A stretch of 64,000 nucleotides of DNA, taken from positions 3,744,001 through 3,808,000 of the forward strand of contig OZ252149.1 in assembly GCA_965248755.1 (NCBI GenBank), given 5' to 3'. A program made the position numbers and the translations under genes. Below the pieces are notes generated by a model, which was given only the letters and a program-made list of their open reading frames with translations, had not been told where the DNA came from and did not search any database. Shown here piece by piece: positions 1-64,000 of this stretch. How positions within the stretch are numbered: the stretch's first letter is position 1; every line of letters starts with the position of its first letter. This DNA comes from Candidatus Latescibacterota bacterium. Its GTDB lineage: Bacteria > Latescibacterota > CBDEFO01.

Positions 1-1608
1 TGTATGGATGTTGACGTAGATACTATCGGAAAAGAGTTGCCTTCTCCGCTCACGTGTAAGAGGCGCAGGGTCTGTGTCTTTCCAACGTCCCTTTATGGTG
101 TTGCCATTGATCTCTTCGGGTGTAAAGCCGCGAATGACGCCGCCTGGTTCACCTGGTGCACCTAGATGAAAATGGGCGCCAGTTATTGGACCGCTCAAAG
201 CGTCAACGGTGATGCGGAACCCCAAGTCTACTGTCCCTGCAGGGTTCAGTACATATCCAAAATTACCTGTTCCGGACGGATTTAGCCCCGCAGGAATTGT
301 AGGACGAGGAATCTCCTGCGTTGTGTTCAACACAGCTGTGAAACCGACGTGCCTTTTCACACGGACCTGTCCTCTGATTTCGCCGGGCGGGTTTAAGTCT
401 GTATGGATGTTGACGTAGATATCACCGTTCACCAGTTGACTCACCCGTTCAGGTGTAAGAGGCGCTGCGTCTGCTCCCGTCCAGACCCCGGATATGGTGT
501 TGCCAGCGATCTCCGCGGCGGTAAAGCCGCGAATGGGAGGACCGGCTACACCGAATAGACCCTCGTGAAAATGGGCGGCTGATATTGGGCCGCTCAGACC
601 GGTGACTGTGATGTGGAAGCTTAACTCTGTCCGTGCAATGTTGAGCGCGAACCAACCTGTTCCGGTCGGATTTAGCCCCGCAGGAATTATAGGAGCAGGG
701 ATCTCCTGCAATGTGTTCAACGCGGTTCCAAAGCCGGTTTGTGCATTGGCGGGCGTGGCAGGCGGAGGCGCAGCAGGCGCAACACCCTCGCCGGCCAGCG
801 GGACTCCTAAGACCTGGGTATACGGATCGTTGCTGTTGATCCACAACGTATCGTTTAATACAAGCGCAGAACCAGGTTCAAACCTAACGTGAATCTTGGT
901 CATTCCACCCGGAGGGATCCTGTCCGGACCAAACAAGGTTGCACCGAACGGCAGCGCAGCCGGCGTTAGAGAAAGGCCAGTTATATCCAGCGTATCCCCA
1001 CCTGTATTGTTCACCATCAAGGAGTCAACCTTGAAAGCGCCCACTTCCACAGTGCCGAAGTCAAGAGCAGGCGGAGTTACAGCTATATTGGGCGCAGGTG
1101 GTGGTCCTGCTGCTTCAAAAGTTATTGTGGTGGTCATTGGGACTGTTATCTTGGATTGAATCCCTGAGATTCTTATAGAATAAGTTATTCCTGCAGTTAA
1201 ATTTATAGTTGCAGTTTCACCTTGTCGTCCAATATTATCAATGTCCTGACAATGTACTTCTGTAAGTGGGTGAGAAATTTCTGTATATACTCCTAATGAG
1301 ATATCATCATATAACGAGATTCCGTTCGCAGTACCATCACCGCTTGTAGTAATAGTGATATTACCACTAGAAGCAGGTGTAATTTTATACCACCAACTTT
1401 GAGCAAAGATTCCGAAAGGACTACACGTAACTTCATCGGCCTCCAAAGTTGCCGCGTCAGGAGTAGCAACTGTATCACTAAATGGGAAAACCAATACGTT
1501 GATAGCATTCGACAGATCATCGTTAGGCGGTACTTGAGCCTGTACATAGGTAGGCGCAGTCAAAGCGATTAACAGTACCACGGAATCAAAAACGGTTATG
1601 CGTTGCAT
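1..1608 (-). CDS. Secreted modular protein (signal peptide, PPND-type beta domain, Ig/ASH domain, at least 2 CHRD domains); runs off the left window edge
   Basis: Absent from the ORF track because it has no stop in the window. Manual translation from ATG 1608: MQRITVFDSVVLLIALTAPTYVQAQVPPNDDLSNA...PNIAVTPPALDFGTV...AAHFHEG...GDIYVNIHTDLNPPGEIRGQV...AHFHLG...IYVNIHT. The AHFH and YVNIHT..NP.GEIRGQ motifs are CHRD signatures. Confidence 0.85.
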   Translation of the reverse strand, partial: MQRITVFDSVVLLIALTAPTYVQAQVPPNDDLSNAINVLVFPFSDTVATPDAATLEADEVTCSPFGIFAQSWWYKITPASSGNITITTSGDGTANGISLYDDISLGVYTEISHPLTEVHCQDIDNIGRQGETATINLTAGITYSIRISGIQSKITVPMTTTITFEAAGPPPAPNIAVTPPALDFGTVEVGAFKVDSLMVNNTGGDTLDITGLSLTPAALPFGATLFGPDRIPPGGMTKIHVRFEPGSALVLNDTLWINSNDPYTQVLGVPLAGEGVAPAAPPPATPANAQTGFGTALNTLQEIPAPIIPAGLNPTGTGWFALNIARTELSFHITVTGLSGPISAAHFHEGLFGVAGPPIRGFTAAEIAGNTISGVWTGADAAPLTPERVSQLVNGDIYVNIHTDLNPPGEIRGQVRVKRHVGFTAVLNTTQEIPRPTIPAGLNPSGTGNFGYVLNPAGTVDLGFRITVDALSGPITGAHFHLGAPGEPGGVIRGFTPEEINGNTIKGRWKDTDPAPLTRERRRQLFSDSIYVNIHT

Positions 1609-1729
1609 TTTAAGTCCCCCCTGCTTTTTAGGGTTGATGAAACTTGTAGGGTTGATTTTACACTAAAGCCAGGCTAATTTGTGTCACCTCCATATCTATG
1701 TGAGTAAAAATATGTCAAAAAGCAATCCT

Positions 1730-1756
1730 GTAGGGGCGGGCTAACCCCGCCCCTAC
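1730..1756. repeat. GTAG-type REP-like palindrome; relatives near 14641, 23273-23330, 26409 and 60790
   Basis: gtaggggcgggctaaccccgcccctac is an intergenic inverted repeat beginning with GTAG. Confidence 0.6.
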
Positions 1757-1798
1757 ATTATAATTACGGGAAAGATAACAAAATCTTTGCGTCTATAC

Positions 1799-1842
1799 CG
1801 TGACACAGGTCACAAGATAAGAGAAAATGAAACAGATGTCAA
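1799..1842 (-). promoter_or_regulatory. Sigma70-type promoter with adjoining palindromic operator
   Basis: Minus strand reads TTGACA-17 nt-TATCTT, overlapping TGTGA-cctgtg-TCACG, upstream of the gene starting at 1608. Confidence 0.7.
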
Positions 1843-1868
1843 TAAAACTTTTCCGACTGATGGACAGT

Positions 1869-2990
1869 CTACCGCATCAGTATCAGCTTCCTGGTCTGCA
1901 CGAATCCATCTGTTTCCATGCGATAGAGATAGACACCGCTGGCGAGGTTTTCGCCGTTGCTATCTTTAGCGTTCCACACTAAAGAGTGGCTCCCTGCATC
2001 CATCTCTCCGTCCACCAACCTCGCTACCTTCTGCCCCATCATATTGAAGACAGATATGGCAACGTGGCTTCTAACAGGCAGATCGTAGTGGATAACCGTC
2101 TCAGGGTTGAACGGATTGGGATAGTTCTGTGAGAGGGCATAAGTTTCGGGTATGACATCCAGCGACAGCTCAGTCTGCTCGGTTGCCGCAGGGATTAAGC
2201 CCTCGTTGAGCTGGATGTCCTTAATCCTTAACAGAGTAGTCTCCAATCCATCACTCACACCGGGTATAGTCTCAAACTTGATGTAGGCTATGTCTCCGCT
2301 GCCTTCTACTCCGTCTGCGGAGGCAAATGCTATCTTGACCTCGTCCCCCTCAATATTGCTCTGGAACATAAACTGGGACATCATATCTGAAGGAGATACG
2401 CTCACTGCCTTCAGCCTTGATGCGTCGTAGCTTATAGACATATATGCTCCGAGCACACCTGACATATCGTCTATGGAAACAGGGACCTTTATGCCCTTTT
2501 CAGATGCTTGTACAGCATCAGATATCGCCACCGTGCGAGGTGAGACGGGCGCGGCCTTCGCAACACCAGGTTCTCCGAAGAACGGAAGTCCGGGTATCTT
2601 CCTGACCACCTTCTGGAGGATGCGGGATGCGTCAAATGGTGACACTGTCCCATCGCGAGTCACGTCTACGATGGCAAGGAACAGGTCTGTGTCTCCACCG
2701 AAGAAGTCGCGCAATATGTTCCTGGTCTGGACCACCCACTGTAGAACTAATGCGGCGTCGAAAGCCCTGACCGCACCGTTAAGGCTGCCATCGCCTACCT
2801 GCGCTACTGTGATGCCGCCGTCGAACTTGACCACAGGTGGGTCACCCTCGTTCAGGATCGTTTGACGCCCTAGCACAAATATTTCGATACTTGAGCCCAA
2901 CAATACGCCGGGATCTACTTCGAATACCGCAAATGCCAGGATGCCCTTTGGAGTATCAACGAGCGGAGTAGGCGAGGCAAAGGCTATTAA
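1869..2990 (-). pseudogene. C-terminal part (end of cohesin, dockerin, cohesin, NYPNPFNP/FlgD-Ig sorting domain) of the giant gene starting at 14569, separated by an IS-borne insertion
   Basis: Frame is open from 2990 (LIAFASPTPLVD...). Dockerin-like GDGSLNGAVRAFDA...DVTRDGTVSPFDA and terminal YALSQNYPNPFNPET...SGVYLYRM. Joins in frame to 9032-14569. Confidence 0.85.
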
Positions 2991-4616
2991 CCCCCATTCG
3001 CCATATTAGACCCGAAAAATGGTTGTCAAAGTCGCCAGAACATGTTATATTACAATAAATAAGACTCATAAATGGCGGATAAATATTGATCATCCAGAGG
3101 GTGAAAGAATGAAAGTAGGTTTTGATGGAGGAATAAAGCTTGAATTTCATGGTGCAAAGGTGACATCAAACGGTGGACTTCTTGCGTATCGTGACCTTGA
3201 TTACGCACTGGGATTATTTGATTCGGTATCAGCGGTTTTTACCGATAAACGCACAGGCCGTAATATCCAACATGATATATCTACTCTCCTGCGTCAATCG
3301 ATATACAGCCGTCTTGCAGGATATGAAGATGTAAATGACGCCGAGCGATTATCCGTTGATCCCGTCATGCGAGCGATTACCGGAAAGAAGGACAAAGGCA
3401 GGCAAGCTGCCAGCTCCAACACGATAGGACGTTTTGAAACTGATATACTGACTCAGCATGACAATCTCAGAAACTTGTCAGATATCAATGGCAAGTGGGT
3501 TCAAAAAGCGATGAGTAAAACACAGCATCAACGAATCATTCTGGACATGGACAGTTCGGAGAGTCCGGTACATGGCCAGCAGGAAGGATCAGCTTACAAC
3601 GGTCATTTCGGATGTACCTGTTTTCATCCAGTGTTCTGCTTCAATCAGTTCGGGGATTGTGAAGGAGTCCTACTTCGCTCTGGTAATGTTCACAGTGCTG
3701 ATCGTTGGAAGGAAGTTCTGGAACCGATCGTCAAGAGATACGAGAGCAAGAAGAATAGGAAATACTTTCGAGGCGATGCTGCATTCGCAAAGCCTGAGAT
3801 TTATGATTATCTGGAGGGAAACGGCTATTTGTATGCCATTCGGCTTCCCGCAAATGAGATACTCTATGAAAAGATACGATACCTGCTGACTCGGCCAGTT
3901 GGACGACCGCCGAGGAAACCGATTGTATCGTTATATGAATTTCAATATAAAGCGGCCAGTTGGGATCAATCGAGGCGAGTGGTCGCCAAGGTTGAATGGC
4001 ACCAAGGGGAGTTATTCCCAAGAGTGGGATTTATCGTGACCAACATGAGCGCCAAGCCAGAAGGCGTGGTACACTTCTACAATGGCCGTGGCAGAGCTGA
4101 GCAGTGGATTAAGGAGGGCAAGTATGCTCTGAACTGGACCCGACTCTCATGCAAGCGTTTCGTCTCCAATCAGGTGAGGCTCTGGCTGTTTGTTCTGGCT
4201 TACAACTTGGGCAACTTCCTGCGACGTTTTGTTCTTCCGAAGAAAATCAAACACTGGTCACTACGCAGCCTCCTCGTGAAATTTATCAAAATCGGAGCGA
4301 AGATTGTCAGACACAGCGGATATATTACGTTTCAAATGGCTGAGGTTGGGATAGACAAGAGGTTATTTGCCGAAATATTATCCCGGATTGAACGATTGCG
4401 ATGTTATTCTGTTTAAACTGCCACATTTTTTTGTGAGTCGATGGAGAGGTGTCTCTAATTGGAGGATTTAAACACAAAGAAAGTGATAATTCAGAGGAAA
4501 ATACTATTTTAATTGAAAAAAGTACTTGTTGAAAAATGTAAAAGTGGTAATATTAATTCAGAAACAAGAATGTATCGAAATATAATCCCTCATGAATGTG
4601 ATATGGGGAATGTCGG
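2991..4616 (+). mobile_element. IS1380-family insertion sequence, copy 1 (1626 bp)
   Basis: Imperfect terminal inverted repeats CCCCCATTCGCCATAT and CCGACATTCCCCATAT (reverse complement). Same ends and length in all four copies. Confidence 0.92.
3019..4416 (+). CDS. IS1380-family DDE transposase
   Basis: TSNGGLL, AGYEDVND, ILDMDSS, RGDAAF and FYNGRGRAEQWIKEGK motifs typical of IS1380 (DDE_Tnp_1_4) transposases. Confidence 0.92.
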   Translation: MVVKVARTCYITINKTHKWRINIDHPEGERMKVGFDGGIKLEFHGAKVTSNGGLLAYRDLDYALGLFDSVSAVFTDKRTGRNIQHDISTLLRQSIYSRLAGYEDVNDAERLSVDPVMRAITGKKDKGRQAASSNTIGRFETDILTQHDNLRNLSDINGKWVQKAMSKTQHQRIILDMDSSESPVHGQQEGSAYNGHFGCTCFHPVFCFNQFGDCEGVLLRSGNVHSADRWKEVLEPIVKRYESKKNRKYFRGDAAFAKPEIYDYLEGNGYLYAIRLPANEILYEKIRYLLTRPVGRPPRKPIVSLYEFQYKAASWDQSRRVVAKVEWHQGELFPRVGFIVTNMSAKPEGVVHFYNGRGRAEQWIKEGKYALNWTRLSCKRFVSNQVRLWLFVLAYNLGNFLRRFVLPKKIKHWSLRSLLVKFIKIGAKIVRHSGYITFQMAEVGIDKRLFAEILSRIERLRCYSV

Positions 4617-4779
4617 TCAACATCTCACTGCTGCCTCCCCCGTACTTGAATATCACCTCATTGGGCTGATACTCCTTCTGCTGGCATACGCTCAGCACCA
4701 GCTTTGCCTCATCCACTGAGAGTTCCCCGAACATGGGGATCCTTCTTATCATGTTCAGCACTTTGAAGTCGGTTGCCAT
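4617..4779 (-). pseudogene. 5' fragment of a cyclic-nucleotide-binding-domain protein, truncated at the IS right end (passenger DNA)
   Basis: RBS GGAGG, then MATDFKVLNMIRRIPMFGELSVDEAKLVLSVCQQKEYQPNEVIFKYG, a cNMP-domain start, running directly into the IS end. Confidence 0.7.
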
Positions 4780-5169
4780 GTCTTATCCTCCTTCACGTAA
4801 CGGAAGGCTCTTCTCCCAAAACAGTAACGTGAACCCCAAAACATCAAAACTGGACAGATGGCTTAGCAAGTTTTTAGAATCATGCAAGAGCTCAAAATGA
4901 GTCTCCACGGGGGCTGTTATGTCAAATAAACCTTCTATCTTTACAGATGTACATTAGAAATAAGTTGTCTTGCACCACTCGATTTGGTAGAATAGGTATG
5001 CCCACCAACAGAAAGGTAAGACTGTCAAGTCGGGTAGTCTGTGCAACCAACGCGAAAAACTTGCTTTACTTGTCCAATTACGTGCTCAGAAAAACGGGTT
5101 CAGTTCATTCCCGCTCTTCCATTCCTATCGCCAAACTTTTTGTCTAAAATGTCCTGCACGATCATAAGT

Positions 5170-5775
5170 TTAATTTCTATCCTGTCTCACTAAAAAAAAG
5201 TAACTTATGTGGACTTTTAAGGCGGAGGCGATCTTACGTAAAGTAGAAATTGAAGCTGAACTGTCTCCCAATTCGATCTTGGATATTAGGCTTAGCGATA
5301 GCCCTGTCCTGTTTGCCAACTGCTTGATCGTTAACCCTTTTTCCTGCCTTAAAGCTCGAATCCTTTGTCCTATCTCTGATGCTAACTTTTCGTCAGGATC
5401 AATTTCCAGGCCCCTCTCAGCCAGAGCCTTTTGAATAACATCTAAAAGTTCTGGCATCCTGAATGGTTTCGTAATGTAATCAGTAACGCCCAGCTTCATC
5501 GTGGTGACAGCCGATTCCGTACTCGGGTAACCCGTCACTACGATTACAGACACATCCGAGTCGAACTTCCTTATGTCTACAAGGAGATCATCACCTGTTA
5601 TTGCGGGCATTTTTAGATCCAGAAGTACCACGTGATGCATCCCACTTTTAAGTTTGTCCATCGCCCTTTTGGGATCAGTGACACTTTCAACATCAAAACC
5701 CTCTTGAGTAAGGTAATGACTAAGCGAATCGCTAAATTCTTTGTCGTCGTCAATTATCAGTGTTTTAATCTTCAT
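5170..5775 (-). CDS. Response regulator: receiver domain plus XRE/HTH_3 DNA-binding domain
   Basis: LIIDDD, LLDLKMP, VTGY and KPF receiver motifs; C-terminal IGQRIRALRQEKGLTIKQLANRTGLSLSLISKIELG. Confidence 0.9.
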   Translation of the reverse strand: MKIKTLIIDDDKEFSDSLSHYLTQEGFDVESVTDPKRAMDKLKSGMHHVVLLDLKMPAITGDDLLVDIRKFDSDVSVIVVTGYPSTESAVTTMKLGVTDYITKPFRMPELLDVIQKALAERGLEIDPDEKLASEIGQRIRALRQEKGLTIKQLANRTGLSLSLISKIELGDSSASISTLRKIASALKVHISYFFLVRQDRN

Positions 5776-5792
5776 CTTAGCTTTAGTTCAAT

Positions 5793-5903
5793 TCATGCTG
5801 AAGTTTTTGTCAGCACATCTTCAAGTTCTGACAGTTTAAAGGTTTTGTACAGTATCGCGTAAAAGCCTATTCCCCTTGCCGCTGTCCTCTTAGTAAAAAG
5901 CAA
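5793..5903 (-). pseudogene. Possible remnant of a receiver-domain C-terminus
   Basis: Translates as ...ARGIGFYAILYKTFKLSELEDVL..., resembling the KPF region; no start visible. Confidence 0.35.
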
Positions 5904-6307
5904 TTAGGATCAAGCACTTGTCGATAAAAAGTTTCAACTATTGTTTTATGATATGACGTGAACCCCAAACTGGACAGGGTCTTAATATACGACGATGCCG
6001 ACTCTTTGTCAACCTTTTTCAAATCATAACATATATATTCTACAATTATTTAGTATGAATAAACTATTCTATAAATACTATATAAAAAGAAAGCCCGCCA
6101 TTTCTGACGGACTGTGTGTTTGAGTATCGCCGACTCTTTTACATTTAGAGACTCTTTACCTACAGGATCATTCACTCGTTCCCATTATCACCTCGCGTAA
6201 TGTCTTGCTCAGTTCTTCGACCTTATATGGTTTGGCAACAAAACTGCTGAAACCATATTGCCTGAAATTGGCTAATACCGGATCGTTAGAATAACCGCTC
6301 GATACAA

Positions 6308-7933
6308 CCCCCATTCGCCATATTAGACCCGAAAAATGGTTGTCAAAGTCGCCAGAACATGTTATATTACAATAAATAAGACTCATAAATGGCGGATAAA
6401 TATTGATCATCCAGAGGGTGAAAGAATGAAAGTAGGTTTTGATGGAGGAATAAAGCTTGAATTTCATGGTGCAAAGGTGACATCAAACGGTGGACTTCTT
6501 GCGTATCGTGACCTTGATTACGCACTGGGATTATTTGATTCGGTATCAGCGGTTTTTACCGATAAACGCACAGGCCGTAATATCCAACATGATATATCTA
6601 CTCTCCTGCGTCAATCGATATACAGCCGTCTTGCAGGATATGAAGATGTAAATGACGCCGAGCGATTATCCGTTGATCCCGTCATGCGAGCGATTACCGG
6701 AAAGAAGGACAAAGGCAGGCAAGCTGCCAGCTCCAACACGATAGGACGTTTTGAAACTGATATACTGACTCAGCATGACAATCTCAGAAACTTGTCAGAT
6801 ATCAATGGCAAGTGGGTTCAAAAAGCGATGAGTAAAACACAGCATCAACGAATCATTCTGGACATGGACAGTTCGGAGAGTCCGGTACATGGCCAGCAGG
6901 AAGGATCAGCTTACAACGGTCATTTCGGATGTACCTGTTTTCATCCAGTGTTCTGCTTCAATCAGTTCGGGGATTGTGAAGGAGTCCTACTTCGCTCTGG
7001 TAATGTTCACAGTGCTGATCGTTGGAAGGAAGTTCTGGAACCGATCGTCAAGAGATACGAGAGCAAGAAGAATAGGAAATACTTTCGAGGCGATGCTGCA
7101 TTCGCAAAGCCTGAGATTTATGATTATCTGGAGGGAAACGGCTATTTGTATGCCATTCGGCTTCCCGCAAATGAGATACTCTATGAAAAGATACGATACC
7201 TGCTGACTCGGCCAGTTGGACGACCGCCGAGGAAACCGATTGTATCGTTATATGAATTTCAATATAAAGCGGCCAGTTGGGATCAATCGAGGCGAGTGGT
7301 CGCCAAGGTTGAATGGCACCAAGGGGAGTTATTCCCAAGAGTGGGATTTATCGTGACCAACATGAGCGCCAAGCCAGAAGGCGTGGTACACTTCTACAAT
7401 GGCCGTGGCAGAGCTGAGCAGTGGATTAAGGAGGGCAAGTATGCTCTGAACTGGACCCGACTCTCATGCAAGCGTTTCGTCTCCAATCAGGTGAGGCTCT
7501 GGCTGTTTGTTCTGGCTTACAACTTGGGCAACTTCCTGCGACGTTTTGTTCTTCCGAAGAAAATCAAACACTGGTCACTACGCAGCCTCCTCGTGAAATT
7601 TATCAAAATCGGAGCGAAGATTGTCAGACACAGCGGATATATTACGTTTCAAATGGCTGAGGTTGGGATAGACAAGAGGTTATTTGCCGAAATATTATCC
7701 CGGATTGAACGATTGCGATGTTATTCTGTTTAAACTGCCACATTTTTTTGTGAGTCGATGGAGAGGTGTCTCTAATTGGAGGATTTAAACACAAAGAAAG
7801 TGATAATTCAGAGGAAAATACTATTTTAATTGAAAAAAGTACTTGTTGAAAAATGTAAAAGTGGTAATATTAATTCAGAAACAAGAATGTATCGAAATAT
7901 AATCCCTCATGAATGTGATATGGGGAATGTCGG
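6308..7933 (+). mobile_element. IS1380-family insertion sequence, copy 2; simple insertion with 4-bp target duplication ACAA
   Basis: ACAA at 6304-6307 and 7934-7937; same ends and transposase as copy 1. Confidence 0.92.
6336..7733 (+). CDS. IS1380-family transposase
   Basis: Protein identical to 3019..4416. Confidence 0.92.
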   Translation: MVVKVARTCYITINKTHKWRINIDHPEGERMKVGFDGGIKLEFHGAKVTSNGGLLAYRDLDYALGLFDSVSAVFTDKRTGRNIQHDISTLLRQSIYSRLAGYEDVNDAERLSVDPVMRAITGKKDKGRQAASSNTIGRFETDILTQHDNLRNLSDINGKWVQKAMSKTQHQRIILDMDSSESPVHGQQEGSAYNGHFGCTCFHPVFCFNQFGDCEGVLLRSGNVHSADRWKEVLEPIVKRYESKKNRKYFRGDAAFAKPEIYDYLEGNGYLYAIRLPANEILYEKIRYLLTRPVGRPPRKPIVSLYEFQYKAASWDQSRRVVAKVEWHQGELFPRVGFIVTNMSAKPEGVVHFYNGRGRAEQWIKEGKYALNWTRLSCKRFVSNQVRLWLFVLAYNLGNFLRRFVLPKKIKHWSLRSLLVKFIKIGAKIVRHSGYITFQMAEVGIDKRLFAEILSRIERLRCYSV

Positions 7934-9026
7934 ACAATGGCCTTAACCTCAGGGTCTATTTCAAGCAGCTTCCTGATGGCTTCTTTTCCCCCGATACCGC
8001 CAGGCACAGTTAAATCCATAATAACTGCATCAAAGGGCTGTCCTGATTTCTGGGCCTGCTTGTAAAGCTTGATAGCTGCGGCGCCATCTTCGGCAAACTG
8101 TGCCTCATATCCAAAATGAGTCAGTATCTGGCTGAGGGACTCTCTGATGTCTTCCTCATCGTCCATGATCAAAATCTTGCCCTTGCCGGCAAGGGGTTTT
8201 TCCTCTACATCTTCCTTTATCTGGATTTCTTTTGAGGTAGCGGGGAGATAGATATGGAAGGTGGTTCTAACTCCCAACTCGGATTCTACACTTATGTACC
8301 CATCGTGGTTCGTAACTATGGAATAGGAAGTCGTAAGACCAAGGCCGCTGCCCTCCTGTTTAGTCGTGAAAAAGGGATCGAATATCTTATCAAGATGCTC
8401 CTGGGCTATACCGATCCCCTGATCTGCAACGCATGTTTTTATGTATTTTCCCTCCTGCAAAGGGAGAGCGCCTTTTGCTCCTACGGTAACATTTTCAGCA
8501 CGCATCTTAATTGTCCCGCCGTGGGGCATTGCCTGGTCAGCGTTGATAATCAAATTGTTGATGACCTGACTTATCTGTCCTTCATCAACTTCAACCGCCA
8601 AAAGACCGTCAGGGAAGGAGAATTCGCACTTAACATTGGAGCCTCTCAAGGCAAAGCCGACTGAATCTTTTATTAATTCTGAGATAGAGATCGTCTCCTT
8701 AATCGGCGCTCCGCCGCTGGAAAAGGTGAGCAATTGCTGGGTCAAGTCCTTTGCCTTTATGGACACTTTCTCTATCGTAGTCAATACCTCAGAGATTTCA
8801 TCTTCCGATTTTGCATACTTTGCAAGGGAGACATTGACCAAAATCGTAGCTAGAACATTATTAAAGTCGTGTGCAATTCCCGCTGCTACGTGTCCTAAAA
8901 CATTGAGCCTTTCCATCCGGACTATCTGCTCTTGCGCCTCCTGCAATTTTCGATAGGAGTGATCTAAATCCAGGCTCATCCGGCTCAGTTCCTGATTGGC
9001 TCTCTGCACAAGAGTAAAAATGTCCT

Positions 9027-12000
9027 ATTAAGGCTGTTCCAGGTTCAGGAGAGTTAAAATCGAAGCTACCGGGGAAGTCTCGTCCCGGACCCGGAGATGC
9101 CTTCAAAAATTTCACACTGGCTTGATCGAAACGGAGCGTTATCTCGCCTGCTATCACGCCTTTGTCGTCCAGACCAACAGCAAAGATAGGGATTATGGCC
9201 TGTCCTCCGGGACCTGCGATCTCCTCGCCTGCTCCCAAGGTCACAAAGTTAGACGGGTCGGCTGTCGCAAACGAGGCGGCGCTGTCTGCAAGGCTCTTCG
9301 CGCCGAGGTTGTCCTCCGCTTCGATGTTCACAAGGAACTGTCGGGGACGATCGGCGGGAGTAGGCCATGGAGCGCTGCCCCAGAGTATATCACCCGGATC
9401 TCCGTCGAAATGCGCCCCATCGTTGAAGAGGGGGACAAGCGCAGGAACAAAGGTCGCATCGGTCGGATCCCACACCATCGCCTCGACCGCGGCCACTCCG
9501 TCTGGATCGGTTACCTCAGCGAATATCCGCACAGGTTCGCCGACTGGAACGACACTTCGGGAGACTGCTACGTTGGCTATTTCAGGCCCAGCAGGAGCCA
9601 GAGCCGGAACGCCCCTGCCCATCAGAGGAACTCGCAAGGAGGGAGTATCCGGGTCGTTGCTGTTGATTATCAGTGTGTCGTAGGATACCGCCACAGACCC
9701 AGGCTCAAACCTGACCTCTATCTTGGTCATCCCAGCAGGACCAATCCTAGCCGGTCCTATCAAGGACGCACCAAACGGCAGAGCAGTCGGAGCCAGAGAA
9801 ATACCACTTATTTCCAGCGTATCGTTACCTGTATTGTTCACCATCAGGGAGTCAATCTTGAAAGCGCCCGCTTCGACAGTACCGAAGTCATGAGAAGGCG
9901 GAGTCACAACTATATTGGGCCCGGCAGGAGGAGTCACCTGAGGCCCCACCTTACGTATCCGGTCATTGGCAAAATCCGCAATATAGATAATCCCCGATCC
10001 ATCCACAAATACGCCACTAGGTAATTTCAAAGTCGCATCGGTAGCTAGACCGTCATCACCGGAAAATCCTCCGCCGCTGAAACCAGTAGCCCCACTTCCT
10101 GCCACGGTGGAGATGATGCCAGACGTATTATCCACCTTACGTATCCGATGATTGACCTGATCCGCAATATAGATATTGCCCAATCCATCCACGGATACGT
10201 CCTGAGGAGAATCCAAACTCGCAAGGGTAGCTAAACCATCATCACCGGAAAATGCTTGGGTGCCATTTCCTGCCACGGTGGAGATGATGCCCGATGTATC
10301 AACCTTACGTATCCGCTGGTTGAAAGAATCCGCAATATAGATAACCCCCGATGTATCCACGAATACGCCCATAGGCTGATTCAAACTCGCATCGGTAGCT
10401 TGACCACCATCGCCTATACCACTGGCAGGGAATCCACCTCCTGCCACTGTGGTGATGATGCCAGACGTATCCACCTTACGTATCCGATTATTGTTCATAT
10501 CCGCAATATAGATAATCCCTGATCCATCCACGAATACGCCCCAAGGGTGATTCAAACTCGCAACGGTAGCTTGACCGTCATCACCGGAAAATCCCCCGCC
10601 GCTGAAACCAATAGCCCCACTTCCCGCCACGGTGGTGAGGATGCCCGATTGATCAACCTTACGTATCCGGTGATTGATACGATCCGCAATATAGATAACC
10701 CCCAATCCATCCACGAATACGTCATGGGGCTGATTCAAACTCGCATCGGTAGCTTGACCACCATCACCGGAAAACCTTCCGAGCCCAGTAAGTGGATCCG
10801 TGAACCCATCTCCTGCCACGGTGGTGATGACGCCCGATTGATTCACCTTACGTATCCGCTGATTGTTCCTATCCGCGATATAGATATTACCTGATACATC
10901 CGTGAATACACCAACAGGCAAACCCAATCTCGCCTCGGTAGCTGGACCACCGTCACCTATATCAGGGAAAGTGAATCCACCTCCTGCCACGGTGGTAATG
11001 ATGCCCGGTGTGGGTGGAGGCGCAACATTAACGCCTTCTCCGGTCAGAGGGACTTCAAACACTGGGGTGTCAGGGTCGTTGCTGCTGATCCTCACAGTAT
11101 CGCTGACAGCTCCCACAGAAGCGGGTTGAAACTGAACAATAATTTTGGATAATCCGCCCGGAGGGATACTGTCAGGGTATGTGCCAAGCAAAGACACATT
11201 GAACGGCGGCCCTCCGTAGGTCGCCTGGGAGATAACAAGCGTATCCGTCCCGGTATTGCTCACCATCAAAGTATCTGATTTGGAAGCGCCCACGTCCACA
11301 GTACCGAAGTTCACAGAATCCGGATTCACAGCTATATTGGGCGTATCCTGTTGTGCAGCAATACCAACACCTGCTAAATTTACAAACAGAGTGTCGTCAG
11401 CGGCGTCTGGATCGTTGCTGGGTATGAGCAAAGTGGCATTCTTGGGCCCCGGAGCGCCAGGACTGAAAATCGCAACCACACTGATGTTACCACCTGGGAC
11501 AATAGCCGTACCGGAAAGATTGCCAAGAATAGGGTTAAAGCTGAAAGCAAGCGGATTGGGGCCGGTCTTGGAGACAGTTCCCAAGCGCAAAGTGTCATTG
11601 CCGGTATTTGTGATCGTCAGTGAATCTTGTCTCAATCCCCCGACTACGACAGTATCAAAACCGATAGAAACGGGATCAACAACTATATTGGCCGCAGGAG
11701 GAGGTGCAGCAGGCCCCACCTTACGTATCCGGTTATTGCCCCGATCCGCAATATAGATACTCCCCGATCCATCCACGAATACGCCAGAAGGAGTTCTCAT
11801 AGTCGCCTCGGTAGCTGGACCATCATCACCGGAAAAACTTCCGTTGTTAAGACCAGGAGTCCCACTTCCTGCCACGGTGAAGATGATGCCCGACGTATCC
11901 ACCATACGTATCCGATTACTGTACTGTTCCGCAATATAGATATTGCCCAATCCATCCCCAGATACGCCAATAGGATGATCCAATCTCGCCTCTGTAGCTA

Positions 12001-14569
12001 GACCTCCATCACCGGAAAATCCTCCGTTGGCATTACCAGTACCCCCACTTCCCGCCACGGTGGTGATGACGCCCAACGTATCCACCTTACGTATCCGGTG
12101 ATTGAAATAATCCGCAATATAGATTGACCCTGGTCCATCCACGAATACGCCAGAAGGGTAGAACAAACTCGCACTGGTAGCTTGACCATCATCACCGGAA
12201 AAAGCAGTTTGCCCATTTCCTGCCACGGTGGTGATGACGCCCAACGTATCCACCTTACGTATCCGACCACCGAGCTGTTCCGCAATATAGATATTTCCCG
12301 ATCCATGCACGAATACGTCAAAAGGACGAAACAAACCCGCACTGGTAGCTGGACCGTTATCACCGGAAGATGTCTGGGTGCCATTTCCTGCCACGGTGGT
12401 GATGACGCCCAGCGTATCAATCTTACGTACCCGTTCATTTAGCCTATCCGCGATATAGATAACCCCTGATCCATCCACGAATACGCCTTCAGGCTGAAAC
12501 AAACTCGCACTGGTAGCTTGACCATCATCACCGGAATATGCACCAGTGCCATTTCCCGCCACTGTGGAGATGTTGCCCGATGTATCCACTTTACGTATCC
12601 GATTATTGTTCCTATCCGAGATATAGATATTACCCGCTCCATCCGCGAATACTCCTCCAGGAGCACCCAAACTCGCGTCGGTAGCTTGACCTCCATCACC
12701 TAAGCCATCGGGTGGAGTTCCACCTCCTGCCACGGTATTGATGGGGCCAGGTGCGGGTGGAGGCGCAACGCCCTCTCCGGCCAGAGGAACTTCAAAGACT
12801 GGAGTGTCGGGGTCGTTGCTGTTGATCCTCACAGTATCGCTAACTGCTCCTGCAGAACTGGGTTGAAACTGAACAATAATTTTGGATAATCCGCCCGGGG
12901 GGATGCTGTGAGGGTATGTGCCCAGCAAAGATACATTAAACGGCGGCCCTCCGTAGGTCGCCTGGGAGAGAACAAGCGTATCTGTCCCGACATTGCTCAC
13001 CATCAGAGTATCCGACTTAGAACCGTCCACTTGCACAGTACCGAAGTCCACAGAATCCGGATTTACAGCTATGTTGGGCACAGGTGGCGCAACTGCAACA
13101 CCTGTGAGAGCCACAGACACGGTATCCTGAGCGGCGTCTGGATCGTTGCTCGGAATGACTAAAGTGGCGCTCTTAGACCCAACAGCGCCAGGACTGAAAT
13201 TCGCAATAACCTTGATATTACCACCTGGGACAATAGCCGTACCGGAAAGATTGGCAAGAATAGGATTAAAGCTGAAAGCAGCTATATTAGGACCGGTCTT
13301 GGATACAGTTCCCAAACGCAACGTGTCATTGCCGGTATTTGAGATAGTCAGTGAATCTTGTCTCAGCCCTCCTACCAGCAGGGTATCAAAATCGATAGAA
13401 ACAGGATCCAGAGCTATATTGGGTGCAGGAGGAGGCGCAGCAGGCCCCTCCACCTTACGTATCCGGTTATTGCTATTATCCGCAATATAGATATTGCCCG
13501 ATACATCCACGAATACGTCACGAGGGCCATTCAAGCTCGCACTGGTAGCTGCACTACCATCACCGGAAAATCCAGCAATACCATCTCCTGCCACGGTATT
13601 GATGTTGCCCGATGTATCCACCTTACGTATCACGTGATTGGAAAGATCCGCAATATAGATATTGCCCGATCCGTCCACGGATACGCCAAAAGGATTATTC
13701 AAGCTCGCACTGGTAGCTGGACCACCATCACCGGAAAATCCAGCAGTGTCATTCCCTGCCACGGTGGAGATGATGCCCGACGTATCCACCTTACGTATCC
13801 GGTGATTCCCTTGATCCCCAATATAGATATTGCCAGATCCATCCACGAATACGCTAAAAGGATTATTCAAGCTCGCACTGGTAGCTGGGCCATCATCACC
13901 GGAAAATCCAGGAGTGCCATTCCCTGCCACGGTGGTGATAGTGTCTGCTGACGTATCCACCTTACGTATCCGCTGATTGCTCGTATCCGCAATATAGATA
14001 TTGCCAGATCCATCCACGAATACGCCCCTAGGAAAATTCAAACTCGCACTGGTAGCTGGACCACCATCACCGGAAAATGTCTTGGTGCCATTTCCCACCA
14101 CCGTGGAGATGTTGCCCGACGTATCCACCTTACGTATCCGTGCATTGTCCCTGTCCGCAATATAGATATTGCCCTCAGCATCCACGAATACGCCCTCAGG
14201 AAGTTTCAATCTCGCACTGGTAGCTGCAAGACCATCACCGGAAAATCCACCGTTGGCAGCACCAGTAGGTCCACTACCTGCCACGGTGGTGATAGTGTCT
14301 GTTGACGTATCCACCTTACGTATCCGGTGATTGACATGATCCACAATATAGATATTGCCCGATCCATCCACGAATACGCCACGAGGCTGATTGAAACTCG
14401 CATTGGTAGCTGGACCACCATCACCAGTAGATCCAGCAGTTCCATTTCCCGCCACGGTGGAGATGTCGCCTGGTGCAGCAACAACTGAAGAGACAAATCC
14501 AAACATCCAAAAGCCCAATACCAACATACCAGTCAGAATCTGTTTGACGTGATCTCTTTTCACGTTCAT
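9027..14569 (-). pseudogene. N-terminal part of a giant secreted protein (about 2219 aa reconstructed): three NHL-repeat beta-propeller blocks, five Ig/ASH domains, cohesin
   Basis: Signal peptide; repeated P.GVFVDGSGNIYIAD..N.RIRKVD..G.ITTVAG; IPSNDPD-type Ig domains. 9032-14569 plus 1869-2990 gives 6660 nt in one frame. Confidence 0.88.
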
Positions 14570-14711
14570 TTATACTATCCCCCTGCGTTGAAATGTGTTG
14601 TGATGAGTTTTGAGAACTCGAACAATATCTCGTGTTTCGATAGGGGCGAGGTAAGCTTGCCCCTAAATTTATTAGTGTTGAATGAAGATAACTAAATCTT
14701 AGTGTCTTTAC

Positions 14712-14756
14712 TGTGACACAAGTTACAAGTATAAGGAAAAATAAGAGGATTGTCAA
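14712..14756 (-). promoter_or_regulatory. Sigma70-type promoter with adjoining palindromic operator
   Basis: Minus strand TTGACA-17 nt-TATACT followed by TGTAA-cttgtg-TCACA. Confidence 0.7.
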
Positions 14757-14786
14757 TAAAAAGATGCAGTGTCAACAAGAACCTTC

Positions 14787-15845
14787 TCACATCTCCTCCA
14801 ACTTCAGCCGTGGGTCTGCGCTGAGGTCGAGGCCGGATGTCTGTCCTTCTTGGAATCTGAATGCCCCTGCTGCTGCTATCATTGCGGCGTTGTCCGTGCA
14901 GAGGGACGGGGGAGGATACAAAACGCGGATGTTGTGTTCTGCGGCTCTTTGGCTCATCAGTTCTCTGAGGCGATAGTTGGCGGCGACTCCACCTACGACA
15001 GCTACTCTGTCTATGTTCAGAGCGCAGGCGGCGGAGATGGTCTTAGCGACTAAGACGTCCGCTACGGCCTCCTGGAAGCTTGCGGTGATGTCGGAGAGTT
15101 GTTCCTGTATCTGGAATGCGGACAGTTTACGGAGGTATCTCAAAACAGCAGTTTTAAGCCCGCTGAAGCTGAACTCGTAGCCATCTTCGTGGATCATCCC
15201 TCTGGGGAAGTGGATGGCTTCTGGATCGCCAGTCTTCGACAGGTCGGAGATGATGGGTCCTCCCATTACGGGACCTTCAGGTGGGATGAGGTCGAGGATC
15301 TTTGCGACTTTATCGAAGGCCTCTCCTGCGGCGTCGTCTCTGGTGGAGCCTATGACATGATATGTTCCAAGTTCGGGCACGGATACTATCTGTGTGTGTC
15401 CGCCTGAGACGATGAGGCACAGAAGTGGTGAGACCAACCCGTGTGAAGACCCAAGGTGGTGCGACCACACCGTGTCATCGTCACTCATCAGGACTGAGAA
15501 GATGTGCCCTTCCAGGTGATGTATGCCTATGAAGGGAACGCCGAGGGCAAGGGATATGCCCTTTGCCGCGGATACTCCGATGTGGAGACAGCCTGCAAGG
15601 CCAGGTCCCCGGGTTACAGCGATGAGGTCTATGTCTTCGAGCTTTAGTTCGGCTTCTGTAAGGGCTGCGTCTATGGCGGGAAGGAGCTTTCTTATGTGCG
15701 CTCTGGATGCAAGTTCGGGAACGACGCCTCCGTACTTTGCGTGCTCGTACTGAGACATGACGATGTTGGAGAGGATTTGTCTATCTTCGCTGAGAACCGC
15801 CGCTGACGTCTCATCGCACGATGTCTCTATGCCCAGTGTAAGCAC
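14787..15845 (-). CDS. tsaD: tRNA N6-threonylcarbamoyltransferase TsaD
   Basis: LGIETSCDET, GGVVPELASRAH, HHLEGH, VSGGHT, DDAAGEAFDK, FSFSGLKT and CTDNAAMIA motifs. Confidence 0.97.
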   Translation of the reverse strand: MLTLGIETSCDETSAAVLSEDRQILSNIVMSQYEHAKYGGVVPELASRAHIRKLLPAIDAALTEAELKLEDIDLIAVTRGPGLAGCLHIGVSAAKGISLALGVPFIGIHHLEGHIFSVLMSDDDTVWSHHLGSSHGLVSPLLCLIVSGGHTQIVSVPELGTYHVIGSTRDDAAGEAFDKVAKILDLIPPEGPVMGGPIISDLSKTGDPEAIHFPRGMIHEDGYEFSFSGLKTAVLRYLRKLSAFQIQEQLSDITASFQEAVADVLVAKTISAACALNIDRVAVVGGVAANYRLRELMSQRAAEHNIRVLYPPPSLCTDNAAMIAAAGAFRFQEGQTSGLDLSADPRLKLEEM

Positions 15846-15849
15846 TTTT

Positions 15850-16860
15850 CTATTTCTGATCGCTGATCTCTGTGATATTAAAAGTCTTGGGGCTGATATC
15901 TATCGCTTCTACGTCGCGGGGCAGTGAAATCTCGGCTGTGAGTTCTGCTCCTTCCGTCTCCTTCCATTTTCTGTAGTCCACGGAGGCCTTGAAGTCCTTT
16001 GGGCGCAAAAGCTCGATGTAATCCGCGCCGCCTCTGATTCTCATGTTGAGCATTGAGGGATCTGCTATGGCTCCTATAACCTTCCTTCGGCGGGGGATAT
16101 TTACAACATCGACCGCGATACCTGGTATCTCCCTTTCTCCTATAATCTGTATATCCGCTAAGAAGTTCACCTGGGAGGGAGATAAAACGATGTTTACTCC
16201 CTCAGGGGCATCAACGGGCAACTGGATGTCTATATCGTCCTGGACGTCCTTAAATTCTCTGGGAGTCAGTGTCACAGAGTTGAGGGGTAAGATGTATCTT
16301 TCGGGACCTGAGACCTTGATCTTTAGCGGATCTATGATTATGTCCCCGACCTGTAAATAGCCGTCGGCTGTCTCTATGCGTGTCTGATGTTTAAGGGGAA
16401 GTTCTACGGTCATTAACCTATCGAGTTCTATTTCGACTATCCTTGGGTCTATGATCTGTTGGACATCTATGGGGAATTTCGATTCGGTGGGCGTAAGTAT
16501 CTTTACATCTGATTTGGAGAGACTATACGTTTTTGTCTTTTCTTTGGCGGTGGGTGCCTGAAGTATGACTCTTATATCGCGTGAGCCCATGCCGAAGAGG
16601 AATAACTTACCCGGTCCTTTGACAGTGATGTCTATCTCGGAAGGGAGTCGGTTGGCTACGAGCCAGTCTTCGGGGATCTCCTCAACGTGGAGGGGAACCC
16701 CGATGGTGTAGTCGTATTCGTTCTCGGTGACCACGTGGAGCCAGATCAGAACTGCAATAAGCAGAGCGCCGATTCCGGCACTTGGATTGCCGAGTATAGA
16801 GCCTTCAGCCATCTTTTGATTTGGAGGACAAGATTCAAAATGGCGGAGGAGAACCGCCAC
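15850..16860 (-). CDS. YbbR/CdaR-like membrane-anchored protein (true start possibly at MAEGS)
   Basis: N-terminal TM ALLIAVLIWLHV followed by repeated beta domains with P..I.V.GP motifs. Confidence 0.7.
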   Translation of the reverse strand: MAVLLRHFESCPPNQKMAEGSILGNPSAGIGALLIAVLIWLHVVTENEYDYTIGVPLHVEEIPEDWLVANRLPSEIDITVKGPGKLFLFGMGSRDIRVILQAPTAKEKTKTYSLSKSDVKILTPTESKFPIDVQQIIDPRIVEIELDRLMTVELPLKHQTRIETADGYLQVGDIIIDPLKIKVSGPERYILPLNSVTLTPREFKDVQDDIDIQLPVDAPEGVNIVLSPSQVNFLADIQIIGEREIPGIAVDVVNIPRRRKVIGAIADPSMLNMRIRGGADYIELLRPKDFKASVDYRKWKETEGAELTAEISLPRDVEAIDISPKTFNITEISDQK

Positions 16861-16943
16861 AGTCTATTTCTGCTACCTTCCCGGATTAAACTTGATGATT
16901 TTGCAAGCTACTTTGCATATCTAAAACGGCATCCGGTATCGCA

Positions 16944-17135
16944 CTATTTGTACGATTCAGTTATCACTCTTCCTATGCTAATTTCACCGTTATCGATTCT
17001 CAGGTTGAATCCGCACTTAGGATTGCTGCAGACCCAAGCCTTGTACATAATGGATGAACCCTCTCTACCGTAGTCCGACAGGGGTAGCAATACACCGTCT
17101 GAGCATTTATGACACACAGGGAAAGCTTCTTCCAT
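16944..17135 (-). CDS. Small zinc-ribbon protein
   Basis: CHKC...CSNPKC cysteine pairs; strong RBS upstream. Confidence 0.7.
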   Translation of the reverse strand: MEEAFPVCHKCSDGVLLPLSDYGREGSSIMYKAWVCSNPKCGFNLRIDNGEISIGRVITESYK

Positions 17136-17171
17136 AACCTTTCCTCCCCTCCCTTCTATAATGTATTTTCA

Positions 17172-17223
17172 GTCGATTTTTGACGGGGCTTCAGGCCGTC
17201 GATTTTTGACGGGGCTTCTGCCC
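17172..17223. repeat. 26-bp tandem duplication
   Basis: gtcgatttttgacggggcttc occurs at 17172 and 17198. Confidence 0.8.
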
Positions 17224-17311
17224 GTTAGAAGCATCTTTAACGATTACTCCTCCTCCACCCTCCTTGCAAGTAGACAGTAGTAAGTAGACTGGGGGTAGCC
17301 TCTCAGCCCTT

Positions 17312-17364
17312 GAGATTGCTTCCCCCGACCTCCAATAGAGTCAAACGGGGGAGCTCGTAATGAC
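17312..17364. repeat. GTCATTGCGAG...GAAGCAATCTC-type REP-like repeat family; relatives near 18394-18535, 26625-26693 and 35539-35680
   Basis: Recurring gagattgcttc...ctcg(c/t)aatgac units in inverted pairs in intergenic regions. Confidence 0.65.
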
Positions 17365-17479
17365 GCAGAGGAGTCTCGTAATGACGTTGTGCAGCTCGGG
17401 CATTGCGAGTGGGTGAAATCCCCTGAAGTAATCTCCCTGTATGCTGTCCACTTGTTTATGCTGTCTATCTCAAACAGAT

Positions 17480-18190
17480 TTATAGTTTCTGTGCTAACTG
17501 TTCCCCCTCTGTTTCCTCCTTTCCCTTTAGCGATCTGTCTTTGAATTTGGCTACTTCGATGTCCGCTAACCTGGTGGGTTCAGGTAGTCGGTAGCGGCTA
17601 CAGCACTCTAAGACGATCTTTACTGCCGATTCAATGTCTATAAGGTGTCCGGGCGATACAAAGACCGGATTTACCGCATCTTTGGTTCTGAGGACGGCCC
17701 CGATCCTCTCTTCTCCGCTGAGCAGATAGGAATGGGATCCTCTTTGGACGCCCGGTTCTTCATAATCTCCTACAAGTTTGGATTTGGCGCATCCTATAGA
17801 GGGCCTGTTCAATAGGAGTCCCATGTGGGATGCCAGTCCACATCCTCTGGGATGGGCGATGCCCTGTCCATCAAATATTATGACGTCCGGTTCGCACCCT
17901 AAATTGTCGAAGGCCTTCAAAAGAGCCGGTCCTTCTCTAAAGGAGAGCAGCCCTGGGACGTACGGAAACGAAAGTGGCGCCGAGGCCGATTGAATCTCTA
18001 TTACTTCTGAAGAATCAAAATCCAAAACGACGACTGTGGCGAAGACTTTGCCGTCATCTTGGCAAAAGGCCACATCCGCTCCGGCCACTGCCTCTATGTT
18101 ATCTCGAAGATCGAATCGGAGCGTCAACTGCTCTTTGAGCCTCTTCTGAATCTGGAAGGCTTCCCCTGGCTCAACGTCCCACGAGTGCAT
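17480..18190 (-). CDS. nfi: Endonuclease V
   Basis: AGADVAF, FPYVPGLLSFREGP, DGQGIAHPR, IGCAKS and YRLPEPTRLAD motifs. Confidence 0.96.
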   Translation of the reverse strand: MHSWDVEPGEAFQIQKRLKEQLTLRFDLRDNIEAVAGADVAFCQDDGKVFATVVVLDFDSSEVIEIQSASAPLSFPYVPGLLSFREGPALLKAFDNLGCEPDVIIFDGQGIAHPRGCGLASHMGLLLNRPSIGCAKSKLVGDYEEPGVQRGSHSYLLSGEERIGAVLRTKDAVNPVFVSPGHLIDIESAVKIVLECCSRYRLPEPTRLADIEVAKFKDRSLKGKEETEGEQLAQKL

Positions 18191-18412
18191 AACGCGGGCT
18201 TTCAGATCACCGTCTCCTTAAGCGAAAGTGGCGCGATCACTCCGTGTCAAAACTGCTGGATCTGCTCCGCTTCTAAGGGATACTTTAGCTGCTTTGTAGA
18301 ACATTAGGAAATATTAATGGAAAAGTCAAGGAAAATCTACGGGATAAGCAAGTAGAAACTGGTCGGCAGACAGGGCACCGCCTCCCATCCCAGGAGATTG
18401 CTTCCCCCCGAC

Positions 18413-18433
18413 CCCCGATTGACTCTATCGGGG
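18413..18433. repeat. 21-nt dispersed palindrome, consensus CCCCGATTGA(C/G)TCTATCGGGG (representative copy)
   Basis: Copies at 17330, 18413, 18494, 23091, 26446, 26638, 31945, 35562 and 52861, plus a shorter variant at 33316. Confidence 0.85.
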
Positions 18434-18557
18434 GTTCAATCGCTGGCGCTGGGAATGACGTTGTCCATCTTGGTCATTGCGAGGGAGGCCTGCCCCCGAA
18501 TGATTCTATCGGGGGTCATCCCGAAACAATCTCCCTGTATGCTGTCCAGTATTTTTC

Positions 18558-18586
18558 TTGACAAGCCTCACTGTCGGTAGTATCTT
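18558..18586 (+). promoter_or_regulatory. Sigma70-type promoter
   Basis: TTGACA-17 nt-TATCTT upstream of the cohesin gene at 18629; lacks the TGTGA operator. Confidence 0.55.
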
Positions 18587-18628
18587 TTTGTGGATTAGGG
18601 TTTTAGGTCAATCAGGAATTCCTTAAGC

Positions 18629-19427
18629 TTGGAAGAAAAGATGCATATGATGCATATACTGAGGACATTGACATTTGTCGCTTTGATGTGCGGGATTGCA
18701 TCTCTATCCTGGGGCCAATCCGTGACGCTCAGGGTCGAAGACGCAGTCATAGACGAAGGAACTGCATCTGTCTCTGTGCCGATCTTCTTCGACACTAGCG
18801 ACCTGAGACCTATACGGAGCATGCAGATACAGCTTCTGTTCGATACGGATGATCTTCTGTTTAAGAGGGCAAATAAGGTGTCGAGCCGTCTGAACAGATT
18901 CGTGGTGAGGGCGGACGCGGAGATCCTGAAAGCCCAGACGGGAACCTTTGGATTGGATATAGATATTTTTGCCATCGGGGGACGTACGATCCCTGCCGGG
19001 GCGGATATTATCCTTACTCTGGACTTTGATATAATTGAAGGGGCTACATTACCCTCACAACTAACCTTTCTACCGTTCGATGGTGTGTGTAGCACTAGGC
19101 ACAAAAGGGGTTATCGATGCCGACAGCGGATTTCCAGATGACCAGCATCCGCTGATTCTTGAGAATGGCAACATCGTAATAGTAGTAAAAAAGCTTATAG
19201 GTGACATCAGCAGAAACGTCAAGGTTAGTTCTTTCGACGCTTCTTTAGCACTAATGTATTCGGTCGGAATCAGGAACATAATACGCGAGTTCTTTGACGG
19301 GAATATAGGACTATTCCTTGATATCTCCGATGTGACTCGCAATGGGGAAGTGACATCTATGGATGCCGTTCGAATTTTGCAATTTGTAGTTGGGAATATC
19401 CCAGGACTCCCGTTCCAAGAAAACTGA
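18629..19427 (+). pseudogene. Small secreted cohesin-dockerin protein, frameshifted near 19085
   Basis: Signal peptide and cohesin-like domain near-identical to that of the next gene; GTGT expansion near 19085; dockerin GDISRNVKVSSFDA...DVTRNGEVTSMDA. Confidence 0.75.
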
Positions 19428-21343
19428 TCAAGGGAAAATACTTATGACATCGCATACACCGGATCATAGGTTCAAAAGTTTGATAACGGTGGTTTTGGTT
19501 CTCGCAAGTGCCGTCTTGGGGATTGCATCTCTATCCTGGGGCCAGGCTGTGACGCTCAGGGTCGAAGACGTGGTCATAGATGAAGGAGCTACGTCTGTCT
19601 CTGTGCCGATCTTTTTCGATAATAGCGACCTGGGACCTATACGAAGTATGCAGATACAGCTTCTGTTCGATACGGATGATCTTCTGTTTAAGAGGGCAAA
19701 TAAGGTGTCGAGCCGTCTGAACAGATTCGTGGTGAGGGCGGACGCGGAGATCCTGAAAGCCCAGACGGGAACCTTTGGATTGGATATAGATATTTTTGCC
19801 ATCGGGGGACGTACGATCCCTGCCGGGGCGGATATTATCATTTCTCTGGACTTCGATATAATTGAAGGGGCGACATTACCTTCCCAGCTATCCTTTCTGC
19901 CGTTCGATGGTGTGGCTTCAGGCACAAAAGGGGTTATCGATGCCGACAGTGGATTCCCGAACGACCAGCACCCGATGATTCTTGAGGATGGGGCGATAAA
20001 GTTGAACGCTCCGGCTATCGGTGTAAGCGCTGATTTTCTGGATTTCGGTGACGTTGTTGTGGGAAGTAAAAAGAGTAAGACTCTGAGGATATACAGCATC
20101 GGTGCGTTGGACCTATCCCTGGGGGAGATTTCTGTTTCAGGGGACGCTTTTTTGGCTTCTGGAGGGAATGTCCTGGTGGCTGTGGGCGACAGTTCGGATG
20201 TGATCGTTGAGTTTGAACCGCCCAGCGTGGGCGCCTCTTCGGGAAGTCTGACTATTGTGAGCGACGCCGTTAACGATCCCAATCTGGTTGTCGCTTTAAG
20301 GGGCGAGGGCGTCGGTGCGGATATTGACGCTGCCCCCGATTCCCTGGATTTTGGCAGTGTCCCAGTCTTGGATAGCCTGCATATGGTTTTAGCGGTCAGG
20401 AATACAGGCATCGGTATGGATCTCGTCTTGAATAGTGTTAGTGTGTCGGGTCCCGGGTTTGAGCTGACCTCTGTTTCGAGTAGTGTTGTAGCTGCGGGGG
20501 ACAGCAGCCAGATTGTGGTCAGGTTTAGGCCCGATTCTTTAGGGACTGCGTCAGGTGTCCTGAGTATTGAGAGTAATGACCAGGATGAGCCGAGCCTGAT
20601 TATCTCTCTGAAAGGTAGGGGGACCGGCGAACCGGATGTGTCTCTCTTCCCGGATTCTCTGAATTTCGAGGGTATAAGTGTGAAGGATTCTACGTTGGAT
20701 ACGTTGTTTATAAGGAATAAGGGAAACGTGGAGTTGAAGGTGGATACGGTGGGAATGTCGAGCGGAGATAGTTCCTTCAGCGTATCTGAACTTGTGTTTC
20801 CTGTGATTGTGGACACCGCGGATAGCCTTTCGGTTATTGTGTATTTTTCGCCGCAGGCCGCAGGCAGCTTTTTAGATAGTCTCTTTGTCATAAGTGGCGA
20901 TCCTGACAGCGACACTCTATGGGTTATGGTTTCCGGCGTGGGATTGATTATCTCAAGCATTTCTCTGTCACAGGAGACGATAGATTTTGGTAATGTGCCT
21001 TTCGGCAGAGCTGAGGAGAGGTCGCTGGGCATAAGGAATGTGGGATCCAACGTGCTGAGCCTGGATATTTCCCATATGACGGGTCCATTTGAGGTGGTCT
21101 CTCCCGTATTTCCGCAGACTCTGAACGCGGATGTAAGGATTTTAGCGACGATAAGGTTCGAGCCTTCAAATTTGGGGATTGTCACAGGAAGCTTGGGCCT
21201 GGAGACCGATGATCCTGATCAGAGTCCTGTAGAGATAAGATTGAGGGGGAGAGGAATCGAGTCTGCTCCTACGGTCATATCCTCTTTTGGGGACTTCGAT
21301 TATGACTGCGACATAGACCTTGAGGATTTTGTCTTCTTCTTAG

Positions 21344-22969
21344 CCCCCATTCGCCATATTAGACCCGAAAAATGGTTGTCAAAGTCGCCAGAACATGTTA
21401 TATTACAATAAATAAGACTCATAAATGGCGGATAAATATTGATCATCCAGAGGGTGAAAGAATGAAAGTAGGTTTTGATGGAGGAATAAAGCTTGAATTT
21501 CATGGTGCAAAGGTGACATCAAACGGTGGACTTCTTGCGTATCGTGACCTTGATTACGCACTGGGATTATTTGATTCGGTATCAGCGGTTTTTACCGATA
21601 AACGCACAGGCCGTAATATCCAACATGATATATCTACTCTCCTGCGTCAATCGATATACAGCCGTCTTGCAGGATATGAAGATGTAAATGACGCCGAGCG
21701 ATTATCCGTTGATCCCGTCATGCGAGCGATTACCGGAAAGAAGGACAAAGGCAGGCAAGCTGCCAGCTCCAACACGATAGGACGTTTTGAAACTGATATA
21801 CTGACTCAGCATGACAATCTCAGAAACTTGTCAGATATCAATGGCAAGTGGGTTCAAAAAGCGATGAGTAAAACACAGCATCAACGAATCATTCTGGACA
21901 TGGACAGTTCGGAGAGTCCGGTACATGGCCAGCAGGAAGGATCAGCTTACAACGGTCATTTCGGATGTACCTGTTTTCATCCAGTGTTCTGCTTCAATCA
22001 GTTCGGGGATTGTGAAGGAGTCCTACTTCGCTCTGGTAATGTTCACAGTGCTGATCGTTGGAAGGAAGTTCTGGAACCGATCGTCAAGAGATACGAGAGC
22101 AAGAAGAATAGGAAATACTTTCGAGGCGATGCTGCATTCGCAAAGCCTGAGATTTATGATTATCTGGAGGGAAACGGCTATTTGTATGCCATTCGGCTTC
22201 CCGCAAATGAGATACTCTATGAAAAGATACGATACCTGCTGACTCGGCCAGTTGGACGACCGCCGAGGAAACCGATTGTATCGTTATATGAATTTCAATA
22301 TAAAGCGGCCAGTTGGGATCAATCGAGGCGAGTGGTCGCCAAGGTTGAATGGCACCAAGGGGAGTTATTCCCAAGAGTGGGATTTATCGTGACCAACATG
22401 AGCGCCAAGCCAGAAGGCGTGGTACACTTCTACAATGGCCGTGGCAGAGCTGAGCAGTGGATTAAGGAGGGCAAGTATGCTCTGAACTGGACCCGACTCT
22501 CATGCAAGCGTTTCGTCTCCAATCAGGTGAGGCTCTGGCTGTTTGTTCTGGCTTACAACTTGGGCAACTTCCTGCGACGTTTTGTTCTTCCGAAGAAAAT
22601 CAAACACTGGTCACTACGCAGCCTCCTCGTGAAATTTATCAAAATCGGAGCGAAGATTGTCAGACACAGCGGATATATTACGTTTCAAATGGCTGAGGTT
22701 GGGATAGACAAGAGGTTATTTGCCGAAATATTATCCCGGATTGAACGATTGCGATGTTATTCTGTTTAAACTGCCACATTTTTTTGTGAGTCGATGGAGA
22801 GGTGTCTCTAATTGGAGGATTTAAACACAAAGAAAGTGATAATTCAGAGGAAAATACTATTTTAATTGAAAAAAGTACTTGTTGAAAAATGTAAAAGTGG
22901 TAATATTAATTCAGAAACAAGAATGTATCGAAATATAATCCCTCATGAATGTGATATGGGGAATGTCGG
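21344..22969 (+). mobile_element. IS1380-family insertion sequence, copy 3 (plus 98-bp passenger to 23067)
   Basis: Same ends; CTTAG at 21339-21343 and 23068-23072. Confidence 0.92.
21372..22769 (+). CDS. IS1380-family transposase
   Basis: Protein identical to 3019..4416. Confidence 0.92.
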   Translation: MVVKVARTCYITINKTHKWRINIDHPEGERMKVGFDGGIKLEFHGAKVTSNGGLLAYRDLDYALGLFDSVSAVFTDKRTGRNIQHDISTLLRQSIYSRLAGYEDVNDAERLSVDPVMRAITGKKDKGRQAASSNTIGRFETDILTQHDNLRNLSDINGKWVQKAMSKTQHQRIILDMDSSESPVHGQQEGSAYNGHFGCTCFHPVFCFNQFGDCEGVLLRSGNVHSADRWKEVLEPIVKRYESKKNRKYFRGDAAFAKPEIYDYLEGNGYLYAIRLPANEILYEKIRYLLTRPVGRPPRKPIVSLYEFQYKAASWDQSRRVVAKVEWHQGELFPRVGFIVTNMSAKPEGVVHFYNGRGRAEQWIKEGKYALNWTRLSCKRFVSNQVRLWLFVLAYNLGNFLRRFVLPKKIKHWSLRSLLVKFIKIGAKIVRHSGYITFQMAEVGIDKRLFAEILSRIERLRCYSV

Positions 22970-23381
22970 TCGAATCTATTATAGGTCTTCCAGGCGTTGC
23001 TCCACATGTCCATACACTCCACTTTGTGCTTGGCGTACTGAACGCGCTGGAACTGGTATTTTCCGCGCTTAGATGTCTTCGGAAGTTCATCTCCGATAGA
23101 TTCAATCGGGGAGAAGTCTGCCAATTGGGATCCTAAATTCGACTTGAATAACGATGGGAACGTTGGGCTTTCGGATTTTGTGGTTTTCCTGGATAACTTC
23201 GACAGAGAATGCTAAGAAAAGTAGACAGTAGACAGTAGACAGGGAAAAGCAAAGGCAAAGACAGATACACGTGTTTGCCCCTACAGCTCCGCCGTTCTAT
23301 GTGGGGGCGAATGCATGGGGTTCGCCCGGCAGACTATGAATAGGTCCATCTCAGGGAGTCAGAAGATAAGGAGTTGCAGCT

Positions 23382-23915
23382 ATGGTTAAAGTAGGACAGA
23401 CGAGCCTGGAAGTGGTCATGGGAGATATTGCGGACAGCGATACAGAGGCGGTCGTAAACGCTGCGAATGATCGCCTGTGGATGGGGAGCGTAGTCGCCGG
23501 AGCGATCAAAAGGAATGGCGGAAAGATAATTGAGGATGAAGCGGTAGCTTTGGGGCCTATTCCTATTGGCGAAGCTGTGGTCACATCCGGGGGCAATCTG
23601 AAGGACAAGTACGTGATTCACGCCGCCGGGATGGGTCAGGAGTTGAAGACGGATGAGGAGACGGTAAAACTGGCGACGAAGAACAGTCTTCATAAGGGCC
23701 GAGGAAAAGGGGATAGAGTCTCTGGCACTCCCCGCCATAGGGACAGGAGTGGGTGGACTTTCTATAGATAGATGTGCGAAGGTTATGGTGGATGCGGCCG
23801 GGGATCATCTGATGGAGACAAAGTGCTTAAAGAGAGTTGCTTCGCGCTCTTCGACCAACCGGCGTATAGTGCGTTTCACAATTATCTAGTGGCAAAGTTC
23901 AGCTCTGGGGAGTAA
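23382..23915 (+). pseudogene. Macrodomain (Appr-1-p processing family) protein with two apparent frameshifts
   Basis: GDI, AVVNAAN, VAGAI and VIHAA motifs; continues as SLALPAIGTGVGG after about 23697 and as FALFD after about 23840. Confidence 0.8.
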
Positions 23916-26381
23916 TTGAGTCTTAGCGATATGAGTGGGGCAAGGTCTGTTGAGAATGCGATAAAGTCGGGGATTCTGGCTTTGGCGGTGCTGGTTCCGT
24001 TAGCGGTTGTGCCGAACGCGGACGATGCGACGTTAGCTAAGGAGATTGTAGTCGACGCAGTTGTGTTCGGCTGTGCCCTGCTGTGGGCGATGGGCTCAGG
24101 CAAAGTGGCGATGACCTTCAAGAGGACGCCGGTGGATCTGATGATAGGGGTGTATTTTGTCCTCGGGGCCAGCTCGGTATTGACCTCGGATTATGCCTAT
24201 GCGGGGATAGACAGGTTGTTGAGGTTGGGGGCTTATTTTACGCTCTTTTTCCTGTGTGTAAACTTTCTAAGGGACCGGAAAGATGTCGAGAGGATAATGT
24301 GGGGAGTTGTAGTCTCGGGGGCGATTGTATCAGTTTACGGCATAGTTCAATATTCGGGGCACGGATTTTTGTTCCCCATGGAAGGAGAGAGTTTTAGACT
24401 TAATTATGAGCCGAGGAGCTTTTCAACCTTGGGTCATCCGAATCTTTTCGGCGGGTTCACAGTCATAGCTATTTTTATGTGTTTGGGGCTCTTTTTAGGG
24501 TGCGAAAGGGGCCAAAACGTATGGAGAAGATTATTCTTAGGTGGGGCTATGGGCATTATGGTTATAGCTCTGCTTATGAGCAAAAGCAGGGGGGCGTGGA
24601 TAGGATTTGCATGTGGTCTGGGTTCGGTTATGTTGATGAATGTAGGCTGGATCATAAGGAGAATATGGGCACTTGCCGCCGGAGGTGTGGTTCTGGCGGC
24701 TCTCCTCTATTTTGCCCTGCCGGATTGGGTGGGGGAGAGGTTGATATCGGGAGCAGCCGTGCGTTCCAGGCTGGTTATGTGGGATGGGGCACTGGAAATG
24801 GTTGGGGATAGTCCTCTATTTGGGAAGGGGATAGGCCTCTTCAGGGTCTATTTCCCCGAGTACAGGGGTAACGACTACTGGCTGAAGGGCGTGGATCAGA
24901 ATGTAGGACACGCCCATAACGAATTCCTGGAGGTTATGTCAGAGATGGGGATATTGGGGTTAGGGGCTTTTCTGGGGATTCTGGCTCTATTTTTTGTGCA
25001 GGTAAAAAGGTTTATGGAGACAAGCCAGGACAGGAAAGCGACGCTGCTTGTGGTGAGTCTCTCGGCGGGGATGATCGGGACGCTGACTCACAGCTTGGTG
25101 AGTGTGGGGATGCGTTTTACCTCTACGGGGACGTTCTTCTACCTTTCGATGGGTCTGGCTATGGCCCTGATGGCGGTTAAATTTGACTGGAATTCGATCA
25201 AGCTCCCCCAAGTCGGGAGATTAGCCGTAGGTTTATGTGCAGCAGCGGTTCTTTCCGTATCCATGTATAAGGACGTGAGGGCCTCCCTCTCGGAGATATT
25301 TCTTCTGAACGGTAAGTTCGAAATGGCAGATGGCCGTCTCCTGGAGTCACAGAAGGAGTTGAAAAGGGCCGCAGAGTTAAACGAGCACAATCTGAAGGCT
25401 CTGTATAAGCTTGGAGCTGTCCACATAGGACTGAGGGATTTCGATTCCGCTTTGGATGTGTACGAGCGTCTTGGGAAACTGGCACCAAACTATGCGGAGA
25501 TTCATAATAACTTAGGTCTGTCTCATAAGGAGTTGGGGGAAATAGACAGGGCGATTGAGGAGTACAAAAAGGCTGTGGATTTGAGAGACGACGCAGAGAA
25601 CAGATTCGCTCTGGCGCTGCTTTTTGAGATGAAGGGAGACAGAGATGGGATGATCCGGGAATATGAGAGGTTTCTGCCAGTTGCAAGGGCTTCTCTGGAT
25701 CTACATAGAGGATACAGGGATGAGTTTATGGCTTATGAGCGGAGTGAAGATGTGACGGGAGAAGTGGTATTTATAGGCAGGTTGAGCAGCACAATCTCAA
25801 CGACTTACAAGAATTTGATGGGATATTATCAGGAGAATGGACTGTGGGAAAGGGCCGAGTGGGTTCTGAGAGGTTCGATGCCAAAGGCCGATGACGATGG
25901 CAGGGTGCACTATTATTTAGGATGGGTACTGAGCAATCTGGGAAGGCAGGAGGAGGCTAAAGAAGAGTACAGGAGGGCTATTCAGATAGATCCCCGGGAT
26001 GCAAGGAGTATGAATAACCTGGGGTTTTTGTACGCTGATGCCGGAGAAAATCTGGATGAGGCACTATGGCTGATTGGGGAGGCCATAAGGCTGGACAGTT
26101 CCAACAGACTCTATTATTTGGATACGTTGGGATGGGCTTATTGTCAGAAAGGAGATTACGACAAAGCTGTGGAGATCCTCTCGGAGGAGATAGGGGAGGC
26201 ATCTAGAGATGGGAGATATGGATCTCTAACAGGTGAGATGGCGTATCATCTGGGCGTGGCTTATCAAAAGTCAGGAAAGCTCCAGGAGGCCAAGAAGGAG
26301 TTTGAGAGGGCTTTAGAGTATGGAGGGACTGCGGCAGCGAAAGCAAAGGGGTTATTGGAAGAGGTAAAGGAAAACAAGTAG
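23916..26381 (+). CDS. O-antigen ligase (Wzy_C)-like membrane protein with C-terminal TPR repeats
   Basis: Multiple TM helices; STLGHPNLFGG, SKSRGAWIG and HAHNEFLEVMSEMGILG motifs; TPRs such as HNNLGL and LDTLGWAY. Confidence 0.88.
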   Translation: MSLSDMSGARSVENAIKSGILALAVLVPLAVVPNADDATLAKEIVVDAVVFGCALLWAMGSGKVAMTFKRTPVDLMIGVYFVLGASSVLTSDYAYAGIDRLLRLGAYFTLFFLCVNFLRDRKDVERIMWGVVVSGAIVSVYGIVQYSGHGFLFPMEGESFRLNYEPRSFSTLGHPNLFGGFTVIAIFMCLGLFLGCERGQNVWRRLFLGGAMGIMVIALLMSKSRGAWIGFACGLGSVMLMNVGWIIRRIWALAAGGVVLAALLYFALPDWVGERLISGAAVRSRLVMWDGALEMVGDSPLFGKGIGLFRVYFPEYRGNDYWLKGVDQNVGHAHNEFLEVMSEMGILGLGAFLGILALFFVQVKRFMETSQDRKATLLVVSLSAGMIGTLTHSLVSVGMRFTSTGTFFYLSMGLAMALMAVKFDWNSIKLPQVGRLAVGLCAAAVLSVSMYKDVRASLSEIFLLNGKFEMADGRLLESQKELKRAAELNEHNLKALYKLGAVHIGLRDFDSALDVYERLGKLAPNYAEIHNNLGLSHKELGEIDRAIEEYKKAVDLRDDAENRFALALLFEMKGDRDGMIREYERFLPVARASLDLHRGYRDEFMAYERSEDVTGEVVFIGRLSSTISTTYKNLMGYYQENGLWERAEWVLRGSMPKADDDGRVHYYLGWVLSNLGRQEEAKEEYRRAIQIDPRDARSMNNLGFLYADAGENLDEALWLIGEAIRLDSSNRLYYLDTLGWAYCQKGDYDKAVEILSEEIGEASRDGRYGSLTGEMAYHLGVAYQKSGKLQEAKKEFERALEYGGTAAAKAKGLLEEVKENK

Positions 26382-26699
26382 ACAGGGCACATCCTCTCTT
26401 CCTTAAATGTAGGGGCTGGGTAACCCAGCGCATGGGCGAGCGACCCCCCGATAGAATCATTCGGGGGCAGGCCTCGTCCTTATATAGACCGGATGAATCG
26501 GGCGTGTCAGACAGGGATATCTGACCCAACAAGTTTGGTACAGTACAAAGAGTGTGTTGATAAGGTGGCTGGTAAGACAGACACTTTTGTCTGTCTTACT
26601 GAAGGCAAGCGCAAGCAATAATTACCGTAATTGCGATCCCCGATTGAGTCTATTGGGGATTCAGTTAGGGGTCGGGGATAGCGAAGCAATCTCTACTAT

Positions 26700-27869
26700 T
26701 TGTTGGCTAATTTGTCTGGGAGTTGGCAACTGGATATTGTATTCTTTTCCCCTGTGGATTGGGACGCCCTGAGGCAGAGGCATCAGCAGTTGGCAGAGAG
26801 GCTGGCGTCCCTCGACAGGGTCTTATTCGTGGAGCCTGCGAAGAACCTGTTTTCTCTTTTGCGGAGTCAGCGCGTCCGCTCCCTGTCCTTCGGATGGATG
26901 AGCGGAGCAAGGCGCATAGGGCAGAATCTCTTTGTATACGCTCCACCGCCGTCGCTTCCTCTGCGAAGTGTCTTTCGGCCCATAAACAGGCTGGCATATG
27001 GGGCACTCGGCTGTTCTGTCGGGAGGATAGCTCGAAGATTAGGGTTTCAGGACATCGTTTTATGGGCGGGCTATCCGAACGTGGTGGATGCAATCGGTGG
27101 AGTCAGTCCGGCGACGGTGTGCTACGACTGTGCGGACAGGCATTCGGAGAGCCATAAGGCAGTGGGCAGGAAGAACCTGGAGGCGATGGAGGAGGAGTTG
27201 TGCAGGAGGGCAGATGTGGTCTTTGCCGCCAGTGAGGGTCTTTGTAGGTTGATGAAAAGTTACAGCAAGAACGTGCTTTTGTTGCCGAACGGGTCCGATC
27301 CCAACGTATGTGAAAGCGCACAAGAGCTGCCCCGTGATATGGAGGGGGTAAAGGGACCTATCTTAGGATTTGTGGGGGCGCTAAATCACAGAGTTGACGC
27401 GGATTTGATCGAGTACGTAGCTTCGGTCCGGAGGCAATGGTCTCTGGTGCTGGTCGGACCTTGTGATAAGGATATTGGCAGGAAGTTAGAGGGGATAGAC
27501 AATGTGCATCTATTTGGGAGGAGAGATTACGAGGAGATTCACAGTTACATCGCGTCTTTTGATGCGTGTCTCCTGCCCTTCAAGGTGAATGAATATGTGG
27601 TCTGTTCGGACCCTGTAAAGACCTACGATTATCTATCTTTGGGGAAACCGATCGTCTCTGTGGATTTTCCCCATGCCAGGAGATTTGAGGGGCTGATCAG
27701 GATAGGGGAGGACTACGAGGGATTTGTGCGATGTATTGAGGATGTTTTATGCCATAGAGATGAGGGGCTGAAAGTTGAAAGGAGAAAGGTCGCTGAGGAA
27801 AATTCGTGGGATAATAGGGTAGAGATAATAAGGGACATCCTGGCTACCTATCATGTGAATCTATGTTAA
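26700..27869 (+). CDS. Glycosyltransferase, GT-B fold (TuaH-like)
   Basis: W..LRQRHQQLA, YDCAD, LPNGSD, GFVGAL and DPVKTYDYLSLGKPIVS motifs. Confidence 0.85.
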   Translation: MLANLSGSWQLDIVFFSPVDWDALRQRHQQLAERLASLDRVLFVEPAKNLFSLLRSQRVRSLSFGWMSGARRIGQNLFVYAPPPSLPLRSVFRPINRLAYGALGCSVGRIARRLGFQDIVLWAGYPNVVDAIGGVSPATVCYDCADRHSESHKAVGRKNLEAMEEELCRRADVVFAASEGLCRLMKSYSKNVLLLPNGSDPNVCESAQELPRDMEGVKGPILGFVGALNHRVDADLIEYVASVRRQWSLVLVGPCDKDIGRKLEGIDNVHLFGRRDYEEIHSYIASFDACLLPFKVNEYVVCSDPVKTYDYLSLGKPIVSVDFPHARRFEGLIRIGEDYEGFVRCIEDVLCHRDEGLKVERRKVAEENSWDNRVEIIRDILATYHVNLC

Positions 27870-29651
27870 ATGAATACTTCCAAAACCGTTTTAGACTAAC
27901 GGCCGCCCGCGTATATACTACTCTGGCACTATTGGTCGCTTTTAATGCGTCTGCCTATGCGCAGGATCTTTTCGGACCCAAGACTGATTATGCCGCTGGG
28001 AAAACTCCTCGATCAGTCTTCAGTATAGATTTAGATGGGGATAGGGATAATGACCTGGCTGTGGCTAATCTATTCAGCAATAATGTATCACTATTGATGA
28101 ATAATGGAGATGGGACATTTGCACCTAAGGTGGACTATGATGTTGGAGATTTTCCACGTTCAGTATTCAGTGCAGATTTAGATGGGGATGGAGATAATGA
28201 CTTGGTTACGGCCAATAAGGTCGGCAATAATGTATCAGTGTTGTTGAATAATGGAGATGGCACCCTTGCACCTAAGGTGGACTATACCACTGGGAATAAC
28301 CCCATATCAGTATTCAGTGCAGATTTAGATGGGGATGGAGATAATGACTTGGTTACGGCCAATGAGGTCGGCAATAATGTGTCAGTGTTGTTGAATAATG
28401 GGGATGGTACATTTGCACCTAAAGTGGACTTTGCCGCAGCGGATGGTCCTAGATCAGTTTTCATTGCAGATTTGGATGGAGATGGAGATAGTGACTTGGC
28501 TGTGGCTAACACATTCAGCGATAATCTATCAGTGTTGTTGAACAATGGAGATGGACAATTTGCAATCAAGGTGGACTATGAAGCTGCGGGTAGTTCAGTA
28601 TTCATTGCAGATTTAGATGGGGACGGAGATAATGACTTGGCTGTGGCTAGTGGAGACATCTTCGGTCGCGGCAATACTGTATCAGTGTTGTTGAATAATG
28701 GGGATGGTACATTTGCACCTAAGGTGGACTTTGCCGCTGGGGATGGTCCCTTATCAGTATTCAGTACAGATTTAGACGGGGATGGAGATAATGACTTAAT
28801 CACAGCTAATTGGTGGAGCAATAATGTATCAGTGTTGTTGAACAATGGTGATGGTACATTTGCACATAAGGTGGACTATACCACTGGGAATAACCCCATA
28901 TCAGTATTCAGTGCAGATTTAGACGGGGATGGAGATAATGACCTGGCTGTGGCTAATGGGAGAAGCGGTAATGTATCAGTGTGTGTTGAATAATGGTGAT
29001 GGTACATTTGCACCTAAGGTGGACTATCCCGCTGGGGATGAACCCCAATCAGTATTCAGTGCGGATTTAGATGGGGATGGAGATAATGACCTGGCTGTGG
29101 CTAATGGGAGAAGCGGTAATGTATCAGTGTTGTCCAATAATGGAGATGGAACATTTGCACCTAAGATGGACTATCCCGCTGGGAGTGGTCCCAATTCAGT
29201 TTTTAGTGCGGATTTAGATGGGGATGGAGATAATGACTTGGCTGTAGCTAATGGGGGTCGCAGGTTCAGGACTAGTACTGTATCAGTGTTGTTGAATAAT
29301 GCAGACGGAACATTTGCATCCAAGGTGGACTATGCTGCTGGGGAGTTTCCCGAGTCAGTTTTCAGTGCGGATTTAGATGGAGATAATGACTTGGTTGTGG
29401 CTAATTTTGATAGCGATGATGTATCAGTCTTGATGAATCGCTCTGATATCCCTGTTGTCGTCCCCAGTCTTGTAGGAGATTTTGATGGGGATAATGAAGT
29501 AGGGCTTTCCGATTTTGTCCTTTTTCTGGATGCGTTCGGGACAACGACCAGTTCAGCCGATTGGGATCCCACATTTGATTTGGATAATGATGGAGCGATC
29601 GGCCTGTCCGACTTTGTGATTTTTCTGGATAACTTCGGCAGGACAGGATAG
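27863..29651 (+). CDS. Secreted FG-GAP/VCBS-repeat protein with C-terminal dockerin-like double EF-hand; apparent +1 frameshift near 28982
   Basis: About ten repeats of SVFSADLDGDGDNDLAVAN...VSVLLNNGDGTFAP; ends GDFDGDNEVGLSDF...DLDNDGAIGLSDF. Confidence 0.82.
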
Positions 29652-29757
29652 TTTTACAGTTAGGCGGATGGATTTGTTAAAACAAGCAAGTTAATATTGA
29701 TGAAATAGGATTATTTTGCAAAGTAGCACTAAATGGATATGGAGATAGGGGATCTGA

Positions 29758-30759
29758 ATGAAAGAGATGAGATATTACGCGGCTGCCTGTCAGACAGATA
29801 TGCCGAACCCCCGAACGAGGGATGAGATTGGAAAACAGACAGATCGGATGATAGAGATGGTAGATCAGGCTGTGGTGGGTTATTCTCCCTTTTTGCCCGT
29901 AAGGTTGTTGGCGTTTCCTGAGTTCGGGCACGCCGCTCCGGTCTATCTTACGGCAAAGGAGCTAAAAGAAAAGCTGGCGGTCCCGATCCCGAACGAGCAT
30001 ACGGACAGGTATATCAGTAAGGCAGAGGAGTATGATGTATATATACAGACGGGAAGTTTTCTGGAGGTCGATCCGAAATGGGCGGATGCGCTCTTTAATA
30101 CTACCTGCCTTATCGGGCCCGAAGGAATTTTGTACAAGTATCGCAAGGTGAATACGTGGATACCCTGGGAGGTTCATACAAGCCCTCACGACGTCGAGGG
30201 TTACGATGAGGAGATCTTCCCGGTCGCCCGGACTCCGATCGGACAGATCGGCGCAGCGATATGTTACGACTGGCTATTTCCTGAGCCCTTGAGGCAGTTG
30301 ACGGCTAACGGAGCGGAGATCTTGGTGAGGGTCTCAGCCTATATGGACCCCTGGGGGGCGTCACAGCCTATGGATTGGTGGACAGTCGTAAACAGATGTC
30401 GGGCGCTCGAGAATATCGCCTACGTCCTGGCGTCGAATCAAGGTGCGTCGCTCTCGAACTATCCTCCCTTTTCCTGGCCCGGAGGCAGTATGGTCGTGGA
30501 TTACGACGGCAGGATCCTGGCGCAGGCTGACCCCGGTCCGGGGGAGAAGATCGTAGTTGCCCCGATAGATGTTGACGCCCTTAGGCACGAGCGAAGGACA
30601 AGACAGGGGCATCAGATGTTAGCTCACCTCAGAACTGAGGCCTATCCGATGTATCGAAAGGGCTTCTACCCGCCGGGGATGTGGACAGATGAGGACAATC
30701 TGACCGTTGAGAAGAATCAGAAAGCTATTGAGGAATCCAAGAGGAGAGTTGGATTTTAA
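29758..30759 (+). CDS. Nitrilase/carbon-nitrogen hydrolase family protein
   Basis: Catalytic triad motifs FPE, YRK and ICYD. Confidence 0.9.
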   Translation: MKEMRYYAAACQTDMPNPRTRDEIGKQTDRMIEMVDQAVVGYSPFLPVRLLAFPEFGHAAPVYLTAKELKEKLAVPIPNEHTDRYISKAEEYDVYIQTGSFLEVDPKWADALFNTTCLIGPEGILYKYRKVNTWIPWEVHTSPHDVEGYDEEIFPVARTPIGQIGAAICYDWLFPEPLRQLTANGAEILVRVSAYMDPWGASQPMDWWTVVNRCRALENIAYVLASNQGASLSNYPPFSWPGGSMVVDYDGRILAQADPGPGEKIVVAPIDVDALRHERRTRQGHQMLAHLRTEAYPMYRKGFYPPGMWTDEDNLTVEKNQKAIEESKRRVGF

Positions 30760-31864
30760 AGGCACAGCCTGCGGCAGAAAGATAAGGGTGGCTTACGTGA
30801 TAGCGGCGTATGCTATAGGGGGGGCAGAGAGGCACGTGATGAATTTAGCCTCAGGATTGAACACGGATCTATTTGAGATCCTGGTTTTAGCCCCTGAGGG
30901 GAGGTTTGCGGATTGTCTGAGGAAGATGGGAATCCAGGTGCGCCCCGTGCAGATGCGGAGCAAGTGGGATCTGTGGGCTGTTGTAGAATTGTTCAGAAAG
31001 TTGAGGCAGTTTAGTTCGGACGTGGTTCACACACACGACAGCAGGGGAAATCTGTTCGGAAGGATCGCCGGGACTTGTTCGAGGGCGAAGGTCGTAGTAT
31101 CCACGGTGCACGCAAGTCCGACGGCGAGGAGAGGAGTCTTCGGTAGTCTCTATCTTCTTGCCGATAGGATTACGGCGAAATTGAGCGATGTGGTGGTGGC
31201 TGTGTCGGACCATATTAAAGATGAGATTACAGCCGCTCCCAGAGTTGTGACGATTCCTCCGGGTGTGGATTTGAAGAGCTTTGACAATACAGAGAGGAGG
31301 CCCGACAATCAGGGCATAAGATTGGGAATGGTGGGCAGATTGGAGCGGATAAAAGGGCCCGACATCGTATTCCGGGCTATGCCGAAGGTTGTAAAGCGCC
31401 TGCCCGACGTGAAACTGTACGTGATAGGGGAGGGTTCTATGCTCGACGAACTGAACGAGATGGCAAGGATGGGGAATTTCTCAGATAGCGTGAATTTTAT
31501 AGGGTACAGTGATAATGTGGCAAAGTGTCTGAAGGCAGTGGATATTCTGGTGTGTGGGTCAAGGTCTGAGGGATTTGGACTGGCGGCAGCTGAGGCGATG
31601 GCTATGGGGATACCGGTTGTGGGTTCGGATGTCGGAGGTATGAGGGAGGTGGTAGAAAACGGCGTCACGGGGTATCTCGTGCCAGTTGAAGATACAGAAG
31701 CCCTGGCCGAAGCCATTGTAGAGATCGCTCAGGATGTAGAGAAAGCCCGAAGGATGGGAGAAGCAGGGGGGCATAGGATGCGGAAGCATTTTGGAATGGA
31801 CGGTGTGGTCAACACGATAGAGGATCTCTATCTGGACTGTCTAAAGAGGAGGGCGTTATCTTGA
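30707..31864 (+). CDS. GT4-family glycosyltransferase
   Basis: GGAERH, VGRLERIKG and EGFGLAAAEAMAMG motifs. Confidence 0.9.
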   Translation: MRRIRKLLRNPRGELDFKGTACGRKIRVAYVIAAYAIGGAERHVMNLASGLNTDLFEILVLAPEGRFADCLRKMGIQVRPVQMRSKWDLWAVVELFRKLRQFSSDVVHTHDSRGNLFGRIAGTCSRAKVVVSTVHASPTARRGVFGSLYLLADRITAKLSDVVVAVSDHIKDEITAAPRVVTIPPGVDLKSFDNTERRPDNQGIRLGMVGRLERIKGPDIVFRAMPKVVKRLPDVKLYVIGEGSMLDELNEMARMGNFSDSVNFIGYSDNVAKCLKAVDILVCGSRSEGFGLAAAEAMAMGIPVVGSDVGGMREVVENGVTGYLVPVEDTEALAEAIVEIAQDVEKARRMGEAGGHRMRKHFGMDGVVNTIEDLYLDCLKRRALS

Positions 31865-32751
31865 GAACGGGTTTAGGTTTAGAGCCTGTATTCTGTGCTC
31901 TACTCAGGGAGTCAGGAAGGGGAGGCAGGAATGTCGGTGTCTACCCCCGATTCAATCTATCGGGGGCTGCTGTCTATATCTTTTTGCTTGTGTGCACAGT
32001 TTCCACGGCATCTGCTCAGGTCACCTTGAGTATCCCTGAGGTTGCTGTGATGCCGGGGGATAAGGGAGTCGTTATCCCGATTCAGATGGATAACAGTTCA
32101 GGAACTGTCAAAGGGATTCAGGTGTTCTTGGAGTTCGATAGTATGAGTATAGATATAACTGATGTGCAAGTATCCCAGAGAGTTGAACATATATCGAGTT
32201 TCTTGTTTAATGTCCTGCCAAACGAGTTGAGGTTAGTTATCCTGGATTTCGGAGGAAATGTCGTGGATGAGGGAGCAGGACCGATAGCCTTTATGGTCAT
32301 CGATGTATCGGACCGCCTGACGGGGAATCGAAAGATACCTCTCGGGTTCATAAGACAGACGCCTGCTGTGACTGTGGTGATAGACGAGCACAACGAGGAA
32401 TACGACCTGATTTTGATAGATGGGGGATTGAATGTACTGAGTACGGATGTAGTTGAAAAAGACGATGAACCCATGAAATATGCACTGTCGCAGAACTATC
32501 CGAATCCGTTTAATCCAGGGACAGTGATTCGTTACAGCATCGCTGAGGATAACTATGTGAAGCTGGACGTTTACGATATTTTGGGACGTCTGGTAGTTAC
32601 TCTGGTGGATTCTTACATAACCGCGGGATTCTACAGCGTCAATTGGGATGGGAAAGATAGTTGGGGGAAGGATGTGGCAAGTGGCGTCTATATATATAGA
32701 ATACGATCCGGGTATTTTCTGTCTGTGCGGAGGATGACGCTCGTAAGGTAG
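31861..32751 (+). CDS. Small secreted cohesin plus NYPNPFNP/FlgD-Ig sorting-domain protein
   Basis: ASAQVTLSIP...VKGIQVFLEFD cohesin-like domain; YALSQNYPNPFNP...SGVYIYRI. Confidence 0.82.
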   Translation: MRTGLGLEPVFCALLRESGRGGRNVGVYPRFNLSGAAVYIFLLVCTVSTASAQVTLSIPEVAVMPGDKGVVIPIQMDNSSGTVKGIQVFLEFDSMSIDITDVQVSQRVEHISSFLFNVLPNELRLVILDFGGNVVDEGAGPIAFMVIDVSDRLTGNRKIPLGFIRQTPAVTVVIDEHNEEYDLILIDGGLNVLSTDVVEKDDEPMKYALSQNYPNPFNPGTVIRYSIAEDNYVKLDVYDILGRLVVTLVDSYITAGFYSVNWDGKDSWGKDVASGVYIYRIRSGYFLSVRRMTLVR

Positions 32752-32759
32752 TCGGGAAC

Positions 32760-33908
32760 ATGGATAAGATAAAGATCCTGCATCTTATAAATAGCTCAGA
32801 GGTCGGCGGGGGCCCCAGACACGTGCAGTTGTTGATCCGTGGTATGGACGGCAGAAGGTTCGAGAATATAGTCGGGTGCTCAGACGACGGGCCTATGGTC
32901 GCTGTGTTTAAGGAGATGGATGTGGAGGTCAGCGTTATAGATTTTGTGGATGGCCTCCATCCCGGAATGGGAAGAATGCAGCTCTGGATACTGGTGTCTG
33001 ATGTGCTCAGCGTAATCAGGAGCCAGAAAGTAGATCTGGTGCACGCGCACGGAACCAGGACGGGCATTTACGGGGGAATCGCTGCGAGGATAGCGGGGAT
33101 CAGGTGCATCTATACAGTGCACGCTTTGTCCGTGAGCTCTAAGAGGAGTGCTTTGGGAAAGATCCTGTGCTGGTTCATTGAGAGGACCTGCTGTTTTCTT
33201 GTGGATTTTGTGATTTCTGTCTCGGAAGTGAACAGACAGATTATGGTCAAGTGGAAAATTGTAAGAGAGGATAAGATCCAGACGATTAGGAACGGCATAG
33301 ACATAGACGAGCTGACCCCCGATTTAATCGGGGGGGACTTCGTGCCTACTGGAGATTTTGCGGATGGGAGAGCTGTTGTGGGGACTGTGGGAAGACTTGT
33401 ACCTCAAAAGGGGCAGGAGTATTTTATCCGGGCGGCAAAGATGGTGTTAGATGTCTATCCGGGCGTGGAGTTCCTGGTGGTGGGAGAGGGACCTTTAGAA
33501 GGGAGATTGAAGGGGATAGCAGTGGAGTTGAAAATTGACGACAAAGTCAAGTTTGCGGGCACAAGGAAAGATATAGCTGACGTGCTGAGGAAGATGGACA
33601 TTGTGGTGATGCCCTCTCTGTGGGAAGGGTTGCCGTATGTGGCTTTAGAGGCTTTAGGCGCAGGAAAGGCGCTGGTGGCGTCGGATGTAGGTGAAATCAG
33701 GGAGGTGGTTGAAGATGAGAGGACGGGGCTGCTTGTTAAGCCGAAGGATGTAAAGGGTCTGGCCGATGCCCTGATAGGTCTTTTGAAGGATAGAGATAGG
33801 ATAAACATACTAGGGACCGGGGGCAGAAACGCTGTAAGCGAGCGGTTCGATGTGAATGATGCGATAAAAGGGACTGTGGGGGTGTACGAGAGGGTTCTGG
33901 AATTGTAG
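32760..33908 (+). CDS. GT4-family glycosyltransferase
   Basis: GGGPRH, IRNGID, VGRLVPQKG and PSLWEGLPYVALEA motifs. Confidence 0.92.
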   Translation: MDKIKILHLINSSEVGGGPRHVQLLIRGMDGRRFENIVGCSDDGPMVAVFKEMDVEVSVIDFVDGLHPGMGRMQLWILVSDVLSVIRSQKVDLVHAHGTRTGIYGGIAARIAGIRCIYTVHALSVSSKRSALGKILCWFIERTCCFLVDFVISVSEVNRQIMVKWKIVREDKIQTIRNGIDIDELTPDLIGGDFVPTGDFADGRAVVGTVGRLVPQKGQEYFIRAAKMVLDVYPGVEFLVVGEGPLEGRLKGIAVELKIDDKVKFAGTRKDIADVLRKMDIVVMPSLWEGLPYVALEALGAGKALVASDVGEIREVVEDERTGLLVKPKDVKGLADALIGLLKDRDRINILGTGGRNAVSERFDVNDAIKGTVGVYERVLEL

Positions 33909-33931
33909 ATCTAAGAATGTAAGGGTTTACG

Positions 33932-34022
33932 CTGAAGGAAAATCCTTCAGAGATACTGTTGAAGGAAAATCCTGCTGAAGGAAAATCCTTCAGAGATACG
34001 TTGAAGGAAAATCCTTCAGAGA
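33932..34022. repeat. Four tandem copies of a palindromic unit (C/T)TGAAGGAAAATCC(TTCAG)
   Basis: Copies near 33932, 33959 (partial), 33975 and 34001. Confidence 0.8.
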
Positions 34023-34032
34023 GAGAGGGAAC

Positions 34033-35512
34033 GATGCGGCAGGTAATTCTTATTCTATGGATTGAATTATTTGCCATTTTTTTTAGTATTTTTGTAGCGA
34101 ACGCTGCCGTGCATGAGTTTAGGGCGTCGGTGCGGATTCCGCTTCATCACTGGTCTTATGACGTCCTTGAAAGGTTGGCTACCGAGGGGCTTGTAGATAG
34201 GATGATGATTGGACATAAGCCTCTGAGGAGACGTGATGTGGCAAGAACTGTTCTGAATCTTTCAACTATAAAGGACGAAATATCAAAGGGAAACAGTGTC
34301 CTGGTGAGGAACTTGGAGAGGGAGTTCAGGGTTGAGATTGAGGGTATCAGAGCCGAAAAGGAGAGCTTTCTTGGGGAATTTCATATAAGGCCTCAGTTTA
34401 CAGTAGGCGGATGGACTAGAGATTTTGTGAATAATCTGGACAGTTATCGGCTATTCGATTTTCAGGAGGGGACGAATCTAGGGCTGGAGATACCTTTAGG
34501 GTTGAATATCGGGGATAGGACTTCGATTTTCCTGTCGCCTTATGTATTGTGGAACGAGGACACAACAGAGGCCAGGCTTAGAACGGCTTATGTGGATGTA
34601 GACCTCTGGGGTATGGATATTGAGGTGGGGATAGACGAGTTGTGGTGGGGTCCCGGGTATCACGGCGATTTTGTCATAACGGATAATGCTGACCCGTTTT
34701 TTTTGGGGCGAGTTTCCAGGATGTTTGAAGAGATCAGGGCCACAGTTGTAGTAGGAGCGGTTAAGACTGCACAGGAAGGTAGGGGGGATGTAAATGCGAC
34801 TCTGGGTGGGATGAGGGTGGAGTGGTCGTACAGAAATAGACTATTTTTGGAGGCGAGCCTGGGATCGGTCTTCGGGGGAGGGAGTGCAAATCAGGTCGGT
34901 GAGTTCGGAGGTGCCTGGTACGTTGCAAATGGCGTGAAGATATACGCAATAAGCGGGGGAGACGATCTGTGGGAGTCGGGTGTGAAGAGGAGGTCTTTCC
35001 CCTGGGGCAAAAAAAACGGTCGCATATCAGGGATATATCTGAGCGATCCTCTGCAGGACGGGAAGACGGATTTCAGGGTGGAGCTGGCGGTGTTGGAGGA
35101 ATTGGAAGGAAGGGAGGATAATTGGTACTTTGAAAGGGGAAGGGATTACTTTCATAAAGGGAGTATTTTGGGACATCACCTGGGCAGGAGAGGAATTGGG
35201 GGCACAAGGAGGAGGAATGAGCGGGATTTCTTTTTGAAGATAGGACATCAGTTATCGAGCGATTTGAGGGTAGAGGCGCAGTACAACAGGGAGTCGTCGG
35301 ATGTATCGGTTACACAGCCCATAGAGATAGAGTTCAGAGAATTTATAAGCTTCCTTTCGTTGGATGTTATGTATCAATCGAGCCGGAAGGTGAATCTGTA
35401 TTTTGCTGGGAGGTTCTTCCCAGTTTTAAGGCAGGTGCTGCAAACAGGGGCAGTGGATGTGGACCAGAAAGATTTCATGTACACTATTACCGCAGAGTAT
35501 ATGCTCTTTTAG
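34033..35512 (+). CDS. wzi: Capsule assembly Wzi-family outer-membrane protein (ORF track start 33959)
   Basis: Signal peptide; HWSYDVLERLA..G...KPLRR; LWWGPGYHGDFVITDNA; terminal Phe. Confidence 0.7.
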
Positions 35513-35804
35513 CCCGATTAATTCATAAACTTGGTGGAGTCATTGCGAGGCGCAAAGCGGTCCCCGATTGAGTCTATCGGGGAAGCAATCTCAAGGTTTT
35601 ATAGTGGTCTCCTATGAGAGCCGGAGAGTATTACATCTGCCACAGAATCGGGATTGCTTCGCCTTCGGCTCGCAATGACACCGAAGGTGGTTAAACGGCA
35701 TAACTATAATATAATACAATCCCTTAATTAATACACGGCTTTTTTTGTGAATTATTGGGGTTAAAGGCGATTGGCTATCTATTTTTTATTTTTTGCATAA
35801 TTAG

Positions 35805-35992
35805 GGGATTTTTTTGTTGACATCTGGTTTATTTTATCTTATCTTGTGACTTGTATCACAGCACAGATGTCGGGGTTTGGTTATCTTTAAGATGTGCAGG
35901 TTATATTTTTTGCCAAATTCGGGATTTTTTTGTTGACATCTGGTTTATTTTATCTTATCTTGTGACCTGTATCACAGCACAGATGTCGGGGT
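35805..35992 (+). promoter_or_regulatory. Tandemly duplicated 72-bp promoter/operator unit
   Basis: 35805-35876 and 35921-35992, each TTGACA-17 nt-TATCTT overlapping TGTGA-N6-TCACA (35845-35860 and 35961-35976). Confidence 0.8.
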
Positions 35993-36576
35993 GTAGTTAT
36001 ATTTTGTGGACAATCACTCAAAGTTAGATAATGTTCTATCACGAAGGGAGGAGAGAACATGCGCAAAAAGGTAAAGATCCTGAAAGATTCTGGGTTGATC
36101 TTAGCTCTTAGCATCTTTATAGGTGCTTGGGAGGCGTCGGCCGGTCAGATCCCTGAGGAGACTATGGATTCTATAACCGATACAATCTCCTTTGACGCTG
36201 TGGGGGACAGGGCAGCAATTCAGATTGGGATAGATACGGTTGCGGTTAACTCAGGGGCGACATTGAGAGATAGTCTGTTGTCTGTGAGCTATTATTGTCT
36301 ATTTATCTCCTTTTCAGGACTATAATCTGTGCGGCTTTTGCTCCCAGCGTGATAGCCGCGGCTTGTTCTAGCCGCCGTATTGCAGATATAAACTGCTTGG
36401 GTGAACAGCTCTTCAGTTCCTGACCATAGTAACACCCCCGAGTTTCTTCATAGGTCTACCCAGGTCTTTTCCAAGATCTTGTCCCAGGCACTTTTATTGA
36501 GAGTATAAAAGAAATTTCTACTTAACCTATGATTCAAGAGGAGAGATACGCTAACATCTATCGAGTATATCAATTC

Positions 36577-36665
36577 TGGTGCCGAAGCCGGGAGTCGAAC
36601 CCGGATGGACGTTAAAGCCCGCGGGATTTTGAGCCCCGTGTGTCTACCAGTTTCACCACTTCGGA
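36577..36665 (-). tRNA. tRNA-Leu (anticodon CAA) with encoded CCA; U1-C72 mismatch
   Basis: TCCGAAG-TGGTGAAACTGGTAGACAC-A-CGGGG-CTCAAAA-TCCCG-long variable arm-CCGGG-TTCGACT-CCCGG-CTTCGGC-A-CCA. Confidence 0.9.
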
Positions 36666-36740
36666 ACCTGTATTCAGATCGTCCAAATATGCGGGTAAGC
36701 AGCCAGCGCCAGACTGGAATGTCTGACGCGACACTTTGAA

Positions 36741-37232
36741 TCAAAAACTATCAGCCCGATCATATCCAGGGGCGTTTGCCTTGCACGGTCCTATGATCTC
36801 TGAGAAGACGACCGCTTGTACTACGGATTTAGAGTTGAATCAAATCGGCAGACGCACAGGAGCTTTATAATCTCCTTTTTCTGCCCTTCCCCACTCGGGA
36901 GACTTGGCAGGTTTTGAAGGTGCAGCGTGCACAGCGGGTCGAACGACCACTTCGGATTGTCCACTCGATTCTGGCTGAACATACCCTACAGTCTCTAACT
37001 TTTTAGTCCTCTCCCGCGCTAAAGTCTCCTGCTTGTGTATCTGATCTTCAGCTTCAAAATCGTATTCTTCTTCCATTTCATCCGCCGGCATTATATCCCG
37101 CTGTGCCCTGGCAATAGGAACAGCAGGCGGACCAGCTGCGGAATCTTCCTTCGCCTTTCTCTCCGCCTGCCGGATCTTGCTGAATATATAGGATATTACG
37201 ATGAGAATGATGACAAACCAGAAACTATCCAT
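36741..37232 (-). pseudogene. Single-TM membrane protein with an in-frame TGA at 36840-36842 (passenger DNA)
   Basis: MDSFWFVIILIVISYIFS...; after the TGA the frame continues FNSKSVVQAVVFSEIIGPCKA, resembling the SEI.GPP tail of YqfB-like proteins. Confidence 0.6.
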
Positions 37233-37274
37233 TACACGATCTTTCTTTTTTGAACTGCTTGTTACAGAGTCAAC

Positions 37275-38900
37275 CCGACATTCCCCATATCACATTCATG
37301 AGGGATTATATTTCGATACATTCTTGTTTCTGAATTAATATTACCACTTTTACATTTTTCAACAAGTACTTTTTTCAATTAAAATAGTATTTTCCTCTGA
37401 ATTATCACTTTCTTTGTGTTTAAATCCTCCAATTAGAGACACCTCTCCATCGACTCACAAAAAAATGTGGCAGTTTAAACAGAATAACATCGCAATCGTT
37501 CAATCCGGGATAATATTTCGGCAAATAACCTCTTGTCTATCCCAACCTCAGCCATTTGAAACGTAATATATCCGCTGTGTCTGACAATCTTCGCTCCGAT
37601 TTTGATAAATTTCACGAGGAGGCTGCGTAGTGACCAGTGTTTGATTTTCTTCGGAAGAACAAAACGTCGCAGGAAGTTGCCCAAGTTGTAAGCCAGAACA
37701 AACAGCCAGAGCCTCACCTGATTGGAGACGAAACGCTTGCATGAGAGTCGGGTCCAGTTCAGAGCATACTTGCCCTCCTTAATCCACTGCTCAGCTCTGC
37801 CACGGCCATTGTAGAAGTGTACCACGCCTTCTGGCTTGGCGCTCATGTTGGTCACGATAAATCCCACTCTTGGGAATAACTCCCCTTGGTGCCATTCAAC
37901 CTTGGCGACCACTCGCCTCGATTGATCCCAACTGGCCGCTTTATATTGAAATTCATATAACGATACAATCGGTTTCCTCGGCGGTCGTCCAACTGGCCGA
38001 GTCAGCAGGTATCGTATCTTTTCATAGAGTATCTCATTTGCGGGAAGCCGAATGGCATACAAATAGCCGTTTCCCTCCAGATAATCATAAATCTCAGGCT
38101 TTGCGAATGCAGCATCGCCTCGAAAGTATTTCCTATTCTTCTTGCTCTCGTATCTCTTGACGATCGGTTCCAGAACTTCCTTCCAACGATCAGCACTGTG
38201 AACATTACCAGAGCGAAGTAGGACTCCTTCACAATCCCCGAACTGATTGAAGCAGAACACTGGATGAAAACAGGTACATCCGAAATGACCGTTGTAAGCT
38301 GATCCTTCCTGCTGGCCATGTACCGGACTCTCCGAACTGTCCATGTCCAGAATGATTCGTTGATGCTGTGTTTTACTCATCGCTTTTTGAACCCACTTGC
38401 CATTGATATCTGACAAGTTTCTGAGATTGTCATGCTGAGTCAGTATATCAGTTTCAAAACGTCCTATCGTGTTGGAGCTGGCAGCTTGCCTGCCTTTGTC
38501 CTTCTTTCCGGTAATCGCTCGCATGACGGGATCAACGGATAATCGCTCGGCGTCATTTACATCTTCATATCCTGCAAGACGGCTGTATATCGATTGACGC
38601 AGGAGAGTAGATATATCATGTTGGATATTACGGCCTGTGCGTTTATCGGTAAAAACCGCTGATACCGAATCAAATAATCCCAGTGCGTAATCAAGGTCAC
38701 GATACGCAAGAAGTCCACCGTTTGATGTCACCTTTGCACCATGAAATTCAAGCTTTATTCCTCCATCAAAACCTACTTTCATTCTTTCACCCTCTGGATG
38801 ATCAATATTTATCCGCCATTTATGAGTCTTATTTATTGTAATATAACATGTTCTGGCGACTTTGACAACCATTTTTCGGGTCTAATATGGCGAATGGGGG
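37275..38900 (-). mobile_element. IS1380-family insertion sequence, copy 4 (plus 979-bp passenger 36296-37274)
   Basis: Same ends in reverse orientation; ATTAT at 36291-36295 and 38901-38905. Confidence 0.92.
37475..38872 (-). CDS. IS1380-family transposase
   Basis: Protein identical to 3019..4416. Confidence 0.92.
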   Translation of the reverse strand: MVVKVARTCYITINKTHKWRINIDHPEGERMKVGFDGGIKLEFHGAKVTSNGGLLAYRDLDYALGLFDSVSAVFTDKRTGRNIQHDISTLLRQSIYSRLAGYEDVNDAERLSVDPVMRAITGKKDKGRQAASSNTIGRFETDILTQHDNLRNLSDINGKWVQKAMSKTQHQRIILDMDSSESPVHGQQEGSAYNGHFGCTCFHPVFCFNQFGDCEGVLLRSGNVHSADRWKEVLEPIVKRYESKKNRKYFRGDAAFAKPEIYDYLEGNGYLYAIRLPANEILYEKIRYLLTRPVGRPPRKPIVSLYEFQYKAASWDQSRRVVAKVEWHQGELFPRVGFIVTNMSAKPEGVVHFYNGRGRAEQWIKEGKYALNWTRLSCKRFVSNQVRLWLFVLAYNLGNFLRRFVLPKKIKHWSLRSLLVKFIKIGAKIVRHSGYITFQMAEVGIDKRLFAEILSRIERLRCYSV

Positions 38901-39569
38901 ATTATGTCGTTGGTGTGCTTAATCCGTTTCTTGCCAAGGTCTTTGATCTAAGCGGTAGTGAACCGGGCGCGGAGTTGGTAAGTAAGACGATAGATCCTGC
39001 TGGAGGTCTCAGTCAGCTCACAGCGTCCGGATGGACAAGGTTTGAGGATGGCAGAGTCTCCTTGGGAATTACAAAGAATCAGCAACTGTTTCCAGCTATG
39101 GAGTTGTCCTCCGCTACGGGTCCTTCAATAGGTGGGATTAGCAGTCTTGACGCCGACGCAAGCTGGACCTACGATGACATCGCAGGGACGACTAAGTGGA
39201 GACGGGGCTCCGATTTTGTGGGGATCGCAGGGGACGGAGGATTTATGATACGGGCACTGACGGGTATCATGGGAGATGTGACGAAATTCGCGGGTCTTGA
39301 AAGGGGCACAGCAGACGGCGAGGTTGGGACGGAGGATCTGGACTTCGTAGTGGATGTAATCCTTCAGAGGACTTCAGCAACTGGTGTATCTGATGTACTG
39401 TCAGGGGCAGATGGGGTTACGCGGTTCCTTATGGATCCGGTGGACGGTGCAGGTGGAGGGGCTGACGGTACGATCAATCTCTTTGATGTCTTGTTAGTTG
39501 TAGATAGGCTCTAATTTCTAAAAGTTTACTTAAGGAGTTCCATCCAATTCTCTTTAGGAGGTAATCGCT

Positions 39570-40385
39570 ATGAAAAGATCGGTCAGAATGTTCGGTTGCG
39601 CTTTGATGATTCTTGCGGGATTTGTCTATTCTGCAGAGGCAGCAGACGTAAGTTTGAGCCTTCCTGATGTATCTGTGGAGCCCGGAGGAGTGGGAACCGC
39701 GGCAATTAAGATGGAAAATCTGGAAAGTGAGGTCTTGGGGGTTCAGATAGTTTTAAAATACGATCCTAATGTGGTAAAGACGATAAAGATTCAGAAGGCA
39801 GGTCGCACCGATCACATGGACGTTTTGGAAAGCAACGTAGTGGAGCCGGGGATTTTGAAGCTGCTGGTGTTTGATCTGGAGGGGGAGTCTATCTCAAAGG
39901 GCGAGGGAGATATAGTAAATGTGGAGTTTACCGTCTCACCGGATGCGTCGCTCGGAGGGGTGAGTCCGTTGGAAATTATCTTTACAGAGGATAACACCAA
40001 TACCACCCTGGCTGATCTGGATAGGTTGGCGATTAAGTCCCTACAGATTAAGGACGGTGCAATTACGATAGGTCAGTCGGAGGAAGCGGATGGGGAGGGC
40101 ATACCGGGCAGCTCTTCGCTTTTACAAAACTTTCCGAATCCCTGGAACCCTTCTACCGTCATCAAGTATCACATAGCCCAGGATGGGCACGTGAATTTAA
40201 GTATATATAACATTGCAGGACAGCTTGTTCGGAATCTGGTGGATGATACTAAAAAGGCTGGAAAGTACGATGTGCAATGGGACGGGAAGGACAATAGTGG
40301 CAGAGTTGTGACAAGCGGAGTCTATTTCTATAAGATCGCTGCTGAAAATTTTAAGTCCACAAGGAAGATGATACTTTTGAGATAA
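39570..40385 (+). CDS. Small secreted cohesin plus sorting-domain protein
   Basis: RBS AGGAGG; signal peptide; GVQIVLKYDP cohesin-like motif; LLQNFPNPWNPST...SGVYFYKI. Confidence 0.87.
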   Translation: MKRSVRMFGCALMILAGFVYSAEAADVSLSLPDVSVEPGGVGTAAIKMENLESEVLGVQIVLKYDPNVVKTIKIQKAGRTDHMDVLESNVVEPGILKLLVFDLEGESISKGEGDIVNVEFTVSPDASLGGVSPLEIIFTEDNTNTTLADLDRLAIKSLQIKDGAITIGQSEEADGEGIPGSSSLLQNFPNPWNPSTVIKYHIAQDGHVNLSIYNIAGQLVRNLVDDTKKAGKYDVQWDGKDNSGRVVTSGVYFYKIAAENFKSTRKMILLR

Positions 40386-40666
40386 CTCACGTGTGGTTCT
40401 ATCCGAAGACAGAGCGCTGGAGAGTGGGGGGAGTTTGATTGAGCGTTATCACTTCGGGGGTCGATAAACCTGAAAGGATTCAATTTACCAATTGAGTCTG
40501 GCTCTTGCCTTTGTAATTCTGCTCTGTGGATCGCTTCAGGATAGTCTACGGGGGTACGTTACGGAAGTTTCTGGGATTGGAAACAGGGCAGCATGCTGAT
40601 TTTGTTAAGAGAGGTAAGAAGCCAGATTTGTTATTTACCTTCGTTGTTCAGGGAGGTTACACCCTT

Positions 40667-43600
40667 ATGAAAAAAATCGTATTTATGGCTGTCCTTTTGC
40701 CTTTATTAAGTTTGGCGGCCGGCGCCTACGGACAAAATGCTGTGTTGATAATTGAGGACGTGCAGTTAGGCGCTTCAACGGTTAGTTCGGTGGATGTTCC
40801 TGTAGTGTTCAGTAACATAGATGCAGGCCCATCGAGGGGATTCCAGGCTTTAGTAGAGTTTGATACGACTGCCTTCTCTGTAGATACTGTCCTTATAGCT
40901 TCTTCCCGGTTGACTGATCTAAGTTTTGATGCACTATTTAACGTTCAGGATAACGGCCGTCTAAACATCTTAGTCTTCAGCGCTATCTCCAGCGACCTCA
41001 TAGCTGTAGGGGTTGATACTGCGGTAACTATAAGGTTCGAAGTGCTTGCCGGGGCTGCGTTCCCTGAAAATGTGGATTTTGTGGGCGATGGCACCTTTGT
41101 CTCGGATGCTTCGGGCATTAAGACCTCTGTCATATTGGACAACGGTGTTATCTTTGCCGCTCCTGCTTCTTTGAGTATTCCTGATGTGCAGTTGACTTCC
41201 GGGGATACCGCCGTCGGGGTTCCTGTAGTCTTTGACAATATCAATGCGGGTCCGTCCAGGGGGTTTCAGGCTTTTGTGAAGTACGATACGACCAAGCTTT
41301 CTGTAGCTACTGTGACAGTGATTTCTAACAGGCTGAGTGATGCTGGTTTTGACGTTCAGTTTAACGTTCAAAGCGATGGGATTTTGAATATTCTGGTGTT
41401 TAGTCCTGAGGCGGACAGTTTGATAGCCACAGGCTCCGACACTGCGGTGAACGTAAGTTTTGATATAGTTTCAGGTGCAGCATTTCCTGACAGCGTTAAG
41501 TTTGCCGATGGGACGGTTGTGTCTGATGCTAATGAGCGCAGTATTCCCGTCATACTGGACAACGGTGCTATCCTGCCACCTGGGGTTTTGCTGACTATTC
41601 CCGATGTGACTCTGGCTACGAGGACGGCCACTACTGTAGATGTGCCTATAGAGTTTGATAACACAGATGGGGACTCCTCAAGGGGCATGGAGTTAGTCCT
41701 GGAATTTGATACTGCGAAATTGTCAGTTGGTACTGTGACCATAGTTTCAGAAAGGTTGACTCCACTGAGCTTTATCGTGGACTTCCAGACTCAGGCTGAC
41801 GGCAGGCTGAAGATATTGTTATTCAGCCCGATCAGCGCTGAGGTAATATCGGTGGGGTCGGACACTCTATTGAATGTGAAGTTTGACATACTTTCTGGGG
41901 CGACCTTCCCCGATAGTGTGAAGTTTGCCGATGGGACTACTGTATCCGGGTCCACCGGACTTGCGGTGCCCGTGGTGACAGACAACGGGGCTATCTTACC
42001 CGCTGTCCTTATTCCTGCTTCTTTAACTATTCCCGATGTTCAATTGGTTTCTGGAGATACAATAGTTGATGTCCCTATAGTATTTGACAATATCGCTGCG
42101 GGTCCGTCGAGGGGGTTTCAGGCCTTTGTGCAGTACGATACGACCAAGCTTTCGGTGGATAGCATGACTGTGGTTTCCAGCAGGTTGACGGACGCCCTTT
42201 TTGATGCGCAGTTTAACGTTCAGGCCGATGGGGTCTTAAATATTGTTGTGTTCAGCCCTGAGGCGGACAGTTTGATAGCAGCAGGTTCGGACACTGCGTT
42301 GACAATAAGTTTTGCTATACGTGCGGGTGCCGTATTTCCTGACAGCGTGAAGTTTGCCGATGGGACGATCGTGTCCGATGCTGATGGGCTCAGTATCCCC
42401 GTCATATTGGATAACGGGGCTATCCTACCGCCTGTGCCTACGGTAGCGGTGAGTCCTGCAGCGATAGATTTCGATAGTGTGACGGTGGGAACTACGAAGA
42501 AGGATACTCTTATCGTGATCAGCACAGGGACCGGTACGCTTCAGTTGGACAGCCTTGTGTTATCCGGTAATTCGGTCTTTTCGGCTCCTTCTGGTCCGTT
42601 TGCCATAGCTCCCGGCGAAAGTCTTGAGGTAGAGGTGACGTTTACTCCCGATACAACGAGGGTTTTTAGCGACACTTTGACTTTATTCAGCAATGCGACT
42701 AACGATCCCAGCGTGAAGGTGCCTTTAGCGGGAACAGGTTCAGGCTTCCCGGCCATAGACGCTGCGCCCGATACGCTGAACTTTGGGAATGTGGCCGTGA
42801 ATTCCTCAAAGAGGGATACCGTCGTGGTCAAGAGTGTGGGCTCGATTTTGCCTCTTGAGATTGACAGTATAGCCGTGACGTCTGGAGATGCTGTGTTCTC
42901 GATTGCTGGGATTGTGGACATAGGGGACAGCAGTATAGCTGTCGGAGATAGTTTCAAGGTTGCGGTCGCTTATAGTCCGACAGAGACCGGTCTTGATGCG
43001 GGAGCTTTGACTATATTCAGCAATTCCGTTAGCGATCCGAACTTGGAAGTGAGATTGACGGGAACCGGTGTAGCCCCAGACATAAATGTGTCTCCTCTTG
43101 CTATCGATTTTGGTTCTGTGGAGGTTGGCAGCACTTCGGATAGTCTGGTGGTGATCAGTAACCTGGGGGATGCGGATCTGACGCTTGGGACTCTAATAGT
43201 GGCCGATAGTGTCAATTACTCCTTCAGTCCTGATCTTTCGGGGGCAATTATTCCTCCTTCGGGGAGCGATACCTTGGTCGTGACGTTCAAGCCTCAGAGC
43301 ATAGGGGCATTTCCCGCGGTGTTGGCGATCCCAAGCGATGATCCTGACGCTCTTGAGGATACTGTGTTAGTGAATCTGACGGGTGTGGGTCTTGCACCTG
43401 ACATAGATGTATCTCCTGTTGCCATAGATTTTGATACTGTTGTGGTTGGGGGTTTGAAAAAAGATACGCTGATCATTGCAAATACAGGTAATGACACTTT
43501 GGTTTTGGGCACTCTGTCCAAGATCGGCGCCAATCCGCTTGCTTTCACCTTTGCTCCTATTCTTGCTAATGTTTCCGGTTCGGCTGTTGCCCCTGGTGAG

Positions 43601-46600
43601 AGCATCTCAGTGGTTGCCAATTTCAGCCCTGGTGCTCCGGGGCCTAAGAGCGCCACTTTGGTTATTCCGAGCAACGATCCTGATGCTGTAGAGGATACAA
43701 TATTTGTGAGTCTTACTGGTTTTGCGCTGGGATTTGCTCGTGTGGCGGTGGATCGTGATACAGTTGATTTCGGCGATGTGGTGAAGATAGATACGACAAG
43801 GGTGGAGACGGTCTTTGTGAAGAATGTAGGCGTAAGCATCAATCTGGCTCTGGATCCTGATAACCTGACGATAGACAATCCTGTGTTCAGAGTTGTCTCT
43901 ATTTCCAAGTCTTCTGTGGCTCCTGGGGACAGCGCTGCAGTGGCTGTAAGAGTGGGTCCTGGAGCTGCCGCAGGTCCCGTCTCCGGTGTTTTGACGATAA
44001 GTAGCAATGCGGACAACAGCCCGAATCTGGTGACTCTCGAGGCCAATCTTTTGGGGTTTGCGGCTGTGGAGACTATCCCTGATACGGTGGACTTTGGGAA
44101 TATAGTAATTTTGTTTACGCCGAGGACGGATACCGTCGTGGTGAAAAATGCGGGAATGGATTTGGTCCTTATTATAGATAGTTTAGTGGTGACGAGGGCG
44201 GATTCTGTCTATTCGATTGTCGAAGTTATAGGGGATAGCAGCATAGCTGAAGTCGATGACAGTCTCATGGTTGTGGTCAAGTATAGTCCGAAAGGTCTCG
44301 GTCCTGACGAGGGGACGTTGACTATATTCAGCAACGCTTTTGGGACTCCGGCTGAGGAAGTGACGTTGTTGGGGAGCGCCGGAGGTTTTGCCGATATTGA
44401 TGTAGATCCCGATACTCTGAACTTCGGGAATGTGCGGTTCGGTCAGTCGAAGATAGACAGTGTTCAAATAATAAGTGCCGGCGTGGATACGTCTTTGACG
44501 ATAGATAGTGTGGCTGTGAGTGGTGATCCTGATTTCTTGCTTGTTGCGCCTGTTACGGGCGCGGTCCTTTCCGATGGAAGTAGTCTGTTCGCGGTCGTCC
44601 AATATACTCCCGATGATGTCGGTGCAGATAGCGGTGTCTTGACTGTATTCAGCAATGCGATCGCTGATTCGGTCTTGGGTGTTCCACTGAAGGGTAGGGG
44701 TATAGCACCAGATATCGATGTATCTCCTGATAGTATAGATTACGGTGGTGTGGCAGTAGGTGAAAGTGCGGATGATACGGTAACGATTAGGAACTTAGGC
44801 GATGCGGATCTGTTGCTGGGGACTCTGTCTCTTACAGGCGTTGATACGAGTGAGTTTTCTATTTTGGCTCCTGATCCTTCCGATTCGACTGTTGCTCCGG
44901 GTGATAGCACTGAGGCTGTTGTGAGGTTTTCGCCTTCGTCGGCTGGTGCAAAGTTTGCCACTTTAGTCATACCGAGCGATGATCCTGATGAGGCTACTGT
45001 ATCTGTGTCTTTGACAGGTGTCGGTCTTGTGCCTGATATAGATGTATCTCCTGATAGTATAGGTTTCGGTGGTGTAGCAGTAAGCCAGAATGCGGATGAT
45101 ACGGTAACGATTAGGAACTTAGGCGATGCGGATCTGTTGCTGGAGACTCTGTCTCTTACAGGCGTTGATACGAGTGAGTTTTCTATTTTGGCTCCTGATC
45201 CTTCCGATTCGACTGTTGCTCCGGGTGATAGCACTGAGGCTGTTGTGAGGTTTTCGCCTTCGTCGGCTGGTGCAAAGTTTGCTACTTTGGTCATACCGAG
45301 CGATGATTCTGATGAGGCTACAGTATCTGTGTCTTTAACAGGTGTGGGTCTTGTGTCTATAAAAGAGGTTTCAAGGGATTCAATAGATTTTGGGGATGTG
45401 CCTAAGGATAGCCTGAAGGTGGATTCTGTGTTTGTGAGGAATGTGGGTGATGCGCCTGCGAAGATCATATCTGTAAAGACGGGGACACTTGCTTTTACGG
45501 TCTTTACGCCTTCCTTTGGTGACAGCCTAATAAGTCCGAGCGACTCTTTGAGGATAGATGTTGCGTTTTCCCCCGATACTACGGGGGTATTTGAGGATAC
45601 CCTGATAGTTATAAACGGGCTTCCTTCTGCGCCCGACACGCTTAAGGTGCCTTTAGTGGGTAGGGGTGTATTGATTAACGTGTTAGATGTGGGCAATGCT
45701 CAGGCTTATGCGGGCGACGTGGGCGTGGAAGTGCCGCTCACAATATTGAACAACGATACTTTGAGCGGTGTGCAGTTCGATCTGGTGTTCGACGCGAGTT
45801 CTCTGACGCTTGTGGACGTAAAGCCCAGATTTGGACTGCCTACGTCGTTTACGCCTCCTGACGTTGTTGCCGGAACAAATACGGCGACTGTGGCGATTCT
45901 GGATATTCCTCCGAGCACCAATACCATTCCGATTAATGCCGATCTCGACACTTTAGCTATCCTCGTGTTCGATGTGAAGCCCGGCATTCCCGCCGGGATT
46001 GTGCCTCTGGATCTTGCAGACGTCAAGTTCGTAGGGGCGGAAGGTGATACTTTGCAGCCTGACGCTGTGGCTTTAGATGGTTCGATCCAGATTCTCTTCG
46101 GGACGAATATAGATGTGGCGCCGGATACACTAATCTTCGCCGGGTCGCCGCCCAACGATACCTCTCTTGCGGCTCTGAGAGTGTTTAACGTGGGGAATAG
46201 GGACAGCCTGATCGTAAACCAGATAATTTCCTCGAATCCCTCTGTCTTCTCGGTGGTAGATCCTCTGCCCTCGGGTCCGATAGCTAAGGTGGACAGCCTG
46301 GACATTACGTTCAGGTTCACGCCGCCCGATACGGGACTCTTTATTGCGACTGCGACGATTGTCAGCAACGACGCCAACGGCGATACGGTCATCGTGCGCC
46401 TTGAGGGTCAAGGGAGGATACCCAACGTTGTGGACATCAGCGCTGGTGGGAGCGGATTTGCGGGAGACAGGAGGAGACCTGTTGCTCTGGTTGTTGCTGC
46501 AGACGATACTATTATAGGATTACAATTTGAACTTGCGTTCAACACAAATTCCCTTTCGCTTGTGGATATAACGTCGAATGTGCCCGCTACGTTTACGCCC

Positions 46601-48403
46601 GATTCTGTGCTCTCTGCTGGCGTGGATACCGTCACCATAGTCTTGCTGGATACGGACGCGGAAAACCCGCCGCTTCTGGTGATCCCTGGTATCAGGGATA
46701 CGGTGGCGACGCTGTTCTTCGATGTGGCTCCGGGTACACCGGCAGGTTTGCTTGCTTTAGTCATATTAGAAAACAACGTGCAGTTCTCGGATCTGGATGG
46801 CAATCCCCTCTCGCCCTCAATAGGCATAGCTGGCGAATTTGAGGTGCTTGCGGGTCCGAACATAGTGGTTTCCCCTGTGCCCATAGATTTAGACACTGTG
46901 TCTACGAACGAGTCGAAGGACACTCTGTTAGTCATAACTAATGTGGGAAATCTGGCTCTAAATCTGGATACGCTGACGCTGGCTGGGAACTCAGCCAGGG
47001 ATACAGTGTTTGCTATTGATCTTTCGGGCATAGCTTTGCCCGATGCCCCGCTGGCAGTAGGGGAGTCCGATACGGTCGTTGTAACGTTCACACCAGTGGA
47101 TACGGTGTCATATGCAGCGGTTATCACAGTTGTGAGCAACGACCCCGATGCGGACAGCGTGTTTGTGGACTTGACAGGTATTGGAGAGATTGCAGGGTTT
47201 AATATTTCTGGTTCTGTAAAATACTTCTCAGATCTTGCTAAGAGTGTACCTGATGTAGTAATCAGCCTTGACGAACAGCCCGGAGGGACTTTTGTCGATG
47301 CGGATACTACTCTTACCGACGGAACCTACGAGTTGCTTCTGGTGCCTGCTGGGGTAGATTATAGGGCTACGCCTTTGAAGACTGATTTGCCGGGTTCTGA
47401 TCCTGTCTCCATTAACGATGCGGTGTTTGTTCTGCAGAAATTGGGAGGTTTAAAGGTATTTGATGTTGCGACTTCCCTTTCGGCTGACACCGATGGCGAT
47501 GCTGTTGTCTCCATTAACGATGCAGTATTTATTCTACAGAAATTGGGGGGTCTCAAGACTCTGCCGTTCGCGCCGGGGTTGTGGGGATTTGTCCCAGCAA
47601 ACATAGACTATTTGGCCTTGAGCGCTGATCAGTCCGGGCAGGACTATATCGGAGTTATTGTAGGCGATGTAGATGGTGATTTCAAAAATCAACTTCCGCC
47701 TGCTGCTAAGTCGATTGAACCGCAACCGTCCAGCATAAGGCTATCCTTAGATGACTTTGAACGCGGAAGCGGCAAGACGTGGACGGTTCGGCTGGCCATC
47801 AACAGGCCAGATAGCATATTCGGAGTGGATGTCGGAATAGAATATCCTGTTGGGGTTATCGATGTGCAAGAGGTCAGAAAGATTAAAGATAATAGCAATC
47901 GTCTATTCGTGTCTAATTTAGAAAATGAGGGTCAGATAGATATAGCTATGGCCAGTGCTATGCCGATTGAAGGTGATGGCTCGCTGTTTGAAATAGAGTT
48001 TGAGATTATAGGCGAACCCAATGAGCCAGGTTTCACGCTCACAAGGGGAATGATTTCTGATGCTATAAGAGTGATAGATCTGCGCCCTGCGAATGAAAGA
48101 TTTGCGATATTGCCGAAGGAAGCATCTTTGAGTCAGAACTATCCCAACCCATTTAACCCGGAAACTACCATCGAATATGCTGTTCCTACAGGCTCCGGAG
48201 CAGTACCTGTGAAGTTGAGCATATATAACGCTATTGGACAGCAGATGAAGATTTTGGTTGATGAAAAGGTGAACCCAGGCTTCTATTCGGTCGTATGGGA
48301 TGGAAGAGATAATCAAGGGAGGCTCGTGGGTACTGGGGTCTACTTCTACAGGATTGTTGCTGGTAAGTTTGCCACTACAAAGAAAATGGTGTTCCTCAAA
48401 TAG
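40667..48403 (+). CDS. Giant scaffoldin-like surface protein: four N-terminal cohesin-like domains, many Ig/ASH domains, two internal cohesins, dockerin, cohesin, sorting domain (ORF track start 40526)
   Basis: GGAGG then MKKIVFMAVLL signal peptide; repeated GPSRGFQAFV.YD units; SINDA...DTDGDAVVSINDA; LSQNYPNPFNPET. Confidence 0.87.
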   Translation: MKKIVFMAVLLPLLSLAAGAYGQNAVLIIEDVQLGASTVSSVDVPVVFSNIDAGPSRGFQALVEFDTTAFSVDTVLIASSRLTDLSFDALFNVQDNGRLNILVFSAISSDLIAVGVDTAVTIRFEVLAGAAFPENVDFVGDGTFVSDASGIKTSVILDNGVIFAAPASLSIPDVQLTSGDTAVGVPVVFDNINAGPSRGFQAFVKYDTTKLSVATVTVISNRLSDAGFDVQFNVQSDGILNILVFSPEADSLIATGSDTAVNVSFDIVSGAAFPDSVKFADGTVVSDANERSIPVILDNGAILPPGVLLTIPDVTLATRTATTVDVPIEFDNTDGDSSRGMELVLEFDTAKLSVGTVTIVSERLTPLSFIVDFQTQADGRLKILLFSPISAEVISVGSDTLLNVKFDILSGATFPDSVKFADGTTVSGSTGLAVPVVTDNGAILPAVLIPASLTIPDVQLVSGDTIVDVPIVFDNIAAGPSRGFQAFVQYDTTKLSVDSMTVVSSRLTDALFDAQFNVQADGVLNIVVFSPEADSLIAAGSDTALTISFAIRAGAVFPDSVKFADGTIVSDADGLSIPVILDNGAILPPVPTVAVSPAAIDFDSVTVGTTKKDTLIVISTGTGTLQLDSLVLSGNSVFSAPSGPFAIAPGESLEVEVTFTPDTTRVFSDTLTLFSNATNDPSVKVPLAGTGSGFPAIDAAPDTLNFGNVAVNSSKRDTVVVKSVGSILPLEIDSIAVTSGDAVFSIAGIVDIGDSSIAVGDSFKVAVAYSPTETGLDAGALTIFSNSVSDPNLEVRLTGTGVAPDINVSPLAIDFGSVEVGSTSDSLVVISNLGDADLTLGTLIVADSVNYSFSPDLSGAIIPPSGSDTLVVTFKPQSIGAFPAVLAIPSDDPDALEDTVLVNLTGVGLAPDIDVSPVAIDFDTVVVGGLKKDTLIIANTGNDTLVLGTLSKIGANPLAFTFAPILANVSGSAVAPGESISVVANFSPGAPGPKSATLVIPSNDPDAVEDTIFVSLTGFALGFARVAVDRDTVDFGDVVKIDTTRVETVFVKNVGVSINLALDPDNLTIDNPVFRVVSISKSSVAPGDSAAVAVRVGPGAAAGPVSGVLTISSNADNSPNLVTLEANLLGFAAVETIPDTVDFGNIVILFTPRTDTVVVKNAGMDLVLIIDSLVVTRADSVYSIVEVIGDSSIAEVDDSLMVVVKYSPKGLGPDEGTLTIFSNAFGTPAEEVTLLGSAGGFADIDVDPDTLNFGNVRFGQSKIDSVQIISAGVDTSLTIDSVAVSGDPDFLLVAPVTGAVLSDGSSLFAVVQYTPDDVGADSGVLTVFSNAIADSVLGVPLKGRGIAPDIDVSPDSIDYGGVAVGESADDTVTIRNLGDADLLLGTLSLTGVDTSEFSILAPDPSDSTVAPGDSTEAVVRFSPSSAGAKFATLVIPSDDPDEATVSVSLTGVGLVPDIDVSPDSIGFGGVAVSQNADDTVTIRNLGDADLLLETLSLTGVDTSEFSILAPDPSDSTVAPGDSTEAVVRFSPSSAGAKFATLVIPSDDSDEATVSVSLTGVGLVSIKEVSRDSIDFGDVPKDSLKVDSVFVRNVGDAPAKIISVKTGTLAFTVFTPSFGDSLISPSDSLRIDVAFSPDTTGVFEDTLIVINGLPSAPDTLKVPLVGRGVLINVLDVGNAQAYAGDVGVEVPLTILNNDTLSGVQFDLVFDASSLTLVDVKPRFGLPTSFTPPDVVAGTNTATVAILDIPPSTNTIPINADLDTLAILVFDVKPGIPAGIVPLDLADVKFVGAEGDTLQPDAVALDGSIQILFGTNIDVAPDTLIFAGSPPNDTSLAALRVFNVGNRDSLIVNQIISSNPSVFSVVDPLPSGPIAKVDSLDITFRFTPPDTGLFIATATIVSNDANGDTVIVRLEGQGRIPNVVDISAGGSGFAGDRRRPVALVVAADDTIIGLQFELAFNTNSLSLVDITSNVPATFTPDSVLSAGVDTVTIVLLDTDAENPPLLVIPGIRDTVATLFFDVAPGTPAGLLALVILENNVQFSDLDGNPLSPSIGIAGEFEVLAGPNIVVSPVPIDLDTVSTNESKDTLLVITNVGNLALNLDTLTLAGNSARDTVFAIDLSGIALPDAPLAVGESDTVVVTFTPVDTVSYAAVITVVSNDPDADSVFVDLTGIGEIAGFNISGSVKYFSDLAKSVPDVVISLDEQPGGTFVDADTTLTDGTYELLLVPAGVDYRATPLKTDLPGSDPVSINDAVFVLQKLGGLKVFDVATSLSADTDGDAVVSINDAVFILQKLGGLKTLPFAPGLWGFVPANIDYLALSADQSGQDYIGVIVGDVDGDFKNQLPPAAKSIEPQPSSIRLSLDDFERGSGKTWTVRLAINRPDSIFGVDVGIEYPVGVIDVQEVRKIKDNSNRLFVSNLENEGQIDIAMASAMPIEGDGSLFEIEFEIIGEPNEPGFTLTRGMISDAIRVIDLRPANERFAILPKEASLSQNYPNPFNPETTIEYAVPTGSGAVPVKLSIYNAIGQQMKILVDEKVNPGFYSVVWDGRDNQGRLVGTGVYFYRIVAGKFATTKKMVFLK
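44708..45355 (+). repeat. Near-exact 324-bp intragenic tandem duplication (one Ig/ASH domain)
   Basis: PDIDVSPDSI..GGVAV...SVSLTGVGLV occurs twice, starting at 44708 and 45032. Confidence 0.9.
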
Positions 48404-48523
48404 AGTTTAGTTGCGTCTACCCCACGATTAAGGGAGGGATAGGCGTGAAAGAGACGTGTGAATAATAGGGATAATAACTGACTGAGATCCCTTTTAAAGT
48501 AACATAATAAGGAGAAAAACATT

Positions 48524-51500
48524 ATGAAGAACCTAAAACTGCTTTTAGCATCTGCTCTCCTTCTCGTCGTAGCGTGGGGCACTACCGCTGAAGCTCAAGT
48601 GACTGTGTCGGTTCCGGATACTGCGGGTGATCCAGGGGATCTGGTGAAAGTGAAGGTATACATGGAACTGCAGCCTGAGGCTACTCTCGGCTTGGCTGGA
48701 TTCGATATCAAGCTTAACATTGATCCGACAGTTATCAAAGTCGCGGGCACTTTCGTAAAAGATTTCACCTCTTTAATACCGACATTCAGTAATTTCGCTA
48801 CAGTCAGCAATAGCGACAGTACATTAAATCTTATTGGTGCTACGTCGCTAGGTCTTGCGCTGGGATTTGAGGACTTTGGGGTTCCTGCCAACCCTGCAGC
48901 TTTCTTTGAGATCGGTTTCAATGTAGTAGGAAGTCCAGGAGATGTCAGCCCGATCACTGTAAATCTGGTAACGTCGGGTGTTTCTACGGGCCCTCGTGGG
49001 ACCTCGGACACTGCACTTAATCCAGTAGATATCGTTGTAAATGGAAGCTTCAGTATACCTGTGGACATCTCCCAAACGACTGTAGTGGCGGCTCGCACGA
49101 CTCTTAAAGCAGACGGCGCTGATACTACGCTGATTACAGTGACTCCGAGAAAGGCCGACGGCAGTAAGATCAGCGCTACTCTAAATGTAAGCGTTAATAC
49201 AACAGCAGGCTCCGTGGGGAGTGTAACCGCAGAGACAGATAGCACTTATACTTCTACACTTACATCTTCAAACCTCGATGAAACGGCTGTGGTTACGGCT
49301 ACTATCGTGGGTTCAGTGGCTCCGGACTCTGCCGTGGTGGTTTTTGCTCCCTTTTCCGATATTGAAGTCACTCCGTTGAGTATAGATTATGGTATTGTGT
49401 TGACGCTAACCGGCAGTGCGGACAGTACAGTAACGATAGCCAACTTAGGGAATGGTCCCTTAGTCTTAGGGACTCTGTCTATTGAGGGTACTGATGCAAG
49501 TGAGTTTTCTATTGTAGCTCCAGATCCCTCCGGTACGACTGTCTCTCCGACTCTTAGTGCTGACGCTATTATAAGGTTCTCGCCTGTATCGGGAGGGCCC
49601 AAGTCCGCCACTTTACTCATTCCTAACAACGATCCTGACGCAGCTGATGATACTGTATCTGTGGCATTGGTAGGTGTGGGCGGAGAACCTAATATAACAG
49701 TGGTAGATACGGTGGATTTTGGAAGTGTAAGCACTATCGGTGCTCCCAAGGATATTGACTTAGAGATACTAAGTGACGGCGGTCTACAGTTGCAGATCAG
49801 TGCTGTGACTCTTACAGGCTCAGGCGCTGCGGCTTATACGTTGCTGGATAATCTGGATGGGGTTATACTCCCTGCACTAACGGGAAAGGATACACTGAGC
49901 ATAAGATTTGCCCCGACCAGTGTGGGTCCCTTCACAGCAGATGTGACTATCTTCAGCGATGATCCCGATACGTCTGAGAAGACAGTTACCTTACTTGGTA
50001 CTGGAATTGAGCCTGATATAGTTGTGACTCCGTTCGATTTCGGACCTGTGGAGGTGGACTCTCAGAAGACAGATACCCTGATAGTGAATAATGTGGGAAC
50101 GGACGACCTGAATATCGACTCCCTGCGCACAAATCTATTCCCTATTCCGTTTGATGCATTCCCTGCTGGTTCATTACCAGCAGCCGTCTCTCCGGGCGGA
50201 TTGCTCAAAGTAGTGATTCAGTTCCAACCCGATTCTGTGGGGGTCTTTAACGATACAGTGACTGTCTTCAGTGATGACCCGGACAGTCCTTCTTTCAAGG
50301 TTCCGCTGACCGGAATTGGCGTTGTACCAGATATTAATATTGCTCCTCTTGACACGCTTACGATTACGGATAGGATTGATACTTCAGGAGTTACGGGAAA
50401 GACGACTACTGGTGCCATAGCAGTAGTCAACCAGGGCGGCGTCGGTTCTGTTCTGGACGTGACCTACAGCCTGGAGAATATAACAGGTGGGGGGACCGCC
50501 ACGTTCTCCGTTGATGGCGCCTCTGCGCCGAGTCCTTCGCGGGTGCCTGACGGCTTGTCTATCAATATAGTTATAGCCTTTGCGTCCATAGATTCAGCCG
50601 ATACTCTCCAGCCCAGATTTGCAAGGGTCATAATCACAAGTGATGATCCCAACAGCGTAGATACAGTGATTGTACAGGGTATATCAGTGCTGGGCCCTTC
50701 ACCCAAGCCGAGGGCGGAGCCCGCTTCTCTGGATTATGATGGTGTTTTTGCAGGGACGACCAAGGACCTACAGGTCGTTATCGGAAACGGTCCTGGCGGA
50801 ACGACAGCAGATCCTGATGCTGACACGACTTTTGTCATAACAGAGACTGTTATTAGTGGGGATACTCTCTCTGACGGGAGCTTTGTCTTTTCAATTGTAG
50901 TGCCTCCTCCAGCAACTATCAATTTCGGGGACAGCGCTACTGTGACGGTGAAGTATAATGCTCCGGATGTTTTGAGTCCTGTCACGAATAATGGGACGTT
51001 GACGCTGAGGGATACAGTCAGCAACGCTGTGATAAGTATTCCTTTGAGTGGTAATACTGGCAATTCTATCGTAACACTTTCTGCACCTCCATTAGATTTC
51101 CCCGATCATAAGGTCGGAAGGTCTGGTCCGCCTGCGAGGGCTTTGGCTATACGAAACGATGCTGCCGCTACCGCAAATGCGAGGGTGGACAGTGTTATTG
51201 TTTCTGACATCATAGCGGGGAGCGTGCCCCAGTTTACGTTCAGTCCGAGCACTGGCTATCCACGCACTATCAGCAATGGAGACAGCTTGGTGTTGACCGT
51301 AACGTTTAATCCTCTGACTCCTACGGAGCCGGACAGCATCTTTAAGGACTTTGAGGCGTTGTTGGAAGTGAATAACACGGACACGGATAATCCCAGTCCT
51401 TCCGTCGATATGACTGGAAAAGGTCTTGCGCCTCAGCCCGAACTTATCGTGGACGATTTCTTGATCTTTGCACCTGCTCAATTGGATACGGGTCAGGCAA

Positions 51501-52837
51501 TTCGGTCTGCACCTTTCACAAGCCAGGCGACGTTGACGATCAGGAACAATGCCTTGCCCGGGAATCCACTAGAGGTCTTGAAGGTATTTGACGTTGTCGT
51601 TGCTCCGGGACTTAACACCGGTCCGCTTACCTTACTGGCTACATTTAAGCCACTTACAGCAAAACTGGACACTCTGCTCTTAGTTCCTACAGATACACTG
51701 GAGGTACTCCAGGGACAGACGGCGAGCTTTACGGTACAGTTCAGGCCGAGGGTCGAACCAACAGGTCCGTTGAGTCCGGCTTCGATTACGGCTAATCAGG
51801 ACTCTGTAGGGTACAGTGCGTTTCTTTCAATCGACAGCAACGATCCGACGGGCGGCAATCCGACTATAACGTTAACCGGTCAGGGCTTCATAAGACGCGC
51901 CGATGTAAACTTCAGCGGGTCGGTGAATGTGACTGACGCTGCGAAAATTATAGATGCTATTTTGTTGAATGTCCAATTGGCCCCTACTACAACTTTAGGG
52001 AGGGCCGTGTTTAATCTGAGAAGTGTGGTCACTCCTGCGTCCGATCCGGTCAACGACGATTTCCCCAATGTGCTGGATGTGGTCAGGACTGTGCTTACGA
52101 TTATAAACAAGGTTCTTCTGCCTAAAATCGTAACGGAAGGTCCGGAGGTCGCACAGGTTTTGATTGGGGACGTTCAGTCTGAGGATGGAAGGACAAGATT
52201 GCCTGTGATGGTGGAGAATTCGGGTCCGATATACGGGGCTCAGATGAATCTGAAGTACGACCCGAGGGCTTTATCTCTGTCTGATGTGAGATTGACAGAA
52301 CGCAGCCAGGATATGACCCTGGCTTACCGCATGATAGAAGAGGGCAAGGTGGTGGCGCTGTTATACAGCTTCGACGGAGGGGTTATCCTGCCCGTAGACG
52401 GTTCCATATTAGACGTGGAGTTTGATGCTATAAAGAGTGGGGAGGATGTGTCTTGGGAGGTGGAGATTCAGAATCTGATATTGTCCGACCTTTATGGGAA
52501 TTCGATAGCTCTGGATGGATTTGGCAGCGTAACAGCTCAGGTCCCGTCGTCTATACCTGACGAGTATTCGCTTTCGCAAAACTATCCCAATCCTTTCAAT
52601 CCCGGTACTACTATAGAGTTTGCTATTCCTGTGGACGGGAAGATCGTGATGGATGTGATCGACATTTCGGGTCAGAGGGTGAGGAGATTGGATGAGGGCT
52701 ACAAGCAGGCTGGGAGCTACTCTGTGGTATGGGATGGCTTGAATGAGAGAGGAATGAAAGTAGCAAGCGGGGTTTATTTCTACAGGATCAGGGCGGGGGA
52801 CTTCGTAAAGATGCGAAAAATGGTCCTGCTAAAATAG
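48524..52837 (+). CDS. Secreted surface protein: cohesin, invasin-like Ig domain, Ig/ASH domains, dockerin, cohesin, sorting domain
   Basis: Signal peptide; LKADGADTTLITV; ADVNFSGSVNVTDA; YGAQMNLKYDP; LSQNYPNPFNP. Confidence 0.87.
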   Translation: MKNLKLLLASALLLVVAWGTTAEAQVTVSVPDTAGDPGDLVKVKVYMELQPEATLGLAGFDIKLNIDPTVIKVAGTFVKDFTSLIPTFSNFATVSNSDSTLNLIGATSLGLALGFEDFGVPANPAAFFEIGFNVVGSPGDVSPITVNLVTSGVSTGPRGTSDTALNPVDIVVNGSFSIPVDISQTTVVAARTTLKADGADTTLITVTPRKADGSKISATLNVSVNTTAGSVGSVTAETDSTYTSTLTSSNLDETAVVTATIVGSVAPDSAVVVFAPFSDIEVTPLSIDYGIVLTLTGSADSTVTIANLGNGPLVLGTLSIEGTDASEFSIVAPDPSGTTVSPTLSADAIIRFSPVSGGPKSATLLIPNNDPDAADDTVSVALVGVGGEPNITVVDTVDFGSVSTIGAPKDIDLEILSDGGLQLQISAVTLTGSGAAAYTLLDNLDGVILPALTGKDTLSIRFAPTSVGPFTADVTIFSDDPDTSEKTVTLLGTGIEPDIVVTPFDFGPVEVDSQKTDTLIVNNVGTDDLNIDSLRTNLFPIPFDAFPAGSLPAAVSPGGLLKVVIQFQPDSVGVFNDTVTVFSDDPDSPSFKVPLTGIGVVPDINIAPLDTLTITDRIDTSGVTGKTTTGAIAVVNQGGVGSVLDVTYSLENITGGGTATFSVDGASAPSPSRVPDGLSINIVIAFASIDSADTLQPRFARVIITSDDPNSVDTVIVQGISVLGPSPKPRAEPASLDYDGVFAGTTKDLQVVIGNGPGGTTADPDADTTFVITETVISGDTLSDGSFVFSIVVPPPATINFGDSATVTVKYNAPDVLSPVTNNGTLTLRDTVSNAVISIPLSGNTGNSIVTLSAPPLDFPDHKVGRSGPPARALAIRNDAAATANARVDSVIVSDIIAGSVPQFTFSPSTGYPRTISNGDSLVLTVTFNPLTPTEPDSIFKDFEALLEVNNTDTDNPSPSVDMTGKGLAPQPELIVDDFLIFAPAQLDTGQAIRSAPFTSQATLTIRNNALPGNPLEVLKVFDVVVAPGLNTGPLTLLATFKPLTAKLDTLLLVPTDTLEVLQGQTASFTVQFRPRVEPTGPLSPASITANQDSVGYSAFLSIDSNDPTGGNPTITLTGQGFIRRADVNFSGSVNVTDAAKIIDAILLNVQLAPTTTLGRAVFNLRSVVTPASDPVNDDFPNVLDVVRTVLTIINKVLLPKIVTEGPEVAQVLIGDVQSEDGRTRLPVMVENSGPIYGAQMNLKYDPRALSLSDVRLTERSQDMTLAYRMIEEGKVVALLYSFDGGVILPVDGSILDVEFDAIKSGEDVSWEVEIQNLILSDLYGNSIALDGFGSVTAQVPSSIPDEYSLSQNYPNPFNPGTTIEFAIPVDGKIVMDVIDISGQRVRRLDEGYKQAGSYSVVWDGLNERGMKVASGVYFYRIRAGDFVKMRKMVLLK

Positions 52838-52964
52838 CCTCTTTGTTATCTGACCCCAATCCCCTATAGACTCAATTGGGGATCGGGGACCTGATGTAGA
52901 TTTGTTAGCTATGACAGAGGCTAAAGGCTATATGAAAACTCATAACAAAGAGGGAAGATTTCTG

Positions 52965-55900
52965 ATGAAAAATAAACTGTTATTCCTGATGGGACTAGCT
53001 CTTGTGTATCTGCTTGCCCCCGGGATTACCCAGGCAAACGGTGGGGTGATTATAGATATCGGGGACGGTTTGGCCGCTGCGGGAGAGTCCAATGACGTGT
53101 TTATCTCTATTACTAACGATACAACTACTATTAATACGACTATAGCGGCGTTTCAGTTTGATGTGGTATTTGACAGCACCCAGCTTGAGCCTGTAACCGA
53201 TAGAGGTCTTTCTATATCGGTGGGAGATCCTGTACCTTTCTCAACGATCGATCTGAGGATGGAGACTCAATCGCCTGCCATGAAGACGGAGTTGATTGCG
53301 GCTAATACTATAAGGGTTGTGTTTGTTGATCTTACTACAAGTACTTTAGCAGGAGCAAGGAAAGTTTTGCCGGCAGGTAGAGGACCTATTATGTCTATAA
53401 GGTTCAAAGCAAAAGAAGGTGCGTCAGCAGGAAACAATAGTTTGTTCATAGAAACTAACGAGTTGTCGGATCTGAGAGGTGAGTCGATTCCTTCAGCTAC
53501 AGAACCAGGCACTTTCTCTGTGGTGACCCTGGGACTTGGCATTGGTCAGGGTCAGGCGGCTGTGGGACAGACGGGTCCTGCTCCCGTAATCTTGATAAAT
53601 GTGGATCCTATCGGTGGTGTTCAGTTCGATGTGGGTTTCGACAATAGTCTGCTGGAGTTCGTGGGGGTCGAACAGACAACCAGGAGTACAGGACTGATAC
53701 AGGTTGCGGGGGATACTCTACCGGGTCAGCCGGATGTAGTGCGCGTCGTTGCAGTGAGAGGGCGTCCAGGTAGAGCTATAGCCTCCGATACCAAGGGTGT
53801 AAACCCCGTATTTAATCTTCTGTTCAGGGTAAAGAAAGTGGCCGATCCTGACTCGATCTTGAGCTTTTCTTCACCTTTGACGTTAGCCAACTTGATAATT
53901 TCGGACGAACAGGGTGAAGAGACATTTTTGGATGCGGCTCCGGCCAGCGGGCTCTTTACTGTGGTGCGCGTAAAGGAGTCCCCGGTAGCGAATTTCACTG
54001 CGACTGTCGTAACGGGTACCAGAACAGTGAGGCTCAGGAACCGTTCAACGGGGCTTGCCGAATCTTTCGAGTGGGACCTAGGGGACGGCGGGAGCGCTAC
54101 AGTCGAGAACCTTAATCACACGTACGCACTTCCCGGGGCTTACCAGGTGACTCTGAGGGTGACAGGACCTACGCCCCCTGGGCTATTCGACACAGAGACC
54201 AAGCTTGTAGTTGTGGCGGCTCCTCGTCCGTCTGTCTCAAGTGTAATTCCAAGCAGAGTAGACAACGATGTGGAGAATGTCGTGACTGTCACCGGAGCTG
54301 AGTTCTTCGTGCAGGACGGGACACTTCCCGTCGTGGGGATAGACGGCTTCTTCCCGCCAGTCCAGTTTGTAAGTTCGAATCAGCTAAGGGTTACTATTCG
54401 GGCAGGAATTCCCATAGGTGTCTTTGATGTGCAGGTGACAAACCCCGATGAGCAGAGTGCCCTCGCGCCGCTGCCGAAGCTGACAATTGATCGTCCCGCC
54501 CCGGGAATAGACGCTGTCGATCCGAGCACTGTAACTGCGGGAATAGATGATATCGTTACTATTACGGGTTCTAATTTCTTCAACGATCCTCTGCCAATTT
54601 CGGTATCTATAGATGGGATTGCGCTGGCCGTTACGTTTGCTAACTCTACTACTTTGAGAGCGACGGTTGCAGGGACAGTGGCTCAGGGGACTTACGATGT
54701 GACGGTGACGAACTCCGATCCTGACGGCTCGCGTCCACTGGGCCCTCGGAGCGCGACTCTTGCTGGGGCTTTGACGGTGACCACACTTCCTCCAGACCCT
54801 CAGTCTGTGACTCCTGATACCGTCGTTGCAAGGGTGGATGCGCGCCTGACGATCAGCGGCCAGAACTTCAAGGAGGGGGCGACTGCGACTCTGGGAGGTG
54901 TGGATCTGGATGTCATCTTTATAAACAGAAGAGAATTGAGGGGAACGCTCTTAGGGACAGAATCTGTGGCGCTTGAAGGACCACAAGATCTGGTGGTGAC
55001 GAACCCTGATGATCTGAGCGGAACTTTAGAGGCAGCACTAGTGGTGCTTCAGCTGGCGGCGCCGAGTGTGACTGCTATCGATCCTAGTACAGTGGTGAAC
55101 GACAGGGACACGACATTTAGTATTACGGGTGCGAACTTCTTTGATCGCCCCACACCTCCCCAGGTAAGCGTGGACGGCGTGGCTTTGAGGGACGTGGAGT
55201 TCATAAGCAGTACAGAGCTGAGGGCCCTCGGCGGTCTTGGCCTTGACGTTGGTACAAGGAACGTGACTGTGACGAACCCTGACGGTCAAAGCGCCACAGG
55301 CGCCGGGATTTTAGATGTCATAGTGGGGCAGGTGATTCTGGCAGCCGTAGAACCGGCTATTGTCGTAAACGATTCAGCAAGGACTATAACGCTTTTGGGA
55401 GCTAACTTCGTGGCTCCTATTACAGTGGTGACAATAGACGGGACACCGCTGTCCGATGTTACTCCAGTAGATTTGAGGAGAGTGACGGCGACTGTCCCTG
55501 CGGGTCAGGCTCCGGATACCTACGATGTTACCATAAATGCGCTTCCGGGCAGTGCGACCCTTAGGAACGCTTTGACCGTAATTCTCCCGGCTCCGAGAGT
55601 AACGGTACTTGATCCCGACACCGTGTTTACGGAGACCGATGTCCTTTTAACGATTACGGGAGCTAATTTTGTAGATGGTGCATCCGCGCGGATAGACGAC
55701 GGAAGCGGAAACGTATTTCCTCTAACTCCTGTGGAGTTCGTAAGCGGCACGGAACTCCGGGCAACGATAAGCGGAATTTTCCCTGATCTCAGGTTTTATG
55801 ATGTTGTAGTTATAAATCCCGACGGTCAGAGAGGGGTGCTGGAGGACGGATTATGGATTACGGACTTTCCTGCTCCCCAGGTGGTGGGCATAAGCCCCGA

Positions 55901-58900
55901 TACGGTTGGAAATAATGTGGCGACAGATGTGGTCATCGAAGGAGCAAATTTCCGGGAGGGGGCTTTGGCGCGAATAGGCAGGGCTGATGCGGCGACTTTT
56001 GGATTGATAGGCATAGATGTCATAGACTCACGTTCAATTTCAGCTACTGTACCTGGAGGTTTAGATCCAGGGATCTACGATGTGATAGTGGTAAATCGCG
56101 ATCCGCTGGACAGGAAGGCAAGGCGCGGGATCGGAAGAGCAGAGGGAATCCTGGTGGTTCAGGACAGGGTCCGCCCATCGTTTAGACCCGCTCCGAGAAT
56201 TGTCGGCGCATCGGATAGCACTCTGACAGTCTTCTGGGGCGCAACCGAGCTGCATACGGGATTCGTGAGGTTTGAAAATACGGCTACCGGTGTTCTGGAC
56301 TCAGTGGCGACGCCGCCAGAACTCAAGATAGGTCATAGGCTTATTGTGGGCGGATTGGCGGCTAATATTAGATATAGAATAAGCGTGAGGATCTTCGACC
56401 TGGCGGGAAACCAGACCATAAGCCGAGACGTATTTGAGACGACTAAGAAGATTATACTGCCTTCGGTCAGGTTCGTTGAGGGTCCAACGGTGGTGAATAT
56501 TACTGACGTGACAGCAAACATAGTAGTAGGATTCAACAGGCTGGCGGAGGTGGAAGTACAGTTTTACAGCGTGGCGTCGCCTGAAGATACTAGAATAGTG
56601 GTGAGTGATCTGTCCAGAAGACACAACATCACCCTTTTCGACTTGACCTCAGACACTCTGATCGAATTGATAGTTACAGCTACCGATTTAGATGATAACG
56701 TTGTAATAAGCGGCATAATTCAAATTAGGACAGACCTGGGCCCGGACGTGACTTCACCGATCTTTACTTTGGGTCCGTTCGTGCGTGGGGTGACGACGAA
56801 CTCGGCCGGGATAGGGACGGTTACAAGCGAGAGTACGACTATCAGGATAGACTTTGGTACGTCCGCCGATTTCGGTCAAGTGCTCATTGGGGATGAGACG
56901 ACCGATAAGCATGCGAATAGATTGAGGGATCTTGATTTGACAACCACGTACTTCTTCCAGGTGACTGTGGCAGACCTTGCGGGCAACGAGACGGTTTCGG
57001 ACGTGGATTCTTTTGCGACTCTTTCACCTGTGCAGATCATACCTCTGGAGATAACTGAGCCTCCCTTCGCCTCCGGTATCGACACCAGTGAGGTTACGAT
57101 TGCCTATACAACTAACAAGATATCAGACACGAGGATATTGTATGGGACTGCACCGGATTCTTTGATTCAGTTGTTTGTGGACTCGGAAAACGTCTTAAAG
57201 CACAGCGGCGACTTGACAGGGCTGACTACGGCAACGGATTACTTTTACACGGTTACTTCAACTGCGCTGGACGGCGACGAGATAACCTCTGATATACTGA
57301 GGTTTAGGACGAGATCAGTAACTCTACCTCTCTTGATTACTGGGGGTCCTAATCTGGACTTTGCTGATACGAGCTCGGCTCAGATATCCTGGCTTACGAA
57401 TAAGCCTGGCAACTCGATAGTGGAATTCGGATTGACAGAAGGCCCACCTTTTGATGATAGAAAGATTGTATCGGAAAAAGTTGTGGATCACGTGGTGAGT
57501 CTTACCGATCTGCAGTCAGGAACTCAGTATTTCTACAGGGTGATCTCCGAGGGAAGCGACGTAACAAGCGTAGTCAAAATCTTTAACACGACGGATGCCG
57601 TAGATTTAACTCCGCCTTCGCTCACAAGAGGTCCGGTTCCTGCACGTGTCAGAGATAGGGCAGGCGTGGATGTTAATACGGTGACGATAAAATGGAGCAC
57701 GGACGATCCTTCTAATTTTGTTCTCCGATTCAAGGGTACTGACGATCCCAGAGCAGAGACCGACGTTGTAAGGAACAGGGATGTCAGGACAGTCTCGGAT
57801 CCAAACTTTACGAAGGATCATACGGCGATCTTGACGAATTTAACTTCCAATACAGTTTACTTTTATCTGATAGAGGCTCGAAATCCCACGGCACCGGATG
57901 CAGCTCTATTCAAGCCGAGAGTGGGAAAAACCTTTAAGTCCAAGACTCTCAGGGTGCGGGACGCGACTCCGCCTACGTTTGTGGATGGACGTCCGAGCGC
58001 GGGCTACACGAGCGCTACGAGGGCCGTATGGGTATGGAGGACCAACGAACCTTCTACGAGCGAGGTGTTTCTAAGGGAGGAGGGGTCTGTATCCTTCGAC
58101 TTTTTAGGGGATACCCGCTTTGTGACAGATCACTCCGTTCCGGTAACGGGTCTGACAGCGGGGACGACGTACGAAGTTATAATAATCTCGGCGGACAGGG
58201 CCGGGAACTTCGTGAGCTTTCCCGTACCAGGTATAAGGCCGAAATTTGCAAGGGAGAACGCTGCAAATGGAATCCTGGCAAAGGCAGTCTTCCAGCCTCC
58301 CGGAGGCAGGGGATCGTTTACGACATCTTTTATCGAAGATACAGACCCTCCCATCATTCTGACCGATCCATCGCTGCTGTCAACCACGCAGAACAGCGTC
58401 ACAATGAGCTGGCCTACGAATGAGCTTTCAGACAGTGTGTTAGAGTTCAGTCTGACTGATACTACTGTAGAGGGCAAGGTTTTTGGAGCTTTACAGGAAG
58501 AGCCGACGTTCGAGTTCCGGAAGGAGTTTGGCCAGGACGTCGTAGATCACATTGTGTTGGTGACAGATCTGCCTGAAGGGCAGACCTTCGACTTTCAAGT
58601 CTCTTCGACTGACCCGAACGACAATGGTCCGTCGTTCAGCAATCCTTCAATCTTTTCGACAGTGATAGAGCCAGATGTGACTCCTCCCAAGGTACTGGAC
58701 GTGAGTGTAGAAGGTAAAACGACGAATCAGGCGACCCTTGCGTGGAGGACAGATGAGCTTGCCAACAGTGTGGTGGAGTTCTTCACTGCGGGAGGGGATA
58801 CGCTCTTGAGAGAAGACGATAGAAATGTGATCGATCACAGGGTGACCTTGACGGGTTTGGAGCTAGGGACGGAATATACCACTTCGGTTTCTTCTACTGA

Positions 58901-60566
58901 CATAAGTGGCAACGGTCCTTCTTCATTTGCTACGACCTTTACGACGGCTACTGAGATTGACATTATACCCCCAGCAATAAGAGATGTTTCGGGAAGGGAA
59001 GGGGCGGAAGCTCAGTTTGTGACCTCTCTTTCCGATTCGACGGCGAGTTTAGAGTGGATTACGGATGAACTCTCCAACAGCTTTGTGGATTTCGACACCA
59101 CGCGGTCGACTCTGGAGTCAGGAGTGGGATTCAGTGTTGCAGGAAGCGCGGAGAACATCATAAGGCACAGAGTCACTTTGACGGGCTTGAGGAGCGGAAT
59201 TACATACTCCTACAAGGTTGGATCTGAAGATGTAACCGATCCCCCGAATGTGGCCCAGAGCGAAATACTCTCATTTGTGCCAGAGGCGGATGTGACTCCT
59301 CCCCAGAGGCCAGAAGAGGTAAAGTCCATAGGTGGAGACAGAGAGGTCTTTCTGAGTTGGAAGCAGAACGTAGATCTTGACTTTGCGTCTTATCAGGTCC
59401 TAAGGTCTGTGGGTGACGAAAGCTTTGCAAGCATAGCGACAGGTGTTACGGACACGACATTCCGTGATGTAGGGCTTGAGAACGGCTCGGAGTACGCATA
59501 TAAGGTGGTGGCGTTCGACAGGGCGGCCAACTCGGCAGAATCCGACATCGCTCAGGTGGATCCTATCCCGGCTGTTGGAAACGTTGCGACGGCTCCCGGG
59601 ATCATAGGTATAGGACCAGATCCTGATTTAGGACGTCCTATTGTCGGCGCAGAAGAGAATGTCAAGACTCAGACTCCCAACCTTTTGATAAGTCAGGCCT
59701 CTCCGGGACTGCGTGACACTCTATCTGTGTTGACTTACACGTTCACAGTCTATTCAGATTCAGCGCTGACCGACGTCGCAAGGTCTATTTCGGGGATTAC
59801 ACCGGCGGGACCCGATGATCCGATTCCAGGGAGCGGTTTCAGTCTGTTCTGGCATCTCACTCCTCCTTTGGACAAGGATATAGATCTTGCTACTGGCGAG
59901 TTCATTGCGACGACTTTCTGGTGGAGAGCAAGGGCTAACGATAGTATATTTAACGGCCAGTGGTCCGCAGCCGAGAAGTTTGTAGTCGATGCTGTGGCTG
60001 TGGTGGAGCTATCCAGCTTCACGGCCCTGGAAGACAGGGGAAGAGTAAGAGTAAACTGGGTCACGGCAAGCGAGAGGGAGAACGCCGGGTTCAACATCTA
60101 CAGGAGTATAACAAAAGACGGGGTCTACCATAGGTTGAACGATGAGCTGCTTGTGGGAGACAGTCCCTACATGTTCGTGGATGAGGATGTACAGATAGGA
60201 AGGACCTACTACTACAAGCTTGAGGCTCTTGATATAGTAGGGGAAGGAACCTTATTCGGCCCTGTTGCGACGACTCTGAGAGGGCCTATGAGCTATTCTC
60301 TTTCCCCAAACTATCCAAATCCTTTCAACCCTGAGACTACCATAAATTACGAGGTACCCAAGACAGGAAGATTGACGCTTAAGATATATAACGTCCTGGG
60401 TCAGGAGGTAAAGACGCTGGTGGATGAGAAGTTGGAGCCAGGTTATTATAGGGCGCTATGGGATGGAAAAGACAGCACAGGCAGACAGATGGCAAGCGGG
60501 GTCTATTTCTACCGTATAAAATCGGAGGGTTTTGCCAAGTCGCTGAAGATGATGCTTTTGAAGTAG
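52965..60566 (+). CDS. Giant secreted surface protein: two cohesins, PKD, IPT/TIG repeats, FN3-like repeats, sorting domain (ORF track start 52902)
   Basis: AAFQFDVVFD; WDLGDG...HTY..PGAY; ITGANF...VTNPDG repeats; W.T.E.S.S...H.V.LTGL repeats; VELSSF, WVTASE.ENAGFNIYRS; LSPNYPNPFNP. Confidence 0.88.
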   Translation: MKNKLLFLMGLALVYLLAPGITQANGGVIIDIGDGLAAAGESNDVFISITNDTTTINTTIAAFQFDVVFDSTQLEPVTDRGLSISVGDPVPFSTIDLRMETQSPAMKTELIAANTIRVVFVDLTTSTLAGARKVLPAGRGPIMSIRFKAKEGASAGNNSLFIETNELSDLRGESIPSATEPGTFSVVTLGLGIGQGQAAVGQTGPAPVILINVDPIGGVQFDVGFDNSLLEFVGVEQTTRSTGLIQVAGDTLPGQPDVVRVVAVRGRPGRAIASDTKGVNPVFNLLFRVKKVADPDSILSFSSPLTLANLIISDEQGEETFLDAAPASGLFTVVRVKESPVANFTATVVTGTRTVRLRNRSTGLAESFEWDLGDGGSATVENLNHTYALPGAYQVTLRVTGPTPPGLFDTETKLVVVAAPRPSVSSVIPSRVDNDVENVVTVTGAEFFVQDGTLPVVGIDGFFPPVQFVSSNQLRVTIRAGIPIGVFDVQVTNPDEQSALAPLPKLTIDRPAPGIDAVDPSTVTAGIDDIVTITGSNFFNDPLPISVSIDGIALAVTFANSTTLRATVAGTVAQGTYDVTVTNSDPDGSRPLGPRSATLAGALTVTTLPPDPQSVTPDTVVARVDARLTISGQNFKEGATATLGGVDLDVIFINRRELRGTLLGTESVALEGPQDLVVTNPDDLSGTLEAALVVLQLAAPSVTAIDPSTVVNDRDTTFSITGANFFDRPTPPQVSVDGVALRDVEFISSTELRALGGLGLDVGTRNVTVTNPDGQSATGAGILDVIVGQVILAAVEPAIVVNDSARTITLLGANFVAPITVVTIDGTPLSDVTPVDLRRVTATVPAGQAPDTYDVTINALPGSATLRNALTVILPAPRVTVLDPDTVFTETDVLLTITGANFVDGASARIDDGSGNVFPLTPVEFVSGTELRATISGIFPDLRFYDVVVINPDGQRGVLEDGLWITDFPAPQVVGISPDTVGNNVATDVVIEGANFREGALARIGRADAATFGLIGIDVIDSRSISATVPGGLDPGIYDVIVVNRDPLDRKARRGIGRAEGILVVQDRVRPSFRPAPRIVGASDSTLTVFWGATELHTGFVRFENTATGVLDSVATPPELKIGHRLIVGGLAANIRYRISVRIFDLAGNQTISRDVFETTKKIILPSVRFVEGPTVVNITDVTANIVVGFNRLAEVEVQFYSVASPEDTRIVVSDLSRRHNITLFDLTSDTLIELIVTATDLDDNVVISGIIQIRTDLGPDVTSPIFTLGPFVRGVTTNSAGIGTVTSESTTIRIDFGTSADFGQVLIGDETTDKHANRLRDLDLTTTYFFQVTVADLAGNETVSDVDSFATLSPVQIIPLEITEPPFASGIDTSEVTIAYTTNKISDTRILYGTAPDSLIQLFVDSENVLKHSGDLTGLTTATDYFYTVTSTALDGDEITSDILRFRTRSVTLPLLITGGPNLDFADTSSAQISWLTNKPGNSIVEFGLTEGPPFDDRKIVSEKVVDHVVSLTDLQSGTQYFYRVISEGSDVTSVVKIFNTTDAVDLTPPSLTRGPVPARVRDRAGVDVNTVTIKWSTDDPSNFVLRFKGTDDPRAETDVVRNRDVRTVSDPNFTKDHTAILTNLTSNTVYFYLIEARNPTAPDAALFKPRVGKTFKSKTLRVRDATPPTFVDGRPSAGYTSATRAVWVWRTNEPSTSEVFLREEGSVSFDFLGDTRFVTDHSVPVTGLTAGTTYEVIIISADRAGNFVSFPVPGIRPKFARENAANGILAKAVFQPPGGRGSFTTSFIEDTDPPIILTDPSLLSTTQNSVTMSWPTNELSDSVLEFSLTDTTVEGKVFGALQEEPTFEFRKEFGQDVVDHIVLVTDLPEGQTFDFQVSSTDPNDNGPSFSNPSIFSTVIEPDVTPPKVLDVSVEGKTTNQATLAWRTDELANSVVEFFTAGGDTLLREDDRNVIDHRVTLTGLELGTEYTTSVSSTDISGNGPSSFATTFTTATEIDIIPPAIRDVSGREGAEAQFVTSLSDSTASLEWITDELSNSFVDFDTTRSTLESGVGFSVAGSAENIIRHRVTLTGLRSGITYSYKVGSEDVTDPPNVAQSEILSFVPEADVTPPQRPEEVKSIGGDREVFLSWKQNVDLDFASYQVLRSVGDESFASIATGVTDTTFRDVGLENGSEYAYKVVAFDRAANSAESDIAQVDPIPAVGNVATAPGIIGIGPDPDLGRPIVGAEENVKTQTPNLLISQASPGLRDTLSVLTYTFTVYSDSALTDVARSISGITPAGPDDPIPGSGFSLFWHLTPPLDKDIDLATGEFIATTFWWRARANDSIFNGQWSAAEKFVVDAVAVVELSSFTALEDRGRVRVNWVTASERENAGFNIYRSITKDGVYHRLNDELLVGDSPYMFVDEDVQIGRTYYYKLEALDIVGEGTLFGPVATTLRGPMSYSLSPNYPNPFNPETTINYEVPKTGRLTLKIYNVLGQEVKTLVDEKLEPGYYRALWDGKDSTGRQMASGVYFYRIKSEGFAKSLKMMLLK

Positions 60567-60620
60567 AGCGAGCGTAAGGATTTGTTAGTTAGCAGGGAAA
60601 TAGTCTCAGGAGTTGGATTG

Positions 60621-60654
60621 AGCGGCAAAGTTAAGTTGATCTTTGCCGCTTTTT
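60621..60654 (+). terminator. Rho-independent terminator closing the surface-protein operon
   Basis: AGCGGCAAAG-loop-CTTTGCCGCT followed by a T run. Confidence 0.8.
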
Positions 60655-60664
60655 ATATGGTAGT

Positions 60665-61170
60665 GGTTGAATATCAAATGAAATGAGAGCACTAGGCTGT
60701 TGTTCAGTTGTGATTCGGAAAGGTTGCTCTTCTCAAGAATTTGTACGCACATTGTACGACCTTCTTGCCCTTACAACCTGAAATTAAATGTAGGGAGTGA
60801 GGTTCACTCGCCCCAAGAGCAGGGTTACCCTGCCCCCCCACGAATACGCACGTGCGGCCAAAGGGTTCCTGGCAAAACTGAGACCAAAAATGTGTTGCCT
60901 TTCCGAATCACGGCTAAGATCTGCTTTATTAGGCAAGTTAGACAAGATATACAACAAGCAGATAAAGCCGTTATCGATGTCCTAAATGAAACAGTGCTTC
61001 TTCCCTCCTCTTACATCAATTACTTTGTCCTGGCTGAATGGAACTTAAAAGAAGAACAATTATGCATCCACTTTGAAAAGGACCAAAAACCAGAGGTTAT
61101 CAAAGAGCTAGCATTCAAAATTAATCCAAGATCGAATGAGAAGTGTTCTCATTTCATTTGATTTATAACC
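60665..61170 (+). mobile_element. Internally deleted IS or MITE-like element (506 bp)
   Basis: 29-bp terminal inverted repeats matching at 25 of 29 positions (ggttgaatatcaaatgaaatgagagcact); encloses a possible transposase C-terminal fragment. Confidence 0.65.
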
Positions 61171-61549
61171 GGAAGGCTAAAGAGCATTGAATAGTTAGAC
61201 CAGTATTTACAAGGACTTAGGGGTTGTTCTTGACAGAACATCTTCCAAAAGGCAAAAGATCTGTAAATGAGCAACTTGACAACGTCGAATCTGCACTCAA
61301 GCTCAAGCATAGCAAGGAGGCTGCGGCTGCAACTCTATCGTAACTCTCTGACTGAGGCTTGTCAAAATCCCCCGGTATGGACTTCTCAAGAGGCCTTCTG
61401 CCTGTTACGGGAGTCCAAGATTCTCAAGGAGAGCCAAAAAATGAAATTGAATCCACTGACAGTCTCCTATTCGCTTAATGCTGGCGCGAAACCCTATGGA
61501 ACGCTCTCGATAGGCCCAGAACGGCATAAGGGTGTTTTTCCCTTGACAG

Positions 61550-62248
61550 ATGAGGTTTTTTGTCGTACCTTTTCAGGCTTGGGGATTATTACTCACGAAG
61601 AAGGGAATAGGGGATCGTATGTGTAGGTTTGTTATCGGTATATTAGTCTTGGAGACGTTGTTTTTCTTTACCAGCTCATACGCTGAGGAGGAAAAGGGGA
61701 TAAGCGACTACAGGACAGATCTTGAGATGGTCAAGGAAACTCTATGGGGGGCTTCTGTCAGGGGACTTGAAGGGAGTCCCCTTTCAACGGGATTGAGTGT
61801 GAGTCTACACTCACTGAAGGAGGACGAAAGAGATTGGATTCTGATGGATGTTTTGACTGAAGTTCTCCTGGATAGAGGGTGTAATGTTGCGGCGAATATT
61901 ACCGATTCTCTCTCGGTAGGGAATGGAGATTATTCTCTTTATTTTCGGATCGCGTATATAAAGTTGAGCTGCCGTCCCAGGAGTTTTTTAAAGCTCTTCA
62001 AAAAGTCTTTGGAGAGGGATGTACAGGCTGATGTCCTCTTTAGGATTTCGGATAATAGCGACGGAGCCGTTGTGTGGACAAAATGGGTGAAGGGGCGAGA
62101 TAAAGACCTAATTCCGAATAAATACAATAAGCTTCTGGGGGACGAGGAGTCTATAGAGCGATATATGATCGAGAAAGAAGGGAAGTTGGTGGAGGCGTTG
62201 GTAGCTTTGGGGGTTATCTCAAGTATTGTGTTTGTGGCGTTCAGATAG
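61550..62248 (+). CDS. Hypothetical exported protein with C-terminal TM helix (start possibly 61619)
   Basis: Signal-like MCRFVIGILVLETLFFFTSSYA; hydrophobic C-terminus. Confidence 0.65.
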   Translation: MRFFVVPFQAWGLLLTKKGIGDRMCRFVIGILVLETLFFFTSSYAEEEKGISDYRTDLEMVKETLWGASVRGLEGSPLSTGLSVSLHSLKEDERDWILMDVLTEVLLDRGCNVAANITDSLSVGNGDYSLYFRIAYIKLSCRPRSFLKLFKKSLERDVQADVLFRISDNSDGAVVWTKWVKGRDKDLIPNKYNKLLGDEESIERYMIEKEGKLVEALVALGVISSIVFVAFR

Positions 62249-62265
62249 GGCAGAAGAGGACATAA

Positions 62266-63594
62266 ATGAGAAGGATAGGCGTTATAGGGACCGGTTACGT
62301 GGGTTTGGTTACGGGGGCATGCCTGGTAGATTTCGGGAACTCTGTAGTATGCATGGACACGAATCAGGACAAGATCGAGGGGTTGAAAAGGGGAAGAATA
62401 CCGATATATGAGCCGGGTCTGAAGGAATTGATAGAGAGGAGTACCAAAAGGGGGAGGCTTGCGTTCTCCACAGATATAGCGCTCGGGATAAAGACTTCGG
62501 AGATAATATTTATAGCTGTGTGGACCCCTGCTTTGGAGGGGGGAGATGTGGATATCTCAGATGTGCTGGATGTGGCAGGGAAGATAGCGGAGTATATGGA
62601 AGATTATAAGATTATTGTGAACAAGAGCACAGTGTCTGTCGGGACCGGAGCGAAAGTCGAGAAACTGATAAGGGAAAAGCGAGGGAATGAGGTTAAGTTC
62701 GATGTAGTGTCTAACCCCGAATTTCTACGGGAGGGTTCGGCAATTGAGGATTTCATGCGTCCCAATAGGGTGGTGATAGGGGCGAGGACGGAGAAGGCAA
62801 TGGATATTATGGCCGACGTATATCGTCCACTGTATCTAAACGAGACGCCGATAGTAAGTACGGACGTCGAGACGGCAGAGATGATAAAGTACGCCTCTAA
62901 CGCCTTTCTAGCAGCGAAGATTTCGTTTATCAATGAGATTGCAAATATATGCGAGGGCTACGGTGCAGATGTAAAAATGGTGGCAAAAGCTATGGGGCTG
63001 GACGGCAGAATAGGTCCAAAGTTTCTGCATGCAGGCCCAGGTTTCGGGGGAAATTGCCTGCCGAAGGACGTGAGAGGATTGGCGAGAATAGCCGCCAAGG
63101 TGGGGGTTGAATCGCCATTGATTGATGGAATTATCGAATCCAATCAAGGCCAAAGTAAGTTGATGGTGGGGAAATTAAAGAAGCTTCTATGCGGGAGTTT
63201 CGAAGGAAAGAGAGTAGGTGTGCTCGGACTTTCTTTCAAGCCGAACACCGACGACATAAGAGAGGCCCCGGCTCTTGTTTTGATCGAAGCTCTTTTAAAG
63301 AGAGGAACAAGTGTAAGGGCATTTGATCCTGAGGCTATGGAGAACACTAAGAGGATATTTCCCCAGGTGGAGTACTGCAAGGACCCTTATGAAGCTGCGG
63401 TGGAGTGTGATGCGATTGTCCTGATGACCGAGTGGAACGAATTTAGGGATATTGACTTTGTGAGGTTAAAAAAGACTCTCAGGGCACCGAATTTCTTAGA
63501 TTGCAGGAACGTCTACGATCCGGATGAGATCAGAAAATTAGGATTTAACTATGTGGGCGTTGGAAGAGGATATAATAAAGTAGACAGTAGCTAG
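62266..63594 (+). CDS. ugd: UDP-glucose 6-dehydrogenase
   Basis: IGTGYVGL, PIYEPGL, NKSTV, SNPEFLREG, GFGGNCLPKD and FKPNTDDIRE motifs. Confidence 0.95.
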   Translation: MRRIGVIGTGYVGLVTGACLVDFGNSVVCMDTNQDKIEGLKRGRIPIYEPGLKELIERSTKRGRLAFSTDIALGIKTSEIIFIAVWTPALEGGDVDISDVLDVAGKIAEYMEDYKIIVNKSTVSVGTGAKVEKLIREKRGNEVKFDVVSNPEFLREGSAIEDFMRPNRVVIGARTEKAMDIMADVYRPLYLNETPIVSTDVETAEMIKYASNAFLAAKISFINEIANICEGYGADVKMVAKAMGLDGRIGPKFLHAGPGFGGNCLPKDVRGLARIAAKVGVESPLIDGIIESNQGQSKLMVGKLKKLLCGSFEGKRVGVLGLSFKPNTDDIREAPALVLIEALLKRGTSVRAFDPEAMENTKRIFPQVEYCKDPYEAAVECDAIVLMTEWNEFRDIDFVRLKKTLRAPNFLDCRNVYDPDEIRKLGFNYVGVGRGYNKVDSS

Positions 63595-63654
63595 TAGACA
63601 TTAATCTGGTGGGATGGGAGGCAGTACCCTGTCTACTAATCCTGGGAGGATGAG

Positions 63655-64000
63655 TTGAAAACTGTTCTCGTAACTGGCGGCGCGGGGTTTATTGGCAGCA
63701 ATTTCATAAGGCATGTTCTGGGGAAATATGAAGATTACAGGGTGTTGAATCTGGACAAGCTGACGTATGCGGGGAACCTTGAGAATCTGGAAGATATTGA
63801 GGACGATCCGCGCTATGAGTTCCATCTTGGAGATATTTGCGATCACAAAGTTGTGGACAGTCTGGTGGAAAGGTGCGACTTGGTGGTAAATTTTGCGGCG
63901 GAAAGTCACGTGGATCGCAGTATTGCAAGTCCGGGGGACTTTGTTCTGACGGATGTGTACGGGCCTTATACTCTTTTGGAGGCTGTGAGGAAGTATGATA
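63655..64000 (+). CDS. rfbB: dTDP-glucose 4,6-dehydratase (5' part, runs off the window)
   Basis: TTG start after GGAGGA; KTVLVTGGAGFIGSNF...LDKLTYAGNLENL...NFAAESHVDRS. Confidence 0.93.
   Translation, partial: MKTVLVTGGAGFIGSNFIRHVLGKYEDYRVLNLDKLTYAGNLENLEDIEDDPRYEFHLGDICDHKVVDSLVERCDLVVNFAAESHVDRSIASPGDFVLTDVYGPYTLLEAVRKYD

Follow-up and report, generated by a model that had tools for sequence, protein, structure and literature searches.

The insertion sequence (IS) ISEcp1 of the IS1380 family mobilises the genes blaCTX-M and blaCMY-2; it was through the one-ended transposition of IS1380 elements that major beta-lactamase genes were captured and spread by ISEcp1. The target duplication of this family is 4–5 bp. 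Most work on one-ended transposition was done under antibiotic selection, so that events in which the IS moves alone stay hidden. The units formed by ISEcp1 have a single IS at the left end and hold DNA captured only on the side of the right inverted repeat (IRR), in variable lengths. The whole unit is surrounded by a 5-bp duplication, its substitute right end is weakly similar to the true one, and, according to the accessible text of PMC12589106, such units grow or shrink in later rounds. The same text gives 5 bp as the duplication size of ISEcp1, as PMC3281130 does for IS1247 in its available part, and describes a new imperfect right end and 5-bp duplications in 11 of 13 ISEcp1 transconjugants.

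The TMos of ISPme1 and IS1247a, which are IS1380-family elements of Paracoccus, are likewise formed by one IS that moves adjacent 3'-side segments of varied lengths; in the accessible parts of PMC9330008 and PMC3281130, hybridisation data pointed to a replicative mechanism. The available part of PMC9330008 states that the "transposable modules" of ISPme1 and ISEcp1 arise by misrecognition of the end. The same intragenomic pattern is seen on plasmid pSHV3 of Sphingobium herbicidovorans MH, where an IS1380 element was copied four times with adjacent genes; the accessible part of PMC5737581 mentions this element without analysing its ends, duplications or donors. A search of the open-access literature, too limited to show absence, found no genome-wide census of IS1380 units, and PMC4133298 offered nothing on one-ended events of IS1380 elements.

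We analysed a stretch of 64,000 nucleotides (the window) from the chromosome of a Candidatus Latescibacterota bacterium, in which an identical repeat of 1626 bp occurs four times. The layout of the element, with one 465-aa ORF and short terminal inverted repeats (13 of 16 positions match), fits the IS1380 family, whose members have a single transposase ORF and measure about 1.6-1.7 kb. The transposase is a DDE enzyme of this family and scored 385.5 bits against NCBIfam NF033539 (cut-off 180), with an E value of 2.4e-128 against Pfam PF13701. It is 25.5% identical to the ISEcp1 transposase over 87% of the length, and ISEcp1 in L022 measures 1656 bp. Since 15 copies in the genome have a perfect direct 5-bp duplication, the ends of the IS were fixed at nt 1 and 1626. 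Judging from the sequence comparisons described below, we assign a probability of roughly 0.93 to the reading that these repeats are an IS1380-family IS heading three transposition units, which most likely arose when the true right repeat was skipped and a weakly similar site downstream was cut instead, as for ISEcp1 and ISPme1.

Unit 1 (2986..9031) starts with the left copy of the duplication ATTAA (2986..2990, + strand), followed by IS copy 1 (2991..4616, + strand, 1626 bp), which forms the left end of the unit and contains the transposase gene (3019..4416, + strand). The passenger of 2780 bp lies in two parts. The first part (4617..6307, + strand, 1691 bp) holds a response-regulator/HTH gene (5170-5775, - strand), and the second (7934..9026, + strand) a truncated hybrid histidine kinase gene. 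Between them lies IS copy 2 (6308..7933, + strand), a later simple insertion inside the passenger with the 4-bp duplication ACAA (6304-6307 and 7934-7937). The last 14 nt of the passenger (9013-9026, + strand, ...GTAAAAATGTCCT) form the substitute right end, and the right copy of ATTAA (9027..9031, + strand) follows. At the right end of the IS, where an ISEcp1-type unit would be expected to have an outward promoter for captured genes, an outward sigma-70-like match is found at 4557-4586 (10/12); the scan gave 2 sites versus 0.9 from shuffled sequences, which is not significant; the genes of passenger 1 lie on the strand opposite to this promoter-like site.

Over its first part, passenger 1 shows 100% identity with the right flank of the IS copy at genome position 1315875(-). 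The second part corresponds to nt 1688-2780 of this flank, and the whole passenger to nt 1-2780, exact to the base. Flanked by the duplication TCAAC, the donor copy is itself a simple insertion, and its site is empty in G001, a relative of the same genus (5-bp overlap TCAAC). The target gene of unit 1 (1869..14569, - strand), whose large NHL-repeat/Ig-like product has a C-terminal sorting domain for type IX secretion, is split into 9027-14569 and 1869-2990. In G001 (contig C6) the gene is uninterrupted, and the two copies of ATTAA seen in the window correspond there to one ATTAC. Meanwhile, passenger 1 is found elsewhere in the G001 genome, contiguous across the point where IS copy 2 was inserted. 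A unitig from the public runs X6 and X8 covers 8997-9286, and thus crosses the distal junction, with 30 nt on the passenger side against a threshold of 31; these runs may derive from the assembled sample. In runs X10 and X11, which come from two related organisms, passenger 1 continues into the donor context instead; there, the part of the target at 9052-10083 is uncovered, a contig hole that does not indicate absence of the gene.

In unit 2 (21339..23072), the two copies of CTTAG (21339..21343 and 23068..23072, both + strand) enclose IS copy 3 (21344..22969, + strand) and a passenger of 98 bp (22970..23067, + strand). The latter agrees at every base with the 98 bp that directly follow the right end of the IS copy at genome position 920216(-), which has the duplication TCGAA. 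In G001 its orthologue, at C8:121109-121212, has no IS beside it. The target gene (19390..23215, + strand), coding for an Ig-like-repeat protein, is split into 19390-21343 and 23073-23215, and rejoining the two completes a dockerin-like C-terminus. An in-genome tblastn search gave 66 matches, 26 of which cross the junction, one of them being the interrupted locus itself.

Unit 3 (36291..38905) has the opposite orientation. IS copy 4 (37275..38900, - strand) is bordered on the side of the left repeat (IRL) by ATTAT (38901..38905, + strand), while the distal copy of the duplication (36291..36295, + strand) reads ATTAT on the + strand and ATAAT in the orientation of the element. The split target gene (36059..39514, + strand; parts 36059-36295 and 38906-39514) encodes a secreted protein without a Pfam family. 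Three of six in-genome tblastn matches cross the junction without gaps (70-72% identity over 247 aa), and the G001 homologues of the target are contiguous across it. The first 718 bp of the 979-bp passenger (36296..37274, - strand) are 93.6% identical to genome positions 499122-499840, and 698 bp of it are 95% identical to G001 C3:128324-129022. No donor with 100% identity was found in this genome, and the donor is either lost or in another genome. We rejected as meaningless the fact that the homology to 499840 begins exactly at the IS junction, as passengers start there by definition.

The preliminary description had assigned the repeat to the IS1380 family and had noted that three of the four copies are without a duplication directly at the right end, that the 5-mers to their left recur further out, that deletion of each unit restores an open frame and that the passengers are unrelated to the target genes. 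The family is confirmed by the profile scores, and only the copy at 6308-7933 has a direct duplication, of 4 bp rather than 5 bp. The 5-mers recur at 2986/9027 (ATTAA), 21339/23068 (CTTAG) and 36291/38901 (ATTAT), giving units of the IS plus 2780, 98 and 979 bp with a perfect 5-bp duplication around each. The restored frames are 6657, 2094 and 870 nt from stop to stop, with which the values of 6660, 2043 and 846 nt given earlier, counted from start codons, are compatible. The regulator and kinase genes of passenger 1 have nothing in common with the NHL-repeat and Ig-like surface proteins of the targets. As chance alone would be expected to repeat a 5-mer over a few kb, the support is drawn from the donor flanks, the tblastn matches and G001. 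The proposed search for donor loci where the same IS adjoins the same sequence was positive for units 1 and 2 (100% identity), and the passengers stop exactly where the identity to the donor flank ends. The evidence was read from one assembly and one relative, and for units 2 and 3 the distal junctions were placed by sequence logic only.

The genome contains 47 full copies of the IS. For the census, a unit was called when the left 5 bp recurs exactly where identity to the right flank of another copy stops, or at the boundary of an empty site in G001. By this rule, 26 copies are units with a perfect distal 5-bp duplication; 17 are simple insertions, with duplications of 5 bp (n = 15), 4 bp (n = 1) and 6 bp (n = 1), and four fit neither class cleanly. 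One of the latter replaces 507 bp present in G001. A 257-bp unit at 3959959, proposed from restoration of the ORF alone, was rejected, since comparison with G001 reveals a native right flank there and a gap of 507 bp on the left side. Altogether, 27 of the 47 copies carry right-flank DNA, as compared with the 17 simple insertions, and read-through is therefore the commoner fixed outcome, as the preliminary description had expected from the window. The host DNA copied in this way sums to ~38.7 kb over the passengers of all units.

Six donor copies with direct duplications have flanks that recur with 100% identity beside other copies. The simple insertion at 753705 (duplication TTCTT) gave rise to passengers of 58, 186 and 1243 bp and the donor at 920216 to passengers of 98, 321 and 398 bp. 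Every genomic copy of the 186-bp (13/13), 98-bp (4/4) and 58-bp (13/13) sequences adjoins the right end of the IS, and hence these passengers are not independent repeats. Passengers occur on the IRR side only; no left flanks are shared, except by two copies inside another multicopy IS. Some passengers grew in a second round, from 186 to 274 and 1177 bp and from 612 to 966 and 2632 bp: the unit had first inserted at another site, and read-through of its substitute end then took in DNA from the new surroundings. These donors, the distal duplications and the strictly right-sided capture support the one-ended, ISEcp1-type transposition with surrogate right ends that had been proposed earlier.

Three alleles of the IS were found: 32 copies are as in the window, 10 have G121C and 5 have C854T. 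The alleles do not always agree with the genealogy of the passengers; for instance, the donor at 1315875 has 121C and copy 1 of the window does not. At least about 6 allele switches are needed across about 26 events, and this discordance points to gene conversion among the copies or to polishing errors in the repeats.

Twenty distinct substitute ends could be compared. T is found at position -6 from the cut in 19 of the 20 and A at -7 in 16, the frequency of the AT dinucleotide being 0.068. The substitute ends match the inverted repeat at a mean of 6.25 of 14 positions (range 4-9/14), versus 4.0 for the positions passed over; for ISEcp1, 6-11 of 14 bases match the left repeat in the accessible text of PMC12589106. 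The very loose end recognition suggested in the preliminary description thus holds for the weak overall likeness but not for positions -6 and -7, which are nearly fixed. Both true ends of the IS have A at -7 and T at -6 and GG at the tip, as do both ends of ISEcp1 in L022. Hundreds of sites with A and T at -7/-6 were passed over, and therefore this motif alone does not explain the choice of site. The motif was also tried on ISEcp1 units, for which 60 E. coli matches were listed. Five chromosomal loci were taken from these; in two of them ISEcp1 is truncated by IS26, and three usable units remained, too small a sample. A unit of 10,337 bp ends with GAAT at -9 to -6 and fits the rule, a unit of 1,333 bp has C and A at -7/-6 and does not, and the third is ambiguous, with a length of 2,491 or 2,545 bp.

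The units would be artefacts if wrong flanks had been joined during assembly at a 1.6-kb repeat present 47 times. The near-identity of these repeats and the discordant allele calls fit such an error, and the assembly does have residual errors, since the start (1-7206) and the end (4533530-4540735) of the contig overlap and were left untrimmed, with 1 mismatch and 6 gaps between them. However, misassembly would neither yield 26 perfect 5-bp duplications exactly where identity stops nor restore frames matched by paralogues, it would not reproduce the empty site of G001 to the base, and the distal junction of unit 1 is covered by the unitig from public runs; its probability is practically negligible. 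Homologous recombination between IS copies could also have swapped flanks through inversions or deletions, leaving no direct duplication. The 47 identical copies are an ample substrate for it, the allele discordance suggests exchange between copies, and recombination may explain a few of the four unclassified copies, which have no matching duplication and one of which replaces the 507 bp present in G001. As an explanation of the three units in the window it is highly improbable: recombination swaps flanks and does not copy them, whereas the same right flank occurs here up to 13 times, always beside the IS, and the left 5-mer recurs at the far end of the passenger. No reciprocal partner copies with complementary flanks for the window units were found among the 47 copies.

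It could be argued that the passengers are small repeats or parts of longer fixed isoforms of the IS, such as a form of 1812 bp (IS + 186 bp) with a fixed second end. Eight copies do have the 186-bp extension in common and stop at one and the same end, each within a different duplication, and once formed such a unit behaves like a longer isoform. Yet these 186 bp belong natively beside the simple insertion at 753705, whose flank also gave the 58- and 1243-bp units, 20 different ends are in use and no passenger copy stands without the IS in this genome. For these reasons, the isoform is a sub-case of end skipping rather than an alternative to it, and on its own it is very unlikely. Rolling-circle transposition of the IS91/ISCR type and composite transposons bounded by two IS copies also move DNA beside one element or between two, and one-ended events of IS91 are described in the available part of PMC5737581. 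Neither deserves more than a minimal share of belief, as the transposase here is a DDE enzyme of the IS1380 family and every unit has a 5-bp duplication, while elements of the IS91 type make none according to the accessible part of PMC9330008. Units 2 and 3 are not bounded by a second IS, and the second IS of unit 1 arrived later and has a duplication of its own.

Skipping of the true right repeat thus remains our preferred reading. The transposase would engage the left end first, and the second cut would fall at the first accepted site downstream. Apart from A at -7 and T at -6 relative to the cut and a G/C-rich tail after them, little would be needed for a site to be accepted. The donor would be copied and not excised, as suggested by the donor loci, in which the IS, the duplication and the flank are all still present; this fits the replicative mechanism indicated for the TMos of ISPme1 and IS1247a. 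The comparison supports the assignment of the units described here as putative ISEcp1/ISPme1-type transposition units (TMos) of a distant family member: the extra DNA lies on the right side only, the duplication surrounds the whole unit, the distal end is imperfect and a donor copy is present for units 1 and 2, though not for unit 3.

The element is a rich new example of the known ISEcp1 mechanism and not a new kind of element. It differs from ISEcp1 in having an environmental bacterium as its host and, as passengers, ordinary chromosomal DNA for which no selection is known; because of this the simple and read-through events (17 and 27 of 47) can be counted side by side. The TMos of ISPme1 and IS1247a, likened here by description, were caught on trap plasmids, while the present units were read from a chromosome with donors beside their products. 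The scale is also larger than on pSHV3, with 27 units and 20 distinct ends.

Donors and products are visible together here, with the donors retained; among the fixed copies, a substitute end served in about 6 of every 10, and twenty independent ends can be aligned. We put forward only tentatively, as a possibility that we consider rather doubtful, that the genome records, naturally and free of selection, how the second end is chosen by IS1380 transposases: the left end is held, the donor is copied and not excised, the right cut needs only a two-base core before a G/C-rich tip, most fixed events therefore bypass the true right end, and the IS acts as a machine of segmental duplication that can lengthen its cargo stepwise. 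The earlier idea of a gene-shuffling engine fits this pattern, as a description that implies no benefit to the host; all three units of the window break genes. The genome offers a testable rule for the choice of ends and a model element outside clinical bacteria. Should the -7/-6 core prove valid for the whole family, it would account for the sequences open to capture by ISEcp1-type elements and allow them to be predicted. For this organism, a single IS appears to be actively breaking surface-protein genes and duplicating regulatory genes.

A repeat search revealed four identical 1626-bp copies of an insertion sequence (IS) in the window, located at 2991-4616, 6308-7933 and 21344-22969 on the forward strand (copies 1, 2 and 3) and at 37275-38900 on the reverse strand (copy 4). 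In its own orientation the element begins with CCCCCATTCGCCATAT, and its other terminus is CCGACATTCCCCATAT in reverse complement; the two inverted repeats agree at 13/16 positions. The sole ORF of the IS (3019-4416 in copy 1) encodes a transposase of 465 aa, which belongs to the IS1380 family as indicated by its matches to NCBIfam NF033539 (385.5 bits; cut-off 180) and Pfam PF13701 (E 2.4e-128). The ISEcp1 transposase shows 25.5% identity to it with 87% of the length covered, while the closest plasmid-borne relative is 56% identical.

The preliminary description proposed that three of these copies had moved together with passenger DNA lying beyond their right ends, so that the 5 bp to the left of the IS recur at the far end of the passenger. 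The 5-mers were found as described: ATTAA at 2986 and 9027 (unit 1), CTTAG at 21339 and 23068 (unit 2) and ATTAT at 36291 and 38901 (unit 3). Removal of the units opened the frames of the target genes as claimed, over 6657, 2094 and 870 nt, respectively, from stop to stop. Since the recurrence of a 5-mer within kilobases is expected by chance, independent support for the unit boundaries was sought. The target gene of unit 1 is intact in the same-genus relative G001, where both window flanks meet at a single 5-mer, ATTAC instead of the ATTAA of the window. The unit 2 junction is spanned by 26 of 66 in-genome tblastn matches, the interrupted locus itself being among the 26, and rejoining the target completes a dockerin-like C-terminus. 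For unit 3, three of six in-genome matches span the junction without gaps (70-72% identity, 247 aa), and three homologues of the target in G001 run contiguously over it. These results confirm the observation of IS-plus-passenger units and support its interpretation. Copy 2 is a simple insertion within passenger 1, with the 4-bp duplication ACAA, as judged from the donor sequence and G001.

The genes broken by all three units are of the large-secreted-protein kind. Window regions 1-14600, 17900-23300 and 39570-40385 are rich in such proteins, which carry type IX secretion sorting tails and NHL, Ig-like (HYDIN/ASH), cohesin or dockerin-like modules.

The genome is assembled as a single contig of 4.54 Mb, and donor loci, in which the same IS abuts the same sequence, were found in it for units 1 and 2, with 100% identical flanks. 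In the right flank of the IS copy at 1315875(-), nt 1-2780 are identical to passenger 1 down to the base; the passenger stops directly before ATTAA, and the donor sequence continues beyond. TCAAC is duplicated around this donor, a simple insertion whose site is empty in G001. There the two flanks overlap by the 5 bp TCAAC, and passenger 1 sequence is contiguous at this donor locus of G001, on contig C4, and not at the position it has in the window. Passenger 2 corresponds to the 98 bp that directly adjoin the right end of copy 920216(-), which has the duplication TCGAA and is also the source of 321- and 398-bp units. No 100% identical donor of passenger 3 was found in its own genome; genome positions 499122-499840 match its first 718 bp at 93.6% identity, and contig C3 of G001 matches 698 bp of it at 95%. 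The unit 3 donor has either disappeared or resided in another genome.

A unitig from the public sequencing runs X6 and X8, which may be the sample behind the assembly itself, crosses the distal junction of unit 1 (8997-9286) with just 30 nt on the passenger side. In runs X10 and X11, which derive from two related organisms, passenger 1 sequence continues into the donor context instead.

The genome contains 47 full-length IS copies (32 identical to those of the window and 15 with one mismatch) besides older fragments. Simple insertions account for 17 of the 47, with duplications of 5 bp in 15, 4 bp in one and 6 bp in one. In 26 of the 47, a perfect second copy of the left 5-mer follows the far end of a passenger, whose length ranges from 58 to 5734 bp; overall there are 27 units, including these 26. 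Four copies fall outside both classes. Copy 2980387 is flanked by ATAAT/ATAAG (one mismatch) and is probably a simple insertion and donor; comparison with G001 shows its right flank to be native. Copy 1273302 shares 1258 bp of that right flank, terminating in the end-like AAATGCGGC, and its left 5-mer is not repeated there. Copy 3959959-3961584 lacks a duplication and occupies the place of a 507-bp segment found in G001 and nowhere in the window's genome; such an insertion with an adjacent deletion is the product type expected from intramolecular transposition. The fourth copy is 834366.

The possibility that the passengers are repeats in their own right was rejected, as the 186-, 98- and 58-bp sequences adjoin an IS right end in 13/13, 4/4 and 13/13 copies, respectively. 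No common left flanks were found among the 47 copies, except for two copies inside another IS; together with the passengers at right ends, this indicates that capture is strictly right-sided. Donor 753705 yielded passengers of several lengths (58, 186 and 1243 bp), and some units grew in a second round: the 186-bp units at 889340 and 2334675 gave 274- and 1177-bp units, respectively, and 3849774, a 612-bp unit with its end set by an empty site in G001, was the source of 966- and 2632-bp units.

Outside the window, at 2701891-2717690 of the same contig, IS + 186 bp and IS + 4662 bp lie in inverted orientation at an identical position, both with the duplication CTGAC, in two copies of another IS of 1267 bp. 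At least 10 copies of the latter are identical, and a 91% variant of it occurs at least 15 times. The site looks like a target hot spot within another IS.

To characterize the choice of the second end, the 20 distinct substitute ends were aligned at the cut. T is present at -6 in 19/20 and A at -7 in 16/20 (binomial tail probabilities for the first 18 ends, 1e-9 and 5e-6; genome AT dinucleotide frequency, 0.068). None of the 20 has T at -5 or -3 or A at -4, and the last three positions are G/C-rich. The A-T at -7/-6 is also present in both true IS ends, GGAATGTCGG and CGAATGGGGG, and likewise in both ends of ISEcp1 from a Klebsiella plasmid, GGAATTTAGG and AGAATCTAGG. Only three ISEcp1 units were usable for this core, a sample too small to judge: one conforms, one deviates and one is ambiguous. 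Taken as a whole, the substitute ends bear little likeness to the repeats, with 4 to 9 of 14 positions matching (mean 6.25), compared with 4.0 for all passed-over positions and 5.4 for passed-over A-T sites. The recognition previously called very loose is thus loose, but not free, given the near-constant A/T at -7/-6. As the longer passengers skip tens to hundreds of A-T sites, the core by itself does not explain which site is used. A and T make up 78.5% of the target duplications, and position 2 is T in 35/41.

The same pattern is known from ISEcp1 transposition units and from the 'transposable modules' of ISPme1/IS1247a. PMC9330008 explains such structures by a transposase that binds further downstream, at a region similar to the true repeat; for ISPme1 it cites hybridisation data suggestive of a replicative route, whereas for ISEcp1 it states that what becomes of the donor site has not been followed. 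In PMC12589106, 11 of 13 ISEcp1 transconjugants are reported to have 5-bp duplications and to end on the right in a new, imperfect repeat, with 6-11 of 14 bases like the left repeat. PMC5737581 mentions an IS1380 element copied four times together with adjacent genes. In the present genome, six donors with direct duplications and the probable donor 2980387 retain the IS, the duplication and the flank, and the copies of these flanks elsewhere are 100% identical. The retained donors suggest that the donor would be copied, not excised, and are compatible with a copying mechanism. They are no proof of it, because repair from a sister chromosome could also close a gap at the donor.

Identical IS copies were present only in the window's own genome among the 31 genomes searched (itself included), and G001 has an 86% relative and short 3'-end fragments. 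Therefore, the burst is recent and lineage-specific. In G001, left-end pieces of the IS (~75-120 bp) adjoin right-end pieces (~180-190 bp) at C3:327981-328247, C2:24208-24652 and C4:543035-543499; they look like miniature derivatives without transposase. A ~255-bp repeat at window ~35510-35765, with dozens of further loci in both genomes of the genus, where it is abundant (85-97% identity among copies), is probably a miniature mobile element.

Three IS alleles occur among the 47 copies, in 32, 10 (G121C) and 5 (C854T) copies. In some lineages the allele tracks the passenger genealogy, 3849774 and its two descendants all being 854T, but donors 1315875, 6052 and 753705 are 121C, and window copy 1 is among the majority of their descendants that are not. 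About six switches are needed for reconciliation, which could reflect gene conversion among copies or polishing errors. Contig positions 1-7206 are repeated at 4533530-4540735 (99.9% identical), which is an untrimmed circular overlap that terminates within an IS; the partial copy found where the contig ends is copy 6052 seen a second time. The 1 mismatch and 6 gaps in this overlap indicate residual errors in the assembly.

As the mechanism is already known, the window IS is a further, distant example of it. The genome provides an unusually complete natural record of this mechanism, in which 27 units and 20 distinct ends are preserved, donors survive and the cargo has grown step by step, and the two-base core is offered as a testable rule for end choice.

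Follow-up and report, generated by a model that had tools for sequence, protein, structure and literature searches.

Published precedents for the protein set described here exist in a complex of the Cloacimonadota, the planctosome, and Amy4. For Candidatus Stygibacter (Cloacimonadota), a putative cellulosome-like complex has been proposed by prediction only (Williams et al., 2021, PMC8542988), and Amy4 of R. bromii is described as binding its own dockerin (PMC4611034). With regard to type IX secretion (T9SS), substrates of P. gingivalis carrying the C690A exchange in porU are described as retaining their C-terminal sorting domain (CTD) and remaining with PorV (PMC5562754). The locus analyzed here, a 64-kb stretch from a genome of the Candidatus Latescibacterota (the window), is the densest cluster within a genome-wide set of secreted cohesin/dockerin proteins.

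Cohesin and Dockerin Modules in the Window and in the Genome

Profiles built from this genome detect a cohesin or a dockerin in 11 ORFs of the window and in 64 ORFs genome-wide, the latter corresponding to a mean of about 0.9 per 64 kb. The initial annotation had counted at least ten such proteins; the 11 ORFs, together with the FG-GAP ORF 27863, reduce to nine genes, of which five are intact and four are broken. The identity of both modules, as read from the letters, is supported by profile searches and by predicted fold matches. In Pfam searches, five window proteins exceed the cut-off for Cohesin, and genome-wide 42 of 48 matches to PF00963 (Cohesin) and 17 of 30 matches to the dockerin family PF00404 do so. 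No Dockerin_1 match was obtained for the window proteins in the Pfam search, and a six-frame search of the window gave two matches to Dockerin_1, both below the cut-off (E 0.006 and 0.017). An AlphaFold model of the tail of an intact paralogue, which consists of cohesin, DocA (the first of two dockerin classes, see below), cohesin, and CTD (Coh-DocA-Coh-CTD) and is 67% identical to the window fragment 1869, reached a pLDDT of 87 and a pTM of 0.71. Its cohesin fits solved cohesins with an rmsd of 2.2-2.6 Å (target TM about 0.8), its dockerin is helical, and the linker between dockerin and the following cohesin has a lower pLDDT.

All six tails regarded initially as a shared sorting domain (ORFs 1869, 31861, 39570, 40526, 48524, and 52902) exceed, with 27.8-44.6 bits, the cut-off of 23 bits for TIGR04183, the T9SS type A sorting domain. 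That catalytic modules are lacking is true of the window, in whose module-bearing proteins Pfam finds no catalytic CAZyme or protease family, but not of the genome, where the same modules are joined outside the window to S8, M23, and M6 peptidases, an alkaline phosphatase, and an alpha/beta hydrolase, as well as to a GSDH domain and a heparinase-like domain. Hydrolases are a minority of the cargo, which consists mainly of binding domains (NHL, FG-GAP, PD40, Ig). No glycoside hydrolase family was found in the 48 scanned module-bearing proteins of the genome nor in those of the window, and the non-cellulosomal role proposed at the outset is supported.

Organization of the Window Genes

Breakage of the four broken genes (8861+1869, 18629+19080, 19390+23073, and 27863+28929) is due to IS1380 units or frameshifts. 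The NHL giant (ORF 8861-14569 plus ORF 1869) is split within a cohesin by a 6-kb IS1380 unit (2991-9026) flanked by a 5-bp target duplication. Its 5' half (9032..14569, minus strand) encodes a signal peptide, NHL propellers, ASH Ig domains, and the start of the cohesin, and its 3' half (1869..2990, minus strand) encodes the cohesin end, a DocA (2580-2807), a further cohesin (2142-2546), and a CTD (1872-2144). The transposition unit between them (2991..9031, plus strand) comprises an IS, a response regulator-HTH gene, a second IS, and a histidine kinase fragment, and two other copies of this unit in the genome are without the inner IS. Once the unit is removed in silico, the frame is open over about 2220 aa, and in the sister genome G001 the two halves adjoin without an IS. 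At the left edge of the window, the 5' part of another broken gene, coding for a CHRD/ASH protein (1..1608, minus strand), is separated by an IS1380 copy from its Coh-DocA-Coh-CTD tail, which lies left of the window (genome positions 3740349-3741341).

A gene for a signal peptide, a cohesin (18713-19090), and a DocA (19188-19415), with no CTD, occupies two frames (18629..19427, plus strand), and contigs of runs X2 and X3 span the frameshift site without gaps. It is followed by a cohesin-4xASH-DocB gene, also with no CTD (19390..23215, plus strand), in which an IS1380 unit (21344-23072) interrupts DocB and which has an open frame of 698 aa after removal of the unit. The gene for an FG-GAP repeat protein with a C-terminal DocB (29460-29648) and no CTD (27863..29651, plus strand) has a frameshift near 28983, where run X4, which belongs to a different study, has a contig that is one base short. 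Two intact genes (31861..32751 and 39570..40385, both plus strand) code for signal peptide-cohesin-CTD proteins and are candidates for anchors, the former for one with a single socket; Pfam misses the cohesin of the former, which is detected with the genome-built profile alone. Between them, an IS-truncated gene remnant (38901..39514, plus strand) is similar to the C-terminal end of the alkaline phosphatase protein encoded at genome position 961543. The dockerin-like end of ORF 38741 is unsupported, with no family match and an hhalign probability of 1.7%.

Three giants had been thought to end in a dockerin-cohesin-CTD triad, and this stands for the intact 40526 and 48524 but not for 52902, the third triad being that of the interrupted NHL giant, in its 3' half. 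The scaffoldin-like protein of 2625 aa (40526..48403, plus strand) has seven cohesins in the order four N-terminal cohesins, ASH domains, two internal cohesins, a divergent DocA (47375-47569; genome-built profile, E 8.9e-7), cohesin, and CTD. Elsewhere in the genome, ORF 4523412 is likewise a multi-cohesin protein, with five cohesins in tandem. In the 1437-aa protein (48524..52837, plus strand), a cohesin, an invasin-type Ig, and ASH domains precede a divergent dockerin (about 51896-52108), a cohesin, and the CTD, hhalign giving 94.8% over dockerin plus cohesin. Both dockerins have one regular Ca loop only. The 2554-aa protein (52902..60566, plus strand; orthologue in G001 87% identical) consists of two N-terminal cohesins, PKD, IPT/TIG, FN3-like repeats, and a CTD, and shows neither a dockerin match nor a Ca-loop motif; its Pur_ac_phosph_N is an N-terminal, non-catalytic module.

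Glycosylation genes according to Pfam (Wzy_C-TPR, three GT4-type, and Wzi; 23916..35512, plus strand) are only putative members of the system. Their co-location is not supported as a conserved feature, as the GT/Wzi block (29700-35480) has no DNA match in G001 (none among the 40 candidates scored, of a total of 255) and relatives of the three giants are scattered apart there.

Two Dockerin Classes and Their Putative Partner Cohesins

Dockerins of the type I-like class (DocA) are followed by a cohesin and a CTD in 23 of 26 ORFs, whereas those of the type II-like class (DocB) are C-terminal in proteins with no CTD in 20 of 26 ORFs. In PDB profile searches DocA matches type I dockerins, and the top match of DocB is the C-terminal (type II) dockerin of CipA (best E-value 3e-6). 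Both Ca-loop motifs are intact in all 19 aligned DocBs, Asp12 is kept in both repeats of 94 of 94 DocA sequences, and cohesin motifs are conserved (AG in 96%, N in 97% of 94 sequences). The tail occurs widely: among the 150 best library matches, dockerin and cohesin are adjacent in 126 and followed by a CTD in 106. Cohesins fused to DocB find ScaB and anchoring cohesins first, which are of type II, as labelled in a structure title, and for the remaining cohesins the first matches are type I cohesins and that of A. fulgidus. This split is blurred, as the “type I-like” cohesin profile also recognizes the type II ScaB dyad (2.9e-11), and class II cohesins, such as that of genome ORF 3370021, are few compared with the 20 or more DocB proteins, whose signal peptides were judged by eye. 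In five genomes of another genus (g7), 36-58 DocB matches each are found versus 2-3 Pfam cohesin matches. One of three isolated DocBs, that of the 27863..29651 gene, exceeds with 32.3 bits the cut-off of 29 bits for the NCBIfam family dockerin_GC (NF041540), the name of which presumably refers to a Gly-Cys end; DocB is without Cys.

T9SS Machinery and PorU

The initial proposal of T9SS-type export is supported by the six CTDs and by a genome search for components of the machinery. SprA is over the cut-off in this genome and also in 28 of 31 genomes, the PorV family has seven matches over the cut-off, and PorU, the sole one of the genome, scores 712 bits (cut-off 420). The barrel adjacent to PorU scores 174 versus the strict PorV equivalog cut-off of 250, and the product of the gene after porV matches not PorZ but an M6-like family, the latter below the cut-off. 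GldK was not over the cut-off, and GldM was found in 0 of 31 genomes, but also in none of the intended positive controls.

In PorU of this genome and of its sister G001, the catalytic His is kept and the catalytic Cys is replaced by Ser (codon AGC), whereas Cys is kept in the other 18 of the 20 PorU-like sequences examined. The exchange is a single lineage event, and the Ser could be a working nucleophile. In another genome (G004) the Cys of PorU is intact although the DocA-Coh profile has 13 matches there, and therefore the dockerin-cohesin tail is independent of a dead sortase. The initial annotation mentions neither the CTD-less second dockerin class nor the breakage of genes nor the Cys-to-Ser exchange in PorU.

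Proposed Assembly and Alternative Readings

Directly seen are the modules and the order in which they stand, the division of the dockerins into two classes, and the exchange in PorU. From these sequence features we lean slightly towards a genome-wide secreted set that forms a two-tier, non-covalent surface display through two separate and probably Ca-dependent cohesin-dockerin pairs, with CTD proteins as sockets. By homology, CTD proteins would pass the outer membrane via SprA/PorV. DocA proteins, which have their own cohesin before the CTD, would bind one another as well as multi-cohesin proteins such as 40526, and might thereby form branched clusters. CTD-less DocB proteins would find their sockets in the type II-like cohesins, few in number, that CTD proteins carry. 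Because Ser stands in place of the catalytic Cys in the sole PorU, the CTDs are probably retained and, rather than becoming linked to A-LPS, would be attached by non-covalent contacts, for instance to barrels of the PorV family. A self-linking network may exist, since both modules occur together on many proteins and 40526 combines seven cohesins with one dockerin. Points against the two-tier scheme are the blurred class split, the irregular Ca loop in the dockerin of each of the two intact triad giants, the scarcity of class II cohesins, the four broken window genes, and the exit of DocB proteins from the periplasm, which it leaves unexplained. DocB as a second, indirect T9SS sorting tag, which rides on cohesin-CTD carriers in a two-class code replacing covalent sortase anchoring, is in our opinion unlikely.

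The initial annotation had envisaged a continuous Ca-dependent surface lattice or adhesive mesh, polymerized head to tail and tied to the local glycosylation genes. Branching is feasible with ten intact ORFs of Coh-DocA-Coh-CTD order in the genome and with 40526, the cargo is mainly non-catalytic, and Amy4 is described as aggregating via its own cohesin-dockerin pair (PMC12663171). However, subunits are highly varied in size and content, unlike those of a regular lattice, many members are broken, DocB proteins would be chain ends, and in G001 the GT/Wzi block was not found and the giants are dispersed, and we consider such a lattice quite improbable.

It seems rather unlikely that the CTD-adjacent cohesin acts as a cis cap or as an extended sorting signal, which would shield the protein's own dockerin during export until a cut at the basic linker frees a C-terminal dockerin. 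The Lys of this linker, a region of lower pLDDT in the model, is kept without exception in the 18 aligned tails, [AP]K precedes 37 of 133 post-dockerin cohesins versus 5 of 179 other cohesins, and an acidic T[AD]V..E-like stretch precedes many cohesin-free CTDs and was not seen, by eye, in Doc-Coh-CTD tails. Yet a wider set, selected with a profile containing the Lys, has Lys in 54 and Arg in 11 of 94 sequences, [AP]K is also found upstream of 17 of 114 CTDs, and the sortase looks inactive in this genome. Most doubtful is the reading of the cohesin folds as stalk or glycan-binding spacers, with dockerins binding Ca2+ or another receptor and DocB perhaps acting as an independent sorting or anchoring tag. 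The large excess of DocB over cohesins in genus g7, the window DocB accepted as “GC-type dockerin domain-anchored protein”, and the divergence of the window dockerins would suit it, but the fixed dockerin-cohesin adjacency, the agreement of class signals between both partners in PDB profile searches, and the conserved cohesin motifs argue against it.

If binding is confirmed, the two-tier display would represent a cellulosome-type type I/type II hierarchy that uncultured diderms employ at their outer membrane to assemble adhesins along with a few hydrolases. Further gains would be new pairs of orthogonal cohesins and dockerins, a naturally occurring example of T9SS display in which the sortase nucleophile is substituted, and a way to test directly whether a folded protein lacking a CTD can pass through SprA bound to a partner. 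Each part is a small domain expressible in E. coli.

Comparison With Known Systems

With the clostridial two-tier cellulosome (CipA; ScaA-ScaB-ScaC of A. cellulolyticus) the set shares the cohesin fold, dockerins with duplicated Ca loops, apparent type I-like and type II-like classes, and adaptor-like proteins with both modules. Unlike in the clostridial cellulosome, the scanned dockerin proteins contain no glycoside hydrolase, anchors are T9SS CTDs instead of SLH or sortase, and the type II-like dockerin is on the cargo instead of on the primary scaffoldin. As in Amy4 of the amylosome, which has been shown to bind itself and to multimerize, cohesin and dockerin occur on one chain; as described, however, Amy4 is a single amylase of a monoderm, with no repeated tail and no CTD (PMC4611034; PMC12663171). 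The planctosome of Nemodlikiaceae (PMC6461901) and ANME proteins (PMC9012536) are likewise cohesin-dockerin sets of a non-cellulosomal kind, predicted from genomes and including members that resemble adaptors or scaffoldins, but their descriptions give a lamin tail and S-layer anchors and no T9SS. In common with the T9SS of P. gingivalis are SprA/Sov, the PorV family, PorU adjoining PorV, and type A CTDs (PMC10202324; PMC5562754), whereas here PorU has Ser for Cys and an M6-like match below the cut-off takes the place of PorZ after porV. Like the complex predicted for Candidatus Stygibacter, the present set belongs to a non-cellulolytic host and comprises a tandem-cohesin scaffoldin-like protein with a CTD and secreted dockerin proteins (PMC8542988). 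In that account dockerins are on enzymes and one scaffoldin is described, whereas in the genome studied here a fixed dockerin-cohesin-CTD tail occurs on 23 ORFs, accompanied by a CTD-less second dockerin class and mainly non-catalytic cargo.

Cohesin and Dockerin Modules in the Window

The cluster of cohesin and dockerin proteins described in the initial annotation is real, since 11 ORFs of the window (G000:C1:3744001-3808000, part of a 4.54-Mb single-contig genome) carry such modules, compared with 64 ORFs genome-wide and a mean of 0.9 per 64 kb, as counted with profiles built from the cohesin and dockerin matches of this genome (G000) itself. All six proteins thought to end in a C-terminal sorting domain (CTD) for type IX secretion (T9SS) pass the TIGR04183 cut-off in profile searches. 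Pfam supports the cohesins in five window proteins, but Dockerin_1 gives no match on whole window proteins; over the whole genome, the Pfam cut-offs are exceeded by 17 of the 30 matches to dockerin and by 42 of the 48 to cohesin. That three giant proteins end in a dockerin-cohesin-CTD tail holds for ORFs 40526 and 48524, the only intact window genes with this ending, but neither for 52902, in which a dockerin was looked for and none was found, nor for ORF 1869, which is half a gene.

The sister genome G001 retains the tsaD-NHL-tail gene order, and there, too, the 52902 orthologue adjoins a UDP-glucose dehydrogenase gene; relatives of the three giants (40526, 48524, and 52902) lie at separate sites. 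The proposed co-location with glycosylation genes gains no support as a conserved arrangement from G001, where the GT/Wzi block (29700-35480) was found in none of 40 scored among 255 candidates. The window is a local cluster rather than a dedicated locus. A polysaccharide-type gene cluster runs from window position 61550 at the right end to genome position 3825168, its UDP-glucose dehydrogenase assigned by Pfam and its remaining genes by eye. Two ORFs 12 kb left of the window (genome 3731484-3733370) resemble, by eye, a reverse transcriptase and a retron-type partner.

Two Dockerin Classes and Their Cargo

Dockerins of the type I-like class, DocA, display the motif GDVSxNGxVxAFDA and are followed by a cohesin and then a CTD in 23 of 26 ORFs genome-wide. 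The type II-like DocB, with the motif GDFDGDNEVGLSDF and two symmetric loops, occurs in 26 ORFs, being C-terminal without a CTD in 20, internal or N-terminal in five, and part of a dockerin-cohesin-CTD tail in one. Seven additional ORFs combine cohesin(s) with a CTD and give no dockerin match to the genome-built profiles; 48524 is counted here since its dockerin is too divergent for them.

The main cargo domains genome-wide are NHL, FG-GAP, PD40, IPT, PKD, and ASH. Catalytic families exceed the Pfam cut-off in four of 24 DocA/cohesin proteins (S8, M23, M6, and GSDH) and in five of 24 DocB-type proteins (M6, heparinase-like, alpha/beta hydrolase, and two alkaline phosphatases, the end module of one resembling that of window ORF 38741, whose dockerin identity is unsupported). 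No glycoside hydrolase was found by Pfam in these two sets. Lipoprotein-like proteins whose last module is a single cohesin (genome 2205690-2206472; loci L084 and L088) are candidate CTD-independent anchors. Genome-wide, 19 ORFs (e.g., genome 3376097-3376750) carry [ST]WGx[IVL]K as a short motif at the C-terminus, mostly preceded by TAVE-like residues and once in a cohesin protein; the motif is possibly a minimal sorting tag.

An AlphaFold model of the Coh-DocA-Coh-CTD tail of a paralogue (pLDDT 87, pTM 0.71) comprises two beta-sandwiches on either side of a helical module, plus a sandwich at the C-terminus, and its top Foldseek matches are solved cohesins, single domains fitting at 2.2-2.6 A. 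Profiles of each dockerin and cohesin class were searched separately against PDB. For DocB the first match is the C-terminal dockerin of CipA (E 3e-6), and for the DocB-fused cohesins ScaB and anchoring cohesins come first; DocA matches type I dockerins, and the remaining cohesins have A. fulgidus 2xdh and type I cohesins at the head of their list, ScaB ranking fifth. The type I and type II labels of some matched entries are ones we presume. In the ESM Atlas, DocB groups with Dockerin_1 clusters (score 0.94).

Distribution Among Genomes

Pfam cohesin matches occur in all 31 genomes searched, with 43 and 31 in this genus and 1-5 in the rest, counts that are underestimates. The DocA-cohesin profile has at least one match in 12 of 31 genomes, with 13 each in G004 and G029. 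DocB is present in 17 of 31; in one different genus, five genomes have 36-58 matches apiece, and 20 regions picked from match lists there hold mostly terminal DocB, together with a few DocB-Coh-CTD proteins that are relatives of ORF 3370021, a G000 protein with a type II-like cohesin. These five (G007, G012, G017, G022, and G027) possess SprA and few CTD-type candidates; the only PorU-like protein in them is a long one that scores below the cut-off and retains the Cys in all three examined. In a library at 50% identity, among the best 150 matches, picked with the dockerin-cohesin profile itself, a cohesin follows the dockerin in 126 and a CTD is present as well in 106.

Export Machinery and PorU

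The genome encodes the SprA, PorV-family barrel, and PorU homologs whose search had been proposed, a set indicative of a diderm that exports proteins by a T9SS-type route. Of 31 genomes, 28 have SprA over the cut-off and 23 have PorU; no GldK match exceeded the cut-off in the genome, and GldM matched in none of the 31 genomes nor in any of the intended positive controls. PorU is the sole C25 protein of G000 (genome 1023179-1027054; L146:11134-15006). Aligned to PorU of P. gingivalis, it retains the His but has Ser (AGC) at the position of the nucleophile Cys, a change common to G001, while Cys is retained in the remaining 18 among the 20 sequences retrieved. Neighbors of the Ser-type porU are porV and the genes of two further proteins, one M6-like with a CTD and one TolB-like/peptidase. 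PorU of P. gingivalis employs a Cys/His dyad both for cutting the CTD and for attaching A-LPS (PMC10202324), and with the C690A variant substrates retain their CTD and remain with PorV (PMC5562754). G004 combines many tails with an unaltered PorU Cys; the tail therefore has no need of the Cys-to-Ser change.

Broken Genes and IS1380

ORF 1869 and the NHL giant (8861-14569) are two halves of a single gene: residues 1-174 of an intact paralogue used as query align at 9553-9026 and residues 173-546 at 2990-1872. The DNA separating them is an IS1380 unit with two more copies in the genome. Three other window genes are broken, 19390 through an IS that sits within its dockerin, and 18629/19080 and 27863/28929 each by a frameshift. 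Both frameshifts recur in contigs of the best-matching sample, possibly the assembly's own source, and at position 28983 one base is missing in a contig of a different study.

IS1380 has 48 full-length genome matches, including the window copies 2991-4616, 6308-7933, 21344-22969, and 37275-38900. Identical right flanks common to many copies suggest one-ended transposition taking adjacent DNA along, a behavior like that of ISEcp1. The CHRD gene (1-1608) and the NHL gene are neighboring paralogues, both interrupted by IS1380 (the NHL gene at 9026-9031) in the same cohesin strand, directly past an SPEPG motif. A 720-bp block with tRNA-Leu(CAA) (36557-37274), 93.6% identical to genome 499122-499840, adjoins an IS end and is possibly a carried duplicate. 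A MITE-like repeat of about 255 bp (35500-35765) recurs dozens of times in G000 and G001.

Display Models and Known Systems

The most likely reading, which we favor somewhat more than we doubt it, is a two-tier, non-covalent display system, in which export, cohesin-dockerin binding, its Ca2+ dependence, and anchoring are all inferred steps. Two cohesin-dockerin pairs are expected mainly because the PDB matches agree on the dockerin and cohesin sides, an agreement short of proof. That cohesin-dockerin binding is absent altogether seems quite improbable. The tail might instead form a cap in cis with processing of the linker, which we consider rather unlikely. [AP]K is enriched in the linker ahead of post-dockerin cohesins (37/133 vs. 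5/179 for other cohesins), but a Lys there is not universal (54/94). A continuous lattice, as the initial annotation had it, is unlikely as well.

As for the two-tier display, the accessible literature yielded no paper on a repeated dockerin-cohesin-CTD tail or on two dockerin classes alongside a T9SS; cases of either may exist in subscription papers or in supplements, among them the tables of domains in PMC8542988 and PMC9012536. The combination of cohesin-dockerin with CTD has already been proposed for Cloacimonadota (PMC8542988) and adaptor proteins for Planctomycetes (PMC6461901), and self-binding has been demonstrated for Amy4 (PMC4611034, PMC12663171). The feature is real, and it is a variant of an already known cohesin-dockerin kind.
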